Shown here: positions 1-64,000 of the stretch, piece after piece
Numbering within the stretch: position 1 is the stretch's first letter
How the letters are laid out: every line of letters begins with the position of its first letter
Notes under the pieces: model-generated
What the model was told of the DNA's origin: nothing
What the model saw: only the letters and a program-made list of their open reading frames with translations
Database searches by the model: none
Virus record (IMG/VR): IMGVR_UViG_3300037067_006044
Location: 37,565 to 101,564 of that record
DNA length: 64,000 bases
DNA from: a virus
Lineage: Duplodnaviria > Caudoviricetes
Strand: one strand, 5' to 3'
Position numbers and translations under genes: made by a program

Positions 1-226
1 AACTGATTGATTTTATAAATGAATTACCAGATAATGAACAATCAAAATATCTCTATACTCATTATAAGTATGGTAAATAAGATTGTTATTTTTAATGTTA
101 AAAGTAACATAACATCAATTTTCAGATTAATATTTATAAGGAATTTATATTTTTATATGTAAAAATAACAAAATACAGATATTTGTAGTATAGTTTTTAA
201 ATGTTTAATCTTAAAATTTAAAAATT

Positions 227-631
227 ATGTTACCAAAACAATTTTACAATTCAAACTCGTTATTAGATTTATTATTTAATGAATTCCATGATAATAAATC
301 AGAAACATTATTTGAACCATATTCAAATATTAAAGAAACTGATAAAGAATATAAAGTAGAATTAGCAATTCCAGGATTAGAAAAAGATGATATTAAAATC
401 ACAATTAAAAAAAATATGTTAATTATATCTTCTAATAAACAATATGAAAATAAAGAAGAAGACAAAGGATATTTTAGAAAAGAATTTAATTATAGTAAGT
501 TTGAACAAAAATATAAACTTCCAATTGAAATTAAAAAAGAAGATATAAAAGCTAATTATAAGAATGGAATTCTTTATATTGCTATTCCTAAATCTGAAAT
601 AGAAGAAGATAAATATATTGAAATCAACTAA
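227..631 (+). CDS. Hsp20/alpha-crystallin small heat-shock protein
   Basis: NIKETDKEYKVELAIPG...KANYKNGILYIAIPK alpha-crystallin signature. Confidence 0.95.
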   Translation: MLPKQFYNSNSLLDLLFNEFHDNKSETLFEPYSNIKETDKEYKVELAIPGLEKDDIKITIKKNMLIISSNKQYENKEEDKGYFRKEFNYSKFEQKYKLPIEIKKEDIKANYKNGILYIAIPKSEIEEDKYIEIN

Positions 632-734
632 TTTAAACAACTCTATTTCTTTTATTATACTTGAATAGATAGTTTATTAGAGTTAGAGAAATGTATGTAG
701 AATTAAATAATTTTAATGATATTTATAAGAAGAG

Positions 735-768
735 AAAACACCAAAACTAATTATAGAATTGGTGTTTT
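735..768. terminator. Bidirectional intrinsic terminator-like hairpin
   Basis: AAAACACCAA...TTGGTGTTTT inverted repeat between convergent genes; related hairpins near 26795-26827 and 60194-60230. Confidence 0.6.
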
Positions 769-788
769 AAATTTTAAATAAATTGTGA

Positions 789-1199
789 TTAATTAAATAA
801 ATCTACAAGTTCTTCTAAAAATGAATAAACATAATAATATCCTTCATCTCGTTTTTTATCCCATGCTAAATCCCAAACTTTAGTTCTACTCTTTTCTGGA
901 ATTTTATTTAGTCCAGATTGTTCTGTTATGAATTCTTCTAAATAAGAATTGATTTCTTGATTAAGAATATTATAATTTTTTTTATCGGCTTCATATTTTG
1001 CTAATCTTGTTTCAAATGTTTCAACTAAATCTGCATATTCTCTAATTTCTTTAGAAGTTGCATTTGATTTAAGATTTGGTTTACTTGGTTTTTCAACCCA
1101 TTTTGGTCTTTCTGCTTCAATATATTGAATAATTTCACTAACTGAAGAATATTCTAACGTTGATTTTACTGTTTGTTTTATTGTTTCTAAAGTTGTCAT
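789..1199 (-). CDS. hypothetical phage protein
   Basis: 136-aa ORF directly downstream of a Bacteroidota-type promoter. Confidence 0.75.
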   Translation of the reverse strand: MTTLETIKQTVKSTLEYSSVSEIIQYIEAERPKWVEKPSKPNLKSNATSKEIREYADLVETFETRLAKYEADKKNYNILNQEINSYLEEFITEQSGLNKIPEKSRTKVWDLAWDKKRDEGYYYVYSFLEELVDLFN

Positions 1200-1233
1200 A
1201 TATTTAAGTTTTAAATTGTTTTATTTAACTCTA

Positions 1234-1264
1234 CAAATATAAAACAATTTCTTCAATCTACAAA
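1234..1264 (-). promoter_or_regulatory. Bacteroidota sigma70-type promoter
   Basis: TTTG-N19-TATATTTG on minus strand. Confidence 0.75.
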
Positions 1265-1474
1265 ATAAAAACCAATTAAAATTTAATTTTTAACATTTAT
1301 TAACAAAAAGAAAACTCTAATCATCTGAATAATTGGAGCTTAAAATATTTATTAATTTTTATATTTATTCATCAACTTGTCAAATGTTTGTTATTCTTAA
1401 TTGTTATGAATAATAATTAATTATAAAATCCTTTTCCTTTAATAGTTAGAAATAATAATACAATCTCTATTGTT

Positions 1475-1955
1475 CTGACTCTTCAGCTTGAAAAGTTTTC
1501 TAACTATACTGTTCAAAATAATCATCCAAAACCAGTTTTATTCCTTTTTTCTGTAATGAATTCGGAATAAACCATTTTGTACTTTTATCTTGAACTAATA
1601 ATTTAGAACTTAAAACGTTTAAGTCCTTGTATTGTTTTATATTTTGACTTGCATTCGAATCCGCATTTTCTTCATGATTACAATTTAAGCAATGGAAGTC
1701 TTCTTGTGATTTTCTATTTTCTGGATATATATACCCGCATTTTGAACATCTTTGTGATGTATAATAACTCGGAATGATTGAAAGTTGTATATATTTTTTA
1801 GAGCATATAGAATGCAGATAGTTTTTTATGTTGTTTAATCTCATCAAAGAAGCAATTCTACTTGTTTTCATTCCATCAATCTTAAAGAATGATTTTTCTT
1901 TAAAATTTAAATCTTCAATTACAAGATGACCATAACCTTCTTTTTTACATATCCG
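1475..1955 (-). pseudogene. tnpB: 5'-truncated IS200/IS605-type TnpB remnant with right-end hairpin
   Basis: Frame extends upstream of the ORF call to HLVIEDL (RuvC-II), then YTSQRCSKCG...FHCLNCNHEENADSNASQNI (Zn ribbon, RuvC-III); CTTTTCA-AGC-TGAAGAG-TCAG hairpin after the stop. Confidence 0.85.
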
Positions 1956-2061
1956 AGTTTTCCGGTATAAGTATCACTTCTTAAATTAAATCCAACTTTG
2001 CATTTTGTTGGAATAAATAACTGATTATTACTCATTTTATAAATTATTAAAAATTAAATAT

Positions 2062-2250
2062 TTAAGTTTTTTCTTCGAAATCTATATTTTCATCTAAAAT
2101 ACAAGAATAATCTTTTGTTATTTTATAACTTGGTTCCTTAGAACAATGATCAGTATCTTTTGTATCATCTCTTAAAGCACTAAATTTATCTGTTTCTTCT
2201 TCTGTTCCTTTAATAAAATACACACACCATTTACAGATTTTGTTAATCAT
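2062..2250 (-). CDS. small hypothetical protein
   Basis: 62-aa ORF in the minus-strand gene run. Confidence 0.55.
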   Translation of the reverse strand: MINKICKWCVYFIKGTEEETDKFSALRDDTKDTDHCSKEPSYKITKDYSCILDENIDFEEKT

Positions 2251-2294
2251 AAATTCTTATTGTTTTAGTTATACATATATTTTATTTATAAATA

Positions 2295-2855
2295 TTAAGA
2301 ATTATTATTTTTATATTCCTCTATCATTCTTCTTACCTTTTGTCTAAAACCACCATCTAATATTTTCTCATAATGAAGCATATTTGCTAATTCATGAATT
2401 TTCCAACTTATTTCTCCATACTTGTCAATTAATTCATTATATTCTTTTAATTCATCTAAAACAGTTTTATCTAATATTAGTTCTAATTGAATATTATCAT
2501 CAAATAATTTCTTATTCAAACATTTTAATTCAAATAATTCCTTTTCTGATGATTGTAATGCTTTATGATATTCCTCTAACCAAGTAATTAGAGATTGAGA
2601 TGAACATTTATTTAAATCTGGTTTTCCTAACATAGAATCTTCAAAATCAATTCTATCATATTCTGGCAATATTGTTTTACTTGTTTCTTCTGTTAAATTA
2701 GAAGTCCAAACTTCTGGTTGTTCGTTTCTTTTAAACGAATCTAAAACTTCTTGATTTTCTAATTCATAATTATCAGGAATATTGTGAATTTTCAAATACC
2801 AATTGACAAAATCTATAACATTATTATCAGTCCAATTAAATTCTTTATTTTCCAT
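2295..2855 (-). CDS. hypothetical protein
   Basis: 186-aa ORF, co-oriented. Confidence 0.75.
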   Translation of the reverse strand: MENKEFNWTDNNVIDFVNWYLKIHNIPDNYELENQEVLDSFKRNEQPEVWTSNLTEETSKTILPEYDRIDFEDSMLGKPDLNKCSSQSLITWLEEYHKALQSSEKELFELKCLNKKLFDDNIQLELILDKTVLDELKEYNELIDKYGEISWKIHELANMLHYEKILDGGFRQKVRRMIEEYKNNNS

Positions 2856-3013
2856 TTTTTGTTTTCTTTTTTGTTATTTCTTGATATGCAAATTTATTGT
2901 ACATACCTAAATTGCATAATTCTTCAAATCTTTTTACTTTTTTAGGATTGAAAATACAATAAAATCCGATAATTAATGCTTGTTTTATAGTTAATCCTTC
3001 TAAATTTGTTTTT

Positions 3014-3391
3014 TTATTTTCCATTTTTATTCATATAAAAATTAATAAATTCTACAACTGAGTTATAAACAGCTTCAATTGGTTCTAATCCACCATTATT
3101 GTCATTAATAAAATTAATTGCTTTATCATATTTATTTCCAATATAGCAAATTCGACAAGTGGTAACAATAGAATAAGAAATTTCAACAATACAACCAGTA
3201 TTATTTATTTTCTTAATAATTTCCATTAATAAATTCCAATTTTTATTTGGATTAAAATAATTAATATTTTCAAAATCAAATGCACTATCTTCATTACCAA
3301 ATATTAAAGACAAATTATCTCTATAATGAAATTCAGTAACATCATAATTCATGAATTTTGCAATATTTTTATTATCTTCTATTATTGACAT
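3014..3391 (-). CDS. hypothetical phage protein
   Basis: 125-aa ORF, tight operon spacing. Confidence 0.75.
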   Translation of the reverse strand: MSIIEDNKNIAKFMNYDVTEFHYRDNLSLIFGNEDSAFDFENINYFNPNKNWNLLMEIIKKINNTGCIVEISYSIVTTCRICYIGNKYDKAINFINDNNGGLEPIEAVYNSVVEFINFYMNKNGK

Positions 3392-3395
3392 AATT

Positions 3396-3923
3396 TTATT
3401 TTTTAATTATTTCATTATAAATCTTATCAATTATTTCATTTATATCTCCACTCCAAATATATTCGTCTAATTCATTTTCTATTACTCCTGTTTTAGTATT
3501 ATATTCTTTCAAGTAAGAATTAAGAATAGATTCTAATTTTGTTTTAATGTGATTTGGTTTATAGAAATTATAAAATATATTTTCTTCATTATAATCTATT
3601 AATTGATTAGTTTTAGGATGTTTAAATTGTCCATTTATTTTTCCATTGTTTATATGAGTTTTAGTTAGTTCATATAAATTTTCATTTTCTTTTAAATAAT
3701 AACGAACATTTAATTCATTTGGAAATAATATACAATAAGTAAGAATATTGTCCATCCAATTATATTCATTCCATTCATTGTAATGATTCTGAATGTTGTT
3801 AATATTTAAAATATGTTTGTCAGAATAATATTCTAAATAATTGCAAATCTTTTTAAGATAATCAACATGAGTTAAATCATCAATTTTAAAATCGATATAA
3901 TCAAATATTTCGGTTGTAGTCAT
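3396..3923 (-). CDS. hypothetical protein
   Basis: 175-aa ORF with start/stop overlap. Confidence 0.75.
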   Translation of the reverse strand: MTTTEIFDYIDFKIDDLTHVDYLKKICNYLEYYSDKHILNINNIQNHYNEWNEYNWMDNILTYCILFPNELNVRYYLKENENLYELTKTHINNGKINGQFKHPKTNQLIDYNEENIFYNFYKPNHIKTKLESILNSYLKEYNTKTGVIENELDEYIWSGDINEIIDKIYNEIIKK

Positions 3924-4213
3924 TATATTAAATTAAATCTGTTTTTAATAATACTCATATATCCATTAATTAAAATATAAACAATATTTGCATGTTGTCC
4001 TTTTTCTTGTACTTCTCTATTATTATTAAAAGATGATAGAAAAGATATTTCTTCTACAAAATCAATTATTGTTTGGTTATATTCTTTTTGTGTTTTAGAT
4101 TTCTTTAACATTTCTTTTAAACGTAATTGTTCTGATTTTGTTAAATCTTCTTCAGTTAATTCTAAGATTGAAGTTTTAAAATCTTCATTTGTTTCTTCTA
4201 TATAATTTCTCAT
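3923..4213 (-). CDS. hypothetical protein
   Basis: 96-aa ORF, TAATG coupling. Confidence 0.7.
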   Translation of the reverse strand: MRNYIEETNEDFKTSILELTEEDLTKSEQLRLKEMLKKSKTQKEYNQTIIDFVEEISFLSSFNNNREVQEKGQHANIVYILINGYMSIIKNRFNLI

Positions 4214-4248
4214 AATTAAAATATAAATTAAATTGTTAAACTTAAAAA

Positions 4249-5205
4249 TTATTTTCTTATATAATTTGGTAATTCATTAAATTCTAAACTTGGATTCATG
4301 TCTTGCAAATCCATACTTTCTTTAGGTGAATCTTGATAATAACAAATATAATATTTTTTAGTAATGGTAGATTGAACAATTATTTCTTTATTAACTCCAT
4401 GTCTCCATTCTCCTGTTAAATTAATTTCTATAATTTCAACACCATCGAATTCATCATTAATAATATTTAAAGCATATTTAGAAAATAAATGTTCTTCATC
4501 CATTTGTAATTCTTCAGCCAAATTAACAGCAGTTTCTAAAGTATAATCAACTCCAATAACTTTTTTATATTTATCAAGAATATTGATTGCTTCCTTTACT
4601 TCTTTTTGTTTTCTTAATTCTTGTTCTTTTTTAATTTGTTCATTATATTCTAATTGTTTTCTGTCAATAGCATATTTATCTATTTGTGATTTAAAAATTT
4701 CTAAATCTTTAATAGCTTGTTCATATCCATCATTAGTAATACAATTTCTATATAAATCTGTTAAATAACCAGAAGTGTGTGTTATTTCTTTCTTTTTATG
4801 AGAACGATTAGAAGGATATTCATATGTTGTATATGATTCATAAATTCCGATTGATTCAAATAATTTGCAAACATGATTATAAATCTTTTTATTTATTTCT
4901 AAATTTGGTAGATTTGTCTTATGTAATTCTTCTACTTCATTTTTTAATTTATTATAATCGTTGGTTGCTAATTGCACAACTTTTTCAATAGAATTTTTAC
5001 CATAACTATTATTATCTGTTTCATAATAACTTATAAATCCTCTTCTACTTCCTGTTATTCTTAAACAATTTTGAATCTGTTGTATTTTAATTCCTTCCGG
5101 AATTAATGATGATTTCAATGAATTATATTCTTCTTTCATTTTTGTTAATGATTCTTGAATATATTCTATTCCTTGTTCAAATGCTTTATCTTTATAAAAA
5201 AACAT
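4249..5205 (-). CDS. hypothetical coiled-coil phage protein
   Basis: 318-aa ORF. Confidence 0.8.
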   Translation of the reverse strand: MFFYKDKAFEQGIEYIQESLTKMKEEYNSLKSSLIPEGIKIQQIQNCLRITGSRRGFISYYETDNNSYGKNSIEKVVQLATNDYNKLKNEVEELHKTNLPNLEINKKIYNHVCKLFESIGIYESYTTYEYPSNRSHKKKEITHTSGYLTDLYRNCITNDGYEQAIKDLEIFKSQIDKYAIDRKQLEYNEQIKKEQELRKQKEVKEAINILDKYKKVIGVDYTLETAVNLAEELQMDEEHLFSKYALNIINDEFDGVEIIEINLTGEWRHGVNKEIIVQSTITKKYYICYYQDSPKESMDLQDMNPSLEFNELPNYIRK

Positions 5206-5216
5206 AATTTTAAAAT

Positions 5217-5591
5217 TTAAGTAGTTAAAATAAAAGGTACAATCATATCTTGCTTCATTAATGAATTTATATCATTGTCTTTTTTCATAATAGTAAATAA
5301 TTCATCTATATGAGGATATTTAAAAATTAATTTATTTTGATTAAACATATAAACTAATTCTTTAGCAGTTAAATTAATCATTTCTATAACTTCATCTTTA
5401 GATGTTTTTATATTTTTTATAACTTCAAAATCAACTATTAATAAAAATTGATTATCTATTTCATATTTTTTATGAATAGCATGAATAATTGGATATCTAT
5501 TAACAGATTTAAAATCTGTCAAATCTTCTGAATATGATGATGTTAATAGTATTCTTTGGTCATCATTATAATAAAAATGTAATTTTTTCAT
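5217..5591 (-). CDS. hypothetical protein
   Basis: 124-aa ORF. Confidence 0.7.
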   Translation of the reverse strand: MKKLHFYYNDDQRILLTSSYSEDLTDFKSVNRYPIIHAIHKKYEIDNQFLLIVDFEVIKNIKTSKDEVIEMINLTAKELVYMFNQNKLIFKYPHIDELFTIMKKDNDINSLMKQDMIVPFILTT

Positions 5592-5610
5592 TTTTAATTA
5601 ATTTAATTGT

Positions 5611-5937
5611 TTAAAATCCTTCTTTAACTTTTATACACATACTAAAATCGTCTAAAATATTTGATAATTCTTCATTATGAGATTCATAAAAATCTCTTAA
5701 TTTATCTAACATATCAACAATAAATACAGAATTAAACGAATATCTTAAATATTCTATATTAGATTTAATAATGTGATAATAACTTATTTCTAATACAGAT
5801 TGTTTTAATTGAGTATCGAAATTATCATTATTTTTTGATATATCATTATACTCACTTTCAATTTCATTTATTTCACATTGAAACATAAAAATAATATGTT
5901 CCATTTTTTGTTTTAATTCTTTGGTTTCTAATTTCAT
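5611..5937 (-). CDS. hypothetical protein
   Basis: 108-aa ORF. Confidence 0.7.
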   Translation of the reverse strand: MKLETKELKQKMEHIIFMFQCEINEIESEYNDISKNNDNFDTQLKQSVLEISYYHIIKSNIEYLRYSFNSVFIVDMLDKLRDFYESHNEELSNILDDFSMCIKVKEGF

Positions 5938-6345
5938 ATTTAAATTTATTTTTTATTATATTCTTTTAAATTAATTTTTAATATCGTTTAATCATAACTG
6001 TTAAGAATAAAAAATAAATTATAATGTAAACACAATCTATTTCTAATCCTAATAAAGCAACATCATTTTCTCCTTCAATATAAAATATTGCAAATCCAAA
6101 TTTACTTATTTTTAATATTTTCATAGTTTTACTTTTTTATAAATAATTTAATAATTCCAAAACTATTATTTATGATAATTGATAATCCTAAAGACGAATA
6201 TAAGAAAATAAATCCTAAATCATATTTATCAATTAACATTAAAATAAACCCAAATATCAGTAATTAAGTCAGAATCTAATTTATTTATTCTATTTAATGA
6301 TTTAGAAGATAAAAATATGAACATATTATTTTTTATTTTGTTATT

Positions 6346-6822
6346 TTAAAAATTGTCGTTATCATGTCCACAATGTTTTGTTTTTCTAATTTCTAATTCT
6401 TCATCTGTCTCATATCTTAATCCTCTTAATTGATATTCTCCATAATATACTTCAATTTTTGACCAACCATCATTTAAAAGTGTTTGATGTCTATTTTTTA
6501 AATGTTGAATTAATTCCTCTATTGTGCTATTTCTTTTAATTTTTTCAAATTGAGATGTAATTGGTTCTAATATTAGAATATTTTCTTTAAATAATTCGGA
6601 GTAATTATCAGAGCCAGAATTAAAATTTAATTGTAAATATCCATGATCATTTATCATTTCAATATCAACAAAATCATTTAATTTTAAATTCATTTCTTTA
6701 AATATGTCTTTATCGAAATTTCTAACTTCAAATATTCTTTTTTCTTCATATATTAAACAATTCAAAGAAATAAAATTATCAGATATTTCAATTACTTTTG
6801 ATTTTATATATTCTTTATTCAT
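6346..6822 (-). CDS. hypothetical protein
   Basis: 158-aa ORF. Confidence 0.7.
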   Translation of the reverse strand: MNKEYIKSKVIEISDNFISLNCLIYEEKRIFEVRNFDKDIFKEMNLKLNDFVDIEMINDHGYLQLNFNSGSDNYSELFKENILILEPITSQFEKIKRNSTIEELIQHLKNRHQTLLNDGWSKIEVYYGEYQLRGLRYETDEELEIRKTKHCGHDNDNF

Positions 6823-6826
6823 AATA

Positions 6827-6858
6827 CAAATTTAAACAAAATAAATTTAATAAACAAA
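6827..6858 (-). promoter_or_regulatory. Bacteroidota sigma70-type promoter
   Basis: TTTG-N20-TAAATTTG. Confidence 0.65.
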
Positions 6859-7254
6859 TTAAATATCAGAAATGTTTGTAATTTCTGTTAATAAAGTTAA
6901 TTTTAATTCTGCTGTTTCAAGTGCTAATTTATATCTAATAATTAAAGATTGAATTAAATCGATATATTCACCTGAACTTTTACATATAAATTCGGAAGGA
7001 ATATTTCTTTCGTTTTTAGGTAATATTTGTTCTGTGTCTAAATCATTTATTTTAATTTCTTCATACCAATATTCAACTTCATCTACAGAATATCGTTCAT
7101 TTATTTTAATTCCGTACCAATGTTTATCTTCAGAAATCCATTTTAGATTTGTTCCTATTCCTAATATTGGAGCAGAAGTTGAAAGATTGACAAAATACCA
7201 TTTATCTTTAGTTGGTAATCTTTCACTACATTTAACTTGTTTTAAATATTTCAT
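6859..7254 (-). CDS. hypothetical protein (DUF551-like N-terminus)
   Basis: VKCSERLP start motif typical of DUF551-like phage proteins. Confidence 0.6.
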   Translation of the reverse strand: MKYLKQVKCSERLPTKDKWYFVNLSTSAPILGIGTNLKWISEDKHWYGIKINERYSVDEVEYWYEEIKINDLDTEQILPKNERNIPSEFICKSSGEYIDLIQSLIIRYKLALETAELKLTLLTEITNISDI

Positions 7255-7255
7255 T

Positions 7256-7510
7256 TTAATTTGTTGTTATTACTTTTGATAAATAATCTATACTAAAATC
7301 AATCATTTTATCATTATTATTTTCATCTATAAAATGAATTTTTCCAAATAAAATGTTATTAGTAATATCAATATTAAAAACATTTGTATTAAAAGATAAT
7401 TCAGAACTTAATTTTTGTATTAGAATATTTTTAAATTCTTCGATTTTACTATCAGAAACAAAGTATATAATTGTTTCTATTAATTTTCCTCTTAATGATT
7501 TATTTTCCAT
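7256..7510 (-). CDS. hypothetical protein
   Basis: 84-aa ORF in operon. Confidence 0.6.
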   Translation of the reverse strand: MENKSLRGKLIETIIYFVSDSKIEEFKNILIQKLSSELSFNTNVFNIDITNNILFGKIHFIDENNNDKMIDFSIDYLSKVITTN

Positions 7511-7512
7511 TT

Positions 7513-7800
7513 TTATTTATTATTTTGTTCATTTAAATATTCATTCCATTCTTCTCTTGTTAATAAATGAGTACCATTCATTATAATTTGATTTGGTAAA
7601 TTAGCAGTAGAACAAATATTTGGATTATGGTTTGGCAATTCATCTGCTGTTCTTATTGTACTTTGTCCTAATGGTCTAAAAATAATAATATCTAAAACAT
7701 TTTCGCATTCATAAACAATTCCTTCTTTAAAGACATTATTTTTATCAATTCCTAATAATAGTTTTCTTTCATCTGGCAACACTACAAATCTTGTTTTCAT
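7513..7800 (-). CDS. hypothetical protein
   Basis: 95-aa ORF in operon. Confidence 0.7.
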   Translation of the reverse strand: MKTRFVVLPDERKLLLGIDKNNVFKEGIVYECENVLDIIIFRPLGQSTIRTADELPNHNPNICSTANLPNQIIMNGTHLLTREEWNEYLNEQNNK

Positions 7801-7811
7801 AAATTATATTT

Positions 7812-9965
7812 TTAAAAGTTAAATAAATTTTTAGTTGTTTTATAATTGTTATTGAATTTTAATTTAAATTCGTCTGAATCTAATATTTCAATTCCTAAAT
7901 CTATTGCTTTTTGTTCTTTACCACTCCCACTACCTTTATATTTTACAATTAGATATTTAACATTTTTTGATATTCCACTTTTAACTTCTCCTCCATTATC
8001 TATAATATATTTTTCCATTTCATCATCTCTAAATCCAGTAAATACAAATGATAACCCGGTTAAAGAACCTTGTTTAGGTTGGGAAATTGTTTGTGTTTTA
8101 ATATTAATAAACTGTTCAATTTCTTTATAAAACAAATTAAATTTATCAATGTTATTTAAATAATCATTAACTAATATATCAGATAATCCATTTATTTCAA
8201 TTAATTCTTTTAATGATGGATTTTGATTTTTAGATTCTAATATGTAATCATTAATAAGTTTTAATTTCTTACTACCAGATTTCTTAAAACATCCTGAAGC
8301 ATGTTGTAATGTACTTAAATCAACATCTTTTAATTTTTTGTGAATATTATTAAAAACTATTTCTGCTTTTCTATTTCCAAATCCTTCAAAAGTTTTTAAT
8401 TTATTAATATCTAATTGTAATACTTTTAAAATAGAATCATATCCTTCTTCATATAAAATTCTAAATGTACTTTCTTTTACTTCCTCTACTCCAATTGTAT
8501 CAAAAAAAGAACTAATTACTTTTATTCTTTGTTCTTTACAATTATTATGATTAGTACAAACAAGATGAGTTTCATTTTCATCCCATTTTAATTTAGTATT
8601 ACATGATGGACAATATTCTTTTAAAAAAGAATGATTTTTAATTTCTTCTTTTCTAATTTCAATTAATTTTTCGACTGCCAAATCATATTCTTTAGTAGAA
8701 TTATATAAATGTTTAAAAGGAATTTTATGTCCATTAACACTAATAATTTTAGGTATAACTTCTCCAGAACGAATAACTTCTATTTTAGTTCCTGGAAATA
8801 ATCCAAACTGAAAAACATTATTATAATTATTTAAAGTACAATTTTCTATTTTTGCACCACCAATAAAAACGGGATTAATTTCTCCGACTGGTTGAATATT
8901 TCCTCTTTTTGAAACTTCATCTACAATATTATTTAAAACTGTTTCATAAGCTGTTTCAAAGTTTCCTTTATAAGCAAATGAAAAATTTGGATTTCCTTCT
9001 TTATGAATTCCTAATTTATTTCTTAAATCAACTGAATTAATATCTATTACAATTCCATCACATTCATATTCAGAATTAAATTCATTATAAATATCATTTA
9101 ACAATTCTTCTGTTAATTCTGATATTTTGTGTTTTTTATATTGAACTTTTACATTGTTTAATTCATTACAAATATCTAATTGTTTGTCTTTATTGTATAT
9201 TTGTTTTCCTTCTAAATTAAAATGATTGTAACGAATATAATCACAAATAGTAATGTCTTTATTTACTTCATCTTTATTAATAAATCCAGATACAGTATTT
9301 CTTGCTGCCTTAGGAATATCAATTTTAGAATTTAATTTTTGTTCTTGTAATTTTCTTTCTTGATATTGTTTAAAATTTGATTTAGAAATAATAACTTCTC
9401 CCGAAGTATAACAATGGGATTCTGATAATTTATTATTTGATTTTTCAATTGTATTTAAATGTTCTGTAGAATTTCTACCATAATCAGAATCCCCTCTTGT
9501 CCATGATTTTAAACTTGTTTCATTTCTGAGTTGGGATAATCCATCATATTTAGGAGATAAAACTACATCAGTAGAAGTTGGAATATTATGTCTTTTACAC
9601 CAATTAAGAATATCATTTATAGATTTGAATTTATCTAATGATCCCATTATAATTGGAAGTTTTTCTTTTCTACTATCTTTATCACTTACATTATATCCAA
9701 TTTGGAAAAATGAATCATTTGGTTTAAAATCTTTTAATAATTCATAAACTACATCATATTCTTTATCAGTTACAATACTTTCTCCTGTTCTATATGAAAT
9801 ATTCCATTCTGTAAGATATGTTTTTAATTCATCTAAAAATTTATTCCATTCTTCTTTAGATGGGAGATTATTTATTTTATATGAATTTGTTAATTGATTA
9901 ATTATAATATCTAAATTATAATTACAATCTTTTATAAGTTTTAATAATATTTCTTGTGAATTCAT
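7812..9965 (-). CDS. ligA: NAD-dependent DNA ligase
   Basis: KYDG adenylation motif, WTRGD, GEV, DGIVI, RSGEVIP OB-fold, CPSC zinc finger, C-terminal BRCT (FVFTG...GGEV). Confidence 0.95.
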   Translation of the reverse strand: MNSQEILLKLIKDCNYNLDIIINQLTNSYKINNLPSKEEWNKFLDELKTYLTEWNISYRTGESIVTDKEYDVVYELLKDFKPNDSFFQIGYNVSDKDSRKEKLPIIMGSLDKFKSINDILNWCKRHNIPTSTDVVLSPKYDGLSQLRNETSLKSWTRGDSDYGRNSTEHLNTIEKSNNKLSESHCYTSGEVIISKSNFKQYQERKLQEQKLNSKIDIPKAARNTVSGFINKDEVNKDITICDYIRYNHFNLEGKQIYNKDKQLDICNELNNVKVQYKKHKISELTEELLNDIYNEFNSEYECDGIVIDINSVDLRNKLGIHKEGNPNFSFAYKGNFETAYETVLNNIVDEVSKRGNIQPVGEINPVFIGGAKIENCTLNNYNNVFQFGLFPGTKIEVIRSGEVIPKIISVNGHKIPFKHLYNSTKEYDLAVEKLIEIRKEEIKNHSFLKEYCPSCNTKLKWDENETHLVCTNHNNCKEQRIKVISSFFDTIGVEEVKESTFRILYEEGYDSILKVLQLDINKLKTFEGFGNRKAEIVFNNIHKKLKDVDLSTLQHASGCFKKSGSKKLKLINDYILESKNQNPSLKELIEINGLSDILVNDYLNNIDKFNLFYKEIEQFINIKTQTISQPKQGSLTGLSFVFTGFRDDEMEKYIIDNGGEVKSGISKNVKYLIVKYKGSGSGKEQKAIDLGIEILDSDEFKLKFNNNYKTTKNLFNF

Positions 9966-10120
9966 AAATTAAGTTTTAATTATATTTATCTATTCCATAT
10001 TTTTCTACAAATTTAATATGAGACAATTTCTTTAATTCTATGTCTTTATATAATCTATAAATTAAATATACTTTTGTCTTTAATATGTGAATTTTAATAA
10101 TGTCCATTTTATTATTTTTA

Positions 10121-10151
10121 CAAAGTTAATAATAAATTTTAAATAAACAAA
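10121..10151 (-). promoter_or_regulatory. Bacteroidota sigma70-type promoter
   Basis: TTTG-N19-TAACTTTG. Confidence 0.7.
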
Positions 10152-10553
10152 TTATTTATCCAATTTATTTTTTAAAATATCAATACATTTAATTATTCCT
10201 GCTTCTTCAGCATCTTCTGTTGTTTCAAATCCTTGTACTTTTTCTCCCAATTTATTCATTTGATCTTTATCATAATCTATTCCGTTATGAATATTATTTT
10301 CATCAAATACACCAATTATATAAACGAATCCTAATAGTTTGCGTTTATAATAACTGTTCGGCATAGTTGAAATATGAATATTATGAACATCTCTAAACCA
10401 CTTAATTACTAATGATTGAGTAGGAGCAACATATTCAATATTTCCGTCTTCATGAAAATCATTTATATATAAACTATAATCTTTCCAATTAAATCCTAAT
10501 TCCTGTAATTGCTTTGATATTTCATAATTGCTTATTTTTAATTCTTGCTCCAT
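10152..10553 (-). CDS. hypothetical phage protein
   Basis: 133-aa ORF with APTQSLVIKWFRDVHNIHI motif. Confidence 0.75.
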   Translation of the reverse strand: MEQELKISNYEISKQLQELGFNWKDYSLYINDFHEDGNIEYVAPTQSLVIKWFRDVHNIHISTMPNSYYKRKLLGFVYIIGVFDENNIHNGIDYDKDQMNKLGEKVQGFETTEDAEEAGIIKCIDILKNKLDK

Positions 10554-10555
10554 AA

Positions 10556-11116
10556 TTATTTTAAATTATTAATTAATATTTCTTTTATTTGATTATAACT
10601 AATTGGAAAATATTCGTGATTATTAACACCAACATCTAACTGATAGTTTTGTTTATATGAATTATTTCCGTGACAATGACCATGTAAATTCCAACTTTTA
10701 TAATGGTTTTTATTCCATTCTGTTAAAGGATAATGACAAAGAGTTATTAGTTGATAATATTCTTCCCCTTTATCATTTTTATCCAATACACTTATTTCTA
10801 AATAATTTCCAATAAATTCAAAATATTTAGATAAATAGTTTTTATAATCTTTTTCATTATCATGATTTCCGAATATCAAATATTTTTTACCATTTAATCT
10901 CTGAAGTATTTCTTCTATTTTGGTTCTATTTGCAAATGCTAAATCTCCTAAATGAAATATTATATCATTTTTACCAATCACTAAATTCCAATTATGAATT
11001 ATTTGTTCATTCATATTTTCAACATCTAAAAACGGTCTATTATCATATTTCATAATATTGGAATGATAGAAATGAGTATCGGATGTGAAAAACATATTTT
11101 GAGTTTGTATTTTCAT
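10556..11116 (-). CDS. calcineurin-like metallophosphoesterase
   Basis: SDTHF, LGD, GNHD, HYP, HGHCH motifs. Confidence 0.92.
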   Translation of the reverse strand: MKIQTQNMFFTSDTHFYHSNIMKYDNRPFLDVENMNEQIIHNWNLVIGKNDIIFHLGDLAFANRTKIEEILQRLNGKKYLIFGNHDNEKDYKNYLSKYFEFIGNYLEISVLDKNDKGEEYYQLITLCHYPLTEWNKNHYKSWNLHGHCHGNNSYKQNYQLDVGVNNHEYFPISYNQIKEILINNLK

Positions 11117-11304
11117 TATTCCTTATTTCTTAATAAATTAAAGTATTTAAATACATTTTTCAATAAATTTTTAATAGATTTATTCTTCAATATATTTTCT
11201 AAATCTTCAATTCGTCCATCAATATTTTCAGGAGTCATTTGTTCTGGAAAAGTTTGAAATTGCTTTAACATGTAAATTCTTTCTTTAATCTGTTCTTTTG
11301 TCAT
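11116..11304 (-). CDS. small hypothetical protein
   Basis: 62-aa ORF coupled to the phosphoesterase. Confidence 0.6.
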   Translation of the reverse strand: MTKEQIKERIYMLKQFQTFPEQMTPENIDGRIEDLENILKNKSIKNLLKNVFKYFNLLRNKE

Positions 11305-11382
11305 ATTTTTATTTTTATAATAATTTGTTTAAAAAGTGTAAATTGAATTTCATATAAAATACAATATATCAAATCTTTACTT

Positions 11383-11435
11383 AGAAAAAACCAACGACAT
11401 ATGTATATATAAAATATAAATTTATAAAAACGTCT
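11383..11435 (+). repeat. partial copy of dispersed ~120-bp repeat
   Basis: AGAAAAAACCAACGACATATGTATATA...AAAACGTCT also present at 42226-42346 (-) and 63240-63363 (+). Confidence 0.8.
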
Positions 11436-12198
11436 CATTTTTCATGTTTATTTTCTCATCTTTACATTTAAGAATATTGTCTTCTGATTCAAATATACCA
11501 TAATTTTCAATCATTTCAATTAATTCTTTTAAATATAAATTAAGATGATAAATATCAGTAGAAGATAATTGTTTTCTATTTATAAAATATGATAGTTGAT
11601 AATGATTTTCAAGCAATGTTTTCTTTTCATAAATTTCAATATCATACTTAACAAGAGAAATATTCTGAGCTATGTAGAATGCTAATACTTTCCAAATATC
11701 GACATCTTTCATATTTCTTTGATTAAATTCTTTTATAGAAGCGAAATCAATCTGTTTTAAAGCATCTAATTTCAAATAAAAATCATGACAACTATTAAGA
11801 ATTGGTTTAACTATTGTTCTATAATGACTTCTACTCAACATTGCAAGAATAGTTCTAACTGTTTTATAAATAGCTAATAATTTGCTTCTTTTAACCATCC
11901 CTTTAATTGGTAATTCATATTTCTGTTTATCTAAATGATTTTTATAAGTGATAAATAAACTATTGTTTAATGAATCAATCCAAGATTTAGGGTAAATAGT
12001 ATCAGAAATATAACCATTTTCTATAACAATAAGATTAGAATTCCAATTAAAATTATATTCCGTTTCTATTTGTTTTAAATATTGTTTTCTTTCTTCTTGA
12101 GTAGAAGACATTTGTTCTTTAGATATTTCAATTAAAACATCTAAATCTAATGAATCTTCTGAACCATAGAAGAAATATTTAAAAGGAAAATTATTCAT
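11422..12198 (-). CDS. putative nucleotidyltransferase-fold protein
   Basis: N-terminal FFYGSEDSLDLDV resembles the hGS...DxD Pol-beta-type motif with a short spacer. Confidence 0.45.
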   Translation of the reverse strand: MNNFPFKYFFYGSEDSLDLDVLIEISKEQMSSTQEERKQYLKQIETEYNFNWNSNLIVIENGYISDTIYPKSWIDSLNNSLFITYKNHLDKQKYELPIKGMVKRSKLLAIYKTVRTILAMLSRSHYRTIVKPILNSCHDFYLKLDALKQIDFASIKEFNQRNMKDVDIWKVLAFYIAQNISLVKYDIEIYEKKTLLENHYQLSYFINRKQLSSTDIYHLNLYLKELIEMIENYGIFESEDNILKCKDEKINMKNETFL

Positions 12199-12200
12199 AA

Positions 12201-12419
12201 TTAATCACTTCCTCTATTTATATGAGTAAATCCAAATTTAATTTCGTGTATTTCTGGTTCTGTATTTAATATCTTTTCTTTATCATGTTCCGACAAATAA
12301 TCATTTTCTAATAATGTTAATCTTGCAGATGTTGGATTAGTTGAAATTATTAAACAATTTCCTTCTCCATAACTACCATTTTTAACATCATTCCAAATAA
12401 AAATAAATAAATTTTCCAT
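12201..12419 (-). CDS. hypothetical protein
   Basis: 72-aa ORF behind a host-type promoter. Confidence 0.65.
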   Translation of the reverse strand: MENLFIFIWNDVKNGSYGEGNCLIISTNPTSARLTLLENDYLSEHDKEKILNTEPEIHEIKFGFTHINRGSD

Positions 12420-12452
12420 TGTTTTATTTTATTTATAATTAATTTTATTTTA

Positions 12453-12484
12453 CAAATATAATATTAATATTCTTAATAAACAAA
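12453..12484 (-). promoter_or_regulatory. Bacteroidota sigma70-type promoter
   Basis: TTTG-N20-TATATTTG. Confidence 0.7.
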
Positions 12485-12524
12485 TAATTTTTAAATTATT
12501 TTATATTTATATTAAAAATAAAAT

Positions 12525-13205
12525 ATGAACAAATTAATAAAAATAATAGATAAAATCATTATATCAGAAATAAAAAGTTCCGAAAAAATAAAAGTATTAA
12601 AGACAAAAAAGAGTTTTGAACAAATTAGAAATGAATATAAACTTTGGAGAAATGAAAAAAATACATATTTAAATATTTGGGATGATTATAGAAAAATATA
12701 TCCGGAAATAGATGAAGATAATTTTTATATTGGCACTGATGCTGATTTTGAATTAGTTTTAAAAGATGACAAAGGAAATTTATTAAATTCTTATGACGAT
12801 TATAAAAAATATTTTGATAATATTGGTGCCAAGGAAACATTATCTCCAACAAGCAGTAGTAGATATAAAGTTTATAAAGACGTTGTTTATCGATTTAGTG
12901 ATCATTGGGGTAGAGTTGCTTCATGTTATTGGAATATAGATTATGAATCAAAAGGATTTACTGTTGGTAAATGTCATTTAAAAGATTTTTCATTAAATGG
13001 AGGAGGATTTCTTTATAAAGCAATAGACATGAATAAAGTTAAATTAAAAAAAGAAGGAATATCAGAATTAAGAAAGCAATTAATTGATATTAAACAATTA
13101 TATATTTTTAAAGATTTAGCATTAAAAGAATTGCAAAAATACGAAGAAAATATAAATAAAGAGGAAGCAAAATTAAATAAAGATATAAAACATAAAAAAC
13201 TCTAA
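12525..13205 (+). CDS. hypothetical late protein
   Basis: 226-aa ORF preceded by TATATTTATA at 12502-12511; RFSDHWGRVASCYW motif. Confidence 0.75.
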   Translation: MNKLIKIIDKIIISEIKSSEKIKVLKTKKSFEQIRNEYKLWRNEKNTYLNIWDDYRKIYPEIDEDNFYIGTDADFELVLKDDKGNLLNSYDDYKKYFDNIGAKETLSPTSSSRYKVYKDVVYRFSDHWGRVASCYWNIDYESKGFTVGKCHLKDFSLNGGGFLYKAIDMNKVKLKKEGISELRKQLIDIKQLYIFKDLALKELQKYEENINKEEAKLNKDIKHKKL

Positions 13206-13256
13206 CTAAATTAAAAAATAATTAGAGTTTCTTTCTTTGTAAAAATTAATTAAAAC
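13196..13256. terminator. hairpin terminator, near-duplicate of 25646-25701
   Basis: AAACTCTAA...TTAGAGTTTCT followed by TTTGTAAAAATTAATTAAAA at a convergent junction. Confidence 0.65.
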
Positions 13257-13886
13257 TTATATTGTATTTGATTTTAATGACGATTCATTATATGATAATG
13301 CAATATTATCATAAATATAATTGTTAAAATCTAAATAATTTTTAGCTTTATATAAATCATTTAAATGAACAATAAAACAATCAACATCATGATAATAAAC
13401 ATTTATATTTAATTGTTTTAAATCATTAATTAAATTTAAAAATTCAGTCTGAAAAATATTTGGATTATCTAATTTTATATATAATTTATTAATTAATAAT
13501 GCACTTATTGTAGAATTTAATAGCAATTTTAATTTAAAACTATTATCAAAATCTTTATCTTTTTTAAATTCTTTTTGCAATTCTACTAATTCCATTAAAA
13601 CAGTTTCAAAATCAAAACAATTAAAATTAATAATATTATCATTTATAATTTTAAAAAATAATTGATTAATAGTTATTAAACAATATTCTGATTTGTCATA
13701 ATTTTTGGGTAATAAATTTAGTACTTTAAATTTTTCAAATGGAATTGACCTAATATTATTATTAATTGTTAATCCTAAATTAATATAAAATTGATTAATA
13801 TTTTCTACAGAAATTTCACTTTTCCAACTATTAAATGAATTTGGAAATTTTTTTAATAATTCAAAAACTAATTCTTTTTTTAACAT
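13257..13886 (-). CDS. degenerate family-B DNA polymerase palm-like protein
   Basis: KLKLLLNSTISAL resembles motif B (KxxxNSxYG) and VYYHDVDCFIV resembles motif C (YxDTDS). Confidence 0.5.
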   Translation of the reverse strand: MLKKELVFELLKKFPNSFNSWKSEISVENINQFYINLGLTINNNIRSIPFEKFKVLNLLPKNYDKSEYCLITINQLFFKIINDNIINFNCFDFETVLMELVELQKEFKKDKDFDNSFKLKLLLNSTISALLINKLYIKLDNPNIFQTEFLNLINDLKQLNINVYYHDVDCFIVHLNDLYKAKNYLDFNNYIYDNIALSYNESSLKSNTI

Positions 13887-13915
13887 ATCATTATTTATTT
13901 GATTATATAATTATT

Positions 13916-14308
13916 TTAAAATAAATTTTTAAGAAATTCTATTCCATCTGAATTATAAAGTTTTAAATTGCATATTTCTTTATTATACTTTCTACATTTA
14001 ATTATCCAATTCTTAGCAGTCGAAATATTTAATGATTCAAAATAATAATTCTTGCTATCTATTTGTGCTTTCATTGTTTCAGGATCAAACATTATCCATC
14101 CTTTCTCAAAAGTATTTGCTATCTGAATAGTATTAGATTTATTTATAATAATTTCTTTAATTTCTTCATTTGTAGGATTAAAAGAAAATAATTTATATCC
14201 TTTATTTAAAACATATGTTCCTAATATCAGATATTCTTTTTTCTTTTCTTCAACTTGCTCTATTTCATTTTTAAAAATAGAATCTGGTTTAATTATATCT
14301 AAATTCAT
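13916..14308 (-). CDS. hypothetical protein
   Basis: 130-aa ORF. Confidence 0.7.
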   Translation of the reverse strand: MNLDIIKPDSIFKNEIEQVEEKKKEYLILGTYVLNKGYKLFSFNPTNEEIKEIIINKSNTIQIANTFEKGWIMFDPETMKAQIDSKNYYFESLNISTAKNWIIKCRKYNKEICNLKLYNSDGIEFLKNLF

Positions 14309-14320
14309 TATACAGATATA

Positions 14321-14626
14321 TTATAATAAAAATAAATCAAATTTAAATTCATTTAAAATGTCTTTTAACATATCATCTATTTTTTGTCCATCGCCACATG
14401 TTTTATATCCACCTGTATAATATGTTAAAGTTTCTTTATTAGATATTAATCGTTCTAATACAGTTATACAAGTTCTTTTGTCTATTTTTAATAATAACTT
14501 ATTTTTTATATCATCTTTTGAATATTGTATAATGTCTAATTTTTTATTACATTCTAATAATCTTAAACACGATTCATTTAACAATGTTTCTCTATGTTCT
14601 AATTGCATTTCATATATACTTGCCAT
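14321..14626 (-). CDS. hypothetical protein
   Basis: 101-aa ORF. Confidence 0.65.
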   Translation of the reverse strand: MASIYEMQLEHRETLLNESCLRLLECNKKLDIIQYSKDDIKNKLLLKIDKRTCITVLERLISNKETLTYYTGGYKTCGDGQKIDDMLKDILNEFKFDLFLL

Positions 14627-14631
14627 AAATT

Positions 14632-15258
14632 TTATTTTAAATAATTATTTAACTTTCTTATTGCATTCTCTTTATTAAAAGCAAAAATAAAGATATAATG
14701 AGATTCTCCATAAACAAATTCATGTTCATTAATAAATTCATTCTTATCTATATCATAAATAAACTTATTTCCTTTAGAACCCAATTTTACTATTGAATTA
14801 TGAATTTCAATTTTCTTGTTTTGTTCTTCAATTTTCTTGTTTTGAATTTCTTCTAATTCTTTTTCAATCTCAATCATTTTATCGGTTTGATATTTACTAC
14901 AATTAAACCATCTATCATAATGATTATATTTATGTGAAAAATAAACTCTTTCTATTCCATCTTTATCTATCAAAATAGAATTAAGAGTAGATTCCTTACT
15001 TGGTACTAATTTCCATCCTTCTGGAATTATTACTTCTATAAAATCTTTATCAATAAAATTTCCAAATATAAATCCTTCTTTCTCTAACTCATATAATGGA
15101 AGATTAGAAATAGGAAATAATGAACCAGAACAAAATTCCAATTGTTTTTCTTTTTCAAACTGAATTGTTTTATTAGCGTTTTCTTGTGCTAATAAAGTAG
15201 AAATGAATCCTAATCCAAATTGTGATAATTTATTCATGATTTTAAGTTTATTTAACAA
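14632..15258 (-). CDS. hypothetical protein
   Basis: 208-aa ORF; true start may be the second Met. Confidence 0.75.
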   Translation of the reverse strand: MLNKLKIMNKLSQFGLGFISTLLAQENANKTIQFEKEKQLEFCSGSLFPISNLPLYELEKEGFIFGNFIDKDFIEVIIPEGWKLVPSKESTLNSILIDKDGIERVYFSHKYNHYDRWFNCSKYQTDKMIEIEKELEEIQNKKIEEQNKKIEIHNSIVKLGSKGNKFIYDIDKNEFINEHEFVYGESHYIFIFAFNKENAIRKLNNYLK

Positions 15259-15664
15259 ATATCTTTACAATTCTTGTATATTCTTTAATAGAAATTTCTT
15301 CATATTTTATTCTTATAATATCATTCCAATGTAACTTAAATGATTGAATAGTACCTTTTTCATCTATAAAAGTAATTAAATATTCCGAAGTACTATACCC
15401 ATTATAAAAATTAACACCATAAGAATAATGGTAATAATCATCATCACCAACAGTTGTGGTTCTTGATTTACTGAATAAAGCATAATATATTTTTTCTTTA
15501 ATTAGAAGTTTAAATGCTTTATTCTGTAGAAATTTAAAATATCTATCAATGAATATTTCTTTTTCATTTCTTCTTGGTTCTTTAGAATCTGATGCTATTC
15601 CTCTTTCTTTTTTATCAAGAGTTTTGTCAATTCTCTGTAACCATTTAATATCGATTTCTTTCAT
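15248..15664 (-). CDS. hypothetical protein
   Basis: 138-aa ORF behind a host-type promoter. Confidence 0.7.
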   Translation of the reverse strand: MKEIDIKWLQRIDKTLDKKERGIASDSKEPRRNEKEIFIDRYFKFLQNKAFKLLIKEKIYYALFSKSRTTTVGDDDYYHYSYGVNFYNGYSTSEYLITFIDEKGTIQSFKLHWNDIIRIKYEEISIKEYTRIVKIFVK

Positions 15665-15686
15665 ATTTTATACTTTTTAATTTCTA

Positions 15687-15718
15687 CAAATATAATAACA
15701 ATAAAATTAATAAACAAA
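15687..15718 (-). promoter_or_regulatory. Bacteroidota sigma70-type promoter
   Basis: TTTG-N20-TATATTTG. Confidence 0.7.
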
Positions 15719-15758
15719 TTATTTTTATTATATTTTTAAAAACTTAAAATAATAATTT

Positions 15759-17453
15759 ATGGTAATTTGCAAAATTTGTAATGAAGAATTTGAAAATTAT
15801 GCTTTCTTATCTTCACACATTAGATTTAAACATAAAATGACTTCTTATGATTATAGTTTGAAATACGATTATAATGGAGAAATTCATAAATGTAAGTGTG
15901 GGTGTGGTCAAGAAACTAAATGGTTTAATATCAATATCGGTTTTTATGATTTTGTAAAAGGTCATGACAATACTTTTAGACATCAACAATTATTAATTAA
16001 AAAAGTTTGTATTATTTGTGGAACAGAATTTAAAACAAAAAATAAAGATAAAGTTATTTGCACTAAAAGAGAATGTTATCAAAAAGATTTATATAATAGA
16101 ACTCACGAAATAAGAACTTGTCCTTGTGGAGAAAAATTCGAATGTTCTAAAACATCACCTCAAATATATCATTCTTTTGAATGTAGTAGAAAAGACCCAG
16201 CAATGTGGGAAAAAATGAGACAAACATTAATTGAAACATATGGTGTTGACAATTATTCTAAAACAGAAGAGTTTAAAGAATGTGCAAGAGAAAATTCATA
16301 TTTTAAAACAGAGGAATTTCAAGTAAAAGCTAAGAAAACAAAAGAAGAACGATATGATGATGAAAATTATAATAATAGACCAAAAGCAGTAAATAGTAAT
16401 TTAAAATTTTATTTTAATAATTTATTTACTTCTGATAGATTAAAGAACTTGGTTACTCCATTATTTACTATTGATGATTATAAAGGAGTAGATAAAATAT
16501 ATCAATTTAAATGTAATAGATGCGATAATATATTTGAATCCAATTTATTTCATATTCCAAGATGTTTAGAATGTTTTCCATTTAAAAAAAATACATCTGA
16601 AGGAGAGATTGAATTATTTAATTATATTAAATCATTAATTCCAAATGAAAATATTATACAAAACGATATAAAAACATTACCAAATAATTTAGAAATTGAT
16701 ATATATATTCCTAATTTAAATATTGCATTTGAATATAATGGAATATATTGGCATAGTGCAAAATTTAAAAATTATAATTATCATAAATGGAAATATGAAA
16801 AATGCAAAGAACAAAATATTCAATTAATTCAAATATTTGAAAATGAATGGATTTTTAAAAAAGAAATTGTAAAGTCAATTATTAAAAACAAATTAAAATT
16901 AATAAAGAATAAAATATATGCGAGAAAATGTGAAATTAAAGAAATAAATAGTCAAGAATCAAATAGTTTTTTATTTGATAATCATATTCAAGGAATAGTA
17001 AACACACAATATAAATTCGGATTATTTTATAATGACAAATTAATTTCATTGATGACAATTGGAAAATCAAGATTTGATAAAAAATATGAATATGAAATAA
17101 TACGATTCTGTAATAAAATAAATTATTCTATTATTGGTGGATTTAATAAACTTTTATCTTATTTCATTAAAACATATAATCCAAATTCTATAATCAGTTA
17201 TGTTGATAAAAGATATTTTACTGGGAATATGTATAATCAAACAGATTTTAAATTAATAGAATCATATAATAAACCAAATTATTTTTATTTTAAAGGATAT
17301 GAAATGTATAATAGAATTGAATTCCAAAAACATAAATTAAAAGATAAATTAGAAATATACGATGAAAATCTAACAGAATGGCAAAATATGGAATTAAATG
17401 GATATAATAAAATTTATGATTGTGGAAATTTTAAATATGTCTGGGAAAAATAA
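15759..17453 (+). CDS. Hef-like free-standing homing endonuclease (Zn fingers, PD-(D/E)xK/DUF559-like nuclease, C-terminal domain)
   Basis: C2H2 and CKCGCG fingers; EIDIYIP...AFEYNGIYWHS; KIYARKC...NHIQG...YDCG. Confidence 0.85.
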   Translation: MVICKICNEEFENYAFLSSHIRFKHKMTSYDYSLKYDYNGEIHKCKCGCGQETKWFNINIGFYDFVKGHDNTFRHQQLLIKKVCIICGTEFKTKNKDKVICTKRECYQKDLYNRTHEIRTCPCGEKFECSKTSPQIYHSFECSRKDPAMWEKMRQTLIETYGVDNYSKTEEFKECARENSYFKTEEFQVKAKKTKEERYDDENYNNRPKAVNSNLKFYFNNLFTSDRLKNLVTPLFTIDDYKGVDKIYQFKCNRCDNIFESNLFHIPRCLECFPFKKNTSEGEIELFNYIKSLIPNENIIQNDIKTLPNNLEIDIYIPNLNIAFEYNGIYWHSAKFKNYNYHKWKYEKCKEQNIQLIQIFENEWIFKKEIVKSIIKNKLKLIKNKIYARKCEIKEINSQESNSFLFDNHIQGIVNTQYKFGLFYNDKLISLMTIGKSRFDKKYEYEIIRFCNKINYSIIGGFNKLLSYFIKTYNPNSIISYVDKRYFTGNMYNQTDFKLIESYNKPNYFYFKGYEMYNRIEFQKHKLKDKLEIYDENLTEWQNMELNGYNKIYDCGNFKYVWEK

Positions 17454-17463
17454 TTATATAAAT

Positions 17464-17497
17464 AAAAAATTCCAATATTTAATTATATTGGAATTTA
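17464..17497. terminator. bidirectional hairpin terminator
   Basis: AAATTCCAATAT...ATATTGGAATTT between convergent genes. Confidence 0.6.
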
Positions 17498-17506
17498 AAG
17501 TTTATT

Positions 17507-18427
17507 TTACAAATTTTTGAGTTCTTCTATTTTATCCAATAAAGTTTTTATAACTTTTTCTGGATCTTTTTTTATATCATATTCCCAAAATCTGAGTAAA
17601 TGATAATTATAATCTTTTGCTATTTGATTTTTAACTATATCGTGTTCCATTGTGTGTTTTTGAATATCGTATAATTTTTTATTGTTATCATTAGTTAAAG
17701 GATTATAATGATAAAAATCTCCGTCTACTTCTATTAATAATTTTGTGTCTTTAATTAAGAAATCATATAAATAATTTCCGACATTGACTTGAAATTCAAA
17801 ATCTAAATTGTTATTTTGTAACATTTCTATAAATGTTAATTCTAATCCACTTATTTTATTATTAAATCTTGTTTTATGATAATTTACCAATGCTTCTCGT
17901 TGTTTATCTCGGCTTTCTTGTTTACCCCAATATTCTTGTATTCCTTTAGTTATTTTAGATTGATGTTCTTCAGTTCTAATTCTGCCAGTCAATTTATCAG
18001 ATATTTTTTTACATCGTTCTGGATTTGTTAATACATCATTCATTTTATTATATCCATTTTCATCTTCAAAATGTTTAATATATTCTTCTCCTTTCATTCC
18101 TTTATTCCAAGGTTCTATCTTACCTTCTTTCCATAATTGTTTTCTTGTTTTAGCAGATTTATCTTTAGATTCTTGAGTTAAAAATGGACATTTAATTGTT
18201 GCTACATGTCCTTGTTTCCATTCTGCAAATCCATGATTATTATATGTAGTTCTTTCGCCACATCCACATTTACAAGTTGGATAAACTCCATTTAAATAAA
18301 AATCAACATAAAAATCTTCTTTTGACATTTCATGAAGTTTTCTCATGTGTCGTTTCAATGATTCAACAGTTTTAAAACTTTTGTTGCAGATTTTACAAAT
18401 AAAAATGTTTTCTTCTTTACTTTCCAT
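17507..18427 (-). CDS. DUF559/Vsr-like homing endonuclease with C2H2 finger and NUMOD3-like repeats
   Basis: CKICNKSF..H...H, CKCGCG, YDF...LIEVDGDFYH...D..KN....LLRFWE. Confidence 0.85.
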   Translation of the reverse strand: MESKEENIFICKICNKSFKTVESLKRHMRKLHEMSKEDFYVDFYLNGVYPTCKCGCGERTTYNNHGFAEWKQGHVATIKCPFLTQESKDKSAKTRKQLWKEGKIEPWNKGMKGEEYIKHFEDENGYNKMNDVLTNPERCKKISDKLTGRIRTEEHQSKITKGIQEYWGKQESRDKQREALVNYHKTRFNNKISGLELTFIEMLQNNNLDFEFQVNVGNYLYDFLIKDTKLLIEVDGDFYHYNPLTNDNNKKLYDIQKHTMEHDIVKNQIAKDYNYHLLRFWEYDIKKDPEKVIKTLLDKIEELKNL

Positions 18428-18545
18428 AATATATAAATTAAATTGTTATTTATATATAAATATAAAATAAAAAAGAAAACATTTAAATATAATAATGAAA
18501 TACTATATTCTAATTATAAAATTACAATATAATATATAAACACAA

Positions 18546-19040
18546 TCAAAAATTAAGTATCGGAAAATTGTACTTGAGAACAACTGACACTATTAATAGA
18601 TCTCCTTCTGAAGCATACTCCATATCTCCAAAATCAATACTTTTAGGCCACGCTCCTTTTAAAGTCCAGGATTCACAAATTCCTCCAACAGGGTCTAAAA
18701 CATTAATTGTTACATCTTTTGCGAAAAAATCAAAATAGCCATCTCTCCCTGTGATACTTTCATGAGATAATCTTAGCCACTCCATCATAATTTGTGCTCC
18801 ACTTGGAACAATAGGATCCCAAAGTTCAATTGCACATTCACTACTCCATTTTGATTTTCCTTTAGCATATCTTGAAACGTTGATGTGAGGAATCTCTATT
18901 TCGGTTGTTTCAATACTTGGTCTTGTTGTTTTTCTAATCAAGTAAGTTGGGACACCATCTATCTCCATGATAAAACGGTTTCGTAATTTTGGTTCCCATT
19001 GAGTATAAAATAATTCATTAGGATCTACAAATTCTGCCAT
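18546..19040 (-). CDS. T4 gp19-like tail tube protein
   Basis: EPKLRNRF...RPS...W...WTLKGAWPKSIDFGDMEY pattern; 164 aa; TATATTTATA upstream. Confidence 0.88.
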   Translation of the reverse strand: MAEFVDPNELFYTQWEPKLRNRFIMEIDGVPTYLIRKTTRPSIETTEIEIPHINVSRYAKGKSKWSSECAIELWDPIVPSGAQIMMEWLRLSHESITGRDGYFDFFAKDVTINVLDPVGGICESWTLKGAWPKSIDFGDMEYASEGDLLIVSVVLKYNFPILNF

Positions 19041-19170
19041 AATATATTTAGTTTTAAGTTAATATTTTTCATGTTGTTTTTATTTATAAATATAAATTTA
19101 ATAAATTTTTATTATGTGATTTATTTTTTATATTTTTGTTTATTATAAATATAAGATTTAAAAATAATTT

Positions 19171-20979
19171 ATGAAATGTAAATTTTGTCAAGAAGAAATT
19201 AAAGAAGGAAAAGAATATTGTAATAGAACATGTTTTAATAATCACAGAAAAGAATTATATTATAAAATTGTAAAATGTTTAAATTGTACTAATACAATAC
19301 AAATAAAAAAAACAAATAATCATACTAAATTCTGTTGTAATAATTGTAAAAAAGAATTTGCAAATAAACAATATAAACACAAAAAAATATGCAAAAACTG
19401 CAGCAGAGAATTTGAATTATATAAATCAGAAACATTGATATTTTGTTGTCATGCTTGTAGATGCGAATATGATAGAAAACAATTTAGAGAAGACAGAATT
19501 TGTAAAAAATGTGGAAACACATTTAACACATTTAAAAGTAGTGATCAAGAATTTTGTACTCATGAATGTTATATTGAATATATAAAAGAAATAACAAAAA
19601 TAAAATATGATACAGAATTTTCAAATTGTTTATTATGTGGAGAAAAAATAAGATTAAATGAAAAATTTTGTTGTAAGGCACATAAAGAAAAATATTATTC
19701 ACAAAAAAGCAGAGAAATAAGAATATGTGAATGTGGTAGAGAATTTGAAGTGTATAAAAAAGATTCAAAATTTTTATGTTCTGATGAATGTCAAAAAAAA
19801 TATATTCTAAAACCAGAAGTTTTGGATAAGATAAAAGAAAAACGTGCAATCACTTCTAATTTCAATAATTATAATGCAAGAATAGACAAAATAAAATCTT
19901 TAAATTTATTTGATTTTGATTGTTCGGAAGAAGAGTATAAATCCAATAAAAATATTAAATTAAAATGTAAAAAATGTGGATATGAATTTGAAGAAAAAAT
20001 TAATTTAAATCATTTGCCAAGTTGTATAAAATGTAATCCTATTCCATATATATTATCTAAACCAGAAGAAGAATTAAGTGATTATATACATTCTATAATA
20101 AATAAAAATATAATAGAAAATAAAAGAACAATTATAAGACCTTTAGAATTAGATTTTTATCTACCAGATTATAATTTAGCTATTGAATTTGATGGTTGTT
20201 ATTGGCATAGTGAAATTCATGGACATAAAGATAAAAAATATCATATTAATAAAACTAAAATGTGTGAATCCCAAGGAATTCAATTAATTCATATATTTGA
20301 TGATGAATGGACAAATAAAAAAGAAATAATTAAAAACACAATAAAACATAAATTAAATTTAAATAATACAGATAAAATATATGCAAGAAAATGTATAATT
20401 AAAGAAATAAATTCAAAAACAAAAAATACATTTTTAAATAATAATCACATTCAAGGAGAAGATAAAAGTAAAATTAAACTCGGATTATTTTATAATGATG
20501 AATTAGTTGCAGTCATGACTTTTGGAAAATTGCGATTAGCATTAGGAAATAAAACATCTAATATTAATGAATATGAGTTAATAAGATTTGCAACATCTAA
20601 AACAATTATTGGTGGATTTAGTAAATTATTGTCTTATTTTATTAAAACATATAATCCAATTAAAATAACAACTTATGCTGATAAAAGATGGAGTAATGGA
20701 AATGTTTATATTAAAAACGGATTTAATCTTATACATGAAACTCAACCAAATTATTGGTATATGAAAAATTATAGTATTAGAGAACATAGATTCAAATATA
20801 GAAAATCAGAATTACCTAAATTATTAACAAATTATAATTCGGAATTAACTGAATGGGATAATATGCAATTAAATGGATATGATAGAATTTGGGATTGTGG
20901 TTCATTAAAATTTGAAATGAATATCTCTCAACTTAATACTTCTGATAAAAATAATATTAACAAGCTATTCGAATTTTAA
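19171..20979 (+). CDS. Hef-like free-standing homing endonuclease, paralog of 15759-17453
   Basis: Many CxxC...FCxxxC treble-clef repeats; ELDFYLP...AIEFDGCYWHS; KIYARKC, NHIQG, WDCG; ends KLFEF. Confidence 0.85.
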   Translation: MKCKFCQEEIKEGKEYCNRTCFNNHRKELYYKIVKCLNCTNTIQIKKTNNHTKFCCNNCKKEFANKQYKHKKICKNCSREFELYKSETLIFCCHACRCEYDRKQFREDRICKKCGNTFNTFKSSDQEFCTHECYIEYIKEITKIKYDTEFSNCLLCGEKIRLNEKFCCKAHKEKYYSQKSREIRICECGREFEVYKKDSKFLCSDECQKKYILKPEVLDKIKEKRAITSNFNNYNARIDKIKSLNLFDFDCSEEEYKSNKNIKLKCKKCGYEFEEKINLNHLPSCIKCNPIPYILSKPEEELSDYIHSIINKNIIENKRTIIRPLELDFYLPDYNLAIEFDGCYWHSEIHGHKDKKYHINKTKMCESQGIQLIHIFDDEWTNKKEIIKNTIKHKLNLNNTDKIYARKCIIKEINSKTKNTFLNNNHIQGEDKSKIKLGLFYNDELVAVMTFGKLRLALGNKTSNINEYELIRFATSKTIIGGFSKLLSYFIKTYNPIKITTYADKRWSNGNVYIKNGFNLIHETQPNYWYMKNYSIREHRFKYRKSELPKLLTNYNSELTEWDNMQLNGYDRIWDCGSLKFEMNISQLNTSDKNNINKLFEF

Positions 20980-20998
20980 TATATGTATAAAAAAAGAT

Positions 20999-21346
20999 AT
21001 GATTTGTCAATTTTGTGGTAAAGATACAAGAAAGAATAGCAAAGATTACTATATGCTTACTCCGGAATTATGGGGTATTATAACTCGTGATTTAAATGGA
21101 TTTATGTGCATGGATTGTGTGGAAGATAAATTAGGAAGAAACCTTCAAAGAGAAGATATTACAGCATGTCCACAAAATGTTTTTAATAATCTTTATACTT
21201 CTTTACTTTTTAAAGAATATGAAATACATGAAGCTATATTAGAATGTGAAAGACGAGATTTAGAATGGAAAATTAAATTAAAACAAATCAAAGAAGAAAA
21301 AGAATTAAGAAAATTAGCAAGAATAAATAAAAAAATAAGCAAATAA
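20999..21346 (+). CDS. hypothetical Zn-binding protein
   Basis: CQFC...YML...LW...CMDCVE..LGR. Confidence 0.7.
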   Translation: MICQFCGKDTRKNSKDYYMLTPELWGIITRDLNGFMCMDCVEDKLGRNLQREDITACPQNVFNNLYTSLLFKEYEIHEAILECERRDLEWKIKLKQIKEEKELRKLARINKKISK

Positions 21347-21353
21347 ATTAAAT

Positions 21354-22220
21354 ATGTCTCAATCATTATTCGTTCACACCAATAAAATATCTTTAGATAA
21401 ATATTATACTCCAATTGAGAAGTCTCAAGAATTAATTGAATTTACTCTTAATTTTATTGGAAGGAATAAGATAGATACAATAATAGAACCAAGTGCCGGA
21501 AATGGTTCATTCTCAAATTATCTTTTCAACACTTATTCGAACATTTATAAAATTCATGCATTCGATATAAAACCAGAAGAAGGAAGAATAAAGGAACAAG
21601 ATTTCTTAAAGATTACTAATTTTAGGTATAATGATAAATGTCTTATTATTGGAAATCCTCCATTTGGAGAAAACAAGAATCTATTAACACAATTTTTTAA
21701 TAAGAGTATTTTATTATCTGAATATATTGCTTTCATTCTCCCAATTTCATATCTTAATAATAGTAAATCATTTTTTTATTATGATTTGATAAGTAGTAAG
21801 GATTTAGGATTAATGAATTATTCTGATAGAGAATTGACTTGTTGTTTTAATATTTATAAAAGACCTATTTCCGGAAGTTTAAATAAATTAAAAAGTAATA
21901 AAATAGATTTTATAGAAATTAAGCAAGAGAAATATAATCATCTTTCTTCTTATGATTTTCGAGTTCAAAGATTAGGAGAAAATATTGGAAAAGTAGTAAA
22001 AGAAAAAGAAATAAAAAGTTATTATGCAATTAAGATACATTCAGATGATAATGAATTAAAAGAAAGAATTAGATTGATTTTTGATAGTTATGATTGGATG
22101 AGTGTAAAACAATTTATTTCGATTCCATATCTTACTATTACTGATATTTATGATGTTTTAAATGAAGAATTAAAATTAGATACAAAAGATAATAAAACAG
22201 ATAAATTATTTGAATTTTAG
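21354..22220 (+). CDS. N6-adenine DNA methyltransferase (gamma-type motif order)
   Basis: YYT, IEPSAGNGSF (motif I), GNPPF (motif IV). Confidence 0.88.
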   Translation: MSQSLFVHTNKISLDKYYTPIEKSQELIEFTLNFIGRNKIDTIIEPSAGNGSFSNYLFNTYSNIYKIHAFDIKPEEGRIKEQDFLKITNFRYNDKCLIIGNPPFGENKNLLTQFFNKSILLSEYIAFILPISYLNNSKSFFYYDLISSKDLGLMNYSDRELTCCFNIYKRPISGSLNKLKSNKIDFIEIKQEKYNHLSSYDFRVQRLGENIGKVVKEKEIKSYYAIKIHSDDNELKERIRLIFDSYDWMSVKQFISIPYLTITDIYDVLNEELKLDTKDNKTDKLFEF

Positions 22221-22225
22221 ATATT

Positions 22226-23155
22226 ATGATAGAAAATTATATAAATAAATTATTTTGCAAAGACAATTTAGAGTTATTAAAAGAACTTCCTAACAATAGT
22301 ATCGATTTAATTTATTCAGATATTCTTTATGGAACCGGAGTTAAGTTTGATGATTATCAAGATTTAAAGATAAATATAAAAGAGAAGTTAATATTTGATA
22401 TTATTCCAGAGACTATTTATAATCATTATTGGATTAGATTAATTGAGATGAAGAGAATATTAAAAGATACTGGAAGTATTTATCTTCAAATGGATACAAG
22501 AATAAATCATTGGATAAGAATAATGATGGATATGATTTTTGGATATAATAATTTTCACAATGAGATAACTTGGAATTATAGATTTAGTCCTGTTTCATCT
22601 TCTCATTTTTCAAAAGCACACGATATAATTTTATTTTATTCTAAATCAGATACTTATACATTTAATAAAATAAATCATTTATTTGATAGTTCAGAAAGAA
22701 CAAAATCAGATTGGTTAAAATTTGCAGATGAAAACGGAAATGTTTTAATGAAAGATTTGCCATCATCTTTAAAAAATTCGTCTATATTTATTCGTAGCGG
22801 TAGAAAAGATGGTGATGTCGGATTTAATTGTTTAAATGGAATACCAATTGATTGGTGGGAAATACCGACATCTGTTAGAGGAAATAATCCAGAAATAAAA
22901 CACGGAAAATACAATACTCAAAAACCAGAAAGATTATTAGAAAGAATAATTCTTGCAAGTAGTAATGAAAATGACATTGTTTTAGATTTATATATGGGAA
23001 GTGGGACATCAATGGTTGTTGCTAAGAAAAATAATAGAAAATGGATTGGATGTGATATAAATTCAAAGAGTATTGATTTAACAAATTTAAGATTGAATGA
23101 TATTGAAGATAAATCAAAACAAATAGAACATAAAAATAAATTATTTGAATTTTAG
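22226..23155 (+). CDS. beta-class N4/N6 DNA methyltransferase with DILY in motif IV
   Basis: IDLIYSDILY, TQKPERLLERII, VLDLYMGSGT. Confidence 0.88.
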   Translation: MIENYINKLFCKDNLELLKELPNNSIDLIYSDILYGTGVKFDDYQDLKINIKEKLIFDIIPETIYNHYWIRLIEMKRILKDTGSIYLQMDTRINHWIRIMMDMIFGYNNFHNEITWNYRFSPVSSSHFSKAHDIILFYSKSDTYTFNKINHLFDSSERTKSDWLKFADENGNVLMKDLPSSLKNSSIFIRSGRKDGDVGFNCLNGIPIDWWEIPTSVRGNNPEIKHGKYNTQKPERLLERIILASSNENDIVLDLYMGSGTSMVVAKKNNRKWIGCDINSKSIDLTNLRLNDIEDKSKQIEHKNKLFEF

Positions 23156-23170
23156 TTTTATATTTTTAGA

Positions 23171-24523
23171 ATGATAGTTACAACAAATAATATATTCAAT
23201 CAATTAAAATCTGAAATAGATATTTATTCTAATTTCATTATTCTTCCTATTTTAGAAAATCATCTATTATTAAGATATAAGAATAATTTACTTTTATTAT
23301 ACATTTGTATTTTAGATGATAATTTCAATATTGTAAATAAGTATATTTTAAACATAAATCATTTAGATATTTTCTTTAAATGTAATATAGATGAATTAGA
23401 TTTTACAAATAAGAATCTATACACAAATGATAAGAAATGTCTTACTTTCTTTTTATCTTGTACTAATATATATGAATTGCAGATAGTTGATAAGAATGTA
23501 AATTTCAATAGGAAAACACTGGATTTAAACAATACATTCAATCTTCATCATTCTAAGAAATCATATAATAAAATATTACCATTAACTCATCACATTGAAT
23601 ATTTAGAACAAGAATTTCAGTATTATTATGATTTATTAATAGAAAATAAAACAAGAATAAAGGATAAAGATTTCTTATTTTACAATAATATTATTTCCAC
23701 TCTTTATAAGATAGAAAGTGAAGGAATATGTATAAATAAAGAATTGTTTAAAGAAATAAATAAAGATAAGTTACAATATCATTTAAAAGATTCATTTGAT
23801 AATTATGTATATTGTGATTATAATATTTATACTTCTACAGGAAGGACTTCTAATTCATATGGAAGAATAAATTTTAATGCGTTAAATAAAAAAACAAATG
23901 AAAGAGAAATAATAGTTAGTAGATATGGAAAAGAAGGAATGTTGATTGAATTTGATTATTCTGCATATCATCTTTCAATATTAGCAGATTTAATACAATA
24001 TAAATTTCCAGATAATATAAAGAGTATTCATGATTATTTAGGAAAACAATATTTTAATGTAGAAGAATTAAGTAAAGAACAATATAAAGACACAAAAATA
24101 TTAAATTTTCAATTTTTATACGGAGGAATACCAGATGATATAATTGATAATATTGAATATTTTAAAAAAGTTAATATTTATTTAAAACTATTATATAAAG
24201 AATATTTAGAAAATGGATTTATTGTTTCTCCTATTTCAAATAGAAGAATAGATAATGTAGAAAATCACAATGCAAATAAAGTATTAAATTATTTATTGCA
24301 AATGTTAGAAACTGAAATAACTACTAATAATATTTCTAATGTAATGAATAAAATAAATAATAAAAAAATACATTCAATACTTTATGTTTATGATTCTATT
24401 TTATTTGATATTCATAAATCAGAATTAGAATTTATGGAAAATATTAAAACAATTTTATCAGAAAATAATAAATTTATCATAACAACTAAATATTCCGAAA
24501 CAAATTATAAAGATATTAAATGA
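23171..24523 (+). CDS. compact family-A DNA polymerase
   Basis: TSTGRTS, EFDYSAYH (motif A), KILNFQFLYGG (motif B), NYLLQ, YVYDSILFD (motif C). Confidence 0.85.
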   Translation: MIVTTNNIFNQLKSEIDIYSNFIILPILENHLLLRYKNNLLLLYICILDDNFNIVNKYILNINHLDIFFKCNIDELDFTNKNLYTNDKKCLTFFLSCTNIYELQIVDKNVNFNRKTLDLNNTFNLHHSKKSYNKILPLTHHIEYLEQEFQYYYDLLIENKTRIKDKDFLFYNNIISTLYKIESEGICINKELFKEINKDKLQYHLKDSFDNYVYCDYNIYTSTGRTSNSYGRINFNALNKKTNEREIIVSRYGKEGMLIEFDYSAYHLSILADLIQYKFPDNIKSIHDYLGKQYFNVEELSKEQYKDTKILNFQFLYGGIPDDIIDNIEYFKKVNIYLKLLYKEYLENGFIVSPISNRRIDNVENHNANKVLNYLLQMLETEITTNNISNVMNKINNKKIHSILYVYDSILFDIHKSELEFMENIKTILSENNKFIITTKYSETNYKDIK

Positions 24524-25443
24524 TAGAAAATTATATAAATAAATTATTTTGTAAAGATAATTTAGAATTATTAAAAGAACTTCCTTCCAATTCTATTGAT
24601 TTGATTTATGGTGATATTTTGTATGGAACTGGAAAAGATTGGAAGGATTATAAAGATATAAATAGCAATGAAACAGAAGTCAATACTTTTTATTATGAAC
24701 GAATAAAGGAGATGAAAAGAGTATTAAAAGAAACTGGCTCTATTTATCTTCAAATGGACACAAATATCAATCATTATATTAAATTAATGTTAAATAAAAT
24801 CTTTGGAAATAAAAACTTTAGAAATGAAATAATTTGGAAAAGAGGTAATTCAAGTGGATTTAAAACTCAATATAATGGATTTATTAAAAATCATGACATA
24901 ATTTTATTTTATTCTAAATCAGACAAATATTTATTTAATAAATTAAAATATGATGAATATAATGGGTTTTACAATAGATGGAAAAAATATAGTTTAGATA
25001 ATGAAACAATAACATATATTAATTTTCCTAAGTCAGATAAAAAATGGCTTAATTCATTAATAGAAAAATTTAAAAAAGAAAATAATAGAGAACCATTAAA
25101 TAATGATATACTTTATAGATTTAATTCTACATATATAGAAGACATTTGGACAGATATATCTGACATTGCTTATGGTTCAAAAGAAAAAATTGATTATGCA
25201 ACTCAAAAACCAGAAAAATTATTAGAAAGAATAATTCTTGCAAGTAGTAATAAAAATAATATTGTTTTGGATTGTTTTCTCGGAAGTGGAACTACAATCG
25301 TTGTTTCTGAAAAATTGAATAGAAAATGGATTGGTATAGATATAAATCAAAAAAGTATTGAAATAACAAATGAAAGATTAAACAATATAAATACACACCA
25401 AATAAAAATAAAAGAAAAACTTAATAATATATTTGAATTTTAA
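24520..25443 (+). CDS. beta-class N4/N6 DNA methyltransferase with DILY in motif IV, paralog of 22226-23155
   Basis: IDLIYGDILY, YATQKPEKLLERII, LDCFLGSGTT. Confidence 0.88.
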   Translation: MIENYINKLFCKDNLELLKELPSNSIDLIYGDILYGTGKDWKDYKDINSNETEVNTFYYERIKEMKRVLKETGSIYLQMDTNINHYIKLMLNKIFGNKNFRNEIIWKRGNSSGFKTQYNGFIKNHDIILFYSKSDKYLFNKLKYDEYNGFYNRWKKYSLDNETITYINFPKSDKKWLNSLIEKFKKENNREPLNNDILYRFNSTYIEDIWTDISDIAYGSKEKIDYATQKPEKLLERIILASSNKNNIVLDCFLGSGTTIVVSEKLNRKWIGIDINQKSIEITNERLNNINTHQIKIKEKLNNIFEF

Positions 25444-25446
25444 ATT

Positions 25447-25656
25447 ATGAATGATAATCAATTAAATTTTTGTTATTTTGATTGTAAATATCTAACAATA
25501 ACAGAAGAGGAACAAAGAAAATTTCAGGGTAAATATATTCCAGAACATATTTGTAAAAAGTATAATAAACGAGTCACACATGATAAATATGATATGCTAT
25601 TAGTGAGATTAGATTGTTGCAAATATAGAGAAGTGGATTTAAATAAAAAACTCTAA
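25447..25656 (+). CDS. small Cys-rich hypothetical protein
   Basis: 69-aa ORF at operon end. Confidence 0.6.
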   Translation: MNDNQLNFCYFDCKYLTITEEEQRKFQGKYIPEHICKKYNKRVTHDKYDMLLVRLDCCKYREVDLNKKL

Positions 25657-25701
25657 CCAATTATGATTAGAGTTTCTATTTGTAAAAATTAATTAAAAAA
25701 C
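25646..25701. terminator. hairpin terminator, near-duplicate of 13196-13256
   Basis: AAACTCTAA...TTAGAGTTTCT then TTTGTAAAAATTAATTAAAA. Confidence 0.65.
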
Positions 25702-26643
25702 TTAAAAAGTCTTTATACAATAATCATAAGTTAGCATTTCTTTCAATACTAAAAGCATTGTATCTGAATGAGTTAATATTTCTTTTGTTTTGTTGTCTAA
25801 TTTTTGAAATTCTGGTATTTTATCATATATTACTTCTAAAGCACATCCCAATGCTTCGGCATAACCATCTTTTATTTCTGGTTTTTCGTTGGTTTTTGAT
25901 TTTTCAACATGAACTTCTTCTTTATATTCAATTTGTGGTTTTGGTTCTTTTATATCTTTAACTTTAATCTTTTTACTTTTAGTTTCTTCTTTGTTTTCTC
26001 TTAAAATTGCAAGTTTTTGATTTTGTTCTGCTTTAGTTTTATTTAATTTTACAAAATCAATTGCTGCAGTTATACTAATTTCATCATTTTTTATTGCTTC
26101 AATAAGTTCTTCTGATCCTTCTTTTCCTAAAGTTATTAAATTATATACTTTTTGATATGGTAAAGAGGTCATTTTAGCAATTTCAGAAGTACTTTTACCT
26201 TGATTTTGTAATTGTAAAAGAATGTTTGTTAATTCTATGTCATTAAATGGTAATTGTGTATTATTTAAAACCACATGTTTTGCCAAAATATCAATATCAT
26301 CTGATTTATCAATATATGCTTCAATATAAGGTATTTCGTGTCCAGAAGCAACCAATTCCATCATTCTTAATGTTCTTCTAAATCCATGAGTTACTTTATA
26401 TTTACCATTTCCAATGCTTTTTACATATATTGGTTGAAGTTGTCCATATAATCTTAAAGAATCTCTTAATGCATCATTTTGTTCTACTGTACCATAAACT
26501 TCTCTTGGATTTGTGGGAATTTCAATTTCCAATCTTTCAAATGGAATTTTCCAAGTTTTTTGAATTCTATCTAACGGTTTTATTGATCCATCTTCATTAA
26601 TAAAAGATACTTCTAAATTTTGAGTTTGATTTAAATTTTCCAT
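25702..26643 (-). CDS. ParB/Srx-like domain protein with HTH
   Basis: NPR...LRDSLRLYGQLQPIYV...VTHGFRR; EIAKMTSLPYQKV HTH. Confidence 0.85.
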   Translation of the reverse strand: MENLNQTQNLEVSFINEDGSIKPLDRIQKTWKIPFERLEIEIPTNPREVYGTVEQNDALRDSLRLYGQLQPIYVKSIGNGKYKVTHGFRRTLRMMELVASGHEIPYIEAYIDKSDDIDILAKHVVLNNTQLPFNDIELTNILLQLQNQGKSTSEIAKMTSLPYQKVYNLITLGKEGSEELIEAIKNDEISITAAIDFVKLNKTKAEQNQKLAILRENKEETKSKKIKVKDIKEPKPQIEYKEEVHVEKSKTNEKPEIKDGYAEALGCALEVIYDKIPEFQKLDNKTKEILTHSDTMLLVLKEMLTYDYCIKTF

Positions 26644-26687
26644 TTTATTTATATTTTTAAAGTTTATATTAATTAATAATTACACTA

Positions 26688-26718
26688 CAAAAATATAAAC
26701 TATTTTTTAATCTACAAA
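26688..26718 (-). promoter_or_regulatory. Bacteroidota sigma70-type promoter
   Basis: TTTG-N19-TATTTTTG. Confidence 0.7.
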
Positions 26719-26852
26719 ATATTTCTTAATTAATTTTTGAATTTTAACATTATTTAACAATTGATATTTATAATTTATTGAAAATTAAAGAAATAAAAAA
26801 CACCAACTAAATTAATAATTGGTGTTTAAATATGTTTTTCTAAAATTAAATG

Positions 26853-27218
26853 TTATTTGTTGTATTTTGCAACTATCTTTTCTATTTCTTTGCCTATTGT
26901 ATTATCTGCTTTTTTAAGTTCTTTAATAATTAATTCTGAAATTTCCTCCTCCGTTTTCTTTTTTATTATTGATAATTCTTTATTTACAGATTCATTGCCA
27001 TCTTTATATCTACTTATTACTTTATTTTTAAAAGATTCCGAAGGTTTGATTTTAATGTTTGTTATTGTAGAATATAATGTAGGAGTAATGGTTATATCTC
27101 TATCATCAAAATCTCCTAATGATATATAAATATCATTAATACCACCACCAAGATTTTGAAATCTATATCCACTTTCTTCTTTCAATAGAGTTTGTTTCTT
27201 TACTTCTTTTCTTACCAT
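26853..27218 (-). CDS. hypothetical late/virion protein, possibly frameshifted 5' end
   Basis: 121-aa ORF; TATATTTATA upstream; out-of-frame ATG at 27259 separated by an A8 run. Confidence 0.65.
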   Translation of the reverse strand: MVRKEVKKQTLLKEESGYRFQNLGGGINDIYISLGDFDDRDITITPTLYSTITNIKIKPSESFKNKVISRYKDGNESVNKELSIIKKKTEEEISELIIKELKKADNTIGKEIEKIVAKYNK

Positions 27219-27318
27219 TGATTCAATTAGTGATTGAACCTCATTTTTTTTGTAATCATAATATTCAGTTTTTATTTAGTTAATAATTTTAATATAAATA
27301 TAAAAAAATAAATTTTTA

Positions 27319-28044
27319 TTAAATAATTTCAGTATCTTCAATTTTTAAAGAAGAAGGACGACTTTGATGTTTCAATGCAAAATCTTTCATATTTTTATTT
27401 CCTAAAAAAGAAGCAATATTAGTAATATCGACGTCATTTACATTATTAGATTGTTGGGTATCTTGTTCTATTTGTTGGTCTTCAATAAAACCAGTATTAT
27501 CTTCTGTACTATTAAATTGTTCTTCTAATACACTTCTAAAATTATTAAGTTTAGTATTTAATTTTTCTGGTATTTGTTTCTTTGTTGATTCTATATTATT
27601 AACTATTTTTTGAACTGCTTGTTTTTTTTGTGGCTGAGTTATGATTTGATTTTGTCTTGCATAATCTTCATCGAAATCTTCTTCATCATCATCTTCAAAA
27701 TCATTAGAAGTTAATTCATTGACAGTATTTTTAAGAATATTATTAATTAATGGGTCTTTACTATAAGTCTTTTTTAATAATTCTTGCTTTTGATTATTTT
27801 GTTTCTGAATTATTTGTTTTTTACTAATAATAGAATTATTTGATGTAGTTCTATTTTCATTTATAACTTCTTTAATTAAAGATTTAATTAAATCGGAATT
27901 TCTTAATTCTTTTTTAATTTGATTTTTAAGAACAATCTCTTGTTCATTCATCATTTTGGTGAATTGTTCTTTTAAAACTTTAATTAAAATCATTTCTCTA
28001 TCTGTGAAATATGATTGTTTTTTAATCAGTTTTTTTGTGTCCAT
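27319..28044 (-). CDS. hypothetical late protein
   Basis: 241-aa ORF in the structural cluster. Confidence 0.75.
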   Translation of the reverse strand: MDTKKLIKKQSYFTDREMILIKVLKEQFTKMMNEQEIVLKNQIKKELRNSDLIKSLIKEVINENRTTSNNSIISKKQIIQKQNNQKQELLKKTYSKDPLINNILKNTVNELTSNDFEDDDEEDFDEDYARQNQIITQPQKKQAVQKIVNNIESTKKQIPEKLNTKLNNFRSVLEEQFNSTEDNTGFIEDQQIEQDTQQSNNVNDVDITNIASFLGNKNMKDFALKHQSRPSSLKIEDTEII

Positions 28045-28074
28045 ATAAGTTTATATTTAAATTTTTATATATGT

Positions 28075-29430
28075 TTATTCTACAAATGATTTTTTACTTA
28101 ATATATATTTTGTTGTCTTTAATTTAGTTTGTAAAGTTAAGAATTTAATTGAACTGGGTGGAAGCATAATGCCACTTGGACCTACGGAAGTTATCATAGT
28201 CATCACTAATAATTCACTTATAATATCGTCTAATGTATTTAATAATTGAGTTCCAAGTACCAATGGTTCTTTTTCATTCTTACTATTTCCACCAAAATAC
28301 ATTTTATTAGAATCTAAAGTGGTTGTTTTGGTATTAATATTAACTTCATTTTTAGAATCTAAAGTAAATATATCATCTGATTTTATATTAATATTATTTT
28401 TAGCTTCAAAAGTAATATAGTCTTCAGATTTTATATATGTAGATGTTTTACAGTTTAATAATATATCTTCTGATTGAACATTCATTTTAACTGTGTCGAT
28501 AGCAAGATAACTTTTAGCATCAAAATTAATACTAATATCTGATGTTATGTGAGTTGCAGTTTTAGAACTTAATAATATATCATCTGTTTTACTATTAATA
28601 TTTATTCTATTTGCAGTAATAAAAAATTGAGAATCTAAATAATCAATATTTGCAATTGGAGTATCATCATTTATAAAACTATTAAATATTTGAGAATTTG
28701 GTTGAAAATCTATACTTTGTCCATCTGTAATATATAGACTGGCATTATCTTTGTTTATATCTTCTACAATATAATCATTTTCATTTATATTTTTATCAAT
28801 TCTAATAAATAAAAGTGGGTCACCAATATTTCCTTTATTACTCCAAGTATTTAATTTCTTATCTCCAGTACTACCAATTCTAATACTATTTCCAAATCTA
28901 CCAGAAATAATCATGTCTCCTTCAAATGGTTGAAGATTAGGAATTTTAATATTTTCAACAAAATAATCACCAAGAGGAATTTCTGTATCTGTTTGTGTTA
29001 CTCCGGTAAAATCAGATATGTTTGAAGATTTAACAAAATCAACATTAATAGTAGAATAAGGAAGAGCATTATTATTTTGATATCCCCAAACATTTACAAT
29101 TGTGTTATAATAAAATCCAACAGTTTTATCCACAATACTACTTTGAGGAATTGGTGCTTGATAAATAAAAACTATTTCATGCTTAATTGGATATTTTTTA
29201 AAATTTGAATCTAATTGATGAGCAATACTTAATTGTGATTCTGGTTTTCTATAATCAGAAATCATTCGTCTAAAAACAATTGCACCAATATCACTTACAG
29301 TTCTATATCTTGGATGTTTATCTGTTAATATAATATCTACAACTTCAGCTGATTCCGGCGGTAATATTGTTGATGTAGAATTGGTGGATGAAGATTGATT
29401 ATTTTGTCCTAAACGAGTTTTCTTAGCCAT
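28075..29430 (-). CDS. putative baseplate spike (gp5/gpV-like beta-helix) protein
   Basis: EGDMIISGRFGNSIRIGS, repetitive beta-helix-like C-terminal half, EPLVLG...TSVGPSG tip. Confidence 0.65.
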   Translation of the reverse strand: MAKKTRLGQNNQSSSTNSTSTILPPESAEVVDIILTDKHPRYRTVSDIGAIVFRRMISDYRKPESQLSIAHQLDSNFKKYPIKHEIVFIYQAPIPQSSIVDKTVGFYYNTIVNVWGYQNNNALPYSTINVDFVKSSNISDFTGVTQTDTEIPLGDYFVENIKIPNLQPFEGDMIISGRFGNSIRIGSTGDKKLNTWSNKGNIGDPLLFIRIDKNINENDYIVEDINKDNASLYITDGQSIDFQPNSQIFNSFINDDTPIANIDYLDSQFFITANRININSKTDDILLSSKTATHITSDISINFDAKSYLAIDTVKMNVQSEDILLNCKTSTYIKSEDYITFEAKNNINIKSDDIFTLDSKNEVNINTKTTTLDSNKMYFGGNSKNEKEPLVLGTQLLNTLDDIISELLVMTMITSVGPSGIMLPPSSIKFLTLQTKLKTTKYILSKKSFVE

Positions 29431-29432
29431 AC

Positions 29433-29786
29433 TTAAATCACACTTTTAAATTTATCTTGTTCTACTTGACTTCTTAACTCATCTAATTCTTCTGGTGAAA
29501 AATCAAATGAAGTAATTTCAGGATTAACTGAAGCTTGCCTTGATATTGACCGTTCTATAATTGCAGCCATTTTAACAAGAATATCATTATTTTTAACTGT
29601 TGTATCTAAATAATCTTTTATGATAGGACTAAGAATAGTGGCATCAGAAACACCATTAACAAGTTCTTTTAATTCGTTAATTGCTTCATCTATTTGAGAA
29701 TGAATATAATTTTGATTCTTATATATTTCTTGAAATAAATCACTTAATGTTTTATCTCCAAATATTTTAATTTCATTGAATTCCAT
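29433..29786 (-). CDS. hypothetical coiled-coil protein
   Basis: 117-aa ORF in operon. Confidence 0.75.
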   Translation of the reverse strand: MEFNEIKIFGDKTLSDLFQEIYKNQNYIHSQIDEAINELKELVNGVSDATILSPIIKDYLDTTVKNNDILVKMAAIIERSISRQASVNPEITSFDFSPEELDELRSQVEQDKFKSVI

Positions 29787-29791
29787 TTTTA

Positions 29792-30520
29792 TTATTTTAG
29801 TTCTAATTCATTTAAATTTGGTATATAATCTAAATCCAATTTATCTTCTTTTATATAAATATTATAAAGATGCTTAAATAATATTTTTAATTTTTTAGTT
29901 GTTTTGGTTATTTTAATTGTATCCTTTTTATTTATATCTGTTATTTCTCTAATATAAATATAAATACTTTTTTTTCTTAAATTTTCTAAATTATGACATC
30001 TTTTCAATAAAATAAGAATTGCATCTACTATTTTTCTGTCTTCTGTAGAATCAAATATTTTTAAAAAGTTTTTATCTAAATATGGAATAAGAATATCATA
30101 AAATTCTAATTTTGTATGATTTGTTTCATTATCTAAAATTTCGTCATCATCATTAATATTGATAGTTCTTTTCTTTTTAATATTTTGATATGCTTTATTA
30201 TTTTCTTGAATTAAGAAATTAATGGTAATACGAGTAAAGAATGAATATGCTTTACCTCTTTCTGGATTAAATTCCTTTAATTTACTTAAAATAAATTCCA
30301 ATGCTCTATTCTGAGTAGCAGCAAAAGTATCTGAAATATAATAAAATCTATATTTATTAATAAGGCTTTCAGTCATTTTATCAAAAGCATATTCTAAATG
30401 TAAATGATATATTTGATTTCTATATGTATTATCATTACTATTATTATAATCTATAATTGCTTTTTCTGTTTCTTCTGTAAAATAAAATTTATTCGGTGGT
30501 TTCTGTTGTAACTGTATCAT
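29792..30520 (-). CDS. gp55-like late-transcription sigma factor
   Basis: FNPERGKAYSFFTRITINFLIQ resembles sigma region 2 of T4 gp55-like proteins. Confidence 0.65.
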   Translation of the reverse strand: MIQLQQKPPNKFYFTEETEKAIIDYNNSNDNTYRNQIYHLHLEYAFDKMTESLINKYRFYYISDTFAATQNRALEFILSKLKEFNPERGKAYSFFTRITINFLIQENNKAYQNIKKKRTININDDDEILDNETNHTKLEFYDILIPYLDKNFLKIFDSTEDRKIVDAILILLKRCHNLENLRKKSIYIYIREITDINKKDTIKITKTTKKLKILFKHLYNIYIKEDKLDLDYIPNLNELELK

Positions 30521-30788
30521 ATAATGTTTTTGCTTCCTCTAATAGGGTTTGTATATTTTGTATTTCTTTAAAAAAGAAACCGACTTCATCATCACTTTCA
30601 AAATGACCAGATGCATCTATTTCCTTTAATTTTCTATGTGAATAATTAATTCTTCCAAATATAAAATCATAAAGTAAAATAAAGTCGCTTAAAATATCAT
30701 GTACTTTTAAATATTTTCTACTTATAAAAATAGAAACTAAAATACTGCAAATTAACAAAATTGATAAAATTATTACTATAGTAACCAT
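30489..30788 (-). CDS. membrane-anchored hypothetical protein
   Basis: N-terminal hydrophobic helix; FESDDEVGFFF motif. Confidence 0.7.
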   Translation of the reverse strand: MVTIVIILSILLICSILVSIFISRKYLKVHDILSDFILLYDFIFGRINYSHRKLKEIDASGHFESDDEVGFFFKEIQNIQTLLEEAKTLYDTVTTETTE

Positions 30789-30799
30789 AATTTTAATTT

Positions 30800-31417
30800 T
30801 TAATTATTTTCTAAAACCCAACCGTCATTAATAAATTTATCTAAATATTTATATTTAACCACTTGTTTTTTATTTGTTGTTGAATTATAAATACTAATAA
30901 GTTGATTTCTATTATATTTCTTATTCTTACTATCCATTATCGGAATAGTATTAAATTCATTTTCATTATCTAATATAGTTCTACAATCTAACATGTCAAT
31001 AGATTTTTGAACTGCGGAAGTAATATTTAATAAATTACTTATTTCGACTTGTTTGTATTTGTTTTTATCATCTATTCCAATTATTGTGGGTTCTTTAAAA
31101 TTGTCCGCTTGTATTTTAACCCATTGATATCTTTTTGTATTTATCATCTTTTGTGGAACACTTAAACAAGTTTCTACAAAATCAAACATTTCATTGGAAT
31201 GTTCTATTATAATAGGATTTATAAAAAATAAAGGTTCTATTATATTTGTTACTGATATTCTATAATCATTTATTCCAATTTGATTAGAACTTAGTGATGT
31301 ACCTGTTTTATATACACTTAAATAGCTAAATAATTTTTTAACAACTTCTTCAGATTCTTCTTTTGTGTGTGAAGAATGAACTGATTTATTTAATTTTGAA
31401 ATATCTGTAATTATCAT
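30800..31417 (-). CDS. peptide deformylase-like protein, catalytically degenerate
   Basis: GTSLSSNQIG (motif 1), FINP, ETCLS (motif 2), QKSIDML in place of QHExDHL (motif 3). Confidence 0.75.
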   Translation of the reverse strand: MIITDISKLNKSVHSSHTKEESEEVVKKLFSYLSVYKTGTSLSSNQIGINDYRISVTNIIEPLFFINPIIIEHSNEMFDFVETCLSVPQKMINTKRYQWVKIQADNFKEPTIIGIDDKNKYKQVEISNLLNITSAVQKSIDMLDCRTILDNENEFNTIPIMDSKNKKYNRNQLISIYNSTTNKKQVVKYKYLDKFINDGWVLENN

Positions 31418-31426
31418 ATATTTTAT

Positions 31427-31771
31427 TTATTGAATTGGTTCAATATCAAATCCAAGAATTTCTTTTCTTATTTTAAATCTTTTTTCTATTTCATCGTCGA
31501 TAAAAGATTTCTTTTGTAGTGAGTTATTAATTCTGTCTAAATCAGATTCTTTATAATCATAATAAATTCCTTCATTTTGATTTCTATAATCCCAAATACC
31601 TCCTAAAGATTCTGTACCATTGCTATCTCTAATAATTTCTAAAGCTAATCCAAGAGGATGTAAAAATCTTCTATTTAATTCTTGTAAATAACCTAATTCA
31701 CGAAATTCTTTTATATTAATTTTAGGTATATCATTATTTAATATCACTTCATCTTTTTTTATTTTATTCAT
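31427..31771 (-). CDS. hypothetical phage protein
   Basis: 114-aa ORF with GYLQELNRRFLHPLGLAL motif. Confidence 0.75.
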   Translation of the reverse strand: MNKIKKDEVILNNDIPKINIKEFRELGYLQELNRRFLHPLGLALEIIRDSNGTESLGGIWDYRNQNEGIYYDYKESDLDRINNSLQKKSFIDDEIEKRFKIRKEILGFDIEPIQ

Positions 31772-31884
31772 AAAGTAATTTATTTTTAATTAATTTTAAA
31801 CTCTTATCCCTCCATCTGGAGTCATTCCTTTTTCTTTTTTCTTTATTGTTTGTTTTTCGTCAAAATATTCTTTTAATTCTTTAT

Positions 31885-32814
31885 TTAATACCATAAATTT
31901 AATATTTCTTCCAATGGAATAACAATATTTTTTGGTTCGACATTTTGAATTATTTCTTTTTCTTCTATTATTATTGGTTCTTCAATTTTAATATCTTCTA
32001 TTATTTCTGAATTAATTATTTCTTTTTCTAATTCATTAATTATGTTTTCTGATGTTTCAATAGAATTAATATTTTCTTCTGAGTTTATTGTGTATTCTTT
32101 TAATGGAATAGAAGGAATATTATAAACTGATTTTAATGAATTATTTATACTTTTTAAATCTGCAAATTTCTTAATTACATTATTAAATAGTCTTTTATTA
32201 GTATTGTTATTTATAAAATTACTAATAACTTCATCTTGCTCATGTAATAATTGTTTTACGGATTCGGTATCAACACTATCTCTATAAACTTCTTTTATTA
32301 CTTCTTTAATGATTGGTTCTTGAGTATTTTCTGATATAATATGTTCGTTAATTACTTCTTCTTGGGGTCTAATATAATCTACTAAAGATTTAATAAATCC
32401 TAATGCAACAACTGGAAGAATTGCTCCTGACACTATTGCCAATATTCTTTTTTGTTCTATTTCTGTTAAATCAATTAATCCAAATAATTCTATCCATTGT
32501 TGATATTCAATTAAATGAGAATAAGCATAGTAAGCATTTCCCATCATTTGCATTATTGTAAGGATTATAAATAATCCCCAAACAATAAATTTATTCATTT
32601 TATCTAATACAATGATACTTGATAAAGATGCAGCAGCACCTAATTCAAATCCAAGTGCTAAAGATATAGCTAACCAATTTGCATTACTCAATCTAAAGAA
32701 TGCAATTGAATGGATCATGCTTATAAGAGAAATGAGAATATACAGACTCAAAAAAGATGATATTATAAATATCTTTACTAATTTTGCTTGATTATTTTTA
32801 ATCCAATTCATCAT
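31885..32814 (-). CDS. multi-pass membrane protein with acidic tail
   Basis: Four hydrophobic segments in the first 150 aa. Confidence 0.75.
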   Translation of the reverse strand: MMNWIKNNQAKLVKIFIISSFLSLYILISLISMIHSIAFFRLSNANWLAISLALGFELGAAASLSSIIVLDKMNKFIVWGLFIILTIMQMMGNAYYAYSHLIEYQQWIELFGLIDLTEIEQKRILAIVSGAILPVVALGFIKSLVDYIRPQEEVINEHIISENTQEPIIKEVIKEVYRDSVDTESVKQLLHEQDEVISNFINNNTNKRLFNNVIKKFADLKSINNSLKSVYNIPSIPLKEYTINSEENINSIETSENIINELEKEIINSEIIEDIKIEEPIIIEEKEIIQNVEPKNIVIPLEEILNLWY

Positions 32815-32825
32815 AATTTTTTACT

Positions 32826-33473
32826 TTATCTTTTATATTTATAATATGTAGATTCCTTAATATTCATAATAGACATAATATCCAATCTGTTTTTATTTTC
32901 TTTTATTAATTCTAAAAATTTAAGTAATCTTGGAATTATAAGTGGATTTTCTTTTCTTTTTTCTAAATATAATTTATAATTCAATTTATATTTTTCAGAA
33001 TTTTTAACACCATCCCCAATTTTAGTTTTTTGTTCCTCTGATAATAATTGTCCTGTTTTGGTTTTACTTATTTTATCTTTTATTTCTTGTGTTAAATGTA
33101 AAGGTCTTTTACCATCTTTAAATTCTTTTTTAATTCTAATAGACATTTTCTTCTTATTGTCTTCCGAATGTATTGGTTTGCCTGTTTTGGTTTTACTTAT
33201 TTTGTCTTTTATTTCTTGTGACATCAATTTACCAAAATTTGGATTTTTATCTCCTGTCCATTGTCCTATTCTGTTTTTTTGTATTTCGTCTTTATTTGGA
33301 TTATTTGTAAAAGTATCTCCTCCCCAATAACCATCTGAAATATTGTAACCATATCCTTGCTTATTTGCTTGTAATTCTTTAATCCAAAATCCTTCTTGTA
33401 TAATCATTTTTTCTTTTGAATCACAATGTTCTAAAATTACATTAATGTCTTTTAAAGGATTTTTTTTATTCAT
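32826..33473 (-). CDS. N-terminally truncated GIY-YIG homing endonuclease with NUMOD3 repeats
   Basis: ILEHC...E.FWIKE...GYNI half-domain but no GIY/YIG; QEIKDKISKTKTG twice. Confidence 0.7.
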   Translation of the reverse strand: MNKKNPLKDINVILEHCDSKEKMIIQEGFWIKELQANKQGYGYNISDGYWGGDTFTNNPNKDEIQKNRIGQWTGDKNPNFGKLMSQEIKDKISKTKTGKPIHSEDNKKKMSIRIKKEFKDGKRPLHLTQEIKDKISKTKTGQLLSEEQKTKIGDGVKNSEKYKLNYKLYLEKRKENPLIIPRLLKFLELIKENKNRLDIMSIMNIKESTYYKYKR

Positions 33474-33566
33474 TTTATTTAATTTTTAAAGTTTATTTTT
33501 AAATTAAAAATTCAATATTATTTTAAAAACAATATTGGAGTTATTGTCATGAAAAATTTGTGAATT

Positions 33567-34007
33567 CTATTTATTTAAAAGTTTTTCTATTTCTTCTAAT
33601 TCCATTTGAGCTTTTAATTCTGGGGATATTAATGAATTTAATCTGCTTTCTAATTCAAATAATTCTCTTTTTCGTTCTGATATTTGAAGTACATTCATTC
33701 TTGTTTTTAAATCTGCGAACCATTCATCTTTAGTAAACCCTAACCAGGTGTATTTTTCAGAAGAACCTAATTCTTGAGCTGTTTCATTATAAACTGTTTC
33801 TCTTAATTTTAAGAATGAACCAATTTCAATTAATTTTCTTTCATCTCTTATTGTTGAAATATCAAATAATCGTGAAGGTTCACTATCAGAATATTTAAAT
33901 CCACCACAAGGATAAGAAGGTTTTAATGCTTTTTCTACTAATTGTTTTTTAACTTGTAGAGCTTCAAATAATTTTAATACTTTTTCATCTGTAATTTTTG
34001 TTGTCAT
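33567..34007 (-). CDS. hypothetical protein downstream of the RNA-motif array
   Basis: 146-aa ORF co-oriented with the ncRNA/tRNA cluster. Confidence 0.8.
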   Translation of the reverse strand: MTTKITDEKVLKLFEALQVKKQLVEKALKPSYPCGGFKYSDSEPSRLFDISTIRDERKLIEIGSFLKLRETVYNETAQELGSSEKYTWLGFTKDEWFADLKTRMNVLQISERKRELFELESRLNSLISPELKAQMELEEIEKLLNK

Positions 34008-34055
34008 GATGTTTTAATTTAATTAATAAAATTGCTGTTTATTTTGTTTTATAAA

Positions 34056-34118
34056 AAGAATAAATTATATGTCTATTAAAATTTCAAGTTTTTAGAAGTA
34101 AGACATATTTAGATTCTT
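34056..34118 (-). ncRNA. structured RNA motif copy A (UUACUUCUA motif)
   Basis: AAGAAT-CTAAA-TATGTC-TTACTTCTA-AAAA[CTTGAAA]TTTT-AATA-GACATA-TAATTT-ATTCTT. Confidence 0.75.
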
Positions 34119-34122
34119 AATG

Positions 34123-34194
34123 TAACCCATCCTGGATTTGAACCAGGGATACCAAGATGAAAACCTGGTGTGATAACCACTTCACCAATGGGGT
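34123..34194 (-). tRNA. tRNA-Glu(UUC)
   Basis: Cloverleaf: D arm GTGA/TCAC, anticodon arm CCAGG-TTTTCAT-CTTGG, T arm CCTGG-TTCAAAT-CCAGG; one acceptor mismatch; no encoded CCA. Confidence 0.85.
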
Positions 34195-34207
34195 AATTGT
34201 TATTTTA

Positions 34208-34274
34208 AAGAAATAAATTAATTGACTAATTGAGCTTAACAGGTTCGTAGAAGTAAGTCAATTTTAGATTTCTT
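34208..34274 (-). ncRNA. structured RNA motif copy B
   Basis: AAGAAAT-CTAAA-ATTGAC-TTACTTCTA-CGAAC[CTGTTAA]GCTCA-ATTA-GTCAAT-TAATTT-ATTTCTT. Confidence 0.75.
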
Positions 34275-34333
34275 ATTTTTATATAAATTATGAACTTTTG
34301 TTTTAAAAACTATTAATTATTAAATTCATTAAA

Positions 34334-34400
34334 AAGAAAATTAATTTGACAACTATTTAAAATCCATATTTTTAGAAGTAAGTTATCATTAGATTTTCTT
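34334..34400 (-). ncRNA. structured RNA motif copy C
   Basis: AAGAAAAT-CTAA-TGATAAC-TTACTTCTA-AAAA[TATGGA]TTTT-AAATA-GTTGTCA-AATTA-ATTTTCTT; U-G wobble on the minus strand. Confidence 0.75.
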
Positions 34401-34461
34401 GTATTTTTTATATATTTATATTAATTATTAAAAATATAAATATAATTATTTAAATAAAAAA

Positions 34462-36501
34462 TTAAATTCCCATAAATTTCATTATATTAATATAATTTGT
34501 TGAAAAATCTTCAAATAAATAATGAGTTGTTGCAGTTTCTTTACTTACTAATCTTCCTCTACTTTCGACATTCCAACTTAATAAATCATATACTGATAGT
34601 TTTGGGTTTTCCGAATACATTTTAATTAAATTAAGAACAGTAGATAAATCTCTACTTGAAACATTTGAGTCCGAATCAATATCTAACCAAATATATTCTC
34701 TTGTTTCTAAATCAATTATACAAAGTAATGTACCTGCTGCCGTCGATTGAATTTGTGTACAATTATTAATCATAGAAGGCATAAAATTAGTATTGGCTTC
34801 TGGATGTTTTCTTCCTTCAAATCCTAAAACACATTGTTCATAGATACTAAATGCTTTATTATCATGATATGAAGCTCTAAAATCTCTTGCATCCATTACA
34901 ACATATTTATATCCTTGTTTAGTTAATTCAGAAACATTTAAATCAATATATTCTGCACAAGCACCATGTCTATCAGTAATATCTCCAGAATATAATGCAA
35001 TTCTATTATTTCTATCTCCATTCCAACCAACAAAGTCAATATTAGTTCCAACTAACCAAGCACCTAAATCTATATCACATCCACCAGGAGTTTCACCATT
35101 ATTAAACCAATGTACAAATGCTCTAATTGTTTTTTGATTAACATTTATTGGCATTCTTTGTCCTCTTATAATTGGTTTTAAAGAAGGATTTAAACTTCTC
35201 ATATTTGTTGGCAATGGTATTTTCTTTAATTCTTCGTCAATCCAACAATCTCCTAATTTATCTGATAAACTAAATTTATATTTTAGAGTTTCAAATATTT
35301 GACTTTGAATTTCATTAATAATATTTTCAGATAATGGTTCTAAAGATATTAATTGCTTTGATTTTCTATGTCCTTTAATAAATATATTTCTGTCTTGTTC
35401 AACTCGTCTGTTTTCAAAATGAGTATAAACTTCAAATAAAACTTTGTTAGATATTTTATCAGATACTTTACATAGAACATTAAATATATCTTGAATTTTA
35501 TCTTTATTAGTTCTAATTAAATAATCCAGTCTTCTGACAAATTCTCCTGGTCTTTCTGATAATTTATTTAATCCTGTTTCAAATGACGTTTTAAACGCTT
35601 TATCAACTTCACCATTCCAAGATACAACTTTTTCATTTCTTAATTGTTGAAATGATTTAAATGATTTTGGATATTGTTTAGAATAATTTCCTGGATGAAT
35701 AATTTCTCCTAACTTAATCCATCTCTCGATTTTAAGTTTCATTTCTCTTACATCTAAATTAGAGTTTTCTAAAAGAGAAAGAATATATCGTTTTTCTGAA
35801 TTAGTGAATTTTTTGAATTTATTTTTATCTGCGTTTTTCTTTGTTATTGCTGGTAACGAAATATCTCCACCTGACATTGATAATGCTATTCTAAGAACAT
35901 CAGTTGTTGTTTTAACTGGAACATTTATTTCCATTCCTGCTAATGTACATAAGTTTTCTTTAAATGGAATTTCTTTTGGAAATTGTAATTTTCTTCCACT
36001 ATTAACAAACCATTTAATAACATCTAAATCTGTTGGAGTTAATGATTGATTGGCACTACATAAATCAGTAAATATTTTATCAAACATTTCTTCTGTTCCT
36101 GATTTGATAATAGTGTAATTAGGTTGTTCAAATGCAACTTGTTTTTCTTTAGTCCATATCTGAACAGTATCAAATTTACCATTCGTCCAATAATGAACAA
36201 ATTGATTATACCATAATTCATATTCAGATAATTCTAAAACTTGAGTTGGAAATCCTGGATATAATGGTTGATAATTTCTATTACTGCCAGTCATTTCTTT
36301 TAAATAAGAAATTACTTCATTATGAAATTCTATAATTTCAGATTTATCAGAATAACCAAGTTGTTTAAAAGCATCTTTATTTAACATATATCCAAATCTC
36401 ATCAATTCAGATTGAACTTGAGAAACAAATAAACGATTATCTACATTAATGTTTTTTGTGGTTATAAAACCGTTTGAAAAAGAAATAACATTTTTTGTCA
36501 T
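34462..36501 (-). CDS. large alpha-helical protein with probable TerD-like C-terminal domain (MXAN_6230/SCO0854-like, no RING finger seen)
   Basis: PLYPGFP, IPFKENL, TTTDVLR, IHPG, RPGEFVRRLDYLIR, C-terminal FVHW...DIDL...YSGDIT..GACAEYIDL; family recalled from memory, not searched. Confidence 0.65.
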   Translation of the reverse strand: MTKNVISFSNGFITTKNINVDNRLFVSQVQSELMRFGYMLNKDAFKQLGYSDKSEIIEFHNEVISYLKEMTGSNRNYQPLYPGFPTQVLELSEYELWYNQFVHYWTNGKFDTVQIWTKEKQVAFEQPNYTIIKSGTEEMFDKIFTDLCSANQSLTPTDLDVIKWFVNSGRKLQFPKEIPFKENLCTLAGMEINVPVKTTTDVLRIALSMSGGDISLPAITKKNADKNKFKKFTNSEKRYILSLLENSNLDVREMKLKIERWIKLGEIIHPGNYSKQYPKSFKSFQQLRNEKVVSWNGEVDKAFKTSFETGLNKLSERPGEFVRRLDYLIRTNKDKIQDIFNVLCKVSDKISNKVLFEVYTHFENRRVEQDRNIFIKGHRKSKQLISLEPLSENIINEIQSQIFETLKYKFSLSDKLGDCWIDEELKKIPLPTNMRSLNPSLKPIIRGQRMPINVNQKTIRAFVHWFNNGETPGGCDIDLGAWLVGTNIDFVGWNGDRNNRIALYSGDITDRHGACAEYIDLNVSELTKQGYKYVVMDARDFRASYHDNKAFSIYEQCVLGFEGRKHPEANTNFMPSMINNCTQIQSTAAGTLLCIIDLETREYIWLDIDSDSNVSSRDLSTVLNLIKMYSENPKLSVYDLLSWNVESRGRLVSKETATTHYLFEDFSTNYINIMKFMGI

Positions 36502-36521
36502 AATTAATAAGTTTTTAAAAA

Positions 36522-36581
36522 TTAATAAATTATATCACTATCAAAATCAATATTTTTAGAAGTAAGTGATATTTAGATTAA
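36522..36581 (-). ncRNA. structured RNA motif copy D, 20 nt upstream of the 679-aa start codon
   Basis: TTAAT-CTAAA-TATCAC-TTACTTCTA-AAAA[TATTGA]TTTT-GATA-GTGATA-TAATTT-ATTAA. Confidence 0.75.
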
Positions 36582-36587
36582 AAATTG

Positions 36588-36706
36588 AAGAGTAGATTGG
36601 ATTCGAACCAATGACCAGGAGATTAGAAATCTTAGAAGTAACTTTATTTTAGATTTCGTTGATAAATTAATAAAGTAACCTGCTCTACCAGCTGAGCTAC
36701 TACTCT
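36588..36706 (-). ncRNA. tRNA-Arg(UCU)-like RNA with 46-nt motif insertion in the anticodon stem, copy 1
   Basis: AGAGTAG/CTACTCT acceptor, GCTC-AGCTGGTA-GAGC D arm, GG[46 nt]AGA-TTTCTAA-TCTCC, ATTGG-TTCGAAT-CCAAT T arm; 73 nt without the insert. Confidence 0.85.
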
Positions 36707-36749
36707 TATCAATATTTTTAGAAGTAAGTGATATTTAGATTAAAAATTG

Positions 36750-36868
36750 AAGAATAGATTGGATTCGAACCAATGACCAGGAGATTAGAAATCTTAGAAG
36801 TAACTTTATTTTAGATTTCGTTGATAAATTAATAAAGTAACCTGCTCTACCAGCTGAGCTACTACTCT
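36750..36868 (-). ncRNA. tRNA-Arg(UCU)-like RNA with 46-nt motif insertion, copy 2
   Basis: Same as copy 1 except a G-U wobble in the acceptor stem (CTATTCT). Confidence 0.85.
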
Positions 36869-36897
36869 TATCAATATTTTTAGAACTTTGTGTTTTG

Positions 36898-36972
36898 TGA
36901 CCCATCTGTGACTCGAACACAGGACCCTATCATTAAAAGTGATATGCTCTAAACCAACTGAGCTAATGAGTC
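36898..36972 (-). tRNA. tRNA-Lys(UUU)
   Basis: GACTCAT/ATGGGTC acceptor, TATCA-CTTTTAA-TGATA anticodon arm, CTGTG-TTCGAGT-CACAG T arm. Confidence 0.93.
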
Positions 36973-36981
36973 TTTTATTTT

Positions 36982-37047
36982 AAAGAATGAATTAAACAAC
37001 TATTAAAATATATAAATTTTTAGAAGTAAGTTGTTCTTAAATTCTTT
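36982..37047 (-). ncRNA. structured RNA motif copy E
   Basis: AAAGAAT-TTAAG-AACAAC-TTACTTCTA-AAAAT[TTATAT]ATTTT-AATA-GTTGTT-TAATTC-ATTCTTT. Confidence 0.72.
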
Positions 37048-37295
37048 TTAAAAATATAATAAATTTTTTATAATTTTTCTACATAATTAATCATTTCTTG
37101 TATTTTATTTTGAATTGAAATTAAATCTGAAATTATCATATATTTTATTTCTTTTTGATCGTTTGGATTTGAATATTTATTTAATACTTTTTCGATGTCT
37201 TCTTTTGAATTGGCTTTATAAAATCAACCAACATTTTTAATTCTATTCCTAAATTGTTCATATCTTTTAAATTTTAAAGTTTTAAATTTATAATA

Positions 37296-37326
37296 CAAAG
37301 TTAATAAAAATACTTTAATAAACAAA
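37296..37326 (-). promoter_or_regulatory. Bacteroidota sigma70-type promoter upstream of the RNA-motif/tRNA cluster
   Basis: TTTG-N19-TAACTTTG. Confidence 0.7.
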
Positions 37327-37333
37327 CTTTTCT

Positions 37334-37807
37334 TTAATTATTTTTTAAATTGTTTAAATATTTTATTTTATTATTATATTCATCAGTTAATTTCTCAATT
37401 CTTAAATTGATTTTATTCTCAATTTCTTTTCCAACTAATATATTCAATTTAAATTTATTTGTTTTTAAATCATAAATTCCAATTTGAAAATCATATTTCG
37501 TTTGAATATCAAATAAACCAAAAGTTAAATCATCTTCATCTTGTGCAAAATCTAAACATAATTTCTTTATTTGTAATTTTCTTGATTCTAAAAGATTTGA
37601 ACCAAATATATAATTAGTATTAATTGATAATAATGACTGAATTTCATAAAATGCTATTTGAATTGAGGAATCATATTCAACGATTTTATAAGTTGTTTTA
37701 TCATCTTTTGACTGAATTATATTATATAATTTTTCTATTGTTTCAACATCAATATTTTCAGTAGAAATTAATTTCTTATCATTATAAAATTTTACTTTGA
37801 AATTCAT
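37334..37807 (-). CDS. hypothetical protein
   Basis: 157-aa ORF. Confidence 0.7.
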   Translation of the reverse strand: MNFKVKFYNDKKLISTENIDVETIEKLYNIIQSKDDKTTYKIVEYDSSIQIAFYEIQSLLSINTNYIFGSNLLESRKLQIKKLCLDFAQDEDDLTFGLFDIQTKYDFQIGIYDLKTNKFKLNILVGKEIENKINLRIEKLTDEYNNKIKYLNNLKNN

Positions 37808-37815
37808 AATTATTT

Positions 37816-38025
37816 TTATTTATTATTTTCTATTTCTGTTTTAAAGTCATTTACTTTATCTTTCATCCATTCATAATTAGATTTATGTTCTAATGGTATT
37901 TCATTTTCTGATGGTAATAATTTAAATAAATCTATTAATGTATATTCATCAAATAGTGAAGCACATGTTTCATAACTATAAGATGAAAACCATTGTGCAA
38001 TTGTTAAAATTTGGGCTATTGTCAT
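37816..38025 (-). CDS. hypothetical protein
   Basis: 69-aa ORF. Confidence 0.6.
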   Translation of the reverse strand: MTIAQILTIAQWFSSYSYETCASLFDEYTLIDLFKLLPSENEIPLEHKSNYEWMKDKVNDFKTEIENNK

Positions 38026-38213
38026 ATTATTTTAATTATTTTTATTTTTTAAACAGCATTCTTCACAAGCAGATAATCCCGATTCTGTGAAATACTTTAT
38101 AGTAAATAATTTATTTGTTTGTTTTCCACAAATTTCACATTTATCTTTTATCGATTTTTTATATATCTTGTATATCTAAGAAGCATTGCTTTTTAACCAT
38201 TCCTTAGTAAATA

Positions 38214-38849
38214 TCATAAATTAAATTTTTTAACATTTTCAACATCTTTATCCCAAATAATACAAGTTAAATCTTCATTTTTCATAATTTTATTTATAGT
38301 ATTATTAATAATAAAACTATCTCCTCCTGCTAATCCACTTCCTATCAACGGAAATAAAAACTTTAAATTTTTATTACCAAAATCTTTCTTTAAATTAATA
38401 AACAATTTTTCAATTGCATTTAATCTTATTCTTTCTGTTTTAGATTTATCACTATTGGGTTCATATAATCCATAACTATATTGGGAATATCCATTAATAA
38501 TAGAAAACTTACCTGCTTTATATTCTGAATAATTTCCTAATTTATTAATATCTCCTTTAATTGTTTGTTTATCAATTAAAAGAACTTCTGGATATTTATT
38601 TGATATTTGTTTAGCTATTCCAGCTCCCATTACACAGAAACAATTACAACCATGAATTATAATATCATAATTGTTTAATTCATCTAATAGATTTCCTTTA
38701 ATATATTTGATTGTATTTTTATTTTCCATTTTTGTTCTTCTTTTCTTTGAATTTTCTTTTTGGTGTTTATTCCAAGTTATCCATTCTTCTTCTGATAGAT
38801 TATCTATTAATCCGAAGAATTGATTGTCTAATTTCTTCCAATTTGCCAT
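38214..38849 (-). CDS. macrodomain (ADP-ribose processing, T4 tk.4-like) protein
   Basis: IKGNLL...IIHGCNCFCVMGAGIAKQI...FPLIGSGLAGG; start may be the internal MENKN. Confidence 0.9.
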   Translation of the reverse strand: MANWKKLDNQFFGLIDNLSEEEWITWNKHQKENSKKRRTKMENKNTIKYIKGNLLDELNNYDIIIHGCNCFCVMGAGIAKQISNKYPEVLLIDKQTIKGDINKLGNYSEYKAGKFSIINGYSQYSYGLYEPNSDKSKTERIRLNAIEKLFINLKKDFGNKNLKFLFPLIGSGLAGGDSFIINNTINKIMKNEDLTCIIWDKDVENVKKFNL

Positions 38850-38915
38850 ATTTTTAATATAAAATAAAACTCACTTAAAAATAATAATTAAATGAGTTTT
38901 AAAGTTTTTTATTAT

Positions 38916-39407
38916 TTAACACGTCTTGCAATCGGGATGAAGTTTCCAAAATTCTCTTACAACTAATCTTGCTGTATCATGAGTATAAGATTCATCAATA
39001 TAAATCAATTCATCGTTTTCAGTGTTGTAAATTTCATGGTCATTTAATGAACCTTGAGAATATACATTTACACTTACTTTCTTCAAATCAATTTCTTTCA
39101 ATAGAAATTCGTCTTCATCATCAATTATTTCTTCATCGAATAAATCGTCTTCCTCATCTTCAAATTCATTATCGATTTCCTCATCTGGTGTTTCATCTAA
39201 TTTATAAACTCTGTATTTCCCGTTAAAATCGTAAGTTAAATCAAATTCGGAATATCCTTCATCCATAAATTGACTTACGGTTGCTTGTTGAGCAAAATAC
39301 CCATCAAGCCTTAATGATAATTTGATTTCTTCGGTAGTAGTAATACCACTAATTTTAATTAATTCGACTGCTTTTTTTAAAACTACTTCTCTTGTTAGAT
39401 TTAACAT
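38916..39407 (-). CDS. ArgR-like winged-HTH protein with acidic tract
   Basis: TTEEIKLSLRLDGYFAQQATVSQ resembles the ArgR TQATVSR helix; long D/E run. Confidence 0.5.
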   Translation of the reverse strand: MLNLTREVVLKKAVELIKISGITTTEEIKLSLRLDGYFAQQATVSQFMDEGYSEFDLTYDFNGKYRVYKLDETPDEEIDNEFEDEEDDLFDEEIIDDEDEFLLKEIDLKKVSVNVYSQGSLNDHEIYNTENDELIYIDESYTHDTARLVVREFWKLHPDCKTC

Positions 39408-39492
39408 AATTTCTAAATATTTAAATTGTTATTAATTGTTTTACAAAGTTAATAAAAAATATAATAAAAATAAATTTATCTATAACTAATTT

Positions 39493-39975
39493 TTATAATA
39501 ATTCGTTATAATTATAAATATTTAATATAGTGTGCAAATGTTCAAATGCAAAATAATCACATTCTAATTCTTCTGGTATTAATCTTGAGATTAACATTTT
39601 ATTACCATCAAAATCTGGATTTTCTTCTTTTATCTTATTTATTAATTCTGTTATATATTCATTATTTTTATTATATGATTCTTCAAATATTTTATTTGTT
39701 TTTATAGATTCCGTTATACAAATTATAACATGATTTAATTCATGTAAAAAATTAAATAATAATGTTTTTAACCATGTTTTATCGTCTTTAAATGTTTTTA
39801 TTTTTAATATATCTTCAACATTTACCATTATATATAATTTATTTTCACAAACAAAGAAACAAGCTCTACTATCAGCATCATATAAATCCTTATTTAAAAA
39901 CTCAATATGAATATCAATTTTATTTAATGTAACTTCATTGAATAATTTATTAAAATAAGATTGAATGAAAAACAC
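39493..39975 (-). CDS. HExxH zincin-like metallopeptidase-fold protein
   Basis: FLHELNH...EELECDYFA. Confidence 0.65.
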   Translation of the reverse strand: MFFIQSYFNKLFNEVTLNKIDIHIEFLNKDLYDADSRACFFVCENKLYIMVNVEDILKIKTFKDDKTWLKTLLFNFLHELNHVIICITESIKTNKIFEESYNKNNEYITELINKIKEENPDFDGNKMLISRLIPEELECDYFAFEHLHTILNIYNYNELL

Positions 39976-40057
39976 GATAGTTGATAATAAAGTATGTGCA
40001 TCATAATCTTTAATCTTCTTTAAAATTTCTTTATGTCGATATATTTTTATATTTATA

Positions 40058-41332
40058 TTATTCGAATTCTACAATGTATTTCGGTGTACATTGTCTGTCA
40101 TCATATATAATATACTCTGATCTATATAATGAAACTCCTTTTTGAGCCCAAACACTATCATAATCAGAATTTTTAATTTGTTTACTAATATTATAACAAT
40201 CCGAATCATGTTTTGTTTTTATTAATTGTTTCCCTACATGAAAATCAAATAATAATAAAAGTTGTTTTGATGTAGATTGTCCTCCAACCCATCTACCAGA
40301 ATCTGTATATCCAAAACTCTTATCATGATCCGAAGCTGCATAAATACCTGAATCCCACATATTTCCATTGAAATTGGCGAAAGATGGACGAATTAATAAA
40401 GATTTGCTGATTATGCTTAAATAATTACAACTTTTTGAACCGTGCCACAATAATTGTGTTTCTTTATTCTTAGCATTCTTTACATAATTATCGAATATTT
40501 CTTGTTGTTTATAATTAGTAATTCTAAATGCTTGTTTAAATCTTTGATGACTTGTATCGCTATCTTTTATAATTTTCTTAATCTTATCTTCTTCATCTTT
40601 AGTAATTGGTTCAATATTAATTCCAAGAGATTTAAGAATATCAAACTTATCACTTATTCCTTTTTCGTTCTTAATCTTTTCAATCTCTTGTTTAATTGTG
40701 TCTCTTTGACTTTTTACATTCTGTTCAAGTGCATCTAATAATTCCTGTTCATTATCTATCTTTTCAAATGCCTTTTGTAATTCGTCTTTATCTACAATCG
40801 GAGTAAATAATGAAGTTTTAACATCTCTCAATTTTCTTTGAGAAAGAGAAATAAGTTCTAAATAATCATTGTTTATTTTATTAATATCACAATTAACAGA
40901 AATATTTTGTCTAATATTACTAATTAATTCATTTACTCTTTTAAAGAGTTTATCATTTGGAAGTACATCACCTAAGATATAGTTTTCTTTAATAGTATTA
41001 CTACTTGCATTATTAAGATAAACTATTAAATCGTGAATTAGTTTATTTTCTATTTGGAAAGATTGTGAATTACCATCTGACGATTCTTTTAAAGATATCA
41101 ACTCGAAAAATTCTGTGCGGTCAATATATCCCTTTTTATCTGATATAGAACCATTGTATTTTGTTCTCCACCCAGATTCAGATTTTTGTTCAAGTTTACC
41201 AGAAGAACCAATTCTTCCATAGTAACATTCAAACATATTTTCTTTTTTAATTGCCTTCCAAAATTTATAATTGTTTTCCATTGGGCGACAACTAACAAGA
41301 TAATAAAAGTCTTTAATTTCAAAATTACTCAT
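40058..41332 (-). CDS. PARP-like ADP-ribosyltransferase (WGR, helical and catalytic domains)
   Basis: NNYKFW...YYGRIG (WGR), LLWHGS, GNMWDSGIYAA, KSFGY, SEYIIY: H-Y-E triad present. Confidence 0.88.
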   Translation of the reverse strand: MSNFEIKDFYYLVSCRPMENNYKFWKAIKKENMFECYYGRIGSSGKLEQKSESGWRTKYNGSISDKKGYIDRTEFFELISLKESSDGNSQSFQIENKLIHDLIVYLNNASSNTIKENYILGDVLPNDKLFKRVNELISNIRQNISVNCDINKINNDYLELISLSQRKLRDVKTSLFTPIVDKDELQKAFEKIDNEQELLDALEQNVKSQRDTIKQEIEKIKNEKGISDKFDILKSLGINIEPITKDEEDKIKKIIKDSDTSHQRFKQAFRITNYKQQEIFDNYVKNAKNKETQLLWHGSKSCNYLSIISKSLLIRPSFANFNGNMWDSGIYAASDHDKSFGYTDSGRWVGGQSTSKQLLLLFDFHVGKQLIKTKHDSDCYNISKQIKNSDYDSVWAQKGVSLYRSEYIIYDDRQCTPKYIVEFE

Positions 41333-41389
41333 AAAATTATATATTAAATTAAATAATTATTTTTAATTTGATTGATAATTGTTGTTCTA

Positions 41390-41620
41390 TTAGTATTTAA
41401 ATTCTATGTATTCTTTAATTATTTCTTTTTTACTGAATATTCTACTTGATGTTTCTTGATATGTATCATTGTCATTTGAATTTAATAAATAAAACTTTCG
41501 TGATTCTTGATATGTACCATTAAAAACTTCTTTTTTATTTTTTAATATGTTATAAATTGGTTCACCATTAGAATTTCTAACATCAGTTTCTTCTATTTTA
41601 TATCTGTTTTTAAACAACAT
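41390..41620 (-). CDS. hypothetical protein
   Basis: 76-aa ORF behind a host-type promoter. Confidence 0.6.
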   Translation of the reverse strand: MLFKNRYKIEETDVRNSNGEPIYNILKNKKEVFNGTYQESRKFYLLNSNDNDTYQETSSRIFSKKEIIKEYIEFKY

Positions 41621-41643
41621 GAATTATATTTTTAATTATATCA

Positions 41644-41674
41644 CAAATATATAATAAAATTAATTAAAAACAAA
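41644..41674 (-). promoter_or_regulatory. Bacteroidota sigma70-type promoter
   Basis: TTTG-N19-TATATTTG. Confidence 0.7.
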
Positions 41675-41902
41675 ATATTTTCATATCTAATTTTAATAAA
41701 CATGAAAATATTTATCATAATTTATAATTTTTCTTCCATTCAATCCAATTGAAATGCTCAGTTATTATAGTTGTGGCTTTTTCATCTCTATTTATAAACA
41801 AATTAAACGATATTCTTATATTCGATATAAACATATAGATTTTGGGAAAATTAAGATATAATTTTTTTCATTTTTATAAGTTTTAAATTAAATTTTACTC
41901 TA

Positions 41903-41934
41903 CAAAAATAAACATAATAAATTTAATAAACAAA
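41903..41934 (-). promoter_or_regulatory. Bacteroidota sigma70-type promoter
   Basis: TTTG-N20-TATTTTTG. Confidence 0.65.
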
Positions 41935-41938
41935 TGAT

Positions 41939-42228
41939 TTAACATTTAATTTTAAAAATAATTCCATTACCAACTATTCGTTTACCTTCTTTCAATTCAA
42001 ATTCTAATCCAATAAACAATTTATCAGATAGAAAATCGATAGAATCTTTTACTATTATTTCTATTTCACAGAATGATTCTTCACACTGTTTTAATTCTGA
42101 TTTATTAATTAAATCAACTTTACACGATGCATTCCAATCAATGTTTTTAAATGAAATAACTCCAAAATAACCATTTAAGAGAGGATTATTTCTATTTGAG
42201 TTTAACTTTAAAATTGTTTCTATTTTCA
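41939..42228 (-). CDS. EF-Tu domain III-like small protein
   Basis: C-terminus GLEFELKEGKRIVGNGII resembles EF-Tu GLRFAIREGGRTVGAGVV; ATG near 42228 preferred over the TTG at 42247. Confidence 0.5.
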
Positions 42229-42346
42229 TAATATTAATTTTAAACAAAGATAAAGAAAAGAAATGATATAAACAAAAGAAAAGACGTTTAAAATATTAAA
42301 TAAAATAAATTATATACATATGTCGTTGGTTTTTTCTTAACATCTT
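42226..42346 (-). repeat. dispersed ~120-bp promoter-bearing repeat
   Basis: Near-identical to 63240-63363; contains TTTG-N20-TATCTTTG at 42245-42276. Confidence 0.9.
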
Positions 42347-42498
42347 CAATCATGTCAATTAGTTACATGAAATCACTTTTACACTTTTCTGTAATAATTT
42401 AATTTGAAATGTTAATAAATGTTAAAAATTAAAAATAATCATAAAATCATTTTAATTTAATACTCAAATAATTTATATTTTTAGAAAAATAAAACAAT

Positions 42499-42825
42499 AT
42501 GGAAACAACATATCAAAATAATTCTATTAATCATTATGAATATGATAATTATAGAATAGAAACAAAATTAAAATCTAATGAAGTAGAAATAACTTTTAAG
42601 AATTACAGACAATTTAAATTATTCTTTCATAAAACAAAAGAAGAAATAGATATGTTTGATGTTGAAAATTTAATACTTCATCTAAATGAATATTTTAAAA
42701 TAAATAATAATTTAATTTATAATGTTATAGATATTCCTACATTTGAATTTAGAAAAATAGAAACTAAATTATCAAAAGAATTATATGATTCAGAATATAA
42801 AAAATTAAAAACTAATTCGAAATAA
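42499..42825 (+). CDS. hypothetical protein
   Basis: 108-aa ORF. Confidence 0.7.
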   Translation: METTYQNNSINHYEYDNYRIETKLKSNEVEITFKNYRQFKLFFHKTKEEIDMFDVENLILHLNEYFKINNNLIYNVIDIPTFEFRKIETKLSKELYDSEYKKLKTNSK

Positions 42826-42986
42826 ATATGACTGAAAATCAATTAACTTATATTGAATGGACAACATTATGGATGTCTATTAGATATGCAATGAATAGAG
42901 AAACTATTGCAAGTTCATCATTACCAGAAATGATTATTACTAATTATTATAGTAGATTAAGTGATAATCAAAAACAATCAATTGTA

Positions 42987-44742
42987 AATGAAAAACAATA
43001 TAATTCTATACAAAACTTTGTAAGTTTCATTCCTTTCTTTTATTGTTTTGTAAAATATAAATATTTTTATATATTTTAAAACAATAAAAATTAATCTTTT
43101 TTATATTTATTTTAAATTATTTAAATGAAAGTTTTAAAAGTAAAAATAGTTTTTAATTCCAATCCTTCTTTTATTAGAAAGAAACAAGTTTACTATTCTT
43201 ATGCTTTTAGAAAATTATATAAACATTTCGATTTGACCGACATTCCTTTCTTAGAAAAACTATCTAAAACTTTCAATCTCTCTAAATATGAACTAAACTG
43301 TTTAAAATCAGATGTTAAAACTAAAATCAGTCAAATTCAAACAAATAAAGAAACTTTAGAAGATAAGATTCTTTCTTTGATGGAAGATATAGAAGATATT
43401 AAAAATCAAGAAAATACAAGAAAAAATAGAAGTAAAATATTTATTCTCGAAAGAAAACTTAGAAAAGCAAACAAAAGACTACCTAAAGATATAGTTTTTG
43501 GAACTAAAGATATTTTGAAAAGAATTAGTTTCCTGTCGAACAACAAAGAAGAAAATAAATCTGAAATTGAAAAATTAAAAGAAGAATTCTCTGAAAATAA
43601 GATATTACCACTTAACTATTTAGGTAGTTTGAATGATGGAAATTCAAATAGATATTTTAATTTCGATTTTGAAAACAATACAGTTGTTTATAAACCAAAC
43701 AAAAATACTAAGATTGAATTAAAATATAGTTTACATTCAAAACCATACAAAAAACAACTTTTACAATTACAAGAAATTAAAGACTCTAAATTACTCCCAA
43801 TAACAGTAAGACTTTCAACTGAATATATTTACATTTGTTTTGATGAACAGAAGTTAAATGGATTTGCTTTCAATAAAAAAGGGTGTAAAAAGGAATTAAA
43901 GGAAACTGTAAATGATTTAAATGCAAAACAAATTTATAGAAATGGTTTTATAGAACAGGCAGTAAGACAGTTAAAAAGAAAGAATGAAAACAGATTGTTT
44001 GCTTTAGATTTAAATCCTTGTTTTATTGGCTGTTCAATATTGGAAAAGACAGGAGATGGAACATTTAAGATATTAGATAAATTTTGTTATGATTTAAGTA
44101 TTTTGACAGCAAAGTCAAACAAATCTTCATTCCATAAAGATTCTAAGTATTTGAATAGTAAAAGAAAACACGAAATAAGTCTAATATACAAAGACATCTT
44201 TAAAAAGATAAGGCACTTCAATTGTGGTTATTTTGCAATGGAAGATTTAAATTTTAAAGGAACAAATTTAAAATTAGAGAAAAAAGAATTTAACAGAAAA
44301 ACAAAGAATGTTTGGAACTTAAACTTCCAAACTAATTTAATATCAAAACATTGTAATGAACAAGGAATAATAAAGATTGATGTAGATCCGTGTTATACCT
44401 CGTTCATAGGAAACATTTTATATTCTGATTTTGACCCAATCAACGCTTCAGTTGAGATTGGAAGAAGAGGAATGTTCAGATATAGTAAAGGGTTTAAATA
44501 TTTTCCAAATTTAACAGAAACAATCAAAGACACTATGATATTGCGGTTTACACCGCAAGGAGATGTTCTAAAGATTAAGGACTGTACAAGTTGGAAAAGT
44601 TTATTTAAATTCTTTAAAGAAACGAAAATTATATATCGTTTTCAACTGAAAGATTGTATTTTTGGTTGTTTTAGCAAGAACCATATAAAAAGCAAGGTAT
44701 CTTTATATACCTTTTAATAGTTTTATATTGTTTTTGTATATA
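42987..44742 (+). mobile_element. non-autonomous TnpB-only insertion element 1
   Basis: Both ends shared with 58161-59909; preceded by TTGTA; excision restores the host ORF. Confidence 0.85.
43125..44717 (+). CDS. tnpB: TnpB-like RuvC nuclease lacking the Zn ribbon, 530 aa
   Basis: RuvC-I ALDLNP, RuvC-II AMEDL, YTSFIG directly followed by DPINASVEIGRRG. Confidence 0.85.
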   Translation: MKVLKVKIVFNSNPSFIRKKQVYYSYAFRKLYKHFDLTDIPFLEKLSKTFNLSKYELNCLKSDVKTKISQIQTNKETLEDKILSLMEDIEDIKNQENTRKNRSKIFILERKLRKANKRLPKDIVFGTKDILKRISFLSNNKEENKSEIEKLKEEFSENKILPLNYLGSLNDGNSNRYFNFDFENNTVVYKPNKNTKIELKYSLHSKPYKKQLLQLQEIKDSKLLPITVRLSTEYIYICFDEQKLNGFAFNKKGCKKELKETVNDLNAKQIYRNGFIEQAVRQLKRKNENRLFALDLNPCFIGCSILEKTGDGTFKILDKFCYDLSILTAKSNKSSFHKDSKYLNSKRKHEISLIYKDIFKKIRHFNCGYFAMEDLNFKGTNLKLEKKEFNRKTKNVWNLNFQTNLISKHCNEQGIIKIDVDPCYTSFIGNILYSDFDPINASVEIGRRGMFRYSKGFKYFPNLTETIKDTMILRFTPQGDVLKIKDCTSWKSLFKFFKETKIIYRFQLKDCIFGCFSKNHIKSKVSLYTF

Positions 44743-45175
44743 AAAGATTTAAGAAATAATTTTAAAGATTTTGGTGAAAATACCTTTGGAAATAAAATAA
44801 TAGATAAACCAACATGGTTGAAATTTTGGTTTGCATTAGATTCTAAACTTCATTATGATATTAAATTAATAGATAATTCTATTATTACTGTATTTGATTG
44901 TTTAGATAGAGTTATTCAATTAAATGAGTATCTAAAAACACCAGATAGAATGATATTTGTTCCAGAAGAGAATATTAAAGAAATTTATCATTCATCTAAT
45001 ATAATTTATAATGTGGTTGGTTCTTCTACTTCTGAAAATGATATAGAAGATAAAGAATATTTTGATATGGTAGTTGAAGATTTAGAATCATATCAACATA
45101 ATGACAACATTTTAAATGAAAAGGAATATAATGAATTAGAACAGATTATTGGTGAAGATTATTTAAATAAACAAG

Positions 45176-45472
45176 ATGAATATTGATAAATATATTGATT
45201 GGCAATCTATCTGGTATAATGAAATTATTTTATTAGATATTTTAGGATATTGCAATGATAAATATAAAGAAGTTATTAATCAATTTTTAAAAGATGATAA
45301 TGTTGATTTATTATTATCGGAATGTCAATTATTAGAAAACGATGAATTGTTTTTTAGTTTTGAAGAAAGTGGAGGACAAAATGAAAGTGATACTCAAGGA
45401 TGGAGTAGAAATTATGATTTTGTTTTTGATAAAGATTTTTATTTAATTTCTGTAGAATATAGTCAAGGTTAA
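45176..45472 (+). CDS. hypothetical acidic protein
   Basis: 98-aa ORF. Confidence 0.65.
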   Translation: MNIDKYIDWQSIWYNEIILLDILGYCNDKYKEVINQFLKDDNVDLLLSECQLLENDELFFSFEESGGQNESDTQGWSRNYDFVFDKDFYLISVEYSQG

Positions 45473-45477
45473 AAATT

Positions 45478-45753
45478 ATGATACAAAGAGAAGAATTATT
45501 AAAAATAGGATTTAAAGAAATACCACATTTCACACTCATGAATAGTTTAATTTATGATTTAGGAAGAAATAGACAATTATCAATAGGTTGTTTGTCAGAA
45601 CCAAATGAAATGATGTTTATTTGTGAATCTGAAGAAAATAATAATAAAAATATAACTGATTCTATTTGTATTCATAATTTTGATTATGATGGATATATTT
45701 CAATGGAAAAAATAAAATCATTAATTAAAATTTTAACTAATAAGGAATTATGA
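45478..45753 (+). CDS. hypothetical protein
   Basis: 91-aa ORF. Confidence 0.7.
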   Translation: MIQREELLKIGFKEIPHFTLMNSLIYDLGRNRQLSIGCLSEPNEMMFICESEENNNKNITDSICIHNFDYDGYISMEKIKSLIKILTNKEL

Positions 45754-46091
45754 ATAAACGATATCCAATAAAAATAAGCAATGATACATTTATAATGATG
45801 TACATTTATGAAAGACAAAAGAATTTAGAAGATATGTGGTTCTTCGATTTAATAGAAAAAGATGATGTGGATTATAATAATAAAATAGAAAATAAATATT
45901 ATAATTCAAAAAATACTTCTCAATTTGCAGCTCAAGAATTAATAAGACAAATAGGAGATGAGTGTAATGGACATTTTATGGAAGCATTAATAATGGAATC
46001 TGTCAAAGAATATTTAAATAATCACACTACTAAAGAAAATAAAGAAGAGAGATTGAATGAAATTTTAAATAAAATAAAAGAATTAAAATAA
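45750..46091 (+). CDS. hypothetical protein
   Basis: 113-aa ORF, ATGA overlap. Confidence 0.7.
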   Translation: MNKRYPIKISNDTFIMMYIYERQKNLEDMWFFDLIEKDDVDYNNKIENKYYNSKNTSQFAAQELIRQIGDECNGHFMEALIMESVKEYLNNHTTKENKEERLNEILNKIKELK

Positions 46092-46143
46092 TTATTTCTG
46101 TTTTTTATATTTTATAATAAAAACAACATTTAATTTATAAAAT

Positions 46144-46347
46144 ATGAAAACAAATTTAATAGAAAGATTAAGATTAATATTTCCAAATCTTCAAATGACA
46201 ATAGAAGGAAAATATTCAACTAAACAAGAACATGATTATAATCAACCATTGGAAATAACTTGGTATGATTTCTTAGAAATATTAGAAGAAAACAAATTAG
46301 AAATTACAGCAAAGCATGAAATTAACAATTATAGATTTATTGAATGA
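46144..46347 (+). CDS. hypothetical protein
   Basis: 67-aa ORF. Confidence 0.55.
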   Translation: MKTNLIERLRLIFPNLQMTIEGKYSTKQEHDYNQPLEITWYDFLEILEENKLEITAKHEINNYRFIE

Positions 46348-46951
46348 TTTATTAAATTATAATAAAATAGATATAAATCAGTATCATTCATTATTTTCAA
46401 GGAGTAAAGATTTTCATAATTCCGAATATATTGATTATAAGATAATAAATAATGAATTCTTTATAGAAGTTAATGATGAACTGACATTAAATTATAGATT
46501 AGTCTCAGGATTAAATAGAATTGAAAAAAGACAACTTAGAAATATAAATGATAATTTTATTGAAATTTATAATTTTTATTTAGAAGGTTATAGTAAAGGA
46601 TTATTTGATTTTTGTGGTACTAATGTTAAGACTGTTTATAATTCAATTGCTTCTAATTCAATGATTTGCTTTAAGAAGTACGAACAAGGAGAATATTCTA
46701 AAGAAACAATCTATCAAACAGGAATTCAATGTTCTCAATCAGATGAATTAAGAAAAGTTATTCTTGGTAAAAAAGGTTTTGGGTTAGTTAAGGAATTATA
46801 TTGTTCAGGAATTGCAGAGTGGAGTTTTACAGAAGAAGAAATCTTAAATGAATTTAAAATTAGAAATATAAATATTCCAGAACCATTTCTTTTAGATTTT
46901 AGAAAAACATGGAGAAAGAAAAGAGATGAAATTATTTTTAAAAATATTTAA
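46316..46951 (+). CDS. hypothetical protein
   Basis: 211-aa ORF. Confidence 0.75.
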   Translation: MKLTIIDLLNDLLNYNKIDINQYHSLFSRSKDFHNSEYIDYKIINNEFFIEVNDELTLNYRLVSGLNRIEKRQLRNINDNFIEIYNFYLEGYSKGLFDFCGTNVKTVYNSIASNSMICFKKYEQGEYSKETIYQTGIQCSQSDELRKVILGKKGFGLVKELYCSGIAEWSFTEEEILNEFKIRNINIPEPFLLDFRKTWRKKRDEIIFKNI

Positions 46952-47017
46952 TAAAATATTATAATTTTAATTTTAACTTTTTTATATTTTTAAAAATAAA
47001 CAAATAAATAATTTTAT

Positions 47018-47302
47018 ATGAAAAATACAATTAAAAAAGAATCTGATGAATTTACATCAAATGAATTATTATTATATATTAATAAAATTCAAACTGAGTT
47101 TTATGATAAATTTAATGATGATATTATGATTGAACAAAGTAATGAAGAAATTCAATCAGAAAGAAAAGCATTCCTAAATAAAAAGAATGAATTATTAAAA
47201 GAATATAAATGTATTAGTTTTAAACAAATGATAAAACAAGATATGCTAAAAGAAGCATATAAATGTTTATCTATATTAGATGAAATGTTTTTAAAAAAAT
47301 AA
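47018..47302 (+). CDS. hypothetical protein
   Basis: 94-aa ORF. Confidence 0.65.
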   Translation: MKNTIKKESDEFTSNELLLYINKIQTEFYDKFNDDIMIEQSNEEIQSERKAFLNKKNELLKEYKCISFKQMIKQDMLKEAYKCLSILDEMFLKK

Positions 47303-47544
47303 ATTATAATTTTAAATCATAAATTCTTATAATATGAGTTTATGATTTTTTATTTAAATAAACATATGATTTATAAAAATAAAAACAAACGATATAGAAT
47401 AAGAGTTTCACTTGATAATTTTGAATATATAATTCAATTTAGAAATTGTTTTAGTTTAATTTGGAAAACTATATTTTTAAATAATTATTACTCATCTTTT
47501 GAAGAAGCTGAAGATGAAATTAGATTATTAATTAAAAAATAAAT

Positions 47545-47886
47545 ATGATAAAAATTTATATTGCATCTCCATATACAATAGGAAATAAAGAAGAAAATGT
47601 CAAAAGACAAATTGAAGTTGCAAATCAATTGATGGATTTAAAATATTGTCCATTCACTCCTCTTTTATCACATTATCATAATTCAATGTTTGAAAGAAGT
47701 TATGAAGATTGGATGGAAATTGATTTTGAATGGATTAAGAGTTGTGATGGTATTCTTAGATTAGAAGGAGAAAGTAGAGGAGCAGATGCAGAAATTGAAT
47801 TTGCAAAACAATTAGGTATTTCTGTTTTTTATTCTATAGAGGATTTAGAAGAATATAAAAATAAAGGTTCATTTTTATATTTATAA
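47545..47886 (+). CDS. nucleoside 2-deoxyribosyltransferase-like (DUF1937/DUF4406) protein
   Basis: KIYIASPY...CDGILRLEGESRGADAEIEFA. Confidence 0.8.
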   Translation: MIKIYIASPYTIGNKEENVKRQIEVANQLMDLKYCPFTPLLSHYHNSMFERSYEDWMEIDFEWIKSCDGILRLEGESRGADAEIEFAKQLGISVFYSIEDLEEYKNKGSFLYL

Positions 47887-47900
47887 TAAAAAATATAGAA

Positions 47901-48533
47901 ATGGCAAAGCAATTATCTCAACTTCAAAAAGCATATCAATTATTTTTTAGACAAAAGTTATTAAAATATCATGTTACATCTCCTGCAAAAATTAAAGACA
48001 AAGAAAAGAAAAAAGAGTTTTTTAATGAAGTTAAAAATGATTGGCAGAAAAGAAGAAATAGAACTGTAGATAAAGAAAAAATAAAAGGTAAATATTATAA
48101 TCAATATATTAGATGTATTAAAAGACGATTTAATATTCCAAAAGGAAATCTTGAAAGTGGTATGTTAGTAGAGTTAAGATATTATACAAGAAATAAAACA
48201 ACAAAGAAACCAAATCCAGTTAGAAAATATCTTGTTCTTATTCTTCATCCTAATTATAAAAAATATATTCATTGTCTTAGACTTGATAATGTTAAACCTT
48301 TATTCTTTAAAAGATTATATGAAAAGACCGGAATAGTTACTTGTGATTATAATTCTAAATGTGAAAGATTAAATGTAAAACAATTATTGTTAGAACAGAA
48401 AGATGCTAAAAAATTCTATATAAAAGAATTAAGACCTAAAATGAAATTACAATTTGGAAAATCATACCGAACTTTTAAGTATAGTCAGTTGAGAATCTCA
48501 TCTTTGTATTTTTTCGATTTCACAAAGATATAA
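47901..48533 (+). CDS. basic late protein, possibly DNA end-protector-like
   Basis: K/R-rich; TATATTTATA upstream at 47876-47885; weak resemblance only. Confidence 0.45.
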   Translation: MAKQLSQLQKAYQLFFRQKLLKYHVTSPAKIKDKEKKKEFFNEVKNDWQKRRNRTVDKEKIKGKYYNQYIRCIKRRFNIPKGNLESGMLVELRYYTRNKTTKKPNPVRKYLVLILHPNYKKYIHCLRLDNVKPLFFKRLYEKTGIVTCDYNSKCERLNVKQLLLEQKDAKKFYIKELRPKMKLQFGKSYRTFKYSQLRISSLYFFDFTKI

Positions 48534-48543
48534 CTAATTAAAT

Positions 48544-48789
48544 ACGAAAGAAATAGAACAATATCAACCAGTAATAGATTTTTTATTAAAGAATGATTTT
48601 AATAGAACAGAATTTCTTTTTAATAATTCTAAATGTGAAGTTCAAATAAAAGAAAATTATTATATTGTTGAATTTTTTCTCAAGGAAATAAATGATTTTG
48701 TCTATATCTTATCTAATGATTTAAATATTTATTGGTTAATTGGAGTTCTAACTTGAAATGAATTAATCGATAAAAATTATAAGAAATAA
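48544..48789 (+). pseudogene. decayed small gene (ACG start, internal TGA)
   Basis: Open frame (T)KEIEQYQ...WLIGVLT*NELIDKNYKK*. Confidence 0.55.
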
Positions 48790-48911
48790 AATTTAAAATT
48801 TAAATATTTTTTGTTTTTAATCTTCCAATTTTATTGAAAAATAAGTTGGAAGATTTTTGTTTTTATACTGTATAATTTTTATATTTTTAAAATAATTCAA
48901 TTAAGTAATTT

Positions 48912-49541
48912 ATGAATATATCATATGCAATAACAGTTTGTAATGAAGATAAGGAATTAGAATCTCTTCTCAATCTTCTACATAATCATATAACCGAAGA
49001 AGATGAAATAATTATTCTTTCTGATTTACATAATACAGCAAAAGAAGTATTAGATATTATACAATTCTATTCAGAAAATTATAATCTTGTAAAACATTTT
49101 AAAAGAAGTCTTAATAAAGATTTTGCTTCTCAAAAGAATTTCTTATTTGATTTATGTGAAAAAGATTATATATTTAATATTGATGCAGATGAATTACCAA
49201 ATGTTTATTTATTAGAAAATATCAAATCTATATTAGATAAAAATAATACTGTTGAATTATTTATCCTTCCTCGTGTCAATATTGTTAATGGAATTACAAA
49301 AGAATATATAACAAAAATGAGATGGAATGTTAATGAAAAAGGATGGATAAATTGGCCTGATTCTCAACAAAGAATAAGTAAGAATAATGATAAAATAAGA
49401 TGGAATGGTAAAGTACATGAAAGATTAATTGGATATAATAATGTCGCCAATTTTCCATTAGATGAAAAATTTTGTTTATATCATATCAAAGAATTTAAAA
49501 AACAAATAGAACAAAATAACTTTTATTCAACTATAAAATGA
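48912..49541 (+). CDS. family 2 glycosyltransferase
   Basis: ISYAITVCNE, FASQKN, IDADE, WPD.Q.R, VHE. Confidence 0.9.
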   Translation: MNISYAITVCNEDKELESLLNLLHNHITEEDEIIILSDLHNTAKEVLDIIQFYSENYNLVKHFKRSLNKDFASQKNFLFDLCEKDYIFNIDADELPNVYLLENIKSILDKNNTVELFILPRVNIVNGITKEYITKMRWNVNEKGWINWPDSQQRISKNNDKIRWNGKVHERLIGYNNVANFPLDEKFCLYHIKEFKKQIEQNNFYSTIK

Positions 49542-49691
49542 CAATAGACGAAATTAAACAAGAAATAAATAACTATGAATCAAATTTAAATTCTGATATA
49601 GATTATTTAAAATATAAATTAAAACAAAAAGATAATATTAAATTATCAACTCAAATTATTTTATTAGAAACATTATTTAATTTAAATTAAA

Positions 49692-50009
49692 ATGAAACAA
49701 TTAAAATTTATAACATTATCAATAATCATTCTACTAATTTCATCTTGTTGTAATTGTGGCGGTGAATTAATAGATAGAAAATATGAAAAATGTATTATTA
49801 CTGAATTAGGTTCTCATGCAAAGCATTCATATATTAAATTCAAAATAATAAATAATAATGTAGAAGTATATAAAAGCATAAGATATCCTGATTTTAAAGT
49901 TTGTATTGGACAAAATGTGGAATTATTAATTTATACTTATAAGAATGATAAAAATGAATATGAATATAGAACAGATGATAAGGAAGTTTATTTAAAATTA
50001 TTAAACTAA
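49692..50009 (+). CDS. putative lipoprotein
   Basis: Signal peptide ending LLISSC (lipobox-like). Confidence 0.6.
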   Translation: MKQLKFITLSIIILLISSCCNCGGELIDRKYEKCIITELGSHAKHSYIKFKIINNNVEVYKSIRYPDFKVCIGQNVELLIYTYKNDKNEYEYRTDDKEVYLKLLN

Positions 50010-50035
50010 AATATATTTATAATTAAAAAAATTAA

Positions 50036-50557
50036 ATGAAAGAAGATAAATATAAAGGATGTTTAATGGTTTCTTTTGATATTCCAAATTGGTCATTCTA
50101 TCTTGGAAATCTAATCGAACCAAATGATGTATATTCAGAATATAAAAATGGAGAAGAAGATAAAGGCATTCAACTTAAAACTCCTCATTGCACGATTTTG
50201 TATGGAATTTATAATGATGTTCAACAATCGGATTTATTGAGATATTTATTACCTCTTCAATCTATTCCAGTTAAATTTGGAAATATTACAATATTTGAAA
50301 ACAATAATTTCGATGTTGTTAAAATGGATGTTAAAAGTGAAGAACTGAATAAAATTAATAGAAATATAATTAATAATATTCCTTATAGTAGTAGTTATAA
50401 AGTATATAAAAGTCATGTAACTTTAGGATATGTTAAAAAAGGAACTGGACAGAAATATCTAAGAACAAATAATAAACCATTCATTCTATATCCTAATTCT
50501 TATTGGTTTACCAATCCGGTTAAAGGAATAGATGAACATTTTGAAATTTATAATTAA
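50036..50557 (+). CDS. 2H phosphoesterase, T4 57B/Acb1-like
   Basis: Two HxT motifs: PHCTILYG and SHVTLGY. Confidence 0.8.
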   Translation: MKEDKYKGCLMVSFDIPNWSFYLGNLIEPNDVYSEYKNGEEDKGIQLKTPHCTILYGIYNDVQQSDLLRYLLPLQSIPVKFGNITIFENNNFDVVKMDVKSEELNKINRNIINNIPYSSSYKVYKSHVTLGYVKKGTGQKYLRTNNKPFILYPNSYWFTNPVKGIDEHFEIYN

Positions 50558-50920
50558 TAATGGAAGAAGAGAACTATTTTAATAATTTATTAAAATTATT
50601 AATAGAAAAGACAAGAAAATATACAGATGACAAAGTTATTCCGATTGTAGATGATTTTATAAATAAACACCCAGATATTTTAAATAAGTATGAAAGAGAA
50701 TTTCTATATATAATATAATGATGAGTTTGATAGAAGAATTAGAAATATTTATAATTGAAAATAATATTAGTCAAATAGAAGCAATGATAGAAATAAAAAA
50801 TAATAATATTAATATTTTATCATATAAAAGAATTGAAACAAATTTAGAAGAATTAAAATATAAATATGAAATTATTCATTTAACAGTTAATAAAAAGATA
50901 CCATTTATAAAATCAAAACA

Positions 50921-51172
50921 ATGATAGAATTTTACATATTACTTCAAAACGACAATATTAATAATCTAAATGATGGAAATCTATTAGGTACTCTCAATAC
51001 TAAACAATTAACATTTTGGTTAGGAGATGGATTTAAAGCTCTTACTAATATTATAGATAAAAACCCAGAAATAATGAAAGAAATTAAAATTATTAATAGT
51101 AATAAAAAGGAATATTCAGTTAATGATTTTCTTCTTTTAATTGAAACTATGAAAATAAAAAACACTTTTTAA
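50921..51172 (+). CDS. hypothetical protein
   Basis: 83-aa ORF. Confidence 0.6.
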   Translation: MIEFYILLQNDNINNLNDGNLLGTLNTKQLTFWLGDGFKALTNIIDKNPEIMKEIKIINSNKKEYSVNDFLLLIETMKIKNTF

Positions 51173-51512
51173 TTATGGAAACTCAAGAATTAGACCAAAT
51201 AATTATAAATCAAGGAAAAATAATAGAATGTGAACATCTATTATTAAAATGTGAAAATGAAGAACAAAGAAATTATTTAAATAAAAGAATTAAAATATTA
51301 AATTATATAATCAACTGGTATAGAAAAACTTTTAAAGATGAAAACAATCAAAAGAAATATTATTAAAGAAAAGAAATATTTAATCAATATTGAAAATGAA
51401 ATATCAAAAGATTATATTATTCAGTTAGAAGATAAATTAAATAATATAATTAAAACAAAATCACTTCAAGATAAAATTAAAAATAATAATAAACCTAAAG
51501 AAGTATAAAGTT

Positions 51513-51977
51513 ATGACATACAAACAATTATTTGAATTATTACCAAAATTAGATTCTCTTAAAAATCTAACAGGAGCACAATTTGCATATACTGTCATTT
51601 ATAATAAAAAACTAATAAATGAAGAATATAAAATATATGAAGAAATGATTAAACCAATGGAATCTTATCTTCAATATGATAAAGAAAGAGTTGAAATATG
51701 TATGAAATATTCTGATAAAGATGAAAATAATAAACCTATTATTAATAATAATGCTTTTCAAATTACTCAAAATTTAGATGATTTTAAATCTGAATTAGAA
51801 TTATTAAATAATAAATATTCAGAAGCTATTAGAATTACTAATGAACAGAATAAAAGTGTTTCTGAATTTCTTACTAAAGAATGTGATACTCAATTTAAAA
51901 TTATTTCTAATAATTCCTTACCTAAAGATATTTCAGTTGAACAATTGGAAATTATTATGGATTGGATTGTCGATTAA
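51513..51977 (+). CDS. hypothetical phage protein
   Basis: 154-aa ORF. Confidence 0.75.
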   Translation: MTYKQLFELLPKLDSLKNLTGAQFAYTVIYNKKLINEEYKIYEEMIKPMESYLQYDKERVEICMKYSDKDENNKPIINNNAFQITQNLDDFKSELELLNNKYSEAIRITNEQNKSVSEFLTKECDTQFKIISNNSLPKDISVEQLEIIMDWIVD

Positions 51978-52503
51978 AAATATAAAAATATAATAACTTC
52001 AGACTTATTAGTTTTTTATAAATTCCAATATTTATTATACCAATTCTGTTTTAGAGCATTTTTGGATTAAAACTACTAAGACTGATTTGTTTATTGTTAA
52101 AATGATTAATAATTATCTACTTTATAAAGACGTTATTAAAATTAAAAATGAAGAAGATTTAAAACATATTTATTTTCTGGTTAATGATGAAAAATTATAA
52201 ATTAAAAATACTGATATATAAAATTGCTTTTCCTTTCTGTAATATCAGATTTAAAAATGGAAAAGATTTCAATTCATTTGTTTTTATAATGGATATGATG
52301 TTTTGGAGTGCAATTCTTATGTTATTAGCTTATTTTATTCTTCAACTCAGTTAGGATAAATCCATACCAAAAAACAATTCAAATATCACAATAACACAAT
52401 GTAGATAATTGAAGAAACTGAGATAGAATGTATTAAACTCTAATCTATAAAATTTAGGTTAGAGTTTTTATTTTATATATTTTAAATAAAATTTAAATAT
52501 TAT

Positions 52504-54459
52504 ATGCTATTAGCTTTAAATGATAAAAATGAATTAATATCTCCAATAAAAACAGGAGAAAGAGCAATTGACCCATTTTCTAAAACAGAAGTTATTTCTA
52601 AAGTAGGAACATTGAATATTCCTCATTGGGCATTAAAATCTAATGTTGAGTATGATAATTGGTATGAGCCAATGACAGAATGGCATTATAATTGGCAATT
52701 AAAAATGAAATCTTTAGGAGCTAAATTAGAAGTTATTTTAAAAAATGATAATACAGGTGAAAAACATATAGCAGATTGTATGTTTGATAATGGAATTATT
52801 GTTGAGGTGCAACATTCCAATATTAAATTAGAAGAAATATCTATACGAGAAGATTTTTATGGTATTAATTTAGTTTGGATTTTAGATGGAGATAAATTTT
52901 TTAAATTAGAAGAAGATGAAGATTATAGTGATTTCGGATTATTTGTTAAAATAAAATCAAAATCAATATCACAAATAAAAAGAAGTATTTATATTGATTT
53001 TGATTATTATACTGATAGATTATATAAAATAATATCTAATGGGGTTAAATATTCAAAATATAATACATATGAACTAAAAATTGTATCTAATATTTTAGAT
53101 GATATAAATGAAATAAATAATTATTTTTATAAAGAAACAAACATAGACATTATTAATTTCATTTTAATTAAACTGCCGTATTTAAATATAGATAAATGGA
53201 TATTAAATGAATATTTAAATCATAATTATATATATTGCTATTATGATGATTTTGTTGGTAAAATATATGTTATTCATGGAATAAATGAAAATTGGAAAAC
53301 AGATAATATATACCGATTAACTTTTAAATTTGTATTTGGTCACTTTAATATTGAAAACTATAATAATTTAGATATAAACATAACCAAATCAAAAAAAATG
53401 GATTTATTTTATACCGATTATTATTACAATAATTGTTTTAATGACATAAATAATATAAATACAATTACGCACTTAAATTTATCCAATAATATTGATAAGT
53501 TAGACATATTAAATTTAAAAAATTTAATTTATTTAAATTTACAAGATAACAAAAATTTAAATATTAAATCATTGTTTTTTATTTTGAACAAATTCAATAA
53601 AAATATTATTATATCAACAAATCAATATATAACAAATATTAATAATGATTTAGTAGTAATATTACCACAATTACAATTAATAGACGAAAATATAAATTAT
53701 TTAATTAATCTGATAGTTTTAGATTTGTATAATAATAAAATATATGATATTTGTAATAATATTTGGAAATGTGATAATTTACAAACATTAAATTTAAGTC
53801 ATAATAATATAGAATTTTTTAATATTGATATTTGCAATTCAAAATTAAAACATTTAAATTTAAGTAATAATGCTTTAAAATTAATATCGTCTAATATAAA
53901 GTATTTATCCAGTTTAGAATATTTAGAATTAAGATATACGGATTTAGAAACATTACCAACAGAAATAAACACACTTAATAATTTGTCCATTATCGATTTA
54001 AGATATAATAAACAATTAAATATAAATTCAATTTTAAATATATTCCAAAATTATAATAAATTAATTAAAATTACTAATTACGAACAAAAAATTGAAATAA
54101 TTGATAATGTATTAACAATTATTATTGATTCTATAAAAAATATAGATATTGAAATATGTAATATTAAAAATCTAAGTATTTTAAAATTGCATTATATCAA
54201 GTTATATACTATACCAATAGAATTATTTAATTTACACAATTTAAAAATTTTAAATCTAAATCATTCAGATATAAGTATATCAGTATTAAAATATATAGAA
54301 CAAAAAATTAAAACCAAAATTGAATATTGTAATGATGATACTGATATTATTGATAATGATAAATTAAAAATAATAATAACAAACAAAAATCATTATAATC
54401 TAATTAATAATATTTTACCTGTAAATCATAAAAAAACAATAGATTTCTTTAAATTTTAA
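52504..54459 (+). CDS. CoiA-like PD-(D/E)xK nuclease fused to leucine-rich repeats
   Basis: HW...EPMTEWH..WQ, HIAD, VEVQHS, REDFY, WILD; repeated LxxLNLSxN units. Confidence 0.8.
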   Translation: MLLALNDKNELISPIKTGERAIDPFSKTEVISKVGTLNIPHWALKSNVEYDNWYEPMTEWHYNWQLKMKSLGAKLEVILKNDNTGEKHIADCMFDNGIIVEVQHSNIKLEEISIREDFYGINLVWILDGDKFFKLEEDEDYSDFGLFVKIKSKSISQIKRSIYIDFDYYTDRLYKIISNGVKYSKYNTYELKIVSNILDDINEINNYFYKETNIDIINFILIKLPYLNIDKWILNEYLNHNYIYCYYDDFVGKIYVIHGINENWKTDNIYRLTFKFVFGHFNIENYNNLDINITKSKKMDLFYTDYYYNNCFNDINNINTITHLNLSNNIDKLDILNLKNLIYLNLQDNKNLNIKSLFFILNKFNKNIIISTNQYITNINNDLVVILPQLQLIDENINYLINLIVLDLYNNKIYDICNNIWKCDNLQTLNLSHNNIEFFNIDICNSKLKHLNLSNNALKLISSNIKYLSSLEYLELRYTDLETLPTEINTLNNLSIIDLRYNKQLNINSILNIFQNYNKLIKITNYEQKIEIIDNVLTIIIDSIKNIDIEICNIKNLSILKLHYIKLYTIPIELFNLHNLKILNLNHSDISISVLKYIEQKIKTKIEYCNDDTDIIDNDKLKIIITNKNHYNLINNILPVNHKKTIDFFKF

Positions 54460-54504
54460 ATCATAAAAACAAAAAATAAAACAAAATAAATATTAATTTA
54501 TAAA

Positions 54505-55086
54505 TTACTGATTATCAATCCTACTAAATTCAACAAAACTACTAAAATGTTTACTAAGTCCCTTCATTTCTTTTTCTTTAAGTAGAACAGTTCTTTCATT
54601 AGTATTATAAATTCCATAAATAGTAAGAATATTATTTTCATAAATATCATAAAGAGGTCCTGTTATTTTCCAATCCAATTCAATTCCAAGATAATATTCA
54701 TCCATTAGTCCTTTACTTTTAATAGGAAGAGATTTAAATTGTTCTGAATTAATTTCTATTATTTTATTATCATTTCTTTTTTTAATAAAGAATCTTTTAA
54801 TACTCCCTTTTTCATAATCTTTTTCAATTGGAGAAGGAACAAAAGTATTTGGTTCTTCATATTCTATTATTGGTTTTAATTGATAATAAGTAATAATATT
54901 TTTATCATTAGTATATGGATATAAGAATATTGAATTTTTATCATGTTCTTGTCCAGAATATAATTTAGTTTTAAATTCGTGATAATAACCAATATATTCA
55001 GTTCCATCAATAAACATGAATTCTAATCCATTTGAATATTGAACATTTTTAGTAAAATCCTTTTTCTTTCCTGGTGTATATCTCAT
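54505..55086 (-). CDS. putative baseplate-region structural protein
   Basis: YIGYYH...P.P.EKDY.KG.IKRFF...LDWKITGP; follows the hub gene. Confidence 0.6.
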   Translation of the reverse strand: MRYTPGKKKDFTKNVQYSNGLEFMFIDGTEYIGYYHEFKTKLYSGQEHDKNSIFLYPYTNDKNIITYYQLKPIIEYEEPNTFVPSPIEKDYEKGSIKRFFIKKRNDNKIIEINSEQFKSLPIKSKGLMDEYYLGIELDWKITGPLYDIYENNILTIYGIYNTNERTVLLKEKEMKGLSKHFSSFVEFSRIDNQ

Positions 55087-55093
55087 CTTAAAA

Positions 55094-58000
55094 TTATATA
55101 TTTAAATTTGATTGTTTTTGAATGTCTAATATAAATTCTAAATGAGCAGTAACAATTTGAGTTTGTCCATCAACACTTAATAAAAATGCACGTTGTTCTG
55201 GATTAGTATAAAATCCATTTTCACTTAATATTGCTGGCATATCAACATTATTTAAAATTGATACATTGGCAACAGGCCAAACATCTAAAGAAGCATCAAT
55301 TGTATTATTAGTAAATACTTCTTTCAATCTATCAGTTAAATTTCGAGCCAAATTATTATTAACAAATGTATTTTCAATTGCATAATTTAAAGTGCCAATC
55401 AAAACATTTGATCCTGCAGCCGTTCCTTGTAATGTATTTGTCATATCTTGAGCATTTGCATGAATACTTAATAAAATACATTGCTTATCTGGATTTGCGT
55501 TTTTTATTGCATTTGCTTTTATTATTCTATTTGTAATAGAAACACCAATACCATCTTTAGCAGAAGCATTATCTTCTTCAATAGTAAATGTTCTTTCTAC
55601 CGGTATTTCCCATTCAATTAATTTATCATAAATTGTATTCATTATGATTCTATTAAATGACCATTCTTGCAATTGAGGTACTCCGCTACCATCATCTATT
55701 CCATTCGGAGGATATCTTTTATAACCAGTATCACCATTTTTTAATCCTTCCCCATGACCGGCATCTAAAATCCAAAGATAATTATTATTTTGGAATTCTT
55801 CCAATGGCGATTCTAAAACATATCCTAATTCTGCATTTACATTAACATTACTTTTTGGTTTAACAGATTTAAATGTAGTAGCAGATTCTGTATTTGTTAT
55901 TGGCATTATATCATTCATATTAACTCTCATAATTGTTTCAACACTTGTTTTCCACCCACTTGTTCCAATAGTATGAGCAACTTCTGTAATTTGAAAGAAA
56001 CAAGATTTTATATATCTATCAGGTAAATAATCTATATGAATAACATTTCCAAATTTTAATCCGGAAATACCATCTAATTCAAATGAAAGTTTAAGAGGAA
56101 GAATAGTATATGCTTTGTCAGTTGCAACAGCTTTACCATCCCCATCTGGTCTAACTACATCAGTAACATATTTAGTAAGAGCATCAATTAATGCTTGAGT
56201 ATTTTCAGTACTTGCACCACTGTCATCATATTCAGTTGCATTATATACTCTATTTATATTTAGAATAATATTTTCTTTATATTCTTTTACTGTCCAAATA
56301 GCAGTAGAAGATGTATCAGAAGAAGCAGGAACATCATTTTCAGTAACATCTGGAATTGTTAATTTAGGCATTGCAAGATTTTTAATACTTGCACCATAAA
56401 AATTATATTCACATGTACTTTGAGTTCCATTTGTTTTATTTACAGATGCATTAGTATCTTCTGATCTATTTGTTCCTAACATTATAATACTTTTTATTTC
56501 TTCTGATACTTCAGTATTTAAATTTACAGAAGTAAGAATACTATTTTTATTATAAGTTTTAAATGGAAATGGCTCTATTAATTCAACATCGATAGTATTA
56601 TAATCTACAACTTTCATTTCTGTTGGATTGTCTTCATCTATTATTAATCCGAAATCCCAATATCCACCACATGCTTCACTTATTCCGTCTAATAGTGCTG
56701 TTATTAAAGCATTTAATGATGTTGTTTCTTTATATTTATCATAAAAATATTTAAGATTAATAAGAATATCTTTAAATGCAAACTTATTATCAGAAGTTGG
56801 TGTTGTTTGTAGTTCAATCGGCATTAAATTGTCATAAGACGAAACAACAGTATTTCCAGACATGGCTTGTCCAGTTTGAGCTAAAATTCCTGTTGTTTTA
56901 CTAAATCCTAATTCTGTTAAAGATTCCCCTGTTCCGACTGTTGCAAATGGTAATAAACATCTATAAGGATCACCAGATAAAATATCTGCATTATAATTAA
57001 TTAATGATAAATCACTATTCAATTTTGGAAATAATTCTACTTTATTTTCTTTATTAATATATTTATTAGCCAATGCTGCTTTATCTTTATAATCTATTTC
57101 TTCAGTGGTAGATTTATTACATTCAGTAGAAACATCTTCAACAACATAAAAAAGATTTGGATTAAGAATTACTTTTTCTAAAAATTCCCATTTAACCCAA
57201 TAACTTGCAGCTTTATCCCATTTTATATATTCATCAGATGCTCCTTCTCTTTCATCCATTTCCATTTCTGCTTTCCAACCCATCATTACATCTTCATACA
57301 TTAATATTCCTTTATTATCATTCATTAATCTTTGAGTTGTTGTAAGAGTTGCAAGAATATTTTCTTCTAATGCTACATTGGTTTCTGTTCCTGTTAATTC
57401 ATTATCTACTGATGTTTTGGTTATATTTTTTGTAGTGGAATGAGTTTCAATCTCTAAAAACATACTTGCAACTGAAACAATTGTTGTGGTGCAATCAAAT
57501 CCACCATCATTTCTTAAATTCCAATTAAATCCAGAAATAACTCCTTGCATTCCATCATAATGACCTCCTGATGATTGTACAAATTCTAATATCTTTTTAA
57601 TTGCACATCTGTCATACATTGGAGGAAGAAGAGAAATATCGTTATTTACAGGTTCATTATTTACAGTTGTACTCCATCCCCATTCTAATATGCAAGAAAT
57701 ACCAGGAGTCATAAATAATTGTTCTAAAATATTTAATTGAGAAACATCCCAACAAACATAAGTTATAGTAGCTTCTCTGGTTGAACCCATACTTCCTTTA
57801 TTAGAAACAGAAATATCTGTTATACCTGGTTGTGGTCTTGATGTATCTGTATTATAAACATTAGTATAATTCATTCTCATACTTAATGATTCTTCTCCAG
57901 TTGTACTGTCTTTCCCATACATTCCTCTACCATTAAATAATATCCATTTCTTTCTTATTTCAGAATCACCATTAATTTCAGCAAGAGATGTCATTCTGCA

Positions 58001-58111
58001 CCATGGAGATTTATTATTCATCCAGCCACTTCTGTCTGTGAAGTTTAATTCTTGCCTTTTATCTAAAGTGTCCCAAATTGGAGTATCTATTTTTGAAAGA
58101 AATAACGCCAT
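55094..58111 (-). CDS. putative baseplate hub fused to an N-acetylmuramoyl-L-alanine amidase (Amidase_3)
   Basis: RPQPGI...LEWGWS...LSFELDGISG hub-like part; ILDAGHG, E, LSIHAN, AILSENGF amidase motifs; start MALFL preferred. Confidence 0.78.
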   Translation of the reverse strand: MALFLSKIDTPIWDTLDKRQELNFTDRSGWMNNKSPWCRMTSLAEINGDSEIRKKWILFNGRGMYGKDSTTGEESLSMRMNYTNVYNTDTSRPQPGITDISVSNKGSMGSTREATITYVCWDVSQLNILEQLFMTPGISCILEWGWSTTVNNEPVNNDISLLPPMYDRCAIKKILEFVQSSGGHYDGMQGVISGFNWNLRNDGGFDCTTTIVSVASMFLEIETHSTTKNITKTSVDNELTGTETNVALEENILATLTTTQRLMNDNKGILMYEDVMMGWKAEMEMDEREGASDEYIKWDKAASYWVKWEFLEKVILNPNLFYVVEDVSTECNKSTTEEIDYKDKAALANKYINKENKVELFPKLNSDLSLINYNADILSGDPYRCLLPFATVGTGESLTELGFSKTTGILAQTGQAMSGNTVVSSYDNLMPIELQTTPTSDNKFAFKDILINLKYFYDKYKETTSLNALITALLDGISEACGGYWDFGLIIDEDNPTEMKVVDYNTIDVELIEPFPFKTYNKNSILTSVNLNTEVSEEIKSIIMLGTNRSEDTNASVNKTNGTQSTCEYNFYGASIKNLAMPKLTIPDVTENDVPASSDTSSTAIWTVKEYKENIILNINRVYNATEYDDSGASTENTQALIDALTKYVTDVVRPDGDGKAVATDKAYTILPLKLSFELDGISGLKFGNVIHIDYLPDRYIKSCFFQITEVAHTIGTSGWKTSVETIMRVNMNDIMPITNTESATTFKSVKPKSNVNVNAELGYVLESPLEEFQNNNYLWILDAGHGEGLKNGDTGYKRYPPNGIDDGSGVPQLQEWSFNRIIMNTIYDKLIEWEIPVERTFTIEEDNASAKDGIGVSITNRIIKANAIKNANPDKQCILLSIHANAQDMTNTLQGTAAGSNVLIGTLNYAIENTFVNNNLARNLTDRLKEVFTNNTIDASLDVWPVANVSILNNVDMPAILSENGFYTNPEQRAFLLSVDGQTQIVTAHLEFILDIQKQSNLNI

Positions 58112-58160
58112 ATCAATTATTTTTATTATAAATATAAAAAACATAATAAAATATTTTGTA

Positions 58161-59909
58161 AATGAAAAATAATATAATTCTATATGAAACTTCTTAGATT
58201 TTTATATATTCTTTTATTATTTTGTACAATATAAATATTTTTATATATTTTAAACAATAAAAATTAATATTTTTTATATTTATATTAAAAATATATGACT
58301 ACTCTAAAAATAAAAATAGATTCTTCTGACGATTCTTTTATTGAAAAGAAACAGATAAACTATTCTTATGCTTTTAGAAAACTATATAATTATAAAGATA
58401 TTCCAACCAAAGAATTTTTAAAAAAACTATCTAAAAAATATAATCTTTCTCAATTTGAATTAGGATGTATAAAAATTGATGTTGATACCAAGAAGAAACA
58501 ACATGAAACACAAATTAAAAAAGATAAAAAGAAAATTATTTCTATTGAAGAAGACATTAAAAAACTCAAAAACAAAAAATATACAATTCAAAATAAAAGA
58601 AAAATATTTCATCTAAAAAAGACTCTAAAAAGAATTAAAACAAATTTAAATAAAGATATTGTTTTTGGTAGTAAATCTCTTTTAAATGATATTTCTAAAG
58701 CACACAATAAAAATGATTTTGAAAAAGCATTCAAACTTAAAGAAGAATATAAACTAAAAAGAATACTTCCAATTTTATATCTTGGTAGTTTGAATGATTC
58801 AAATAGTAATAGATATTTTAATTTTGATTTTGAAAATCACTCAATTGTTTATAAACCAAATGTAAGAACTAAAATAGAAATAAAATACAAAACATCTAAA
58901 AAATATCAAAAACAACTTTTAAGATTACAAGAAATAAAGGATTTAAAATTTCTACCAATAACAATAAGACTATCAACAGATTTTATTTATATAATTTATG
59001 ATAATGAAAAGTTAAATGGATTCGAATTTAAAGAAAAAGAATATCTTAAAGAAAGAAAAGGACTTACAGATAAAGCAGAAATTAAGTCTATATCTCAAAA
59101 ATATTGTATAGAACAGAAAAACAGAAAATTAGAAGGAAAAAACAAAGACAGATATTTACAAATAGATGAAAATCCAGTTTATATTGGATATTCTATAACT
59201 GAAAAAATAAATGAGAATGAAGAATTTAAAATTTTAGAAACTGGCTGCTTTGGTTTAGAACAATTAAGCAAAAAGAATGGTAAATCTTCTTCTAATAAAC
59301 ATTCTTTATATTTAAATAACAAAAGAAAGCATGAACTTTCTTTGATTTACAAATCTATCTTTAAAAAGATTAAGCATTATAATTGCGGAACAATAGTAAC
59401 AGAAGACTTAAATTTTAAACTTAAAAACTTAAAAGACGGAAATAAAGAGTTTAATAGAAAAACAAAAAATATTTGGCTTTTAAACTTTAGACAAGAATTA
59501 ATTCAAAAATATTGTAATGAACAAGGTGTTGTTTGGGAGGAAGTCAATCCTTCCTACACTTCTGTAATAGGAAATATAAACCATTCTTATTTTGATCCAA
59601 TCAATGCAAGTTTAGAGATTGGAAGAAGAGGAATGTTCAGATATAACAAAGGATTTAAATATCAACCCAAAATAAATAGTACACTTTTAGACGCTATGAG
59701 TAATCGTTTTGAAACGATGAGAGATGTTCTAAATGAAAAGACTATTGAAATAAGTTGGTATGAACTTTTAAAAAAGTTCAAAGAAACGAAAACTATATAT
59801 CGTTGGAGTTTAGATGATTGTAAACCATTTAAACTCCTCAGCAAAGACCATATAAGAAGCAAAGTGAATTTATATTCATTTTAATAGTTTTATATTGTTT
59901 TTGTATATA
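58161..59909 (+). mobile_element. non-autonomous TnpB-only insertion element 2
   Basis: Ends match element 1; preceded by TTGTA. Confidence 0.85.
58295..59884 (+). CDS. tnpB: TnpB-like RuvC nuclease lacking the Zn ribbon, 529 aa
   Basis: QIDENP, VTEDL, YTSVIG...DPINASLEIGRRG; paralog of 43125-44717. Confidence 0.85.
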   Translation: MTTLKIKIDSSDDSFIEKKQINYSYAFRKLYNYKDIPTKEFLKKLSKKYNLSQFELGCIKIDVDTKKKQHETQIKKDKKKIISIEEDIKKLKNKKYTIQNKRKIFHLKKTLKRIKTNLNKDIVFGSKSLLNDISKAHNKNDFEKAFKLKEEYKLKRILPILYLGSLNDSNSNRYFNFDFENHSIVYKPNVRTKIEIKYKTSKKYQKQLLRLQEIKDLKFLPITIRLSTDFIYIIYDNEKLNGFEFKEKEYLKERKGLTDKAEIKSISQKYCIEQKNRKLEGKNKDRYLQIDENPVYIGYSITEKINENEEFKILETGCFGLEQLSKKNGKSSSNKHSLYLNNKRKHELSLIYKSIFKKIKHYNCGTIVTEDLNFKLKNLKDGNKEFNRKTKNIWLLNFRQELIQKYCNEQGVVWEEVNPSYTSVIGNINHSYFDPINASLEIGRRGMFRYNKGFKYQPKINSTLLDAMSNRFETMRDVLNEKTIEISWYELLKKFKETKTIYRWSLDDCKPFKLLSKDHIRSKVNLYSF

Positions 59910-60267
59910 TTATAATTATTAATTTTAAATAAAATGAAAAGTTTTTAAGAGATTAGTTATTTATAATCACTAGAATCATCATGGTGTTATTATTTTTATT
60001 AGGAGTAGCAATAAAAATAGAATTTATTGGTATTTATTGTGGAATTTCTGCCGGAATATTTTTATTCGGATTGCAATTAACTAAATTAAAATTTTCAAAT
60101 AAAGGAAATATAGAACAAATTTAATATATAGTTAATAACTATTTAATTAAGAGGAAAAATCAAATTATAGAAATATAATTGTAGATAATAAATAAAAACA
60201 TCAACTTTAAATTAATAAGTTGGTGTTTTTATTAAATCATCATTCTGAATAAATATTTTGTTTATAA

Positions 60268-61122
60268 TCAGATAATTTTAATACTATTATCATTATTTCT
60301 AATTGGTGGAAATTCCCATTTATCAAAGAAATATTTAAATGCCATTTGTTCTTTAGTTGTAAATTCATTTTTATTTATAGTTGTCATTTCATCTGTATTT
60401 TTAGTAGCTTTACCTCCAAAATGATAAAAAGAACAATTATAAATTCTAATACTTTTCATTTTATTTAATTGTAATTTAGTAAAGAAATCTAAATCTACAA
60501 TGTGAGGACTTTTATAAGATAAATCCCATCCACCTACTTTTAAATAATCTGTTCTTTTCATAAAAAGAGGAAAAGTCCATCCGGTATAATCATCTTTTAA
60601 TAATGATTTAATAGATAATTCATATTCAGTAAATTCATCTAAATTAAATTCTTTTATTTTAGTTCCAAATGATTTAATATTATATTGTTTAAATATGCTT
60701 GGTTTCGGTTCTATTTGATTAGGAACAATAAAGAAATTAGATTCTGTTTCTGAAATTGTTTTATATTTATCTAATAATATTTTATCCCAGTCTTTAGGAA
60801 ATACATTATCATCATTTACAATTAAAAGATAATTAGATTGACAATAATGAACTCCAATATTAGTAGAATATGATAATCCTTCATTTTGTTTTAAATTAAT
60901 ATATTTAAAATTGTTATTATGAAGATTTTTATATTTTTCAATTACTTTTTCATTTATCTTATAATGACCATCAATGATAACATAAACATCAAAATTATCA
61001 TTGTTATTACAATTTTTATAAAGACTTTCAATGCATAAATCTAAATAGTCTGGTTCTTTATAAGTTGGTATTATTACCCCTATGTTATTTTTCATATTTT
61101 TATTTTTAATTAAAATGGACAA
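60268..61122 (-). CDS. family 2 glycosyltransferase
   Basis: VIIPTY, NEGLS...N, VNDD, VGGWD, D.DF. Confidence 0.9.
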   Translation of the reverse strand: MSILIKNKNMKNNIGVIIPTYKEPDYLDLCIESLYKNCNNNDNFDVYVIIDGHYKINEKVIEKYKNLHNNNFKYINLKQNEGLSYSTNIGVHYCQSNYLLIVNDDNVFPKDWDKILLDKYKTISETESNFFIVPNQIEPKPSIFKQYNIKSFGTKIKEFNLDEFTEYELSIKSLLKDDYTGWTFPLFMKRTDYLKVGGWDLSYKSPHIVDLDFFTKLQLNKMKSIRIYNCSFYHFGGKATKNTDEMTTINKNEFTTKEQMAFKYFFDKWEFPPIRNNDNSIKII

Positions 61123-61409
61123 TTTTCAACAATATCTAAAGAATCAACAAAATTAAATTCACCAGTTTTAAAATACTTATTGATAAAAGAAATTGGGAAA
61201 ATAGGAATTAATAAAATTATAATTGGAATGGATATTAAAAAATAAAAATAATCATACAATTTAATATCTCTTAAAAAGAATAATGGAATAATAGGAATGA
61301 AAACAATTAATAATAATGATTTGATAATCCATAATATATATTGAATTAAACAATTTAAAATCATTAATGGTGTTAATAAAACTTTAATGTATTTATTTTT
61401 TATTTTCAT
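61110..61409 (-). CDS. membrane protein
   Basis: Two long hydrophobic segments. Confidence 0.6.
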   Translation of the reverse strand: MKIKNKYIKVLLTPLMILNCLIQYILWIIKSLLLIVFIPIIPLFFLRDIKLYDYFYFLISIPIIILLIPIFPISFINKYFKTGEFNFVDSLDIVENCPF

Positions 61410-61412
61410 GAT

Positions 61413-61655
61413 TTAATTAAATAAGTGTTGATTATAATCTTTTCTTTCATTCCATTTGGCTTCAAATGTATTTTCGTCTGCTGGTATTTTTGATATTAAT
61501 AAACTATCGACTTCGCAATAACCGAATCCATTATTTTCACAATAATGTTGAGCATCTTGAATTGATATTCCTTCTATATCAGGACCGACAAAAGTGTTTA
61601 ATTCTTTTGTGATTGGATTTATTGCTTTAATTAATGTCGTATATGTATTTTTCAT
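61413..61655 (-). CDS. hypothetical protein
   Basis: 80-aa ORF. Confidence 0.7.
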   Translation of the reverse strand: MKNTYTTLIKAINPITKELNTFVGPDIEGISIQDAQHYCENNGFGYCEVDSLLISKIPADENTFEAKWNERKDYNQHLFN

Positions 61656-62056
61656 AATTTAATATAAAATTGTTGATTACCTTTTTCAATCATATTTTTA
61701 TCTAATCCTTTTCCGATGATTGTTTTAGATAATGGAATTTCATTATCTGGAAATATTAATCTTTTATTTAATTCTAAGATAACTTCAGTTATTAAAATAG
61801 AATTATCTAATTGTCTTAAATTTGAATTTATGAATTCTTATAATTCTTCAGTTGATTTATTTTCTAAATTCATATTTTAATTTTGTTTTAATTTTGATAT
61901 TTCAATATCAAGTTGTTTTAAATCATATTCCAACTGTTTCTTATAAACAGTATTTTCAGTAATATATTTTAATTCAGATAAAATAAGAGATTCTTTTTTG
62001 CATTAATGACTTAATTTTATCTTCTACTTTAATTTTCTTTTTTGAACTTCTCATTT

Positions 62057-62302
62057 TTAATAAATTGATATTAATTTTTTAACTTTATCTGCATATTCGT
62101 ATTCTTCTCTATCAATGAAATATTTTAAAAGTCCTTTTAAGTCTTTAGGATTTTTCTTAATATTTATTTTAGAATATATATAAGGTATTCTCAATGATAT
62201 TTCTTTACTGTGATAGTTATCAATCACGAATTTATATATTGGTGTTTTATCTTCTAAATATTTTAGAAATGATTTTTCAGAAGTTACGTCTATTGTCATC
62301 AT
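62057..62302 (-). CDS. hypothetical protein with UvrB/C-like terminal motif
   Basis: FIDREEYEYADKVKKLI. Confidence 0.55.
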   Translation of the reverse strand: MMTIDVTSEKSFLKYLEDKTPIYKFVIDNYHSKEISLRIPYIYSKINIKKNPKDLKGLLKYFIDREEYEYADKVKKLISIY

Positions 62303-62303
62303 T

Positions 62304-62618
62304 TTAATTTTGATATTGAAGTTGAATATTATCTATTATTTCCGTGAAGTCTGTTTTATTATCAGTTAATAAATTTAATTGATTTATTAAATAAGTTTTA
62401 AAATTAGAATCAATTAATTTTTGATTTCCATTTATTAATTCTTTTAAATATAAATATCCTTTGGTTGTTAAATTATAAATATATTCTCCTTTTTTAATTG
62501 TAAAAGTTTTATCTATTAATTCTCTTTTAATTAAATCATTTATAACTTCTGATTTCTCAGTTGTTAATATTCCATTTGGATTTTTAGATAATTGAAATAA
62601 TAATTCTTTTTCTGTCAT
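62304..62618 (-). CDS. putative winged-helix protein
   Basis: LIKRELI...YNLTTKGYLYL. Confidence 0.5.
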   Translation of the reverse strand: MTEKELLFQLSKNPNGILTTEKSEVINDLIKRELIDKTFTIKKGEYIYNLTTKGYLYLKELINGNQKLIDSNFKTYLINQLNLLTDNKTDFTEIIDNIQLQYQN

Positions 62619-62688
62619 AAATTAATAATTATAAAATATATTTTATATTTATAATTAAAAATATAATTTATTTAAAAATTAAAACAAA

Positions 62689-63207
62689 ATGGAAACTGAT
62701 AATAATTATGTTGGAAAATATTATGATTATTCTAAAGACTTTGTTTATCAATCTTATAATGAAAGATTTGAAGTGATTCAAGAATCAATTAAAAATACAA
62801 AAGAATTAATATCTGAAGACACAATACCAGAAAAGTATTTTGTATATGTTTATTTAGACCCAAGAAATAAAGGAGAATATAGATATGGAAACTTTGTATT
62901 TGAATATGCTCCATTTTATGTTGGAAAAGGAACTGGTGATAGATTATATGCACATCTATATTATAGTAAAAAGAAAATAAAAAGCATTAAACATTTTGTA
63001 ATTGAACAAATAAAAATTAAAACTAAAAGACTTCCAATTATAATTAAAGTATTAGATAATGTTACAGAAGAAGCTGCATTTGATTTAGAAAATTATCTTA
63101 TTAATTCTATTGGTAGAATTTGTAATACTACTGGTATTCTTACTAATAAAGTTTCAGGACATAAAACAGAATGGGAACATTTCGTGAATAAACATAAAAA
63201 AGTGTAA
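62689..63207 (+). CDS. GIY-YIG (LEM-3-like) nuclease domain protein
   Basis: FVYVYLDPR...PFYVGKGTGDR...AFDLE..LI...LTN. Confidence 0.8.
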   Translation: METDNNYVGKYYDYSKDFVYQSYNERFEVIQESIKNTKELISEDTIPEKYFVYVYLDPRNKGEYRYGNFVFEYAPFYVGKGTGDRLYAHLYYSKKKIKSIKHFVIEQIKIKTKRLPIIIKVLDNVTEEAAFDLENYLINSIGRICNTTGILTNKVSGHKTEWEHFVNKHKKV

Positions 63208-63239
63208 AATTGATTTCGTTTAACTGTTTGATACAAACA

Positions 63240-63363
63240 AAGATGTTAAGAAAAAACCTACGACATATGTATATATTAAATTTTTATTATTATTTATTAA
63301 AAACGTCTTTTCTTTTGTTTATATCATTTCTTTTCTTTATCTTTGTTTAAAATTAATAATATG
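63240..63363 (+). repeat. dispersed ~120-bp promoter-bearing repeat
   Basis: Near-identical to 42226-42346; contains TTTG-N20-TATCTTTG at 63314-63345. Confidence 0.9.
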
Positions 63364-63876
63364 ATAAAAACTATTTTACTTGATTTAGACAATACTTTAA
63401 TTGAAACACAATCATATTTCATAAATCAAAAACAAAAAGAACAAGAATCATTTATTTTAGATGGAAGAAAATATTTTGTTTATTTTAGACCTTATTTAAA
63501 AGAATTATTTCAATTCTTATTTTCAAATTTTAAAATAGGAATTTATACATCTGCAACTAAATCATATGCAATAAATATTATATCATCATTTTATAATAAT
63601 GATTTTATTTCTTTAGAACAAAAAGAAAAATTGATAAAAACATTATTACATAGAAAGGATTTAAAAGGAAAAGATGAAATAAAAGATTTATATTTTGCAT
63701 CTAAATATCATAATGTAGAATTTAATGAAATATTATTAATTGATGATAATCCTTATTATCCACATAAATCACAAATATTAAATAAGAAAGTTTATTGGGA
63801 TAAAGATGAAATAAATGACAAATTCATATTAACATTAATTAGATTTTTAAAAATTAAATATAAATCAAATGAATAA
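63361..63876 (+). CDS. NIF/FCP1-like HAD phosphatase
   Basis: LLDLDNTLI, FRPYL, IYTSA...YA, KDL, LIDDNP. Confidence 0.85.
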   Translation: MIKTILLDLDNTLIETQSYFINQKQKEQESFILDGRKYFVYFRPYLKELFQFLFSNFKIGIYTSATKSYAINIISSFYNNDFISLEQKEKLIKTLLHRKDLKGKDEIKDLYFASKYHNVEFNEILLIDDNPYYPHKSQILNKKVYWDKDEINDKFILTLIRFLKIKYKSNE

Positions 63877-64000
63877 ATTAGAAACATTAAATAATAAAAA
63901 ACAAGAATTAAAAAATCAAATAAAAGTTATCAATAAAGAGATAGAAAAACTTGAATATGATGACAGATATAATCAATTAATATCATTTTTGGGAAAATAT

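What the first reader, a model, noticed from the sequence alone, without database searches (positions are those of the whole stretch)
7812..54459. Shared C-terminal [LIF]F[ENK]F tag on six unrelated DNA-acting enzymes
Seen: ligase ends KNLFNF, endonuclease 19171-20979 ends NKLFEF, the three methyltransferases end DKLFEF, NKLFEF and NNIFEF, and CoiA-LRR ends IDFFKF. Each tag follows a low-complexity linker beyond the catalytic domain. The paralogous endonuclease 15759-17453 lacks it. Known: T4/RB69 proteins dock on the gp45 sliding clamp through hydrophobic C-terminal peptides (RB69 polymerase ends LFDMFDF). Inference: a phage clamp or replisome-docking signal that recruits methylases for co-replicative protection and has been picked up by a homing endonuclease.
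Basis: partly seen in the sequence, partly recalled or inferred. Interest (0 to 1): 0.75.

Follow-up and report, generated by a model that had tools for sequence, protein, structure and literature searches.

The report
Polymerase-like clamp-docking tails on phage enzymes
A very AT-rich giant phage has added the same short tail (…Leu-Phe-Glu-Phe) that related phages' DNA polymerases carry at the site where T4-type polymerases grip the sliding clamp to its DNA methyltransferases, its DNA ligase and a homing endonuclease, so these enzymes probably ride the replication clamp and act on new DNA as it is copied, although binding has not been measured.

Summary
All six C-termini read as stated, and the paralogous endonuclease lacks the tail. 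Two more tagged methyltransferases lie on the same 101.6-kb virus record, outside the window. The motif [LI]F[EN]F occurs 8 times in 29,437 residues, 7 of them at a C-terminus (about 0.04 expected).

The tail is an add-on behind a polar linker of variable length. None of 119 ligase homologues has it. Synonymous codons differ between copies, so selection acts on the peptide.

An exact DNA scan for KLFEF-stop found ten T4/RB69-type family-B polymerases ending NKLFEF. The next gene in four of them is a sliding clamp. A related phage (G001, 173.7 kb) has nine to ten methyltransferase genes ending ΦFxF. They surround a split-intein polymerase ending NFFGF, a clamp (fold pLDDT 95, PCNA TM about 0.8; profile hits RB69 and T4 gp45) and a gp44-like clamp loader.

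The best reading is a clamp-docking peptide that copies the polymerase tail (confidence 0.7). The window's own record is only 36% complete and holds no polymerase or clamp. Binding was not tested.

This scan has noted the same theme in at least 28 other phage genomes. I found no paper describing it. Interest is 0.6: a new variant of a known kind.

The parts
7812..9965 (-). NAD-dependent DNA ligase (LigA type, 717 aa). A 13-17 aa add-on follows the BRCT domain and ends KNLFNF (tag codons 7815-7832).
   Evidence: Pfam finds adenylation, OB, Zn and BRCT domains, with BRCT at residues 635-700. None of the 119 homologues listed carries the tail, and the nearest (42-43% identity) end just after BRCT.
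19171..20979 (+). Homing/HNH-type endonuclease (602 aa) with a 15-21 aa add-on ending NKLFEF (tag codons 20959-20976).
   Evidence: phrog_3339 homing endonuclease, E 2e-113; the match ends at residue 584. Weak Pfam hits to REase_MTES_1575, a treble clef and Mom. The tail is absent from the paralogue.
15759..17453 (+). Untagged paralogue of the endonuclease (564 aa). It serves as an internal control.
   Evidence: 39% identity over 523 aligned positions; it ends ...FKYVWEK at the point where the tagged copy's tail begins. Same PHROG family.
21354..22220 (+). Gamma-type (motif I before NPPF) DNA methyltransferase, 288 aa, ending DKLFEF (tag codons 22200-22217).
   Evidence: phrog_799 DNA methyltransferase, E 1.5e-19. 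The motifs EPSAGNGSF and NPPFG are visible in alignment A1. The G001 orthologue (56% identity) ends SKHFEF.
22226..23155 (+). Beta-class N6/N4 DNA methyltransferase (PF01555), 309 aa. A 19-23 aa polar linker is followed by NKLFEF (tag codons 23135-23152).
   Evidence: PF01555, E 1e-41, domain ends at residue 286. The G001 orthologue (65% identity) also ends NKLFEF.
24520..25443 (+). Beta-class N6/N4 DNA methyltransferase (PF01555), 307 aa, ending NNIFEF (tag codons 25423-25440).
   Evidence: PF01555, E 6e-47, domain ends at residue 285. Its homologue P0303 in contig L064 ends NNLFNF.
52504..54459 (+). CoiA-like nuclease plus LRR protein (651 aa) ending IDFFKF (tag codons 54439-54456). A probable but weaker member.
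   Evidence: LRR_8 and LRR_4 at about residues 402-505. CoiA_nuc scores 19.5 bits at window 52687-52917, just under the cut-off. The tail resembles polymerase tails such as NFFGF, NFFSF and EFFDF.

Best explanation
The tag is a clamp-interacting peptide that copies the C-terminal tail of the phage's own T4/RB69-type replicative DNA polymerase.

A flexible polar linker of about 0-20 residues presents a tip, [N/K/D]-[K/N/E]-Φ-F-x-F-COOH. The tip is proposed to insert into the hydrophobic pocket of a phage gp45/PCNA-type trimeric sliding clamp. Clamps left on freshly copied duplex DNA would then carry the enzymes along it:
- The methyltransferases (three sequence classes) would modify the DNA before host restriction enzymes can cut it.
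- The NAD-dependent ligase would seal nicks, as T4 ligase does through an internal LDFLF loop.
- A homing endonuclease, and possibly a CoiA-like/LRR nuclease, would be delivered to replicating DNA.

Shown: the tag and its enrichment; its add-on nature; its identity with polymerase tails; and the clamp, clamp loader and polymerase in the related phage G001.

Inferred: binding itself; that this genome encodes the same type of clamp; and the biological purpose.
For: (a) The tag is enriched at C-termini about 150-fold or more over its rate anywhere in the proteome.

(b) It is an add-on. None of the 119 LigA homologues listed has it. The endonuclease paralogue lacks the last 21 residues. Linker length in the beta-class methyltransferases varies from 0 to about 14 residues while the tip stays invariant.

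(c) Synonymous codons vary between copies.

(d) An exact scan of IMG/VR for KLFEF-stop gave ten family-B polymerases of about 885-907 aa ending ...NTFNKLFEF. Their best solved relative is RB69 gp43 (E 1e-61). In G002-G005 the gene right after the polymerase matches the clamp profile (E 1e-8 to 7e-11).

(e) In the relative G001 the region from about 41 to 59.5 kb holds nine to ten methyltransferase genes or gene pieces ending NKLFEF, SKHFEF, NRLFEF, NYFNFK, SSIFKF, KYFNF, KYFDF, DKFVF and QNLFQF. The same region holds a split-intein PolB whose C-extein ends NQNFFGF. It also holds a clamp (profile hits RB69 gp45 1b77 at E 2.6e-7 and T4 gp45 at 2.8e-6; AF2 pLDDT 95; PCNA TM 0.75-0.83) and a clamp loader (phrog_168, E 9e-66).

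(f) 13 of the 15 polymerases nearest to G001's end in NKLFKF, NFFSF, EFFSF, EFFDF..FF or ..LF. In contig L067 the polymerase (NKLFKF), the clamp and the gp44-like loader are adjacent.

(g) Other AT-rich relatives carry the tag on further DNA enzymes. L064 has a TGT/DpdA-like protein ending NSLFGF and a methyltransferase ending NNLFNF. G006 has an endonuclease-like protein ending NDLFEF.

(h) Literature. T4 gp43, gp55 and gp33 share interchangeable 'hydrophobic and acidic' C-terminal clamp-binding tips on divergent linkers of variable length (PMC2988020). The RB69 gp43 tail binds a hydrophobic pocket of gp45 (PMC3012046). T4 ligase binds gp45 through LDFLF, and the gp43 tail is EKASLDFLFG (PMC6212786).
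Against: No binding has been measured or modelled.

The window's record (36% complete by CheckV) holds no recognisable polymerase, clamp or AAA+ clamp loader. The partner is therefore inferred from relatives that share only 17 of 153 proteins by BLASTP.

Some orthologues lack the tag. An L064 methyltransferase 58% identical to G000 28445-29194 ends without it, the L064 gamma-type methyltransferase also lacks it, and the C5 methyltransferases of L067 are untagged. The tail is therefore dispensable.

The motif is not a canonical PIP box (no Gln, and the aromatics are not adjacent), nor the beta-clamp motif QL[SD]LF.
Confidence: 0.7

Rival explanations
1. The tail docks on the host's beta-clamp (DnaN) rather than on a phage clamp, as bacterial Pol II, Pol IV, MutS or LigA clients do.
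For: Many metagenomic homologues of the window's methyltransferase end in ...LF (NKLF, QQRLF, ENLF), which looks like the QL[SD]LF type. One related polymerase ends QLSLF. The record has no clamp gene of its own.
Against: The ΦFxF tip is the tail type of polymerases that are encoded next to gp45/PCNA-type clamps. G001 encodes its own clamp and loader inside the tagged array. The tag has no Gln-Leu start.
Confidence: 0.1
2. The tail targets another hub or compartment. Candidates are a replication-factory or phage-nucleus import receptor, the helicase/primase or SSB, or a packaging signal that loads the enzymes into capsids for injection.
For: Nothing measured excludes it. All tagged proteins act on DNA, which any replication-compartment signal would also explain.
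Against: The same tail sits on the replicative polymerase, exactly where T4/RB69 polymerases carry the clamp-binding peptide (PMC3012046). No tubulin- or nuclear-shell-type genes were seen in the parts annotated.
Confidence: 0.12
3. The tail is a C-terminal degron: a protease-adaptor tag that limits the lifetime of DNA-acting enzymes.
For: Hydrophobic C-terminal tags are used by ClpXP-type systems (general knowledge). The tagged enzymes could harm the host or phage if they persisted.
Against: A degron on the essential replicative polymerase across a whole clade is unlikely. No protease or adaptor gene was linked to the tagged genes.
Confidence: 0.04
4. Chance or common descent: a 21% GC genome is rich in F, K, N, L and E, and the methyltransferases are paralogues that inherited one tail.
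For: GC is 21%. F, K, N, I and L are 5-11% each. The beta-class methyltransferases are paralogues.
Against: Seven of the eight occurrences in the proteome are terminal (P about 1e-11). At least four unrelated families carry the tail. It is absent from all ligase homologues and from the endonuclease paralogue. Linkers differ while the tips are kept, and codons differ between copies.
Confidence: 0.02

Closest known systems
C-terminal gp45-clamp-binding tails of T4/RB69 gp43 polymerase, gp33 and gp55
   Same: Position at the extreme C-terminus. A divergent linker of variable length. A short hydrophobic/aromatic tip with an acidic residue. The same tip is shared by the polymerase and by functionally different clients. 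The clamp is gp45/PCNA type with a gp44-type loader (PMC2988020, PMC3012046).
   Different: The clients here are DNA methyltransferases of three classes, an NAD-dependent ligase, a homing endonuclease and, in relatives, a TGT/DpdA-like enzyme, rather than transcription factors. The consensus is ΦFxF-COOH rather than LDFLF(G). Binding is untested.
T4 DNA ligase binding gp45 through an internal LDFLF loop (PMC6212786)
   Same: A phage ligase is tethered to the phage clamp by a polymerase-like hydrophobic motif.
   Different: Here the ligase is the NAD-dependent LigA type, and the motif is a C-terminal add-on after BRCT, not a loop within the NTase domain.
Eukaryotic DNMT1-PCNA coupling through a PIP box (general knowledge, not checked with a tool here)
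   Same: The concept is the same: a DNA methyltransferase rides the sliding clamp so that methylation follows the fork.
   Different: The tag is not a canonical Qxx[LIM]xx[FY][FY] box. The enzymes are phage N6/N4-type rather than a maintenance C5 enzyme. Many methyltransferases share one tag.
Bacterial beta-clamp-binding motif QL[SD]LF (Pol II, Pol IV, MutS, LigA, transposase TnsE)
   Same: A short hydrophobic peptide, often terminal, recruits diverse DNA enzymes and even mobile-element proteins to a clamp (PMC9690074 and PMC5371812 appeared in searches; only their abstracts were read).
   Different: The consensus and clamp type differ. No dnaN was found in this or the related phage records.

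Membership tests
T4/RB69-type C-terminal clamp-binding peptides (PIP-like) | Lies at the extreme C-terminus, beyond the catalytic domains, on a flexible linker of variable length | tested here: met
   Domain ends against protein ends. Linkers of 0 to about 14 residues with an invariant tip. Tails are absent from homologues and from the paralogue.
T4/RB69-type C-terminal clamp-binding peptides (PIP-like) | The tip resembles the tail of the cognate replicative polymerase | tested here: inconclusive
   Met in the relative G001 (polymerase NFFGF, methyltransferases ΦFxF). The tip is identical to the NKLFEF tails of ten gp43-like polymerases. This genome's own polymerase is not on the 36% fragment.
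T4/RB69-type C-terminal clamp-binding peptides (PIP-like) | [quoted passage not shown] | tested here: inconclusive
   Present in G001 and in L067. Not found in G000. The weak 'clamp loader' PHROG hit at window 4249-5205 was not confirmed.
T4/RB69-type C-terminal clamp-binding peptides (PIP-like) | Physical binding to the hydrophobic pocket of the clamp | not testable with these tools
It needs ITC, pull-down or co-folding.
Canonical PIP box Qxx[LIM]xx[FY][FY] | A Gln at position 1 and two adjacent aromatic residues at positions 7-8 | tested here: not met
   Tails read e.g. K-N-K-L-F-E-F. There is no Gln, and the aromatics are separated by one residue. It is PIP-like in role only.
Bacterial beta-clamp-binding motif QL[SD]LF / QLxLxL | A Gln-Leu start and a Leu-Phe end; the partner is DnaN | tested here: not met
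   No tag has a Q-L start. No PF00712 match in G000 or G001. The host clamp was not examined.
PF01555 N6/N4 DNA methyltransferases (beta class) | A Pfam match above the gathering score that covers the catalytic domain | tested here: met
   137-161 bits for the four G000 enzymes.
NAD-dependent DNA ligase LigA | Adenylation, OB, Zn-finger and BRCT domains in order | tested here: met
   The Zn finger scores 23 bits, slightly under its cut-off of 25.8.

The most novel reading that the evidence does not exclude
The phage sliding clamp acts as a general plug-in tool belt for genome defence. Any DNA-acting enzyme that acquires the polymerase's few-residue tail is coupled to the fork. This covers methyltransferases of three classes, a DpdA-type base-exchange enzyme, ligase and nucleases. 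The whole modification arsenal then works co-replicatively, the tail type co-evolves with the resident clamp (ΦFxF here, ..LF in other lineages), and selfish homing endonucleases have hijacked the same tail to reach replicating targets.
Probability: 0.45. Interest if true: 0.75.

Novelty: new variant of a known kind. Interest (0 to 1): 0.6.

Why it matters
If the tails bind the clamp, phages would have a DNMT1-PCNA-like answer to a timing problem: how to modify each new genome copy before host restriction enzymes see it.

It would also explain how large arsenals of orphan methyltransferases are made effective. It gives a simple sequence rule (tail equals polymerase tail) for predicting clamp clients in uncultured phages. 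It would add methyltransferases, a DpdA-type enzyme, a LigA-type ligase and a homing endonuclease to the client list of gp45-type clamps.

The idea can be tested directly with peptides and Phe-to-Ala mutants.

Tried and rejected
- **Ligase scan.** A scan of IMG/VR for close relatives of the ligase found none.
- **Pfam clamp families.** PF00712, PF02916 and PF00705 gave nothing in G000. PF00712 and PF02916 gave nothing in G001, and PF02916 gave nothing in G002-G005. These clamps are too divergent for those models, and the G001 clamp was only recognised through a profile of 100 homologues.
- **Candidate clamp loader in the window.** Window 4249-5205(-) gave a weak PHROG 'clamp loader' hit (E 5e-4). 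I rejected it as evidence: it has no AAA or Pfam support and no similarity to the true G001 loader.
- **Neighbouring ORFs.** ORFs next to the ligase and other 180-310 aa ORFs gave no clamp.
- **Clamp HMM on G000.** Run on the six frames of G000, its best hit was E 0.13 in a coiled-coil ORF, which is noise.
- **Single-sequence fold.** The single-sequence fold of the G001 clamp failed (pLDDT 33). It was redone with the alignment.
- **Direct PDB searches.** phmmer against PDB with the G002 post-polymerase ORF and with the KLFDFS-tailed 561-aa protein of G005 gave nothing.
- **Contigs that did not help.** The P0122 contig was too short. The L064 record is not held, so its polymerase tail could not be read. 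The contigs of the LF-tailed polymerases P0401 and P0402 hold no methyltransferase, so co-variation of tail type between polymerase and methyltransferase was not tested beyond G001.
- **Complex prediction.** No complex of clamp and tail was modelled, and no verdict exists.
- **SSB idea.** I guessed that G000 21397-21735(-), which ends EEDDLPF, is an SSB. Pfam did not support this.

Full report
**Setting.** The window is bases 37,565-101,564 of a 101,564-bp linear IMG/VR virus record (G000). CheckV puts it at 36% complete, and GC is 21%. Recognisable genes mark it as part of a very large, AT-rich phage. They include an intein-containing ribonucleotide reductase, a DnaB-like helicase, a T4 Rnl1-type RNA ligase, thymidylate synthase, a primase-helicase-like protein, a LigA ligase, many DNA methyltransferases and an amidase.

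**The observation.**
- The tagged proteins in the window are:
  - a LigA-type ligase with adenylation, OB, Zn and BRCT domains;
  - a homing/HNH-type endonuclease (phrog_3339, E 2e-113);
  - a gamma-type methyltransferase (phrog_799; motif I followed by NPPF);
  - two beta-class PF01555 methyltransferases;
  - an LRR protein with a sub-threshold CoiA-nuclease match.
- Two further PF01555 methyltransferases on the same record, outside the window, end KNKLFEF and NELFEFN.
- In 153 ORFs (29,437 residues), [LI]F[EN]F occurs eight times. Seven of these are at a C-terminus, against 0.04 expected (P about 7e-12). The looser ΦF.F gives 7 against 0.21.
- AT-rich composition alone therefore does not explain the pattern.

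**The tail is an add-on under selection at the protein level.**
- None of the 119 ligase homologues listed (down to about 24% identity) has the tail. The closest (42-43%) stop a few residues after BRCT, where the window's ligase continues with 13 more residues ending KNLFNF.
- The endonuclease paralogue 15759-17453 aligns at 39% identity up to its last residues. It ends where the 21-residue tail of 19171-20979 begins. The PHROG profile also ends before the tail.
- Among the methyltransferases, the stretch between the end of the catalytic domain and the tip varies from 0 to about 14 polar residues, while F-E-F is invariant.
- Codons for the tip differ between copies. This argues against a DNA or RNA signal and against recent copying.

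**What else carries this tail.** An exact scan of IMG/VR for the DNA encoding KLFEF-stop returned 37 loci.
- Most matches are short chance frames.
- Ten are ORFs of about 885-907 aa ending ...NTFNKLFEF.
  - The three scanned with Pfam are family-B polymerases (PF00136, PF03104).
  - One was searched against solved structures; its best solved relatives are RB69 and T4 gp43 (E 1e-61).
- This is the position where T4/RB69 polymerases carry the gp45-binding peptide. PMC3012046 describes the RB69 tail (residues 883-903) bound to a hydrophobic pocket of gp45 (PDB 1b8h). PMC6212786 gives the T4 tail as EKASLDFLFG.
- One further hit (L007) is a 65%-identical orthologue of the window's methyltransferase 22226-23155. 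It lies on a 173,677-bp record (G001; GC 22%, 72% complete).

**The relative G001.** G000 and G001 share only 17 proteins by BLASTP, but these include the tagged methyltransferases at 52-65% identity.
- Between about 41 and 59.5 kb, G001 has nine to ten methyltransferase genes or gene pieces of the beta, gamma and D12 classes. They end NKLFEF, SKHFEF, NRLFEF, NYFNFK, SSIFKF, KYFNF, KYFDF, DKFVF and QNLFQF.
- A family-B polymerase split by an intein lies inside this array.
  - The 741-aa piece has the exonuclease and palm domains plus the intein N-half.
  - The 346-aa piece starts with the intein C-half and continues with the polymerase C-terminal region.
  - The 741-aa piece's best solved relative is RB69 gp43 (E 7e-47).
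  - The C-terminal piece matches the C-terminal part of the NKLFEF polymerases at E 1e-13 to 2.5e-16.
  - It ends NQNFFGF.
- A 232-aa ORF (G001 55,614-56,312) has no Pfam hit but 432 homologues.
  - A profile of 100 of them hits RB69 gp45 (1b77/1b8h, E 2.6e-7) and T4 gp45 (E 2.8e-6).
  - With that alignment AlphaFold gives pLDDT 95 and pTM 0.91.
  - All listed Foldseek hits are PCNA (TM 0.71-0.83, E about 1e-13).
  - It is a sliding clamp.
- The 316-aa gene at 58,514-59,464 is a gp44/RFC-type clamp loader (phrog_168, E 9e-66).
- The clamp profile also hits the ORF directly downstream of the NKLFEF polymerases in G002-G005 (E 1e-8 to 7e-11).

**Polymerase tails in the clade.** Of the 15 full-length polymerases nearest to G001's C-extein, 13 end in an aromatic tip: NKLFKF, NFFSF, EFFSF, EFFDF..NFF..DFF..SFFG, KKLF and QLSLF. 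In a 168-kb ENA contig (L067) the polymerase (NKLFKF), a clamp (profile E 1e-40) and a gp44-like loader are consecutive genes.

**More clients in other AT-rich relatives.**
- L064 (28.6 kb, GC 21%) carries a methyltransferase ending NNLFNF and a D12 methyltransferase ending KLFKLK.
- It also has a gene set that suggests 7-deazaguanine DNA modification (PTPS, radical SAM, GTP cyclohydrolase I). Within it, a TGT/DpdA-like protein (PF01702, 29.5 bits) ends NSLFGF.
- G006 (43.8 kb) has a 530-aa protein 87% identical to one of G000's. It also has an endonuclease-like protein ending NDLFEF and a 255-aa protein ending TELFEF.
- The tag is not universal. An L064 methyltransferase 58% identical to G000 28445-29194 lacks it, and the C5 methyltransferases of L067 are untagged.

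**A wider pattern.** Among the 120 best homologues of methyltransferase 22226-23155:
- 68 end with the catalytic domain;
- 10 have tails ending ΦFxF, and these include most of the closest relatives;
- about 21 have tails ending ..LF;
- 20 have other tails.

Added hydrophobic tips are thus recurrent in this enzyme family, and the type of tip changes between lineages. This scan's earlier notes report the same theme (tails KLF, LW/LF, FW, DMF[D/E]) in at least 28 other phage genomes, and on the neighbouring window of this genome. These are unchecked AI notes, and I do not count them as evidence.

Five literature searches of the held library turned up no paper describing clamp-binding tails on phage methyltransferases, and a read of the sliding-clamp and PCNA passages of the jumbo-phage comparative review PMC7824862 found no mention of them.

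**Mechanism proposed.** The tail is a clamp-interacting peptide modelled on the polymerase tail.
- T4 gp43, gp33 and gp55 share interchangeable hydrophobic and acidic C-terminal tips on divergent linkers (PMC2988020).
- T4 ligase binds gp45 through a polymerase-like LDFLF motif (PMC6212786).
- Here the same logic would attach the modification enzymes, the LigA ligase and a homing endonuclease to clamps on newly made duplex DNA.
- Binding, the presence of the clamp in this genome and the protective purpose are all inferred.

**Limits.** G000 is a fragment without a polymerase, clamp or confirmed loader.

**Verdict.** It is a new variant of a known kind, namely T4-type clamp-binding tails on a new and broad set of clients. 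Confidence in the clamp-docking reading is 0.7, and interest is 0.6.

Noticed in passing
window 40058-41332 (-): A 424-aa protein whose C-terminal half matches the catalytic domains of PARP1 and PARP2 (E 2e-10 against PDB; phrog_23333 'polymerase'). It is a phage-encoded PARP-like ADP-ribosyltransferase.
   Followed up: partly
window 43125-44717 (+) and 58295-59884 (+); G001 6519-8096, 127734-129218, 131006-132289; G006 39987-41579: A multi-copy family of about 530 aa with no Pfam or PHROG hit. Copies are 55-87% identical between phages, and almost all end ...K[VS]xLY[ST]F. The family may be mobile, and its ΦYxF end could be another variant of the docking tail.
   Followed up: partly
L042:7195-11666 (G001 47195-51666): The family-B DNA polymerase is split within an intein. 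The N-extein plus intein-N (741 aa) and the intein-C plus C-extein (346 aa) are separated by a free-standing 366-aa ORF. This suggests a split intein or an intein broken by an inserted gene. L067 shows a comparable three-piece polymerase.
   Followed up: partly
L001:14904-19325 (G000, outside the window): A 1473-aa ribonucleotide reductase large subunit carrying an intein with a LAGLIDADG homing endonuclease.
   Followed up: no
L064:3894-17695: A related AT-rich phage contig carries PTPS (QueD-like), radical SAM (QueE-like), GTP cyclohydrolase I, glycosyltransferases and a TGT/DpdA-like gene. This suggests 7-deazaguanine DNA modification. The TGT-like protein carries the ΦFxF tail (NSLFGF).
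   Followed up: partly
P0279-P0386 (homologues of window 22226-23155): About a fifth of the 120 closest metagenomic PF01555 homologues have short added tails ending in Leu-Phe (NKLF, ENLF, QQRLF, CDLF). This is a different tip type on the same enzyme family.
   Followed up: partly
L002:1397-1735 (-) (G000 21397-21735): A 112-aa ORF ends EEDDLPF, which resembles the acidic C-terminal tip of bacterial SSB. Pfam gave only coiled-coil-like noise, so no SSB assignment is made.
   Followed up: partly
L062:2522-4207 (G005 42522-44207): In one of the phages whose polymerase ends NKLFEF, a 561-aa protein of unknown family two genes downstream of the clamp ends KLFDFS. It may be another clamp client.
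   Followed up: no
window 30800-31417 (-) and 25702-26643 (-): A peptide-deformylase-like protein (phrog_2890, matching its first ~100 of 205 residues) and a ParB-like protein (phrog_1033). Both are untagged.
   Followed up: no
L044:216-1616 (G001 80216-81616): A 466-aa glycosyltransferase (phrog_2170) ends KFKLYKF. If it acts on DNA, it could be a further tagged modification enzyme.
   Followed up: no

What the first reader, a model, noticed from the sequence alone, without database searches (positions are those of the whole stretch)
34056..37047. Candidate new ribonucleoprotein system: array of a covarying UUACUUCUA RNA motif around a TerD-like-domain gene
Seen: five free-standing minus-strand units (34056-34118, 34208-34274, 34334-34400, 36522-36581, 36982-37047) share the layout P1-CUAAA-P2-UUACUUCUA-hairpin-UA-P2'-UAAUUU-P1'. 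The 9-mer is invariant and the linkers nearly so. P2 changes sequence but stays paired in every copy: TATGTC/GACATA, ATTGAC/GTCAAT, TGATAAC/GTTGTCA, TATCAC/GTGATA, AACAAC/GTTGTT, plus ATAAAG/CTTTAT in the tRNA-embedded form. The U-G wobble in copy C works only on the minus (coding) strand. The units flank the 679-aa gene on both sides, are interleaved with tRNAs, and were not noticed elsewhere in the window. Known: bacterial Ro60/Rsr genes sit beside Y RNAs such as YrlA, which join a protein-binding stem to a tRNA-like domain. Inference: the 679-aa helical protein binds these RNAs as a Ro60/Y-RNA analogue, perhaps for RNA repair or defence evasion, with the 146-aa ORF at 33567-34007 as a possible partner.
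Basis: partly seen in the sequence, partly recalled or inferred. Interest (0 to 1): 0.93.

Follow-up and report, generated by a model that had tools for sequence, protein, structure and literature searches.

The report
Ro60-like phage protein with handle-and-cargo RNAs
An extremely AT-rich jumbo phage carries five small structured RNAs and two whole tRNAs that share one conserved "handle"; they surround a gene for a Ro60-shaped protein, and the same RNA-protein pair recurs in distant phages and in bacteria, so it looks like an undescribed cousin of the Ro60/Y-RNA particle.

Summary
Five free-standing minus-strand units and two tRNA-embedded copies share the layout P1-CUAA-P2-UUACUUCUA-cargo-UA-P2'-AAUUU-P1'. 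They lie only at 34056-37047, around the 679-aa gene and three kinds of tRNA.

- **Association.** A covariance model of the unit found 186 matches in 68 of 70 related phage loci and 44 matches in 26 of 28 bacterial loci. Every match was on the gene's strand, within about 3 kb of a homologous gene.
- **Structure.** P1 and P2 covary strongly (92.7% of cells paired, against 52% when shuffled).
- **Protein.** The AlphaFold model (pLDDT 92) has a C-terminal TerD domain (Z 14.7). Its helical part matches only Ro60 proteins (Z 10.4, 10.2 and 9.4; the next unrelated hit is 5.3). No TROVE sequence signal is detectable, and TerD stands where Ro60 has vWA.
- **RNA family.** The handle is in no Rfam family. 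Only tRNA-like cargos in relatives give sub-threshold YrlA hits.

Best reading: a Ro60/Y-RNA-like particle whose RNAs display tRNA parts. In this window the cargo includes a whole tRNA with an Arg-UCU anticodon arm. Binding and function are untested.

This scan has already noted the same system in dozens of other genomes. I found no paper that describes it.

The parts
36982..37047 (-). Handle RNA unit E (P1 AAAGAAU / AUUCUUU, P2 GAACAAC / GUUGUUU, 9-mer UUACUUCUA, short A/U cargo)
   Evidence: Sequence; covariance-model hit at 29.1 bits
36897..36972 (-). tRNA-Lys(UUU), ordinary
   Evidence: ARAGORN; Rfam tRNA 66.1 bits
36749..36868 (-). tRNA with Arg(UCU) anticodon arm, duplicated copy. It carries the handle in permuted order as a 46-nt insertion (36795-36840) between positions 28 and 29 of the anticodon stem
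   Evidence: Rfam tRNA 43.0 bits with an insertion; 162-bp tandem repeat
36707..36743 (-). Truncated 5' half of unit D, left by the 162-bp tandem duplication; holds the eighth 9-mer at 36719-36727
   Evidence: the chimeric model hit at 36658-36745
36587..36706 (-). tRNA with Arg(UCU) anticodon arm, carrying the permuted handle (insertion 36633-36678). P1 is capped by a loop and the tRNA body takes the cargo position
   Evidence: Rfam tRNA 45.4 bits; ARAGORN -i; deleting the insertion gives a 74-nt tRNA-Arg(tct)
36522..36581 (-). Handle RNA unit D
   Evidence: Sequence; model hit at 23.3 bits
34462..36501 (-). 679-aa protein: Ro60-like helical domain (about residues 29-450) plus a TerD-fold domain (about 455-628)
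   Evidence: ORF; phrog_33734 E 2.7e-63; AF2 pLDDT 92; TerD Z 14.7 and Ro60 Z 10.4, 10.2, 9.4; NF041916 at 206 bits, below its cut-off
34335..34399 (-). Handle RNA unit C (P2 has one U-G pair)
   Evidence: Sequence; model hit at 30.1 bits
34208..34274 (-). Handle RNA unit B (the cargo contains CUGUUAA, an Asn-like 7-nt word)
   Evidence: Sequence; model hit at 34.8 bits
34122..34194 (-). tRNA-Glu(UUC), ordinary, between units B and A
   Evidence: ARAGORN; Rfam tRNA 55.9 bits
34056..34118 (-). Handle RNA unit A (cargo hairpin AAAA-CUUGAAA-UUUU)
   Evidence: Sequence; model hit at 31.3 bits
33567..34007 (-). 146-aa helical ORF (phrog_2574), a clade-specific conserved neighbour that follows the RNA array; its role is unknown
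   Evidence: PHROG E 4.1e-10; syntenic homologue in 28 related loci; AF2 pLDDT 84 with no informative fold match

Best explanation
The locus encodes a ribonucleoprotein built on the Ro60/Y-RNA plan.

The protein. The 679-aa protein has a Ro60-like helical body, with a TerD beta-sandwich where Ro60 has its vWA domain. The TerD acidic metal-binding motifs are conserved.

The RNAs. Each RNA has a conserved handle. It consists of stem P1, a small internal loop (CUAA opposite AAUUU here; CUAU opposite AAUUU with a GG/CC clamp in most relatives), stem P2, and an asymmetric loop with the unpaired UU(A/C)CUUCUA opposite UA. The handle is inferred to be the docking site for the protein.

The cargo. Beyond the handle each RNA carries a different cargo. 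In this window these are five short A/U hairpins and, twice, a whole tRNA with an Arg-UCU anticodon arm joined through positions 28/29 of its anticodon stem.

Shown: the RNA structure, by covariation; its strict co-location and co-orientation with the gene across phages and bacteria; and the protein's fold likeness.

Inferred: that the protein binds the handle, and that the particles display tRNA parts. The display could recruit or distract tRNA-binding enzymes such as processing, repair or anticodon-cutting nucleases during infection, as Y RNAs tether partners to Ro60.
For: RNA structure:
- 13 of 13 P1/P2 pairs show compensatory changes.
- On 149 distinct units, 92.7% of cells are paired against 52.2% when shuffled. 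The covariation score is 0.926 against 0.19, and 0.10-0.16 with slid partners.
- G-U pairs outnumber A-C pairs 104 to 36.

Association:
- 186 of 186 model hits lie on the gene strand, in 68 of 70 phage loci.
- On bacterial loci not used for training, 44 of 44 hits lie on the gene strand, in 26 of 28 loci. The two blanks are cut at the gene's start.
- Named phages show it too: XacN1, Weasels2 and a gut phage.
- XacN1 and Weasels2 have this gene but no canonical TROVE gene.

Protein:
- pLDDT 92.
- TerD match at Z 14.7.
- Ro60 of frog, Thermus phage phiLo and Deinococcus match at Z 10.4, 10.2 and 9.4 over 291-312 residues. The next unrelated chain scores 5.3.
- The DxD, SGD and E motifs are invariant and align to the TerD Ca-binding motifs.

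Cargo:
- Relatives carry permuted tRNA-like bodies that give sub-threshold YrlA hits of 30-44 bits.
- Some tRNA-like cargos lack any anticodon loop, for example L175:247-382, L167:2109-2252 and L132:4840-4963, read directly from the sequence.
- The window's Arg-UCU cargo lacks A20 and A73, which the ordinary phage tRNA-Arg(UCU) genes of relatives have. Its body resembles the Asn-type handle-bearing tRNA of relatives.

Transcription:
- In XacN1, near-consensus sigma-70 promoters (12 of 12 and 11 of 12 matches) sit inside the array. One ends 12 nt before a unit.
Against: There is no expression or binding data.

No sequence-level link to TROVE was found: no Pfam hit, none in an HMM search of PDB sequences, and hhalign probability 0.16% against three canonical phage Ro60s. 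The Ro60 likeness therefore rests on a predicted model, at Z about 10, a range where helical repeats can match by chance arrangement.

In this AT-rich window the units fold weakly, and the opposite strand folds as well.

The covariation alignments were either pre-selected for pairing (A2) or fitted to the model (A4).

In bacteria the units lie just upstream of the gene, which also fits a cis-acting leader.
Confidence: 0.7

Rival explanations
1. The handle is a processing or splicing signal for disrupted tRNA genes. It would mark an intron at position 28/29 in this window and leader-trailer pairing around permuted tRNA genes in relatives. This would be analogous to the bulge-helix-bulge motif of archaeal and red-algal intron-containing, split and permuted tRNAs. 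The 679-aa protein would be the recognition or cleavage factor, and RtcB-type ligases would seal the product.
For: Exact deletion of the 46-nt insertion gives a canonical 74-nt tRNA with a GGAGA/UCUCC stem and an Arg-UCU loop. The same 28/29 junction occurs in Asn(GUU) tRNAs of relatives (L135:5754-5880, L141, L142). Some permuted cargos keep a full anticodon arm and even an encoded CCA (L175:96-238, His GUG; L130:7076-7201, Lys CUU). RtcB lies about 3 kb downstream in Weasels2.
Against: Most units (149 distinct short-cargo units) carry no tRNA at all. Several tRNA-like cargos have no anticodon loop and could never yield a decoding tRNA. The protein shows no nuclease or ligase fold. The window's cargo lacks A20 and A73 of ordinary tRNA-Arg. 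The spacing between the 9-mer and position 29 varies from 0 to 3 nt. No RtcB or Rnl2 was found in the held fragment, but it is only 36% complete.
Confidence: 0.12
2. The units are cis-regulatory elements of the gene's own transcript. They would be leader or trailer structures that the protein binds to control its own synthesis or mRNA stability, rather than free small RNAs.
For: All units are co-oriented with the gene and usually lie within a few hundred bases of it. In bacterial chromosomes one to three copies lie directly upstream of the start codon.
Against: Arrays of 4-8 units occur on either side of the gene and are interleaved with tRNA genes. Whole tRNAs and YrlA-like bodies serve as cargo. 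Consensus promoters lie inside the XacN1 array. In the canonical system, Y RNAs are likewise encoded beside rsr (PMC4201824).
Confidence: 0.08
3. The units are copies of a small selfish DNA element (MITE-like or homing-associated) that spreads within tRNA regions, with no function as RNA.
For: The units are multiple dispersed copies with inverted-repeat ends. An HNH-like ORF lies nearby (32826-33473). One copy sits inside a tRNA gene and is flanked by the short direct repeat GTTACTT. There is a recent 162-bp duplication.
Against: The copies differ in stem sequence but keep their pairing, with G-U favoured over A-C on one strand only. The unpaired 9-mer and linkers are conserved between phages of Actinobacteria, Xanthomonas, gut bacteria and Bacillales chromosomes, while the stems are not. 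All 230 model hits lie on the gene strand.
Confidence: 0.03

Closest known systems
Ro60 (Rsr) with Y RNAs, especially YrlA/YrlB of bacteria and phages (Rfam RF02553; PMC4201824; Thermus phage phiLo Ro60 with Yrl1 and Yrl2, PMC12135203)
   Same: The small structured RNAs are encoded next to the protein gene, often near tRNA genes. Their 5' and 3' ends close a stem that carries a conserved internal loop. The distal part can be a tRNA-like domain with a T arm, a D arm and a closed acceptor stem. The protein's helical domain matches Ro60 structures (Z 9.4-10.4). The system occurs in both phages and bacteria.
   Different: No TROVE sequence signature is detectable. A TerD fold stands in place of the vWA/MIDAS domain. 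The handle motif is UU(A/C)CUUCUA opposite UA, plus CUAU opposite AAUUU, rather than the CGAA-type loop of Y RNAs. There are arrays of 4-8 RNAs with varied cargo, including complete tRNAs in normal gene order. No unit in the window gives a YrlA hit even at E up to 1.
TerD family (Pfam PF02342; PDB 2qz7, 2kxt, 3ibz)
   Same: The C-terminal residues 455-628 superpose on TerD (Z 14.7, rmsd 2.6 A over 157 residues). The acidic DxD, SGD and E motifs are conserved.
   Different: Here TerD is one domain of a 679-aa protein fused to a large helical body. There are no ter-operon neighbours. Only 2 of 52 family members reach Pfam TerD, and the window's protein does not.
NCBIfam NF041916, MXAN_6230/SCO0854 family RING domain-containing protein
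   Same: This is the only named sequence family that matches. The window's protein scores E 8e-61 and bacterial homologues up to E 3.7e-148, over most of the helical and TerD parts.
   Different: Scores of 206-495 bits stay below the 600-bit equivalog cut-off. The longest matched stretches start near profile position 385, and the N-terminal part of the profile was not seen to match. I found no paper on either locus tag.
Intron-containing, split and permuted tRNA genes processed through the bulge-helix-bulge motif (archaea, Cyanidioschyzon merolae; review PMC4090602)
   Same: One RNA module is found as an insertion in a tRNA and, in relatives, as paired leader and trailer around a tRNA gene whose 3' half precedes its 5' half.
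   Different: The module has a conserved sequence and is far longer than a BHB. The junction lies in the anticodon stem at 28/29. Most copies carry no tRNA. No splicing endonuclease homologue was seen.

Membership tests
Ro60 / TROVE (Pfam PF05731) | TROVE-domain sequence signature | tested here: not met
   There was no Pfam hit for the protein or for any of 52 family members at E up to 1. PF05731 found nothing in the record, while it did find Ro60 in Bxz1, CcrColossus and phage G. A profile search against PDB sequences found none. hhalign against three phage Ro60s gave probability 0.16% (the template profile is thin).
Ro60 / TROVE (Pfam PF05731) | Ring-forming HEAT-like helical domain | tested here: met
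   The AF2 model (pLDDT 92) was compared with 48,161 chains. Apart from TerD, the only hits above Z 5.3 are 1yvp_A (Z 10.4, rmsd 4.5 A, 312 residues aligned), 9l5y_B (Z 10.2) and 2nvo_A (Z 9.4). Caveats: this is a predicted model, Z is below the tool's caution line for helical repeats, and ring closure was not inspected.
Ro60 / TROVE (Pfam PF05731) | C-terminal vWA domain with MIDAS | tested here: not met
   The C-terminal domain is a TerD beta-sandwich (Foldseek E 9.6e-6; Z 14.7).
Ro60 / TROVE (Pfam PF05731) | Binds adjacent small RNAs (Y RNAs) | not testable with these tools
   Only the co-location of the genes is shown.
YrlA Y RNA (Rfam RF02553) | Score at or above the gathering threshold of 69 bits | tested here: not met
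   There is no YrlA hit in window 33400-37600 at E up to 1. Relatives reach 30-44 bits, only over the tRNA-like cargo.
YrlA Y RNA (Rfam RF02553) | tRNA-like domain (T arm, D arm, closed acceptor stem) at the end of the protein-binding stem | tested here: inconclusive
   This feature is present in relatives (L130:7076-7201, L175:247-382, L167:2109-2252). In the window the tRNA cargo is a complete tRNA with open acceptor ends and a capped P1, and five units have only short hairpins.
TerD (Pfam PF02342) | TerD fold with acidic Ca-binding motifs | tested here: met
   2qz7_B matches at Z 14.7 and 2kxt at Z 12.4. D478, S505-G506-D507 and E517 are invariant and align to the TerD motifs. The window's protein itself gives no Pfam TerD hit.
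NCBIfam NF041916 (RING_SCO0854 equivalog) | Whole-protein score at or above 600 bits | tested here: not met
   The window's protein scores 206 bits. Bacterial homologues score 481-495 bits and seven longer relatives 184-400 bits.
tRNA (Rfam RF00005), for 36587-36706 and 36749-36868 | Cloverleaf at or above the gathering score; canonical anticodon arm | tested here: met
   The two copies score 45.4 and 43.0 bits against a gathering score of 29. The anticodon arm is canonical only after removal of the 46-nt handle. Positions 20, 32 and 73 differ from the ordinary phage tRNA-Arg(UCU) of relatives.
BHB-dependent tRNA introns / permuted tRNA genes | Bulge-helix-bulge (3-4-3) motif at both junctions | tested here: inconclusive
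   This was checked by eye only. The junctions flank a three-way junction with an 8-nt unpaired strand, and no 3-4-3 motif was seen. No dedicated BHB search was run.

The most novel reading that the evidence does not exclude
The handle is a portable docking module that lets one Ro60-like ring carry interchangeable tRNA parts: whole tRNAs, anticodon arms or T arms. Phages would use the resulting set of particles as decoys, sensors or repair platforms against tRNA-cutting host defences. Alternatively, handle-bearing and permuted tRNA genes are matured by precise excision of the handle, which would be a protein-guided tRNA splicing pathway in bacteria and phages.
Probability: 0.2. Interest if true: 0.9.

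Novelty: new variant of a known kind. Interest (0 to 1): 0.77.

Why it matters
Ro60 and Y RNAs are the only known particle of this kind, and their bacterial role is still only partly understood.

A second, sequence-unrelated but similarly shaped protein family appears here. It has 2,379 cluster representatives, its own RNA family absent from Rfam, and a different C-terminal domain (TerD). That would show that the "ring plus tethering RNA" design is more general than thought.

Its RNAs carry recognisable tRNA pieces and sit in phage tRNA clusters. This points to tRNA surveillance, repair or counter-defence during infection.

Cultivable carriers make the idea directly testable: Priestia megaterium, Paenibacillus, Xanthomonas phage XacN1 and Rhodococcus phage Weasels2.

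This window adds the most AT-rich variant. Its conserved GG/CC clamp has become AU/AU, while the unpaired motifs are kept. It also adds a complete tRNA as cargo in normal gene order.

Tried and rejected
- A 14-base pattern scan of viral contigs gave only single, chance-level matches. Relatives were found through the protein instead.
- The promoter and terminator scan of the window is uninformative at 21% GC: 29 sites against 36.8 expected, and no terminators.
- Single-sequence folding gives z of only -1.0 to -2.5, and the complementary strand folds as well. It cannot decide structure or strand.
- Sequence links to Ro60 were sought four ways and none was found.
- PADLOC gave no defence-system match.
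- RtcB, Rnl2 and TROVE were not found in the held 101.5 kb. The record is about 36% complete, so this says little.
- The search for related loci with the broad alignment A1 failed on genome contigs. A closer alignment, A6, worked.
- Relatives cannot be drawn for a virus record.
- ORF146 fold searches gave only generic helical matches (Z up to 7.5) and uncharacterised phage proteins.
- The tally of anticodon-like 7-nt loops after the 9-mer found 29 of 85 hairpins among 252 sites, led by Lys UUU with 5. By my rough estimate that is about twice chance, so "every cargo displays an anticodon loop" is not supported.
- In-silico circular joining of permuted cargos followed by ARAGORN was not discriminating. 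ARAGORN calls a tRNA at almost any trim.
- My first parses of the embedded tRNA (anticodon stem GGUUA/UAAUC with an 8-nt variable loop, and ARAGORN's 38-nt intron at 30/31) were dropped for the 28/29 insertion, which restores a perfect stem.
- Neighbouring genes in bacteria are unrelated housekeeping genes with no conserved third partner.

Full report
**Setting.** The window is part of a 101.5-kb IMG/VR virus record, estimated 36% complete, with 21% G+C. PHROG matches mark it as a large tailed phage, as do an NAD-dependent DNA ligase, a cell-wall amidase, and a PARP-like and a macro-domain gene.

**Observation.** Reading the minus strand from 37047 to 33567 gives this order:
- unit E
- tRNA-Lys(UUU)
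- two tandem copies of a tRNA that carries a large insertion, with a truncated unit between them
- unit D
- the 679-aa gene
- units C and B
- tRNA-Glu(UUC)
- unit A
- a 146-aa ORF

TTACTTCTA occurs 11 times in the window against 1.23 expected, and eight copies lie on the minus strand of this 3-kb stretch. The two embedded copies and the truncated unit come from a 162-bp tandem duplication that is 99% identical. A covariance model finds no further unit in the window or in the other 37.5 kb of the record. That part also holds no tRNA.

In this A/U-rich sequence the folds are weak (z -1.0 to -2.5), and the opposite strand folds equally well. The window alone therefore does not prove an RNA structure.

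**Comparative evidence.** The 679-aa protein belongs to a very large family with no known function: 2,379 cluster representatives at E up to 0.001, no Pfam domain, phrog_33734.

Homologous genes at 47-48% identity in 35% G+C phage contigs are followed directly by four to seven units with the same layout and the same 9-mer. The same holds at 22-30% protein identity for Rhodococcus phage Weasels2, Xanthomonas phage XacN1 and a human-gut phage. In the latter two the 9-mer is UUCCUUCUA.

I built a model from 49 short-cargo units. RNAalifold recovers P1 (5 bp) and P2 (8 bp), and all 13 pairs show compensatory changes.
- On 70 phage loci the model gave 186 matches at E up to 0.01, all on the gene's strand, in 68 loci.
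- On 28 bacterial loci that played no part in training (Priestia megaterium, Paenibacillus, Saccharibacillus, Laceyella, Chitinimonas and several MAGs) it gave 44 matches, all on the gene's strand, in 26 loci. The two blanks are cut at the gene's start.
- Across 149 distinct units, 92.7% of cells pair against 52.2% after shuffling. The covariation score is 0.926 against 0.19, and 0.10-0.16 with slid partners.
- G-U pairs outnumber A-C pairs 104 to 36, which fits an RNA read from the gene's strand.

These alignments were selected for pairing or fitted to the model, so the percentages lean high. The strand and location results do not share that bias.

**The handle.** The consensus is NNNGG-CUAU-P2 (8 bp, usually ending in C)-UU(A/C)CUUCUA-cargo-UA-P2' (usually starting with G)-AAUUU-CCNNN. 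The unpaired letters are 83-100% conserved, apart from the A/C third letter of the 9-mer and the first two and the last letter of AAUUU (55-71%). The window's copies keep CUA(A), the 9-mer, UA and AAUUU. The GG/CC clamp, which is G-C in 135-138 of 149 units, has become AU/AU, a double compensatory change.

**Cargo.** Beyond the handle the RNAs differ.
- Most carry a short hairpin.
- Some relatives carry a T-arm-like hairpin.
- Some carry a circularly permuted tRNA body: T arm, closed or CCA-bearing acceptor stem, then D arm. Rfam's YrlA model recognises this below threshold at 30-44 bits, against a gathering score of 69.
- The window shows the reverse topology. P1 is capped by a loop, and a whole tRNA occupies the cargo position, joined between positions 28 and 29 of its anticodon stem.

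Deleting 36633-36678 gives a 74-nt tRNA-Arg(UCU) with a GGAGA/UCUCC stem. The same 28/29 junction occurs in Asn(GUU) tRNAs of relatives.

The window's cargo has U20, U32 and U73 where the ordinary phage tRNA-Arg(UCU) genes of relatives have A20, C32 and A73. Its body resembles the Asn-type handle-bearing tRNA. From my own knowledge, A20 and the discriminator base are arginine identity elements in E. coli. The cargo therefore looks more like a tRNA body that displays an Arg-type anticodon arm than a standard tRNA-Arg; this is an inference.

**The protein.** AlphaFold2 with a 52-sequence alignment gives pLDDT 92 and pTM 0.89.
- Foldseek finds only TerD structures, for the C-terminal domain.
- An all-against-representatives structural search puts TerD first: 2qz7_B at Z 14.7 over residues 455-626.
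- Next come three Ro60 proteins from different sequence clusters: frog Ro60 1yvp_A (Z 10.4, 312 residues aligned, rmsd 4.5 A), Thermus phage phiLo Ro60 9l5y_B (Z 10.2) and Deinococcus Rsr 2nvo_A (Z 9.4).
- The next unrelated chain scores 5.3.
- The invariant D478, S505-G506-D507 and E517 align to TerD's acidic metal-binding motifs.

At the sequence level there is no link to TROVE. The only named family that matches is NCBIfam NF041916 ("MXAN_6230/SCO0854 family RING domain-containing protein"), at 206 bits against a 600-bit cut-off. I found no paper on it. XacN1 and Weasels2 carry this gene but no canonical TROVE gene.

**Mechanism.** The best-supported reading is a Ro60/Y-RNA-like particle: the protein docks on the handle, and the cargo is displayed.

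The structure of the RNA family, its tie to the gene and the fold likeness rest on tool results. Binding, stoichiometry and purpose are inferred by analogy with Ro60, whose Y RNAs tether partners such as PNPase and mimic tRNA (PMC4201824, PMC12135203).

All tRNAs in the held part of this phage (Lys UUU, Glu UUC, Arg UCU) lie inside the array. Together with the tRNA-derived cargo, this points to tRNA surveillance, repair, or decoying of tRNA-cutting defences. I could not test that.

The main rival is that the handle marks tRNA genes for excision and ligation. It explains the exact 28/29 junction and the permuted tRNAs with encoded CCA. It does not explain the majority of units, which hold no tRNA, or the tRNA-like cargos without an anticodon loop. 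The protein also shows no nuclease or ligase fold.

A cis-regulatory leader and a selfish DNA repeat fit still less. The reasons are the arrays interleaved with tRNAs, the consensus promoters inside the XacN1 array, and strand-specific covariation with conserved unpaired letters.

**The 146-aa ORF.** A homologue follows the array in all 28 loci of the clade closest to this phage, but not in the more distant clades. It is helical with no informative fold match. Its partner role stays open.

**Novelty.** Rfam 15 has no family for the handle. Searches of the held literature found canonical phage Ro60/Y RNA work and a passing mention of TROVE and TerD proteins in jumbo phages (PMC7824862). They found no description of this protein-RNA pair.

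This scan has already noted the same system in dozens of other genomes. My results agree with those notes and were obtained independently on this window.

I class it as a new variant of a known kind. The plan is that of Ro60/Y RNA, but with a different C-terminal domain, no detectable TROVE sequence and a different RNA family.

Noticed in passing
window 36546-36885: A 162-bp tandem duplication (2.1 copies, 99% identical) doubles the handle-bearing tRNA and leaves a truncated unit between the copies. It looks recent. The second copy has one G-U in its acceptor stem.
   Followed up: partly
window 34122-36972 and the whole 101.5-kb record: The only tRNAs in the held record are Lys(UUU), Glu(UUC) and the two Arg(UCU)-type copies, all inside the RNA array. 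They read AAA, GAA and AGA, which I would expect to be common in a 21% G+C genome. From memory, tRNAs of these kinds are among the classic targets of anticodon nucleases.
   Followed up: partly
window 38214-38849 and 40058-41332: A macro-domain protein (E 5.5e-5) and a PARP catalytic-domain protein with a weak WGR match (E 7.4e-21) lie just upstream on the same strand. They form a possible ADP-ribose writer and eraser pair.
   Followed up: no
window 32826-33473: A 215-aa ORF next to the 146-aa ORF matches a PHROG homing-endonuclease family (E 1.8e-13).
   Followed up: no
L129:4466-4622 (Xanthomonas phage XacN1): Two near-perfect sigma-70 promoters (11 of 12 and 12 of 12 matches) lie inside the RNA array upstream of the homologous gene. 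One ends 12 nt before a handle unit. This is a cultured system in which transcription of the units could be tested.
   Followed up: partly
L126:3015-3087; L128:10637-11043; L131:808-1105: Related phage contigs carry large tRNA arrays with a CUA-anticodon (amber-reading) tRNA. Two of them also carry phage-encoded tmRNA genes.
   Followed up: no
L126:8173-8330 and 8543-8662: Some units in relatives carry cargos of 100 nt or more that are not tRNA-like. One is a long insert between P2 and the 9-mer. Their nature is unexplained.
   Followed up: no
L227-L229, L233-L235, L238-L244, L246, L248: The protein-RNA pair sits in chromosomes of cultured bacteria (Priestia megaterium, Paenibacillus, Saccharibacillus, Laceyella putida, Chitinimonas lacunae) among unrelated housekeeping genes. 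In one case it lies next to an IS3-type transposase.
   Followed up: partly
window 34462-36501: NCBIfam NF041916 names a sister family as RING domain-containing (MXAN_6230/SCO0854). Whether those longer actinobacterial and myxobacterial proteins also have handle RNAs nearby was not checked.
   Followed up: no

What the first reader, a model, noticed from the sequence alone, without database searches (positions are those of the whole stretch)
36588..36868. tRNA-Arg(UCU) with a circularly permuted copy of the motif grafted into its anticodon stem
Seen: a complete cloverleaf is interrupted after the second base of the anticodon stem by 46 nt (36633-36678 and 36795-36840): TTA-CTTTAT-TAATTT-ATCAACGAAAT-CTAAA-ATAAAG-TTACTTCTA. 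This is the array motif in permuted order, so the tRNA takes the place of the variable hairpin. Exact removal gives a 73-nt tRNA with a perfect GGAGA/TCTCC stem and a UUUCUAA loop. The insert is far too short for a group I intron and does not sit in the anticodon loop. Inference: it is either a protein-tethered tRNA mimic (YrlA-like but with open acceptor ends) or a new kind of protein-spliced tRNA intron.
Basis: partly seen in the sequence, partly recalled or inferred. Interest (0 to 1): 0.9.

Follow-up and report, generated by a model that had tools for sequence, protein, structure and literature searches.

The report
tRNA-shaped RNA carrying a permuted Y-RNA-like module
A jumbo-phage "tRNA-Arg" gene is split in its anticodon stem by a rearranged copy of a small folded RNA that sits beside one uncharacterised protein in many phages and bacteria, so it is more likely a protein-tethered tRNA look-alike (like bacterial Y RNAs) than an ordinary tRNA with an intron.

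Summary
Two tandem 162-nt copies each hold a full tRNA cloverleaf with anticodon UCU. A 46-nt insert splits it between nucleotides 28 and 29.

The insert is a circular permutation of a structured RNA module (P1, J1/2, P2, UUACUUCUA, variable arm, J2/1). Five free copies of that module lie nearby.

The module is a real RNA family that Rfam lacks:
- A covariance model found 114 copies next to homologues of the neighbouring 679-aa protein (helical domain plus TerD fold) in jumbo phages.
- It found 67 more beside bacterial homologues.
- All copies are on the gene's strand. Covariation is strong. There were no hits at E<=0.1 in 831 kb of control DNA.

Eleven relatives carry the same tRNA-embedded form with other anticodons (Asn, Gln, Phe, Tyr, Ala, Ser, amber-like).
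- The anticodon differs between phages whose neighbouring protein is 95-99% identical.
- The bodies break the matching synthetase identity rules.
- One relative has the non-permuted form with a closed acceptor, and it hits Rfam YrlA.

Best reading: an unspliced, Y-RNA-like tRNA mimic (about 0.55). A new protein-dependent intron is not excluded (about 0.25).

This scan had already flagged the RNA array and protein pair on other genomes. The tRNA-embedded form is the new part.

The parts
36750..36868 (-). tRNA-shaped RNA gene, copy 1: exon 1 at 36841-36868, 46-nt permuted module at 36795-36840, exon 2 at 36750-36794; anticodon loop UUUCUAA
   Evidence: Rfam RF00005 43 bits; sequence; parse
36588..36706 (-). 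tRNA-shaped RNA gene, copy 2: exon 1 at 36679-36706, 46-nt permuted module at 36633-36678, exon 2 at 36588-36632
   Evidence: Rfam RF00005 45.4 bits. The MFE keeps the acceptor, D and T arms and folds the insert as a P2 hairpin.
36546..36869 (.). 162-nt tandem duplication (two copies, 99% identical) with a partial third junction at 36870-36892. It places a 3' half, a spacer and a 5' half between two module halves.
   Evidence: the repeat finder family D1 and D6
36707..36749 (-). Spacer between the two copies. It is a truncated free unit (5' box, P2 5' strand and 9-mer, with no 3' partner).
36522..36581 (-). Free unit D, directly upstream of the 679-aa gene
36982..37047 (-). Free unit E, upstream of tRNA-Lys
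34334..34400 (-). Free unit C, first unit downstream of the 679-aa gene
34208..34274 (-). Free unit B. Its variable arm is an Asn-like anticodon hairpin (loop CUGUUAA).
34056..34118 (-). Free unit A. Its variable arm has loop CUUGAAA.
34462..36501 (-). 679-aa protein with an N-terminal helical-repeat domain and a C-terminal TerD-fold domain. It is the inferred protein partner of the module.
   Evidence: phrog_33734; AF2 pLDDT 91.8; TerD Z 14-15; RNA units adjacent in 58 phage and 60 bacterial loci
36897..36972 (-). Ordinary tRNA-Lys(UUU) inside the array
34122..34194 (-). Ordinary tRNA-Glu(UUC) inside the array

Best explanation
**What it is.** The two genes encode a tRNA-shaped non-coding RNA, not a conventional tRNA. 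A tRNA body resembling the phages' tRNA-Asn keeps open acceptor ends. It carries, in its anticodon stem, a circularly permuted copy of a widespread protein-binding-type RNA module.

**The module.** It has a closing helix P1, joiner CUAU/CUAAAU, helix P2, invariant UU(A/C)CUUCUA, a variable arm, and joiner ..UUU.

**The fold in the window form.** P1 is closed by a short loop. P2 forms between the two ends of the insert. The remaining 3-bp anticodon hairpin and the tRNA body occupy the position of the module's variable arm. The result is a junction that shows an anticodon loop right after the 9-mer.

**How it probably works (inferred).**
- The RNA is cut out and CCA-tailed like a tRNA.
- It stays unspliced.
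- Its module binds the neighbouring 679-aa helical-plus-TerD protein.
- This tethers a tRNA look-alike to that protein, as Y RNAs (YrlA) tether a tRNA-like domain to Ro60.
- The likely setting is tRNA damage, repair or decoy conflicts.

**Shown:** the anatomy, the RNA family and its covariation, the gene linkage, and the recurrence and variability of embedded forms.

**Inferred:** transcription, lack of splicing, protein binding, and biological role.
For: **1. The module is a real structured RNA family.**
- Model R1 found 114 units in 513 kb of phage loci. All were on the protein's strand and next to it.
- 431 cells changed on both sides, against 166 +/- 11 in shuffles. Covariation score was 0.585 against 0.18. 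Slid controls reached at most 0.23.
- R1 found 67 more units beside bacterial homologues.
- In 831 kb of control DNA it found only 2 hits, at E 0.38 and 0.75.

**2. Embedded forms recur in 11 relatives**.
- Inserts sit at 28/29, 29/30 or after C32.
- Anticodons are GUU, UUG, GAA, GUA, UGC, UGA and CUA-like.

**3. The anticodon varies while the neighbouring protein barely changes**.
- L179 is Asn-type and L182 is Phe-type at 98.7% protein identity.
- L188 is Gln-type at about 95% identity.
- L182 and L188 share the same tRNA body.

**4. Identity elements do not fit the anticodons.**
- The window RNA has U20, where the plain phage tRNA-Arg has A20.
- The Ala-type has G3:C70. The Tyr- and Ser-types have 5-nt variable loops, while the plain Tyr and Ser tRNAs have long arms.
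- The rules themselves come from established knowledge of ArgRS, AlaRS, TyrRS and SerRS.

**5. Plain isoacceptors coexist.** L052 has a plain Asn and a plain Arg tRNA in the same genome.

**6. Topological isomers exist.**
- L228 3684-3827 is a normal unit whose variable arm is a closed-acceptor tRNA-like body. It matches Rfam YrlA positions 23-85 at E 8e-7.
- L235 has a complete tRNA with CCA in a unit's variable arm.

**7. Some bacterial homologues sit next to tRNA/RNA repair genes.**
- An Rnl2-type RNA ligase in L277 and a Thg1-like enzyme in L249.
- The window's own phage encodes an Rnl1-type ligase.

**8. The whole-protein model weakly resembles Ro60.** Three Ro60 entries give Z 5.0-5.5 over 293-304 aligned residues.
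Against: - No expression data exist. Nothing shows that the RNA is made, stays unspliced, or binds the protein.
- Exact removal of the insert always restores a canonical 5-bp stem and a 7-nt loop with U33 and a purine at 37. A true intron would look the same.
- The anticodons seen (AGA, AAU, UAU, UUU, CAA, GCA, UCA readers) are those an AT-rich phage would want.
- In the 101-kb piece this is the only tRNA-Arg(UCU)-like gene. It sits next to ordinary Lys and Glu tRNAs, and the phage has an Rnl1 ligase.
- P2 pairing is clear in the window and in L172, but weak (2-4 bp) in the Asn, Gln and Phe types.
- The Ro60 resemblance is below the level that excludes chance for helical repeats. TROVE is not detected by sequence.
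- The identity rules were taken from model bacteria, and the host is unknown.
Confidence: 0.55

Rival explanations
1. It is a genuine intron of a new, protein-dependent kind. The module is recognised (by the 679-aa protein or a partner nuclease) and cut out at both junctions. The halves are joined by a phage or host RNA ligase. The products are a working tRNA-Arg(UCU) and a 46-nt mini-module RNA.
For: - Precise excision restores a perfect cloverleaf in all 12 embedded forms.
- The acceptor, anticodon and T stems show compensatory changes among relatives.
- The 3' trailers (N73 followed by CAA) match those of plain phage tRNAs.
- The phage encodes an Rnl1-type RNA ligase.
- In the available 101 kb there is no other tRNA-Arg(UCU), although Lys and Glu tRNAs sit in the same cluster.
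- Enigmatic short introns have been reported in Lak megaphage tRNAs, with no mechanism known (PMC6784885).
Against: - The 101-kb piece has no tRNA-splicing endonuclease and no RtcB.
- There is no bulge-helix-bulge at the junctions in the predicted fold.
- Junction positions and the spacing from the 9-mer to exon 2 vary (0-7 nt to U33).
- The bodies violate the identity rules of the amino acid their anticodon names.
- The anticodon differs between 95-99% identical phages.
- Closed-acceptor and whole-tRNA-in-unit isomers cannot be explained by splicing.
- Most copies of the module are free-standing and cannot be introns.
Confidence: 0.25
2. It is a dead tRNA gene. A piece of a neighbouring unit was recombined into tRNA-Arg, and the scar was then duplicated. 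It has no function.
For: - The region is recombination-prone. It has a 162-nt tandem duplication, a truncated unit in the spacer, and shared 16-nt junction sequences.
- The two window copies are too recent to show purifying selection on their own.
Against: - The same architecture occurs in 11 diverged relatives.
- Those relatives have intact, compensated stems, conserved insert 5' halves, and a compensatory CUAAG/CUUAG versus CUUAG/CUAAG swap.
- The insert is a complete, orderly permutation of the module, not a fragment.
Confidence: 0.08
3. The repeated motif works at the DNA level, as a phage promoter or a recombination or homing site that happens to lie inside a tRNA gene.
For: - In the window each free unit lies upstream of a gene.
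- The 3' joiner of each unit looks like a -10 box.
- Homing-endonuclease-like genes are nearby.
Against: - Two helices covary while their sequences drift, in over 180 copies across phages and bacteria of several phyla.
- Strand and position are fixed relative to one protein gene.
- Many bacterial copies end in a U run after P1, like separate small-RNA genes.
- Promoter scans are at background level.
Confidence: 0.05

Closest known systems
Bacterial and phage Y RNAs of the YrlA type with Ro60/Rsr (Rfam RF02553; Chen et al. 2014, PMC4201824)
   Same: - Small RNA genes, often several, lie next to and on the same strand as one helical-repeat protein gene.
- A stem with conserved unpaired bases is joined to a variable module that can be a tRNA-like body with D arm, T arm and acceptor.
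- One relative's body hits the YrlA model.
- RNA-repair genes sit nearby in some genomes.
- Natural differences in arm order are already known between YrlA and Yrn1.
   Different: - The partner protein has a TerD domain instead of vWA and has no detectable TROVE signature.
- The conserved RNA module (P1, P2, UU(A/C)CUUCUA) is unrelated to the GNCGAA Rsr-binding motif.
- In the window form the RNA ends are at the acceptor stem and the module is internal.
- A complete anticodon hairpin is kept and varies between phages.
Short 'enigmatic' introns in Lak megaphage tRNAs (Devoto et al. 2019, PMC6784885)
   Same: Huge AT-rich phages carry tRNA genes interrupted by short, conserved, non-group-I inserts. 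No mechanism is known.
   Different: No sequence match to Lak phages was found. The Lak inserts were described at or near the anticodon loop, with no link to a repeated RNA module or a partner protein. I did not examine the Lak sequences directly.
Archaeal/eukaryal non-canonical BHB introns and permuted tRNA genes (review PMC4090602)
   Same: Inserts occur at non-canonical positions, including the anticodon stem. Both permuted and split arrangements of tRNA halves exist.
   Different: There is no bulge-helix-bulge at the junctions and no splicing endonuclease gene in the piece. The context is bacterial viruses. The insert carries a conserved module that also exists free-standing.
Group I introns in bacterial and phage tRNA genes
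   Same: They interrupt tRNA genes in bacteria and phages.
   Different: Group I introns are over 200 nt, sit in the anticodon loop and have a catalytic core. Here the insert is 46 nt, sits in the stem, and gives no RF00028 match in the window.

Membership tests
tRNA (RF00005) | Cloverleaf with acceptor, D, anticodon and T arms | tested here: met
   45.4 and 43 bits over model 1-71, with the insert treated as an insertion; parse
tRNA (RF00005) | Continuous anticodon stem-loop that fits the ribosome | tested here: not met
   46 nt lie between positions 28 and 29. Whether they are removed is unknown.
tRNA-Arg (functional isoacceptor) | ArgRS identity elements: A20 together with C35 and U36 (established for bacterial ArgRS) | tested here: not met
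   C35 and U36 are present. The D loop AGCUGGUA gives U20. The plain phage tRNA-Arg(UCU) in relatives has A20.
Group I intron | Catalytic core of about 200 nt or more; location in the anticodon loop | tested here: not met
   The insert is 46 nt. No RF00028 match in the window at gathering score or at E<=5.
BHB (endonuclease-spliced) tRNA intron | Two 3-nt bulges separated by a 4-bp helix at the splice sites | tested here: not met
   In the MFE fold the 5' junction lies inside a helix and the 3' junction lies after a 3-nt linker. No BHB forms.
BHB (endonuclease-spliced) tRNA intron | A tRNA-splicing endonuclease is available | tested here: inconclusive
   PF01974 is absent from the 101-kb record, but the record is about 36% complete and the host is unknown.
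YrlA / Y RNA (RF02553) | Encoded within 4 kb of a TROVE/Ro60 gene on the same strand | tested here: not met
   The neighbour is a helical-plus-TerD protein. PF05731 is absent. The structural resemblance to Ro60 is only Z 5.0-5.5.
YrlA / Y RNA (RF02553) | GNCGAAN0-1G Rsr-binding motif in the stem | tested here: not met
   The motif is not present in the units. No YrlA match in the window at E<=5.
YrlA / Y RNA (RF02553) | tRNA-like module with D and T arms and an acceptor-like stem | tested here: met
   Present in the window with open acceptor ends. The closed-acceptor relative in L228 matches YrlA model positions 23-85 at E 8e-7, below the gathering score.
UU(A/C)CUUCUA module family (defined here, model R1) | P1 and P2 helices with covariation, joiners, the invariant 9-mer, and same-strand adjacency to the 679-aa protein gene | tested here: met
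   Free units. In the window insert every element is present in permuted order, with P1 reduced to a short capped stem.

The most novel reading that the evidence does not exclude
The module is the recognition handle of a previously unknown, protein-dependent RNA cut-and-join system in bacteriophages. It excises the 46-nt module from the anticodon stem. This yields a working tRNA and a mini Y-like RNA, and it could also mature the permuted and closed-acceptor forms. It would be a third kind of tRNA splicing, alongside group I and BHB-endonuclease splicing.
Probability: 0.2. Interest if true: 0.92.

Novelty: new variant of a known kind. Interest (0 to 1): 0.8.

Why it matters
- It points to a widespread RNA-protein pair that is in neither Rfam nor Pfam. 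The pair occurs in jumbo phages and in bacteria of at least five phyla, and it parallels the Ro60/Y RNA particle.
- In phages this module has repeatedly been fused to tRNA bodies in three different topologies. The displayed anticodon changes between near-identical phages. That pattern fits tRNA-targeted conflict (anticodon nucleases, tRNA repair, decoys).
- If the insert is instead spliced, it would be the first non-group-I tRNA intron mechanism in the bacterial world. It could also explain the unexplained introns of megaphage tRNAs.
- Either outcome can be tested directly with small-RNA sequencing and protein pull-downs.

Tried and rejected
- **Motif scans.** Exact-pattern scans of IMG/VR for the 24-nt window motif and for a D-arm-plus-9-mer pattern gave almost only chance matches in coding DNA. 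The useful relatives came from the protein and from the pattern GGCTAT-N-9mer.
- **blastn.** A search of the region against GenBank phages found only tRNA-Lys matches.
- **Rfam.** It matches no family to the units at gathering score or at E<=5.
- **Protein sequence searches.** Pfam and PDB sequence searches give nothing for the 679-aa protein beyond a faint TerD signal.
- **First structure model.** The first AlphaFold model, built from 8 sequences, was poor (pLDDT 65.6) and was replaced by the 50-sequence model.
- **N-terminal domain.** Foldseek and VIA second-look searches give no clear fold for it.
- **Promoter and terminator scans.** They are uninformative in 21% GC DNA.
- **Self-cleaving ribozyme.** I considered hammerhead, twister, pistol and hatchet. 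Rfam gave no match, and none of those conserved cores is visible.
- **IS200/IS605-type mini element (TTAC target).** The boundaries do not fit.
- **MotA-type or hairpin promoter.** Helix covariation and the bacterial distribution argue against it.
- **P2 in the Asn, Gln and Phe embedded forms.** I looked for a conserved pairing and found only 2-4 bp.
- **L217 Ser-type form.** It lies 2.6 kb from the protein gene and lacks the GGCUA box, so I treat it as doubtful.

Full report
**Setting**

The window is the last 64 kb of a 101.5-kb IMG/VR virus record. CheckV puts it at about 36% complete, so the virus is probably a jumbo phage of some 280 kb. It has 21% G+C.

**The observation**

- On the minus strand, Rfam's tRNA model matches 36588-36706 (45.4 bits) and 36750-36868 (43 bits) end to end. 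ARAGORN calls only the neighbouring tRNA-Lys and tRNA-Glu.
- Reading the sequence gives an acceptor stem, D arm and the first two pairs of the anticodon stem (28 nt). Then come 46 nt. Then come the last three pairs of the stem, loop UUUCUAA, a 5-nt variable loop, the T arm and the acceptor 3' strand.
- The two genes are copies of a 162-nt tandem duplication, 99% identical.

**The insert is a permuted copy of the neighbouring repeat**

Five free units lie at 34056-34118, 34208-34274, 34334-34400, 36522-36581 and 36982-37047. They share one layout:
- a closing helix P1;
- joiner CUAAAU;
- an 8-bp helix P2;
- the invariant UUACUUCUA;
- a small variable hairpin;
- the P2 3' strand;
- joiner UAAUUU;
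- the P1 3' strand.

In an alignment of the five, 98.6% of cells are paired and 9 of 14 pairs change on both sides. Slid controls reach at most 54% paired.

The 46-mer holds the same parts in the order: P2 3' strand, UAAUUU, a short capped remnant of P1, CUAAA, P2 5' strand, 9-mer. The 3-bp anticodon hairpin and the tRNA body therefore stand where the variable hairpin stands in a free unit.

The predicted fold keeps the acceptor, D and T arms and folds the insert as the P2 hairpin.

**The repeat is a real RNA family, tied to one protein**

- The gene between the units (34462-36501, minus strand, 679 aa) has no Pfam family.
- With a 50-sequence alignment, AlphaFold gives pLDDT 91.8. The C-terminal 450-630 is a TerD-fold sandwich (Z 14-15). 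The N-terminal 360 residues are helical repeats with no clear match.
- Over the whole chain, the only long alignments are to three Ro60 structures (Z 5.0-5.5, 293-304 residues, rmsd 4.8-5.8). That is suggestive but within the range chance can give for helical repeats.
- Homologues at 26-51% identity were fetched from 58 viral loci and 60 bacterial genome loci.
- A covariance model of the unit (R1) found 114 units in the viral loci. All were on the protein's strand. They lay either within about 400 nt upstream or in arrays of 2-8 just downstream.
- It found 67 units in the bacterial loci with the same placement. The bacteria include Planctomycetota, Acidobacteriota, Bacteroidota, Brevibacillus and Zooshikella.
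- Covariation in the 114 is strong: 431 double-sided cells against 166 +/- 11 in shuffles, score 0.585 against 0.18, slid controls at most 0.23. The alignment was fitted to the model, which favours it somewhat.
- In 831 kb of unrelated phage DNA the model found nothing below E 0.38.
- Many bacterial units end in a U run after P1, like separate small-RNA genes. The 9-mer generalises to UU(A/C)CUUCUA.
- Rfam 15 has no family for these units.
- Notes of this scan show that the array-protein pair was already flagged on other genomes, once with a follow-up that reached the Ro60/Y RNA analogy. I re-derived it independently here.

**The tRNA-embedded form recurs, and behaves oddly for a tRNA**

Eleven further embedded forms were found, almost always as the last element of the array.
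- All share the D arm and a G-rich acceptor.
- Their stems carry compensatory changes.
- All end the insert with GGCUA(U/C), 8-9 nt, and the 9-mer.

The insert position varies: 28/29 (Arg and Asn types), 29/30 (one doubtful Ser type), or just after C32 (Gln, Phe, Tyr, Ala and an amber-like type).

Four findings argue against ordinary decoding tRNAs.

1. *The anticodon changes while everything else stays.*
   - L179 (Asn type) and L182 (Phe type) have 98.7% identical neighbouring proteins and otherwise the same array.
   - L188 (Gln type) is about 95% identical and shares its tRNA body with L182.
2. *The bodies ignore the identity rules of the amino acid named by the anticodon.*
   - The Ala type has G3:C70.
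   - The Tyr and Ser types have 5-nt variable loops.
   - The window's Arg type has U20.
   - The plain tRNAs of related phages obey the rules: A20 in Arg, long arms in Tyr and Ser.
   - The rules themselves are established knowledge from model bacteria.
   - The window body (variable loop UGGUC and its T arm) resembles the plain tRNA-Asn, not tRNA-Arg.
3. *Plain isoacceptors sit in the same genomes*.
4. *Other topologies exist.*
   - L228 3684-3827 is a normal, unpermuted unit. Its variable arm is a whole tRNA-like body with the acceptor closed by a 7-nt loop. That body matches Rfam YrlA positions 23-85 at E 8e-7.
   - L235 has a complete tRNA with CCA in a unit's variable arm. It is followed by an embedded form in which the 9-mer's own UCUA lies in the anticodon position.

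The 9-mer also contains CUUCUA(A), the anticodon-loop sequence of tRNA-Arg(UCU). I cannot say whether that is meaningful.

**Best reading**

The element is a tRNA mimic joined to a protein-binding module. It works like a Y RNA of the YrlA type, but belongs to a different RNA family and has a different inferred protein partner. Here it is circularly permuted, so the RNA ends are the acceptor ends.

Some context supports a link to tRNA damage and repair:
- The window's phage encodes an Rnl1-type RNA ligase.
- In Zooshikella an Rnl2-type ligase precedes the unit and protein. In Gimesia a Thg1-like enzyme does.
- Other bacterial neighbours are unrelated genes.

The variable displayed anticodon suggests a decoy or bait for anticodon-directed enzymes. 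That is inference only.

**What keeps splicing alive**

- Excision restores a canonical stem and loop in every case.
- The anticodons are those an AT-rich phage needs.
- This is the only tRNA-Arg(UCU)-like gene in the 101 kb, and it sits beside normal Lys and Glu genes.
- A ligase is present.
- Short unexplained tRNA introns have been reported in Lak megaphages (PMC6784885).

Against splicing:
- The piece has no splicing endonuclease and no RtcB.
- There is no bulge-helix-bulge.
- Junction geometry varies.

I put the mimic at about 0.55, splicing at 0.25, a dead scar at 0.08, a DNA-level element at 0.05, and the rest unknown.

**Verdict**

- The element is not a member of the YrlA family, because the TROVE neighbour and the Rsr motif were tested and not met. 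It works like one.
- Novelty: a new variant of a known kind, built on an uncatalogued RNA family.
- Interest is high, because the case can be tested directly and either outcome is new.

Noticed in passing
G000:C1:7027-7650 (outside the window, upstream part of the record): A 425-aa ORF matches the T4 Rnl1-type RNA ligase family PF09511 (E 4e-21). This is the enzyme class that repairs broken tRNA anticodon loops.
   Followed up: partly
window 40058-41332 and 38214-38849, minus strand: A PARP catalytic domain protein with a weak WGR match, and a macro-domain protein about 1.2 kb apart. Both are co-oriented with the RNA cluster.
   Followed up: no
L235:6547-6804 (Puia sp. MAG contig, 420 kb): A unit with a complete tRNA(CAU)-CCA in its variable arm. 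It is followed by an embedded form in which the 9-mer's own UCUA occupies the anticodon position (CUA, amber-like).
   Followed up: partly
L228:3684-3827: An unpermuted unit holding a closed-acceptor tRNA-like body. It hits Rfam YrlA below the gathering score (37.9 bits, E 8e-7).
   Followed up: yes
L277:1528-2574 and L249:1914-2696: In Zooshikella an Rnl2-type RNA ligase lies directly upstream of the unit plus protein gene on the same strand. In Gimesia a Thg1-like enzyme does. Six other bacterial neighbours tested were unrelated genes or had no Pfam match.
   Followed up: partly
L052:12512-12921, L054:10637-11045, L164:9849-10255; L052:3015-3087: Related phages encode a tmRNA, 16-25 tRNAs upstream of the protein gene, and a tRNA with anticodon CUA. 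This hints at stop-codon recoding in that lineage.
   Followed up: no
L299:10959-11033 (minus strand; 161-kb viral contig): Another tRNA-like gene with an insert of roughly 60 nt after the D arm that ends in UUACUUCU. It lacks the GGCUA box, and its relation to this family is unclear.
   Followed up: no
L179/L191/L197 versus L181, embedded Asn-type inserts: A compensatory swap (CUAAG..CUUAG versus CUUAG..CUAAG) supports a hairpin that puts UUACUU in a loop and pairs the end of the 9-mer plus the first two exon-2 bases. This would be an alternative fold to the cloverleaf.
   Followed up: partly
window 32826-33473 minus strand and 19171-20979 plus strand; L117:343-548: Homing/HNH endonuclease-like ORFs in the window, and a group I intron (Rfam, 72.5 bits) in a related contig. 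Both indicate mobile-element traffic in this phage group.
   Followed up: no
ESM Atlas neighbours of the 679-aa protein: Structure-level relatives include bacterial proteins fused to a prokaryotic RING domain (MXAN_6230/SCO0854 family). The protein family is therefore broader than the phage and bacterial set examined here.
   Followed up: no
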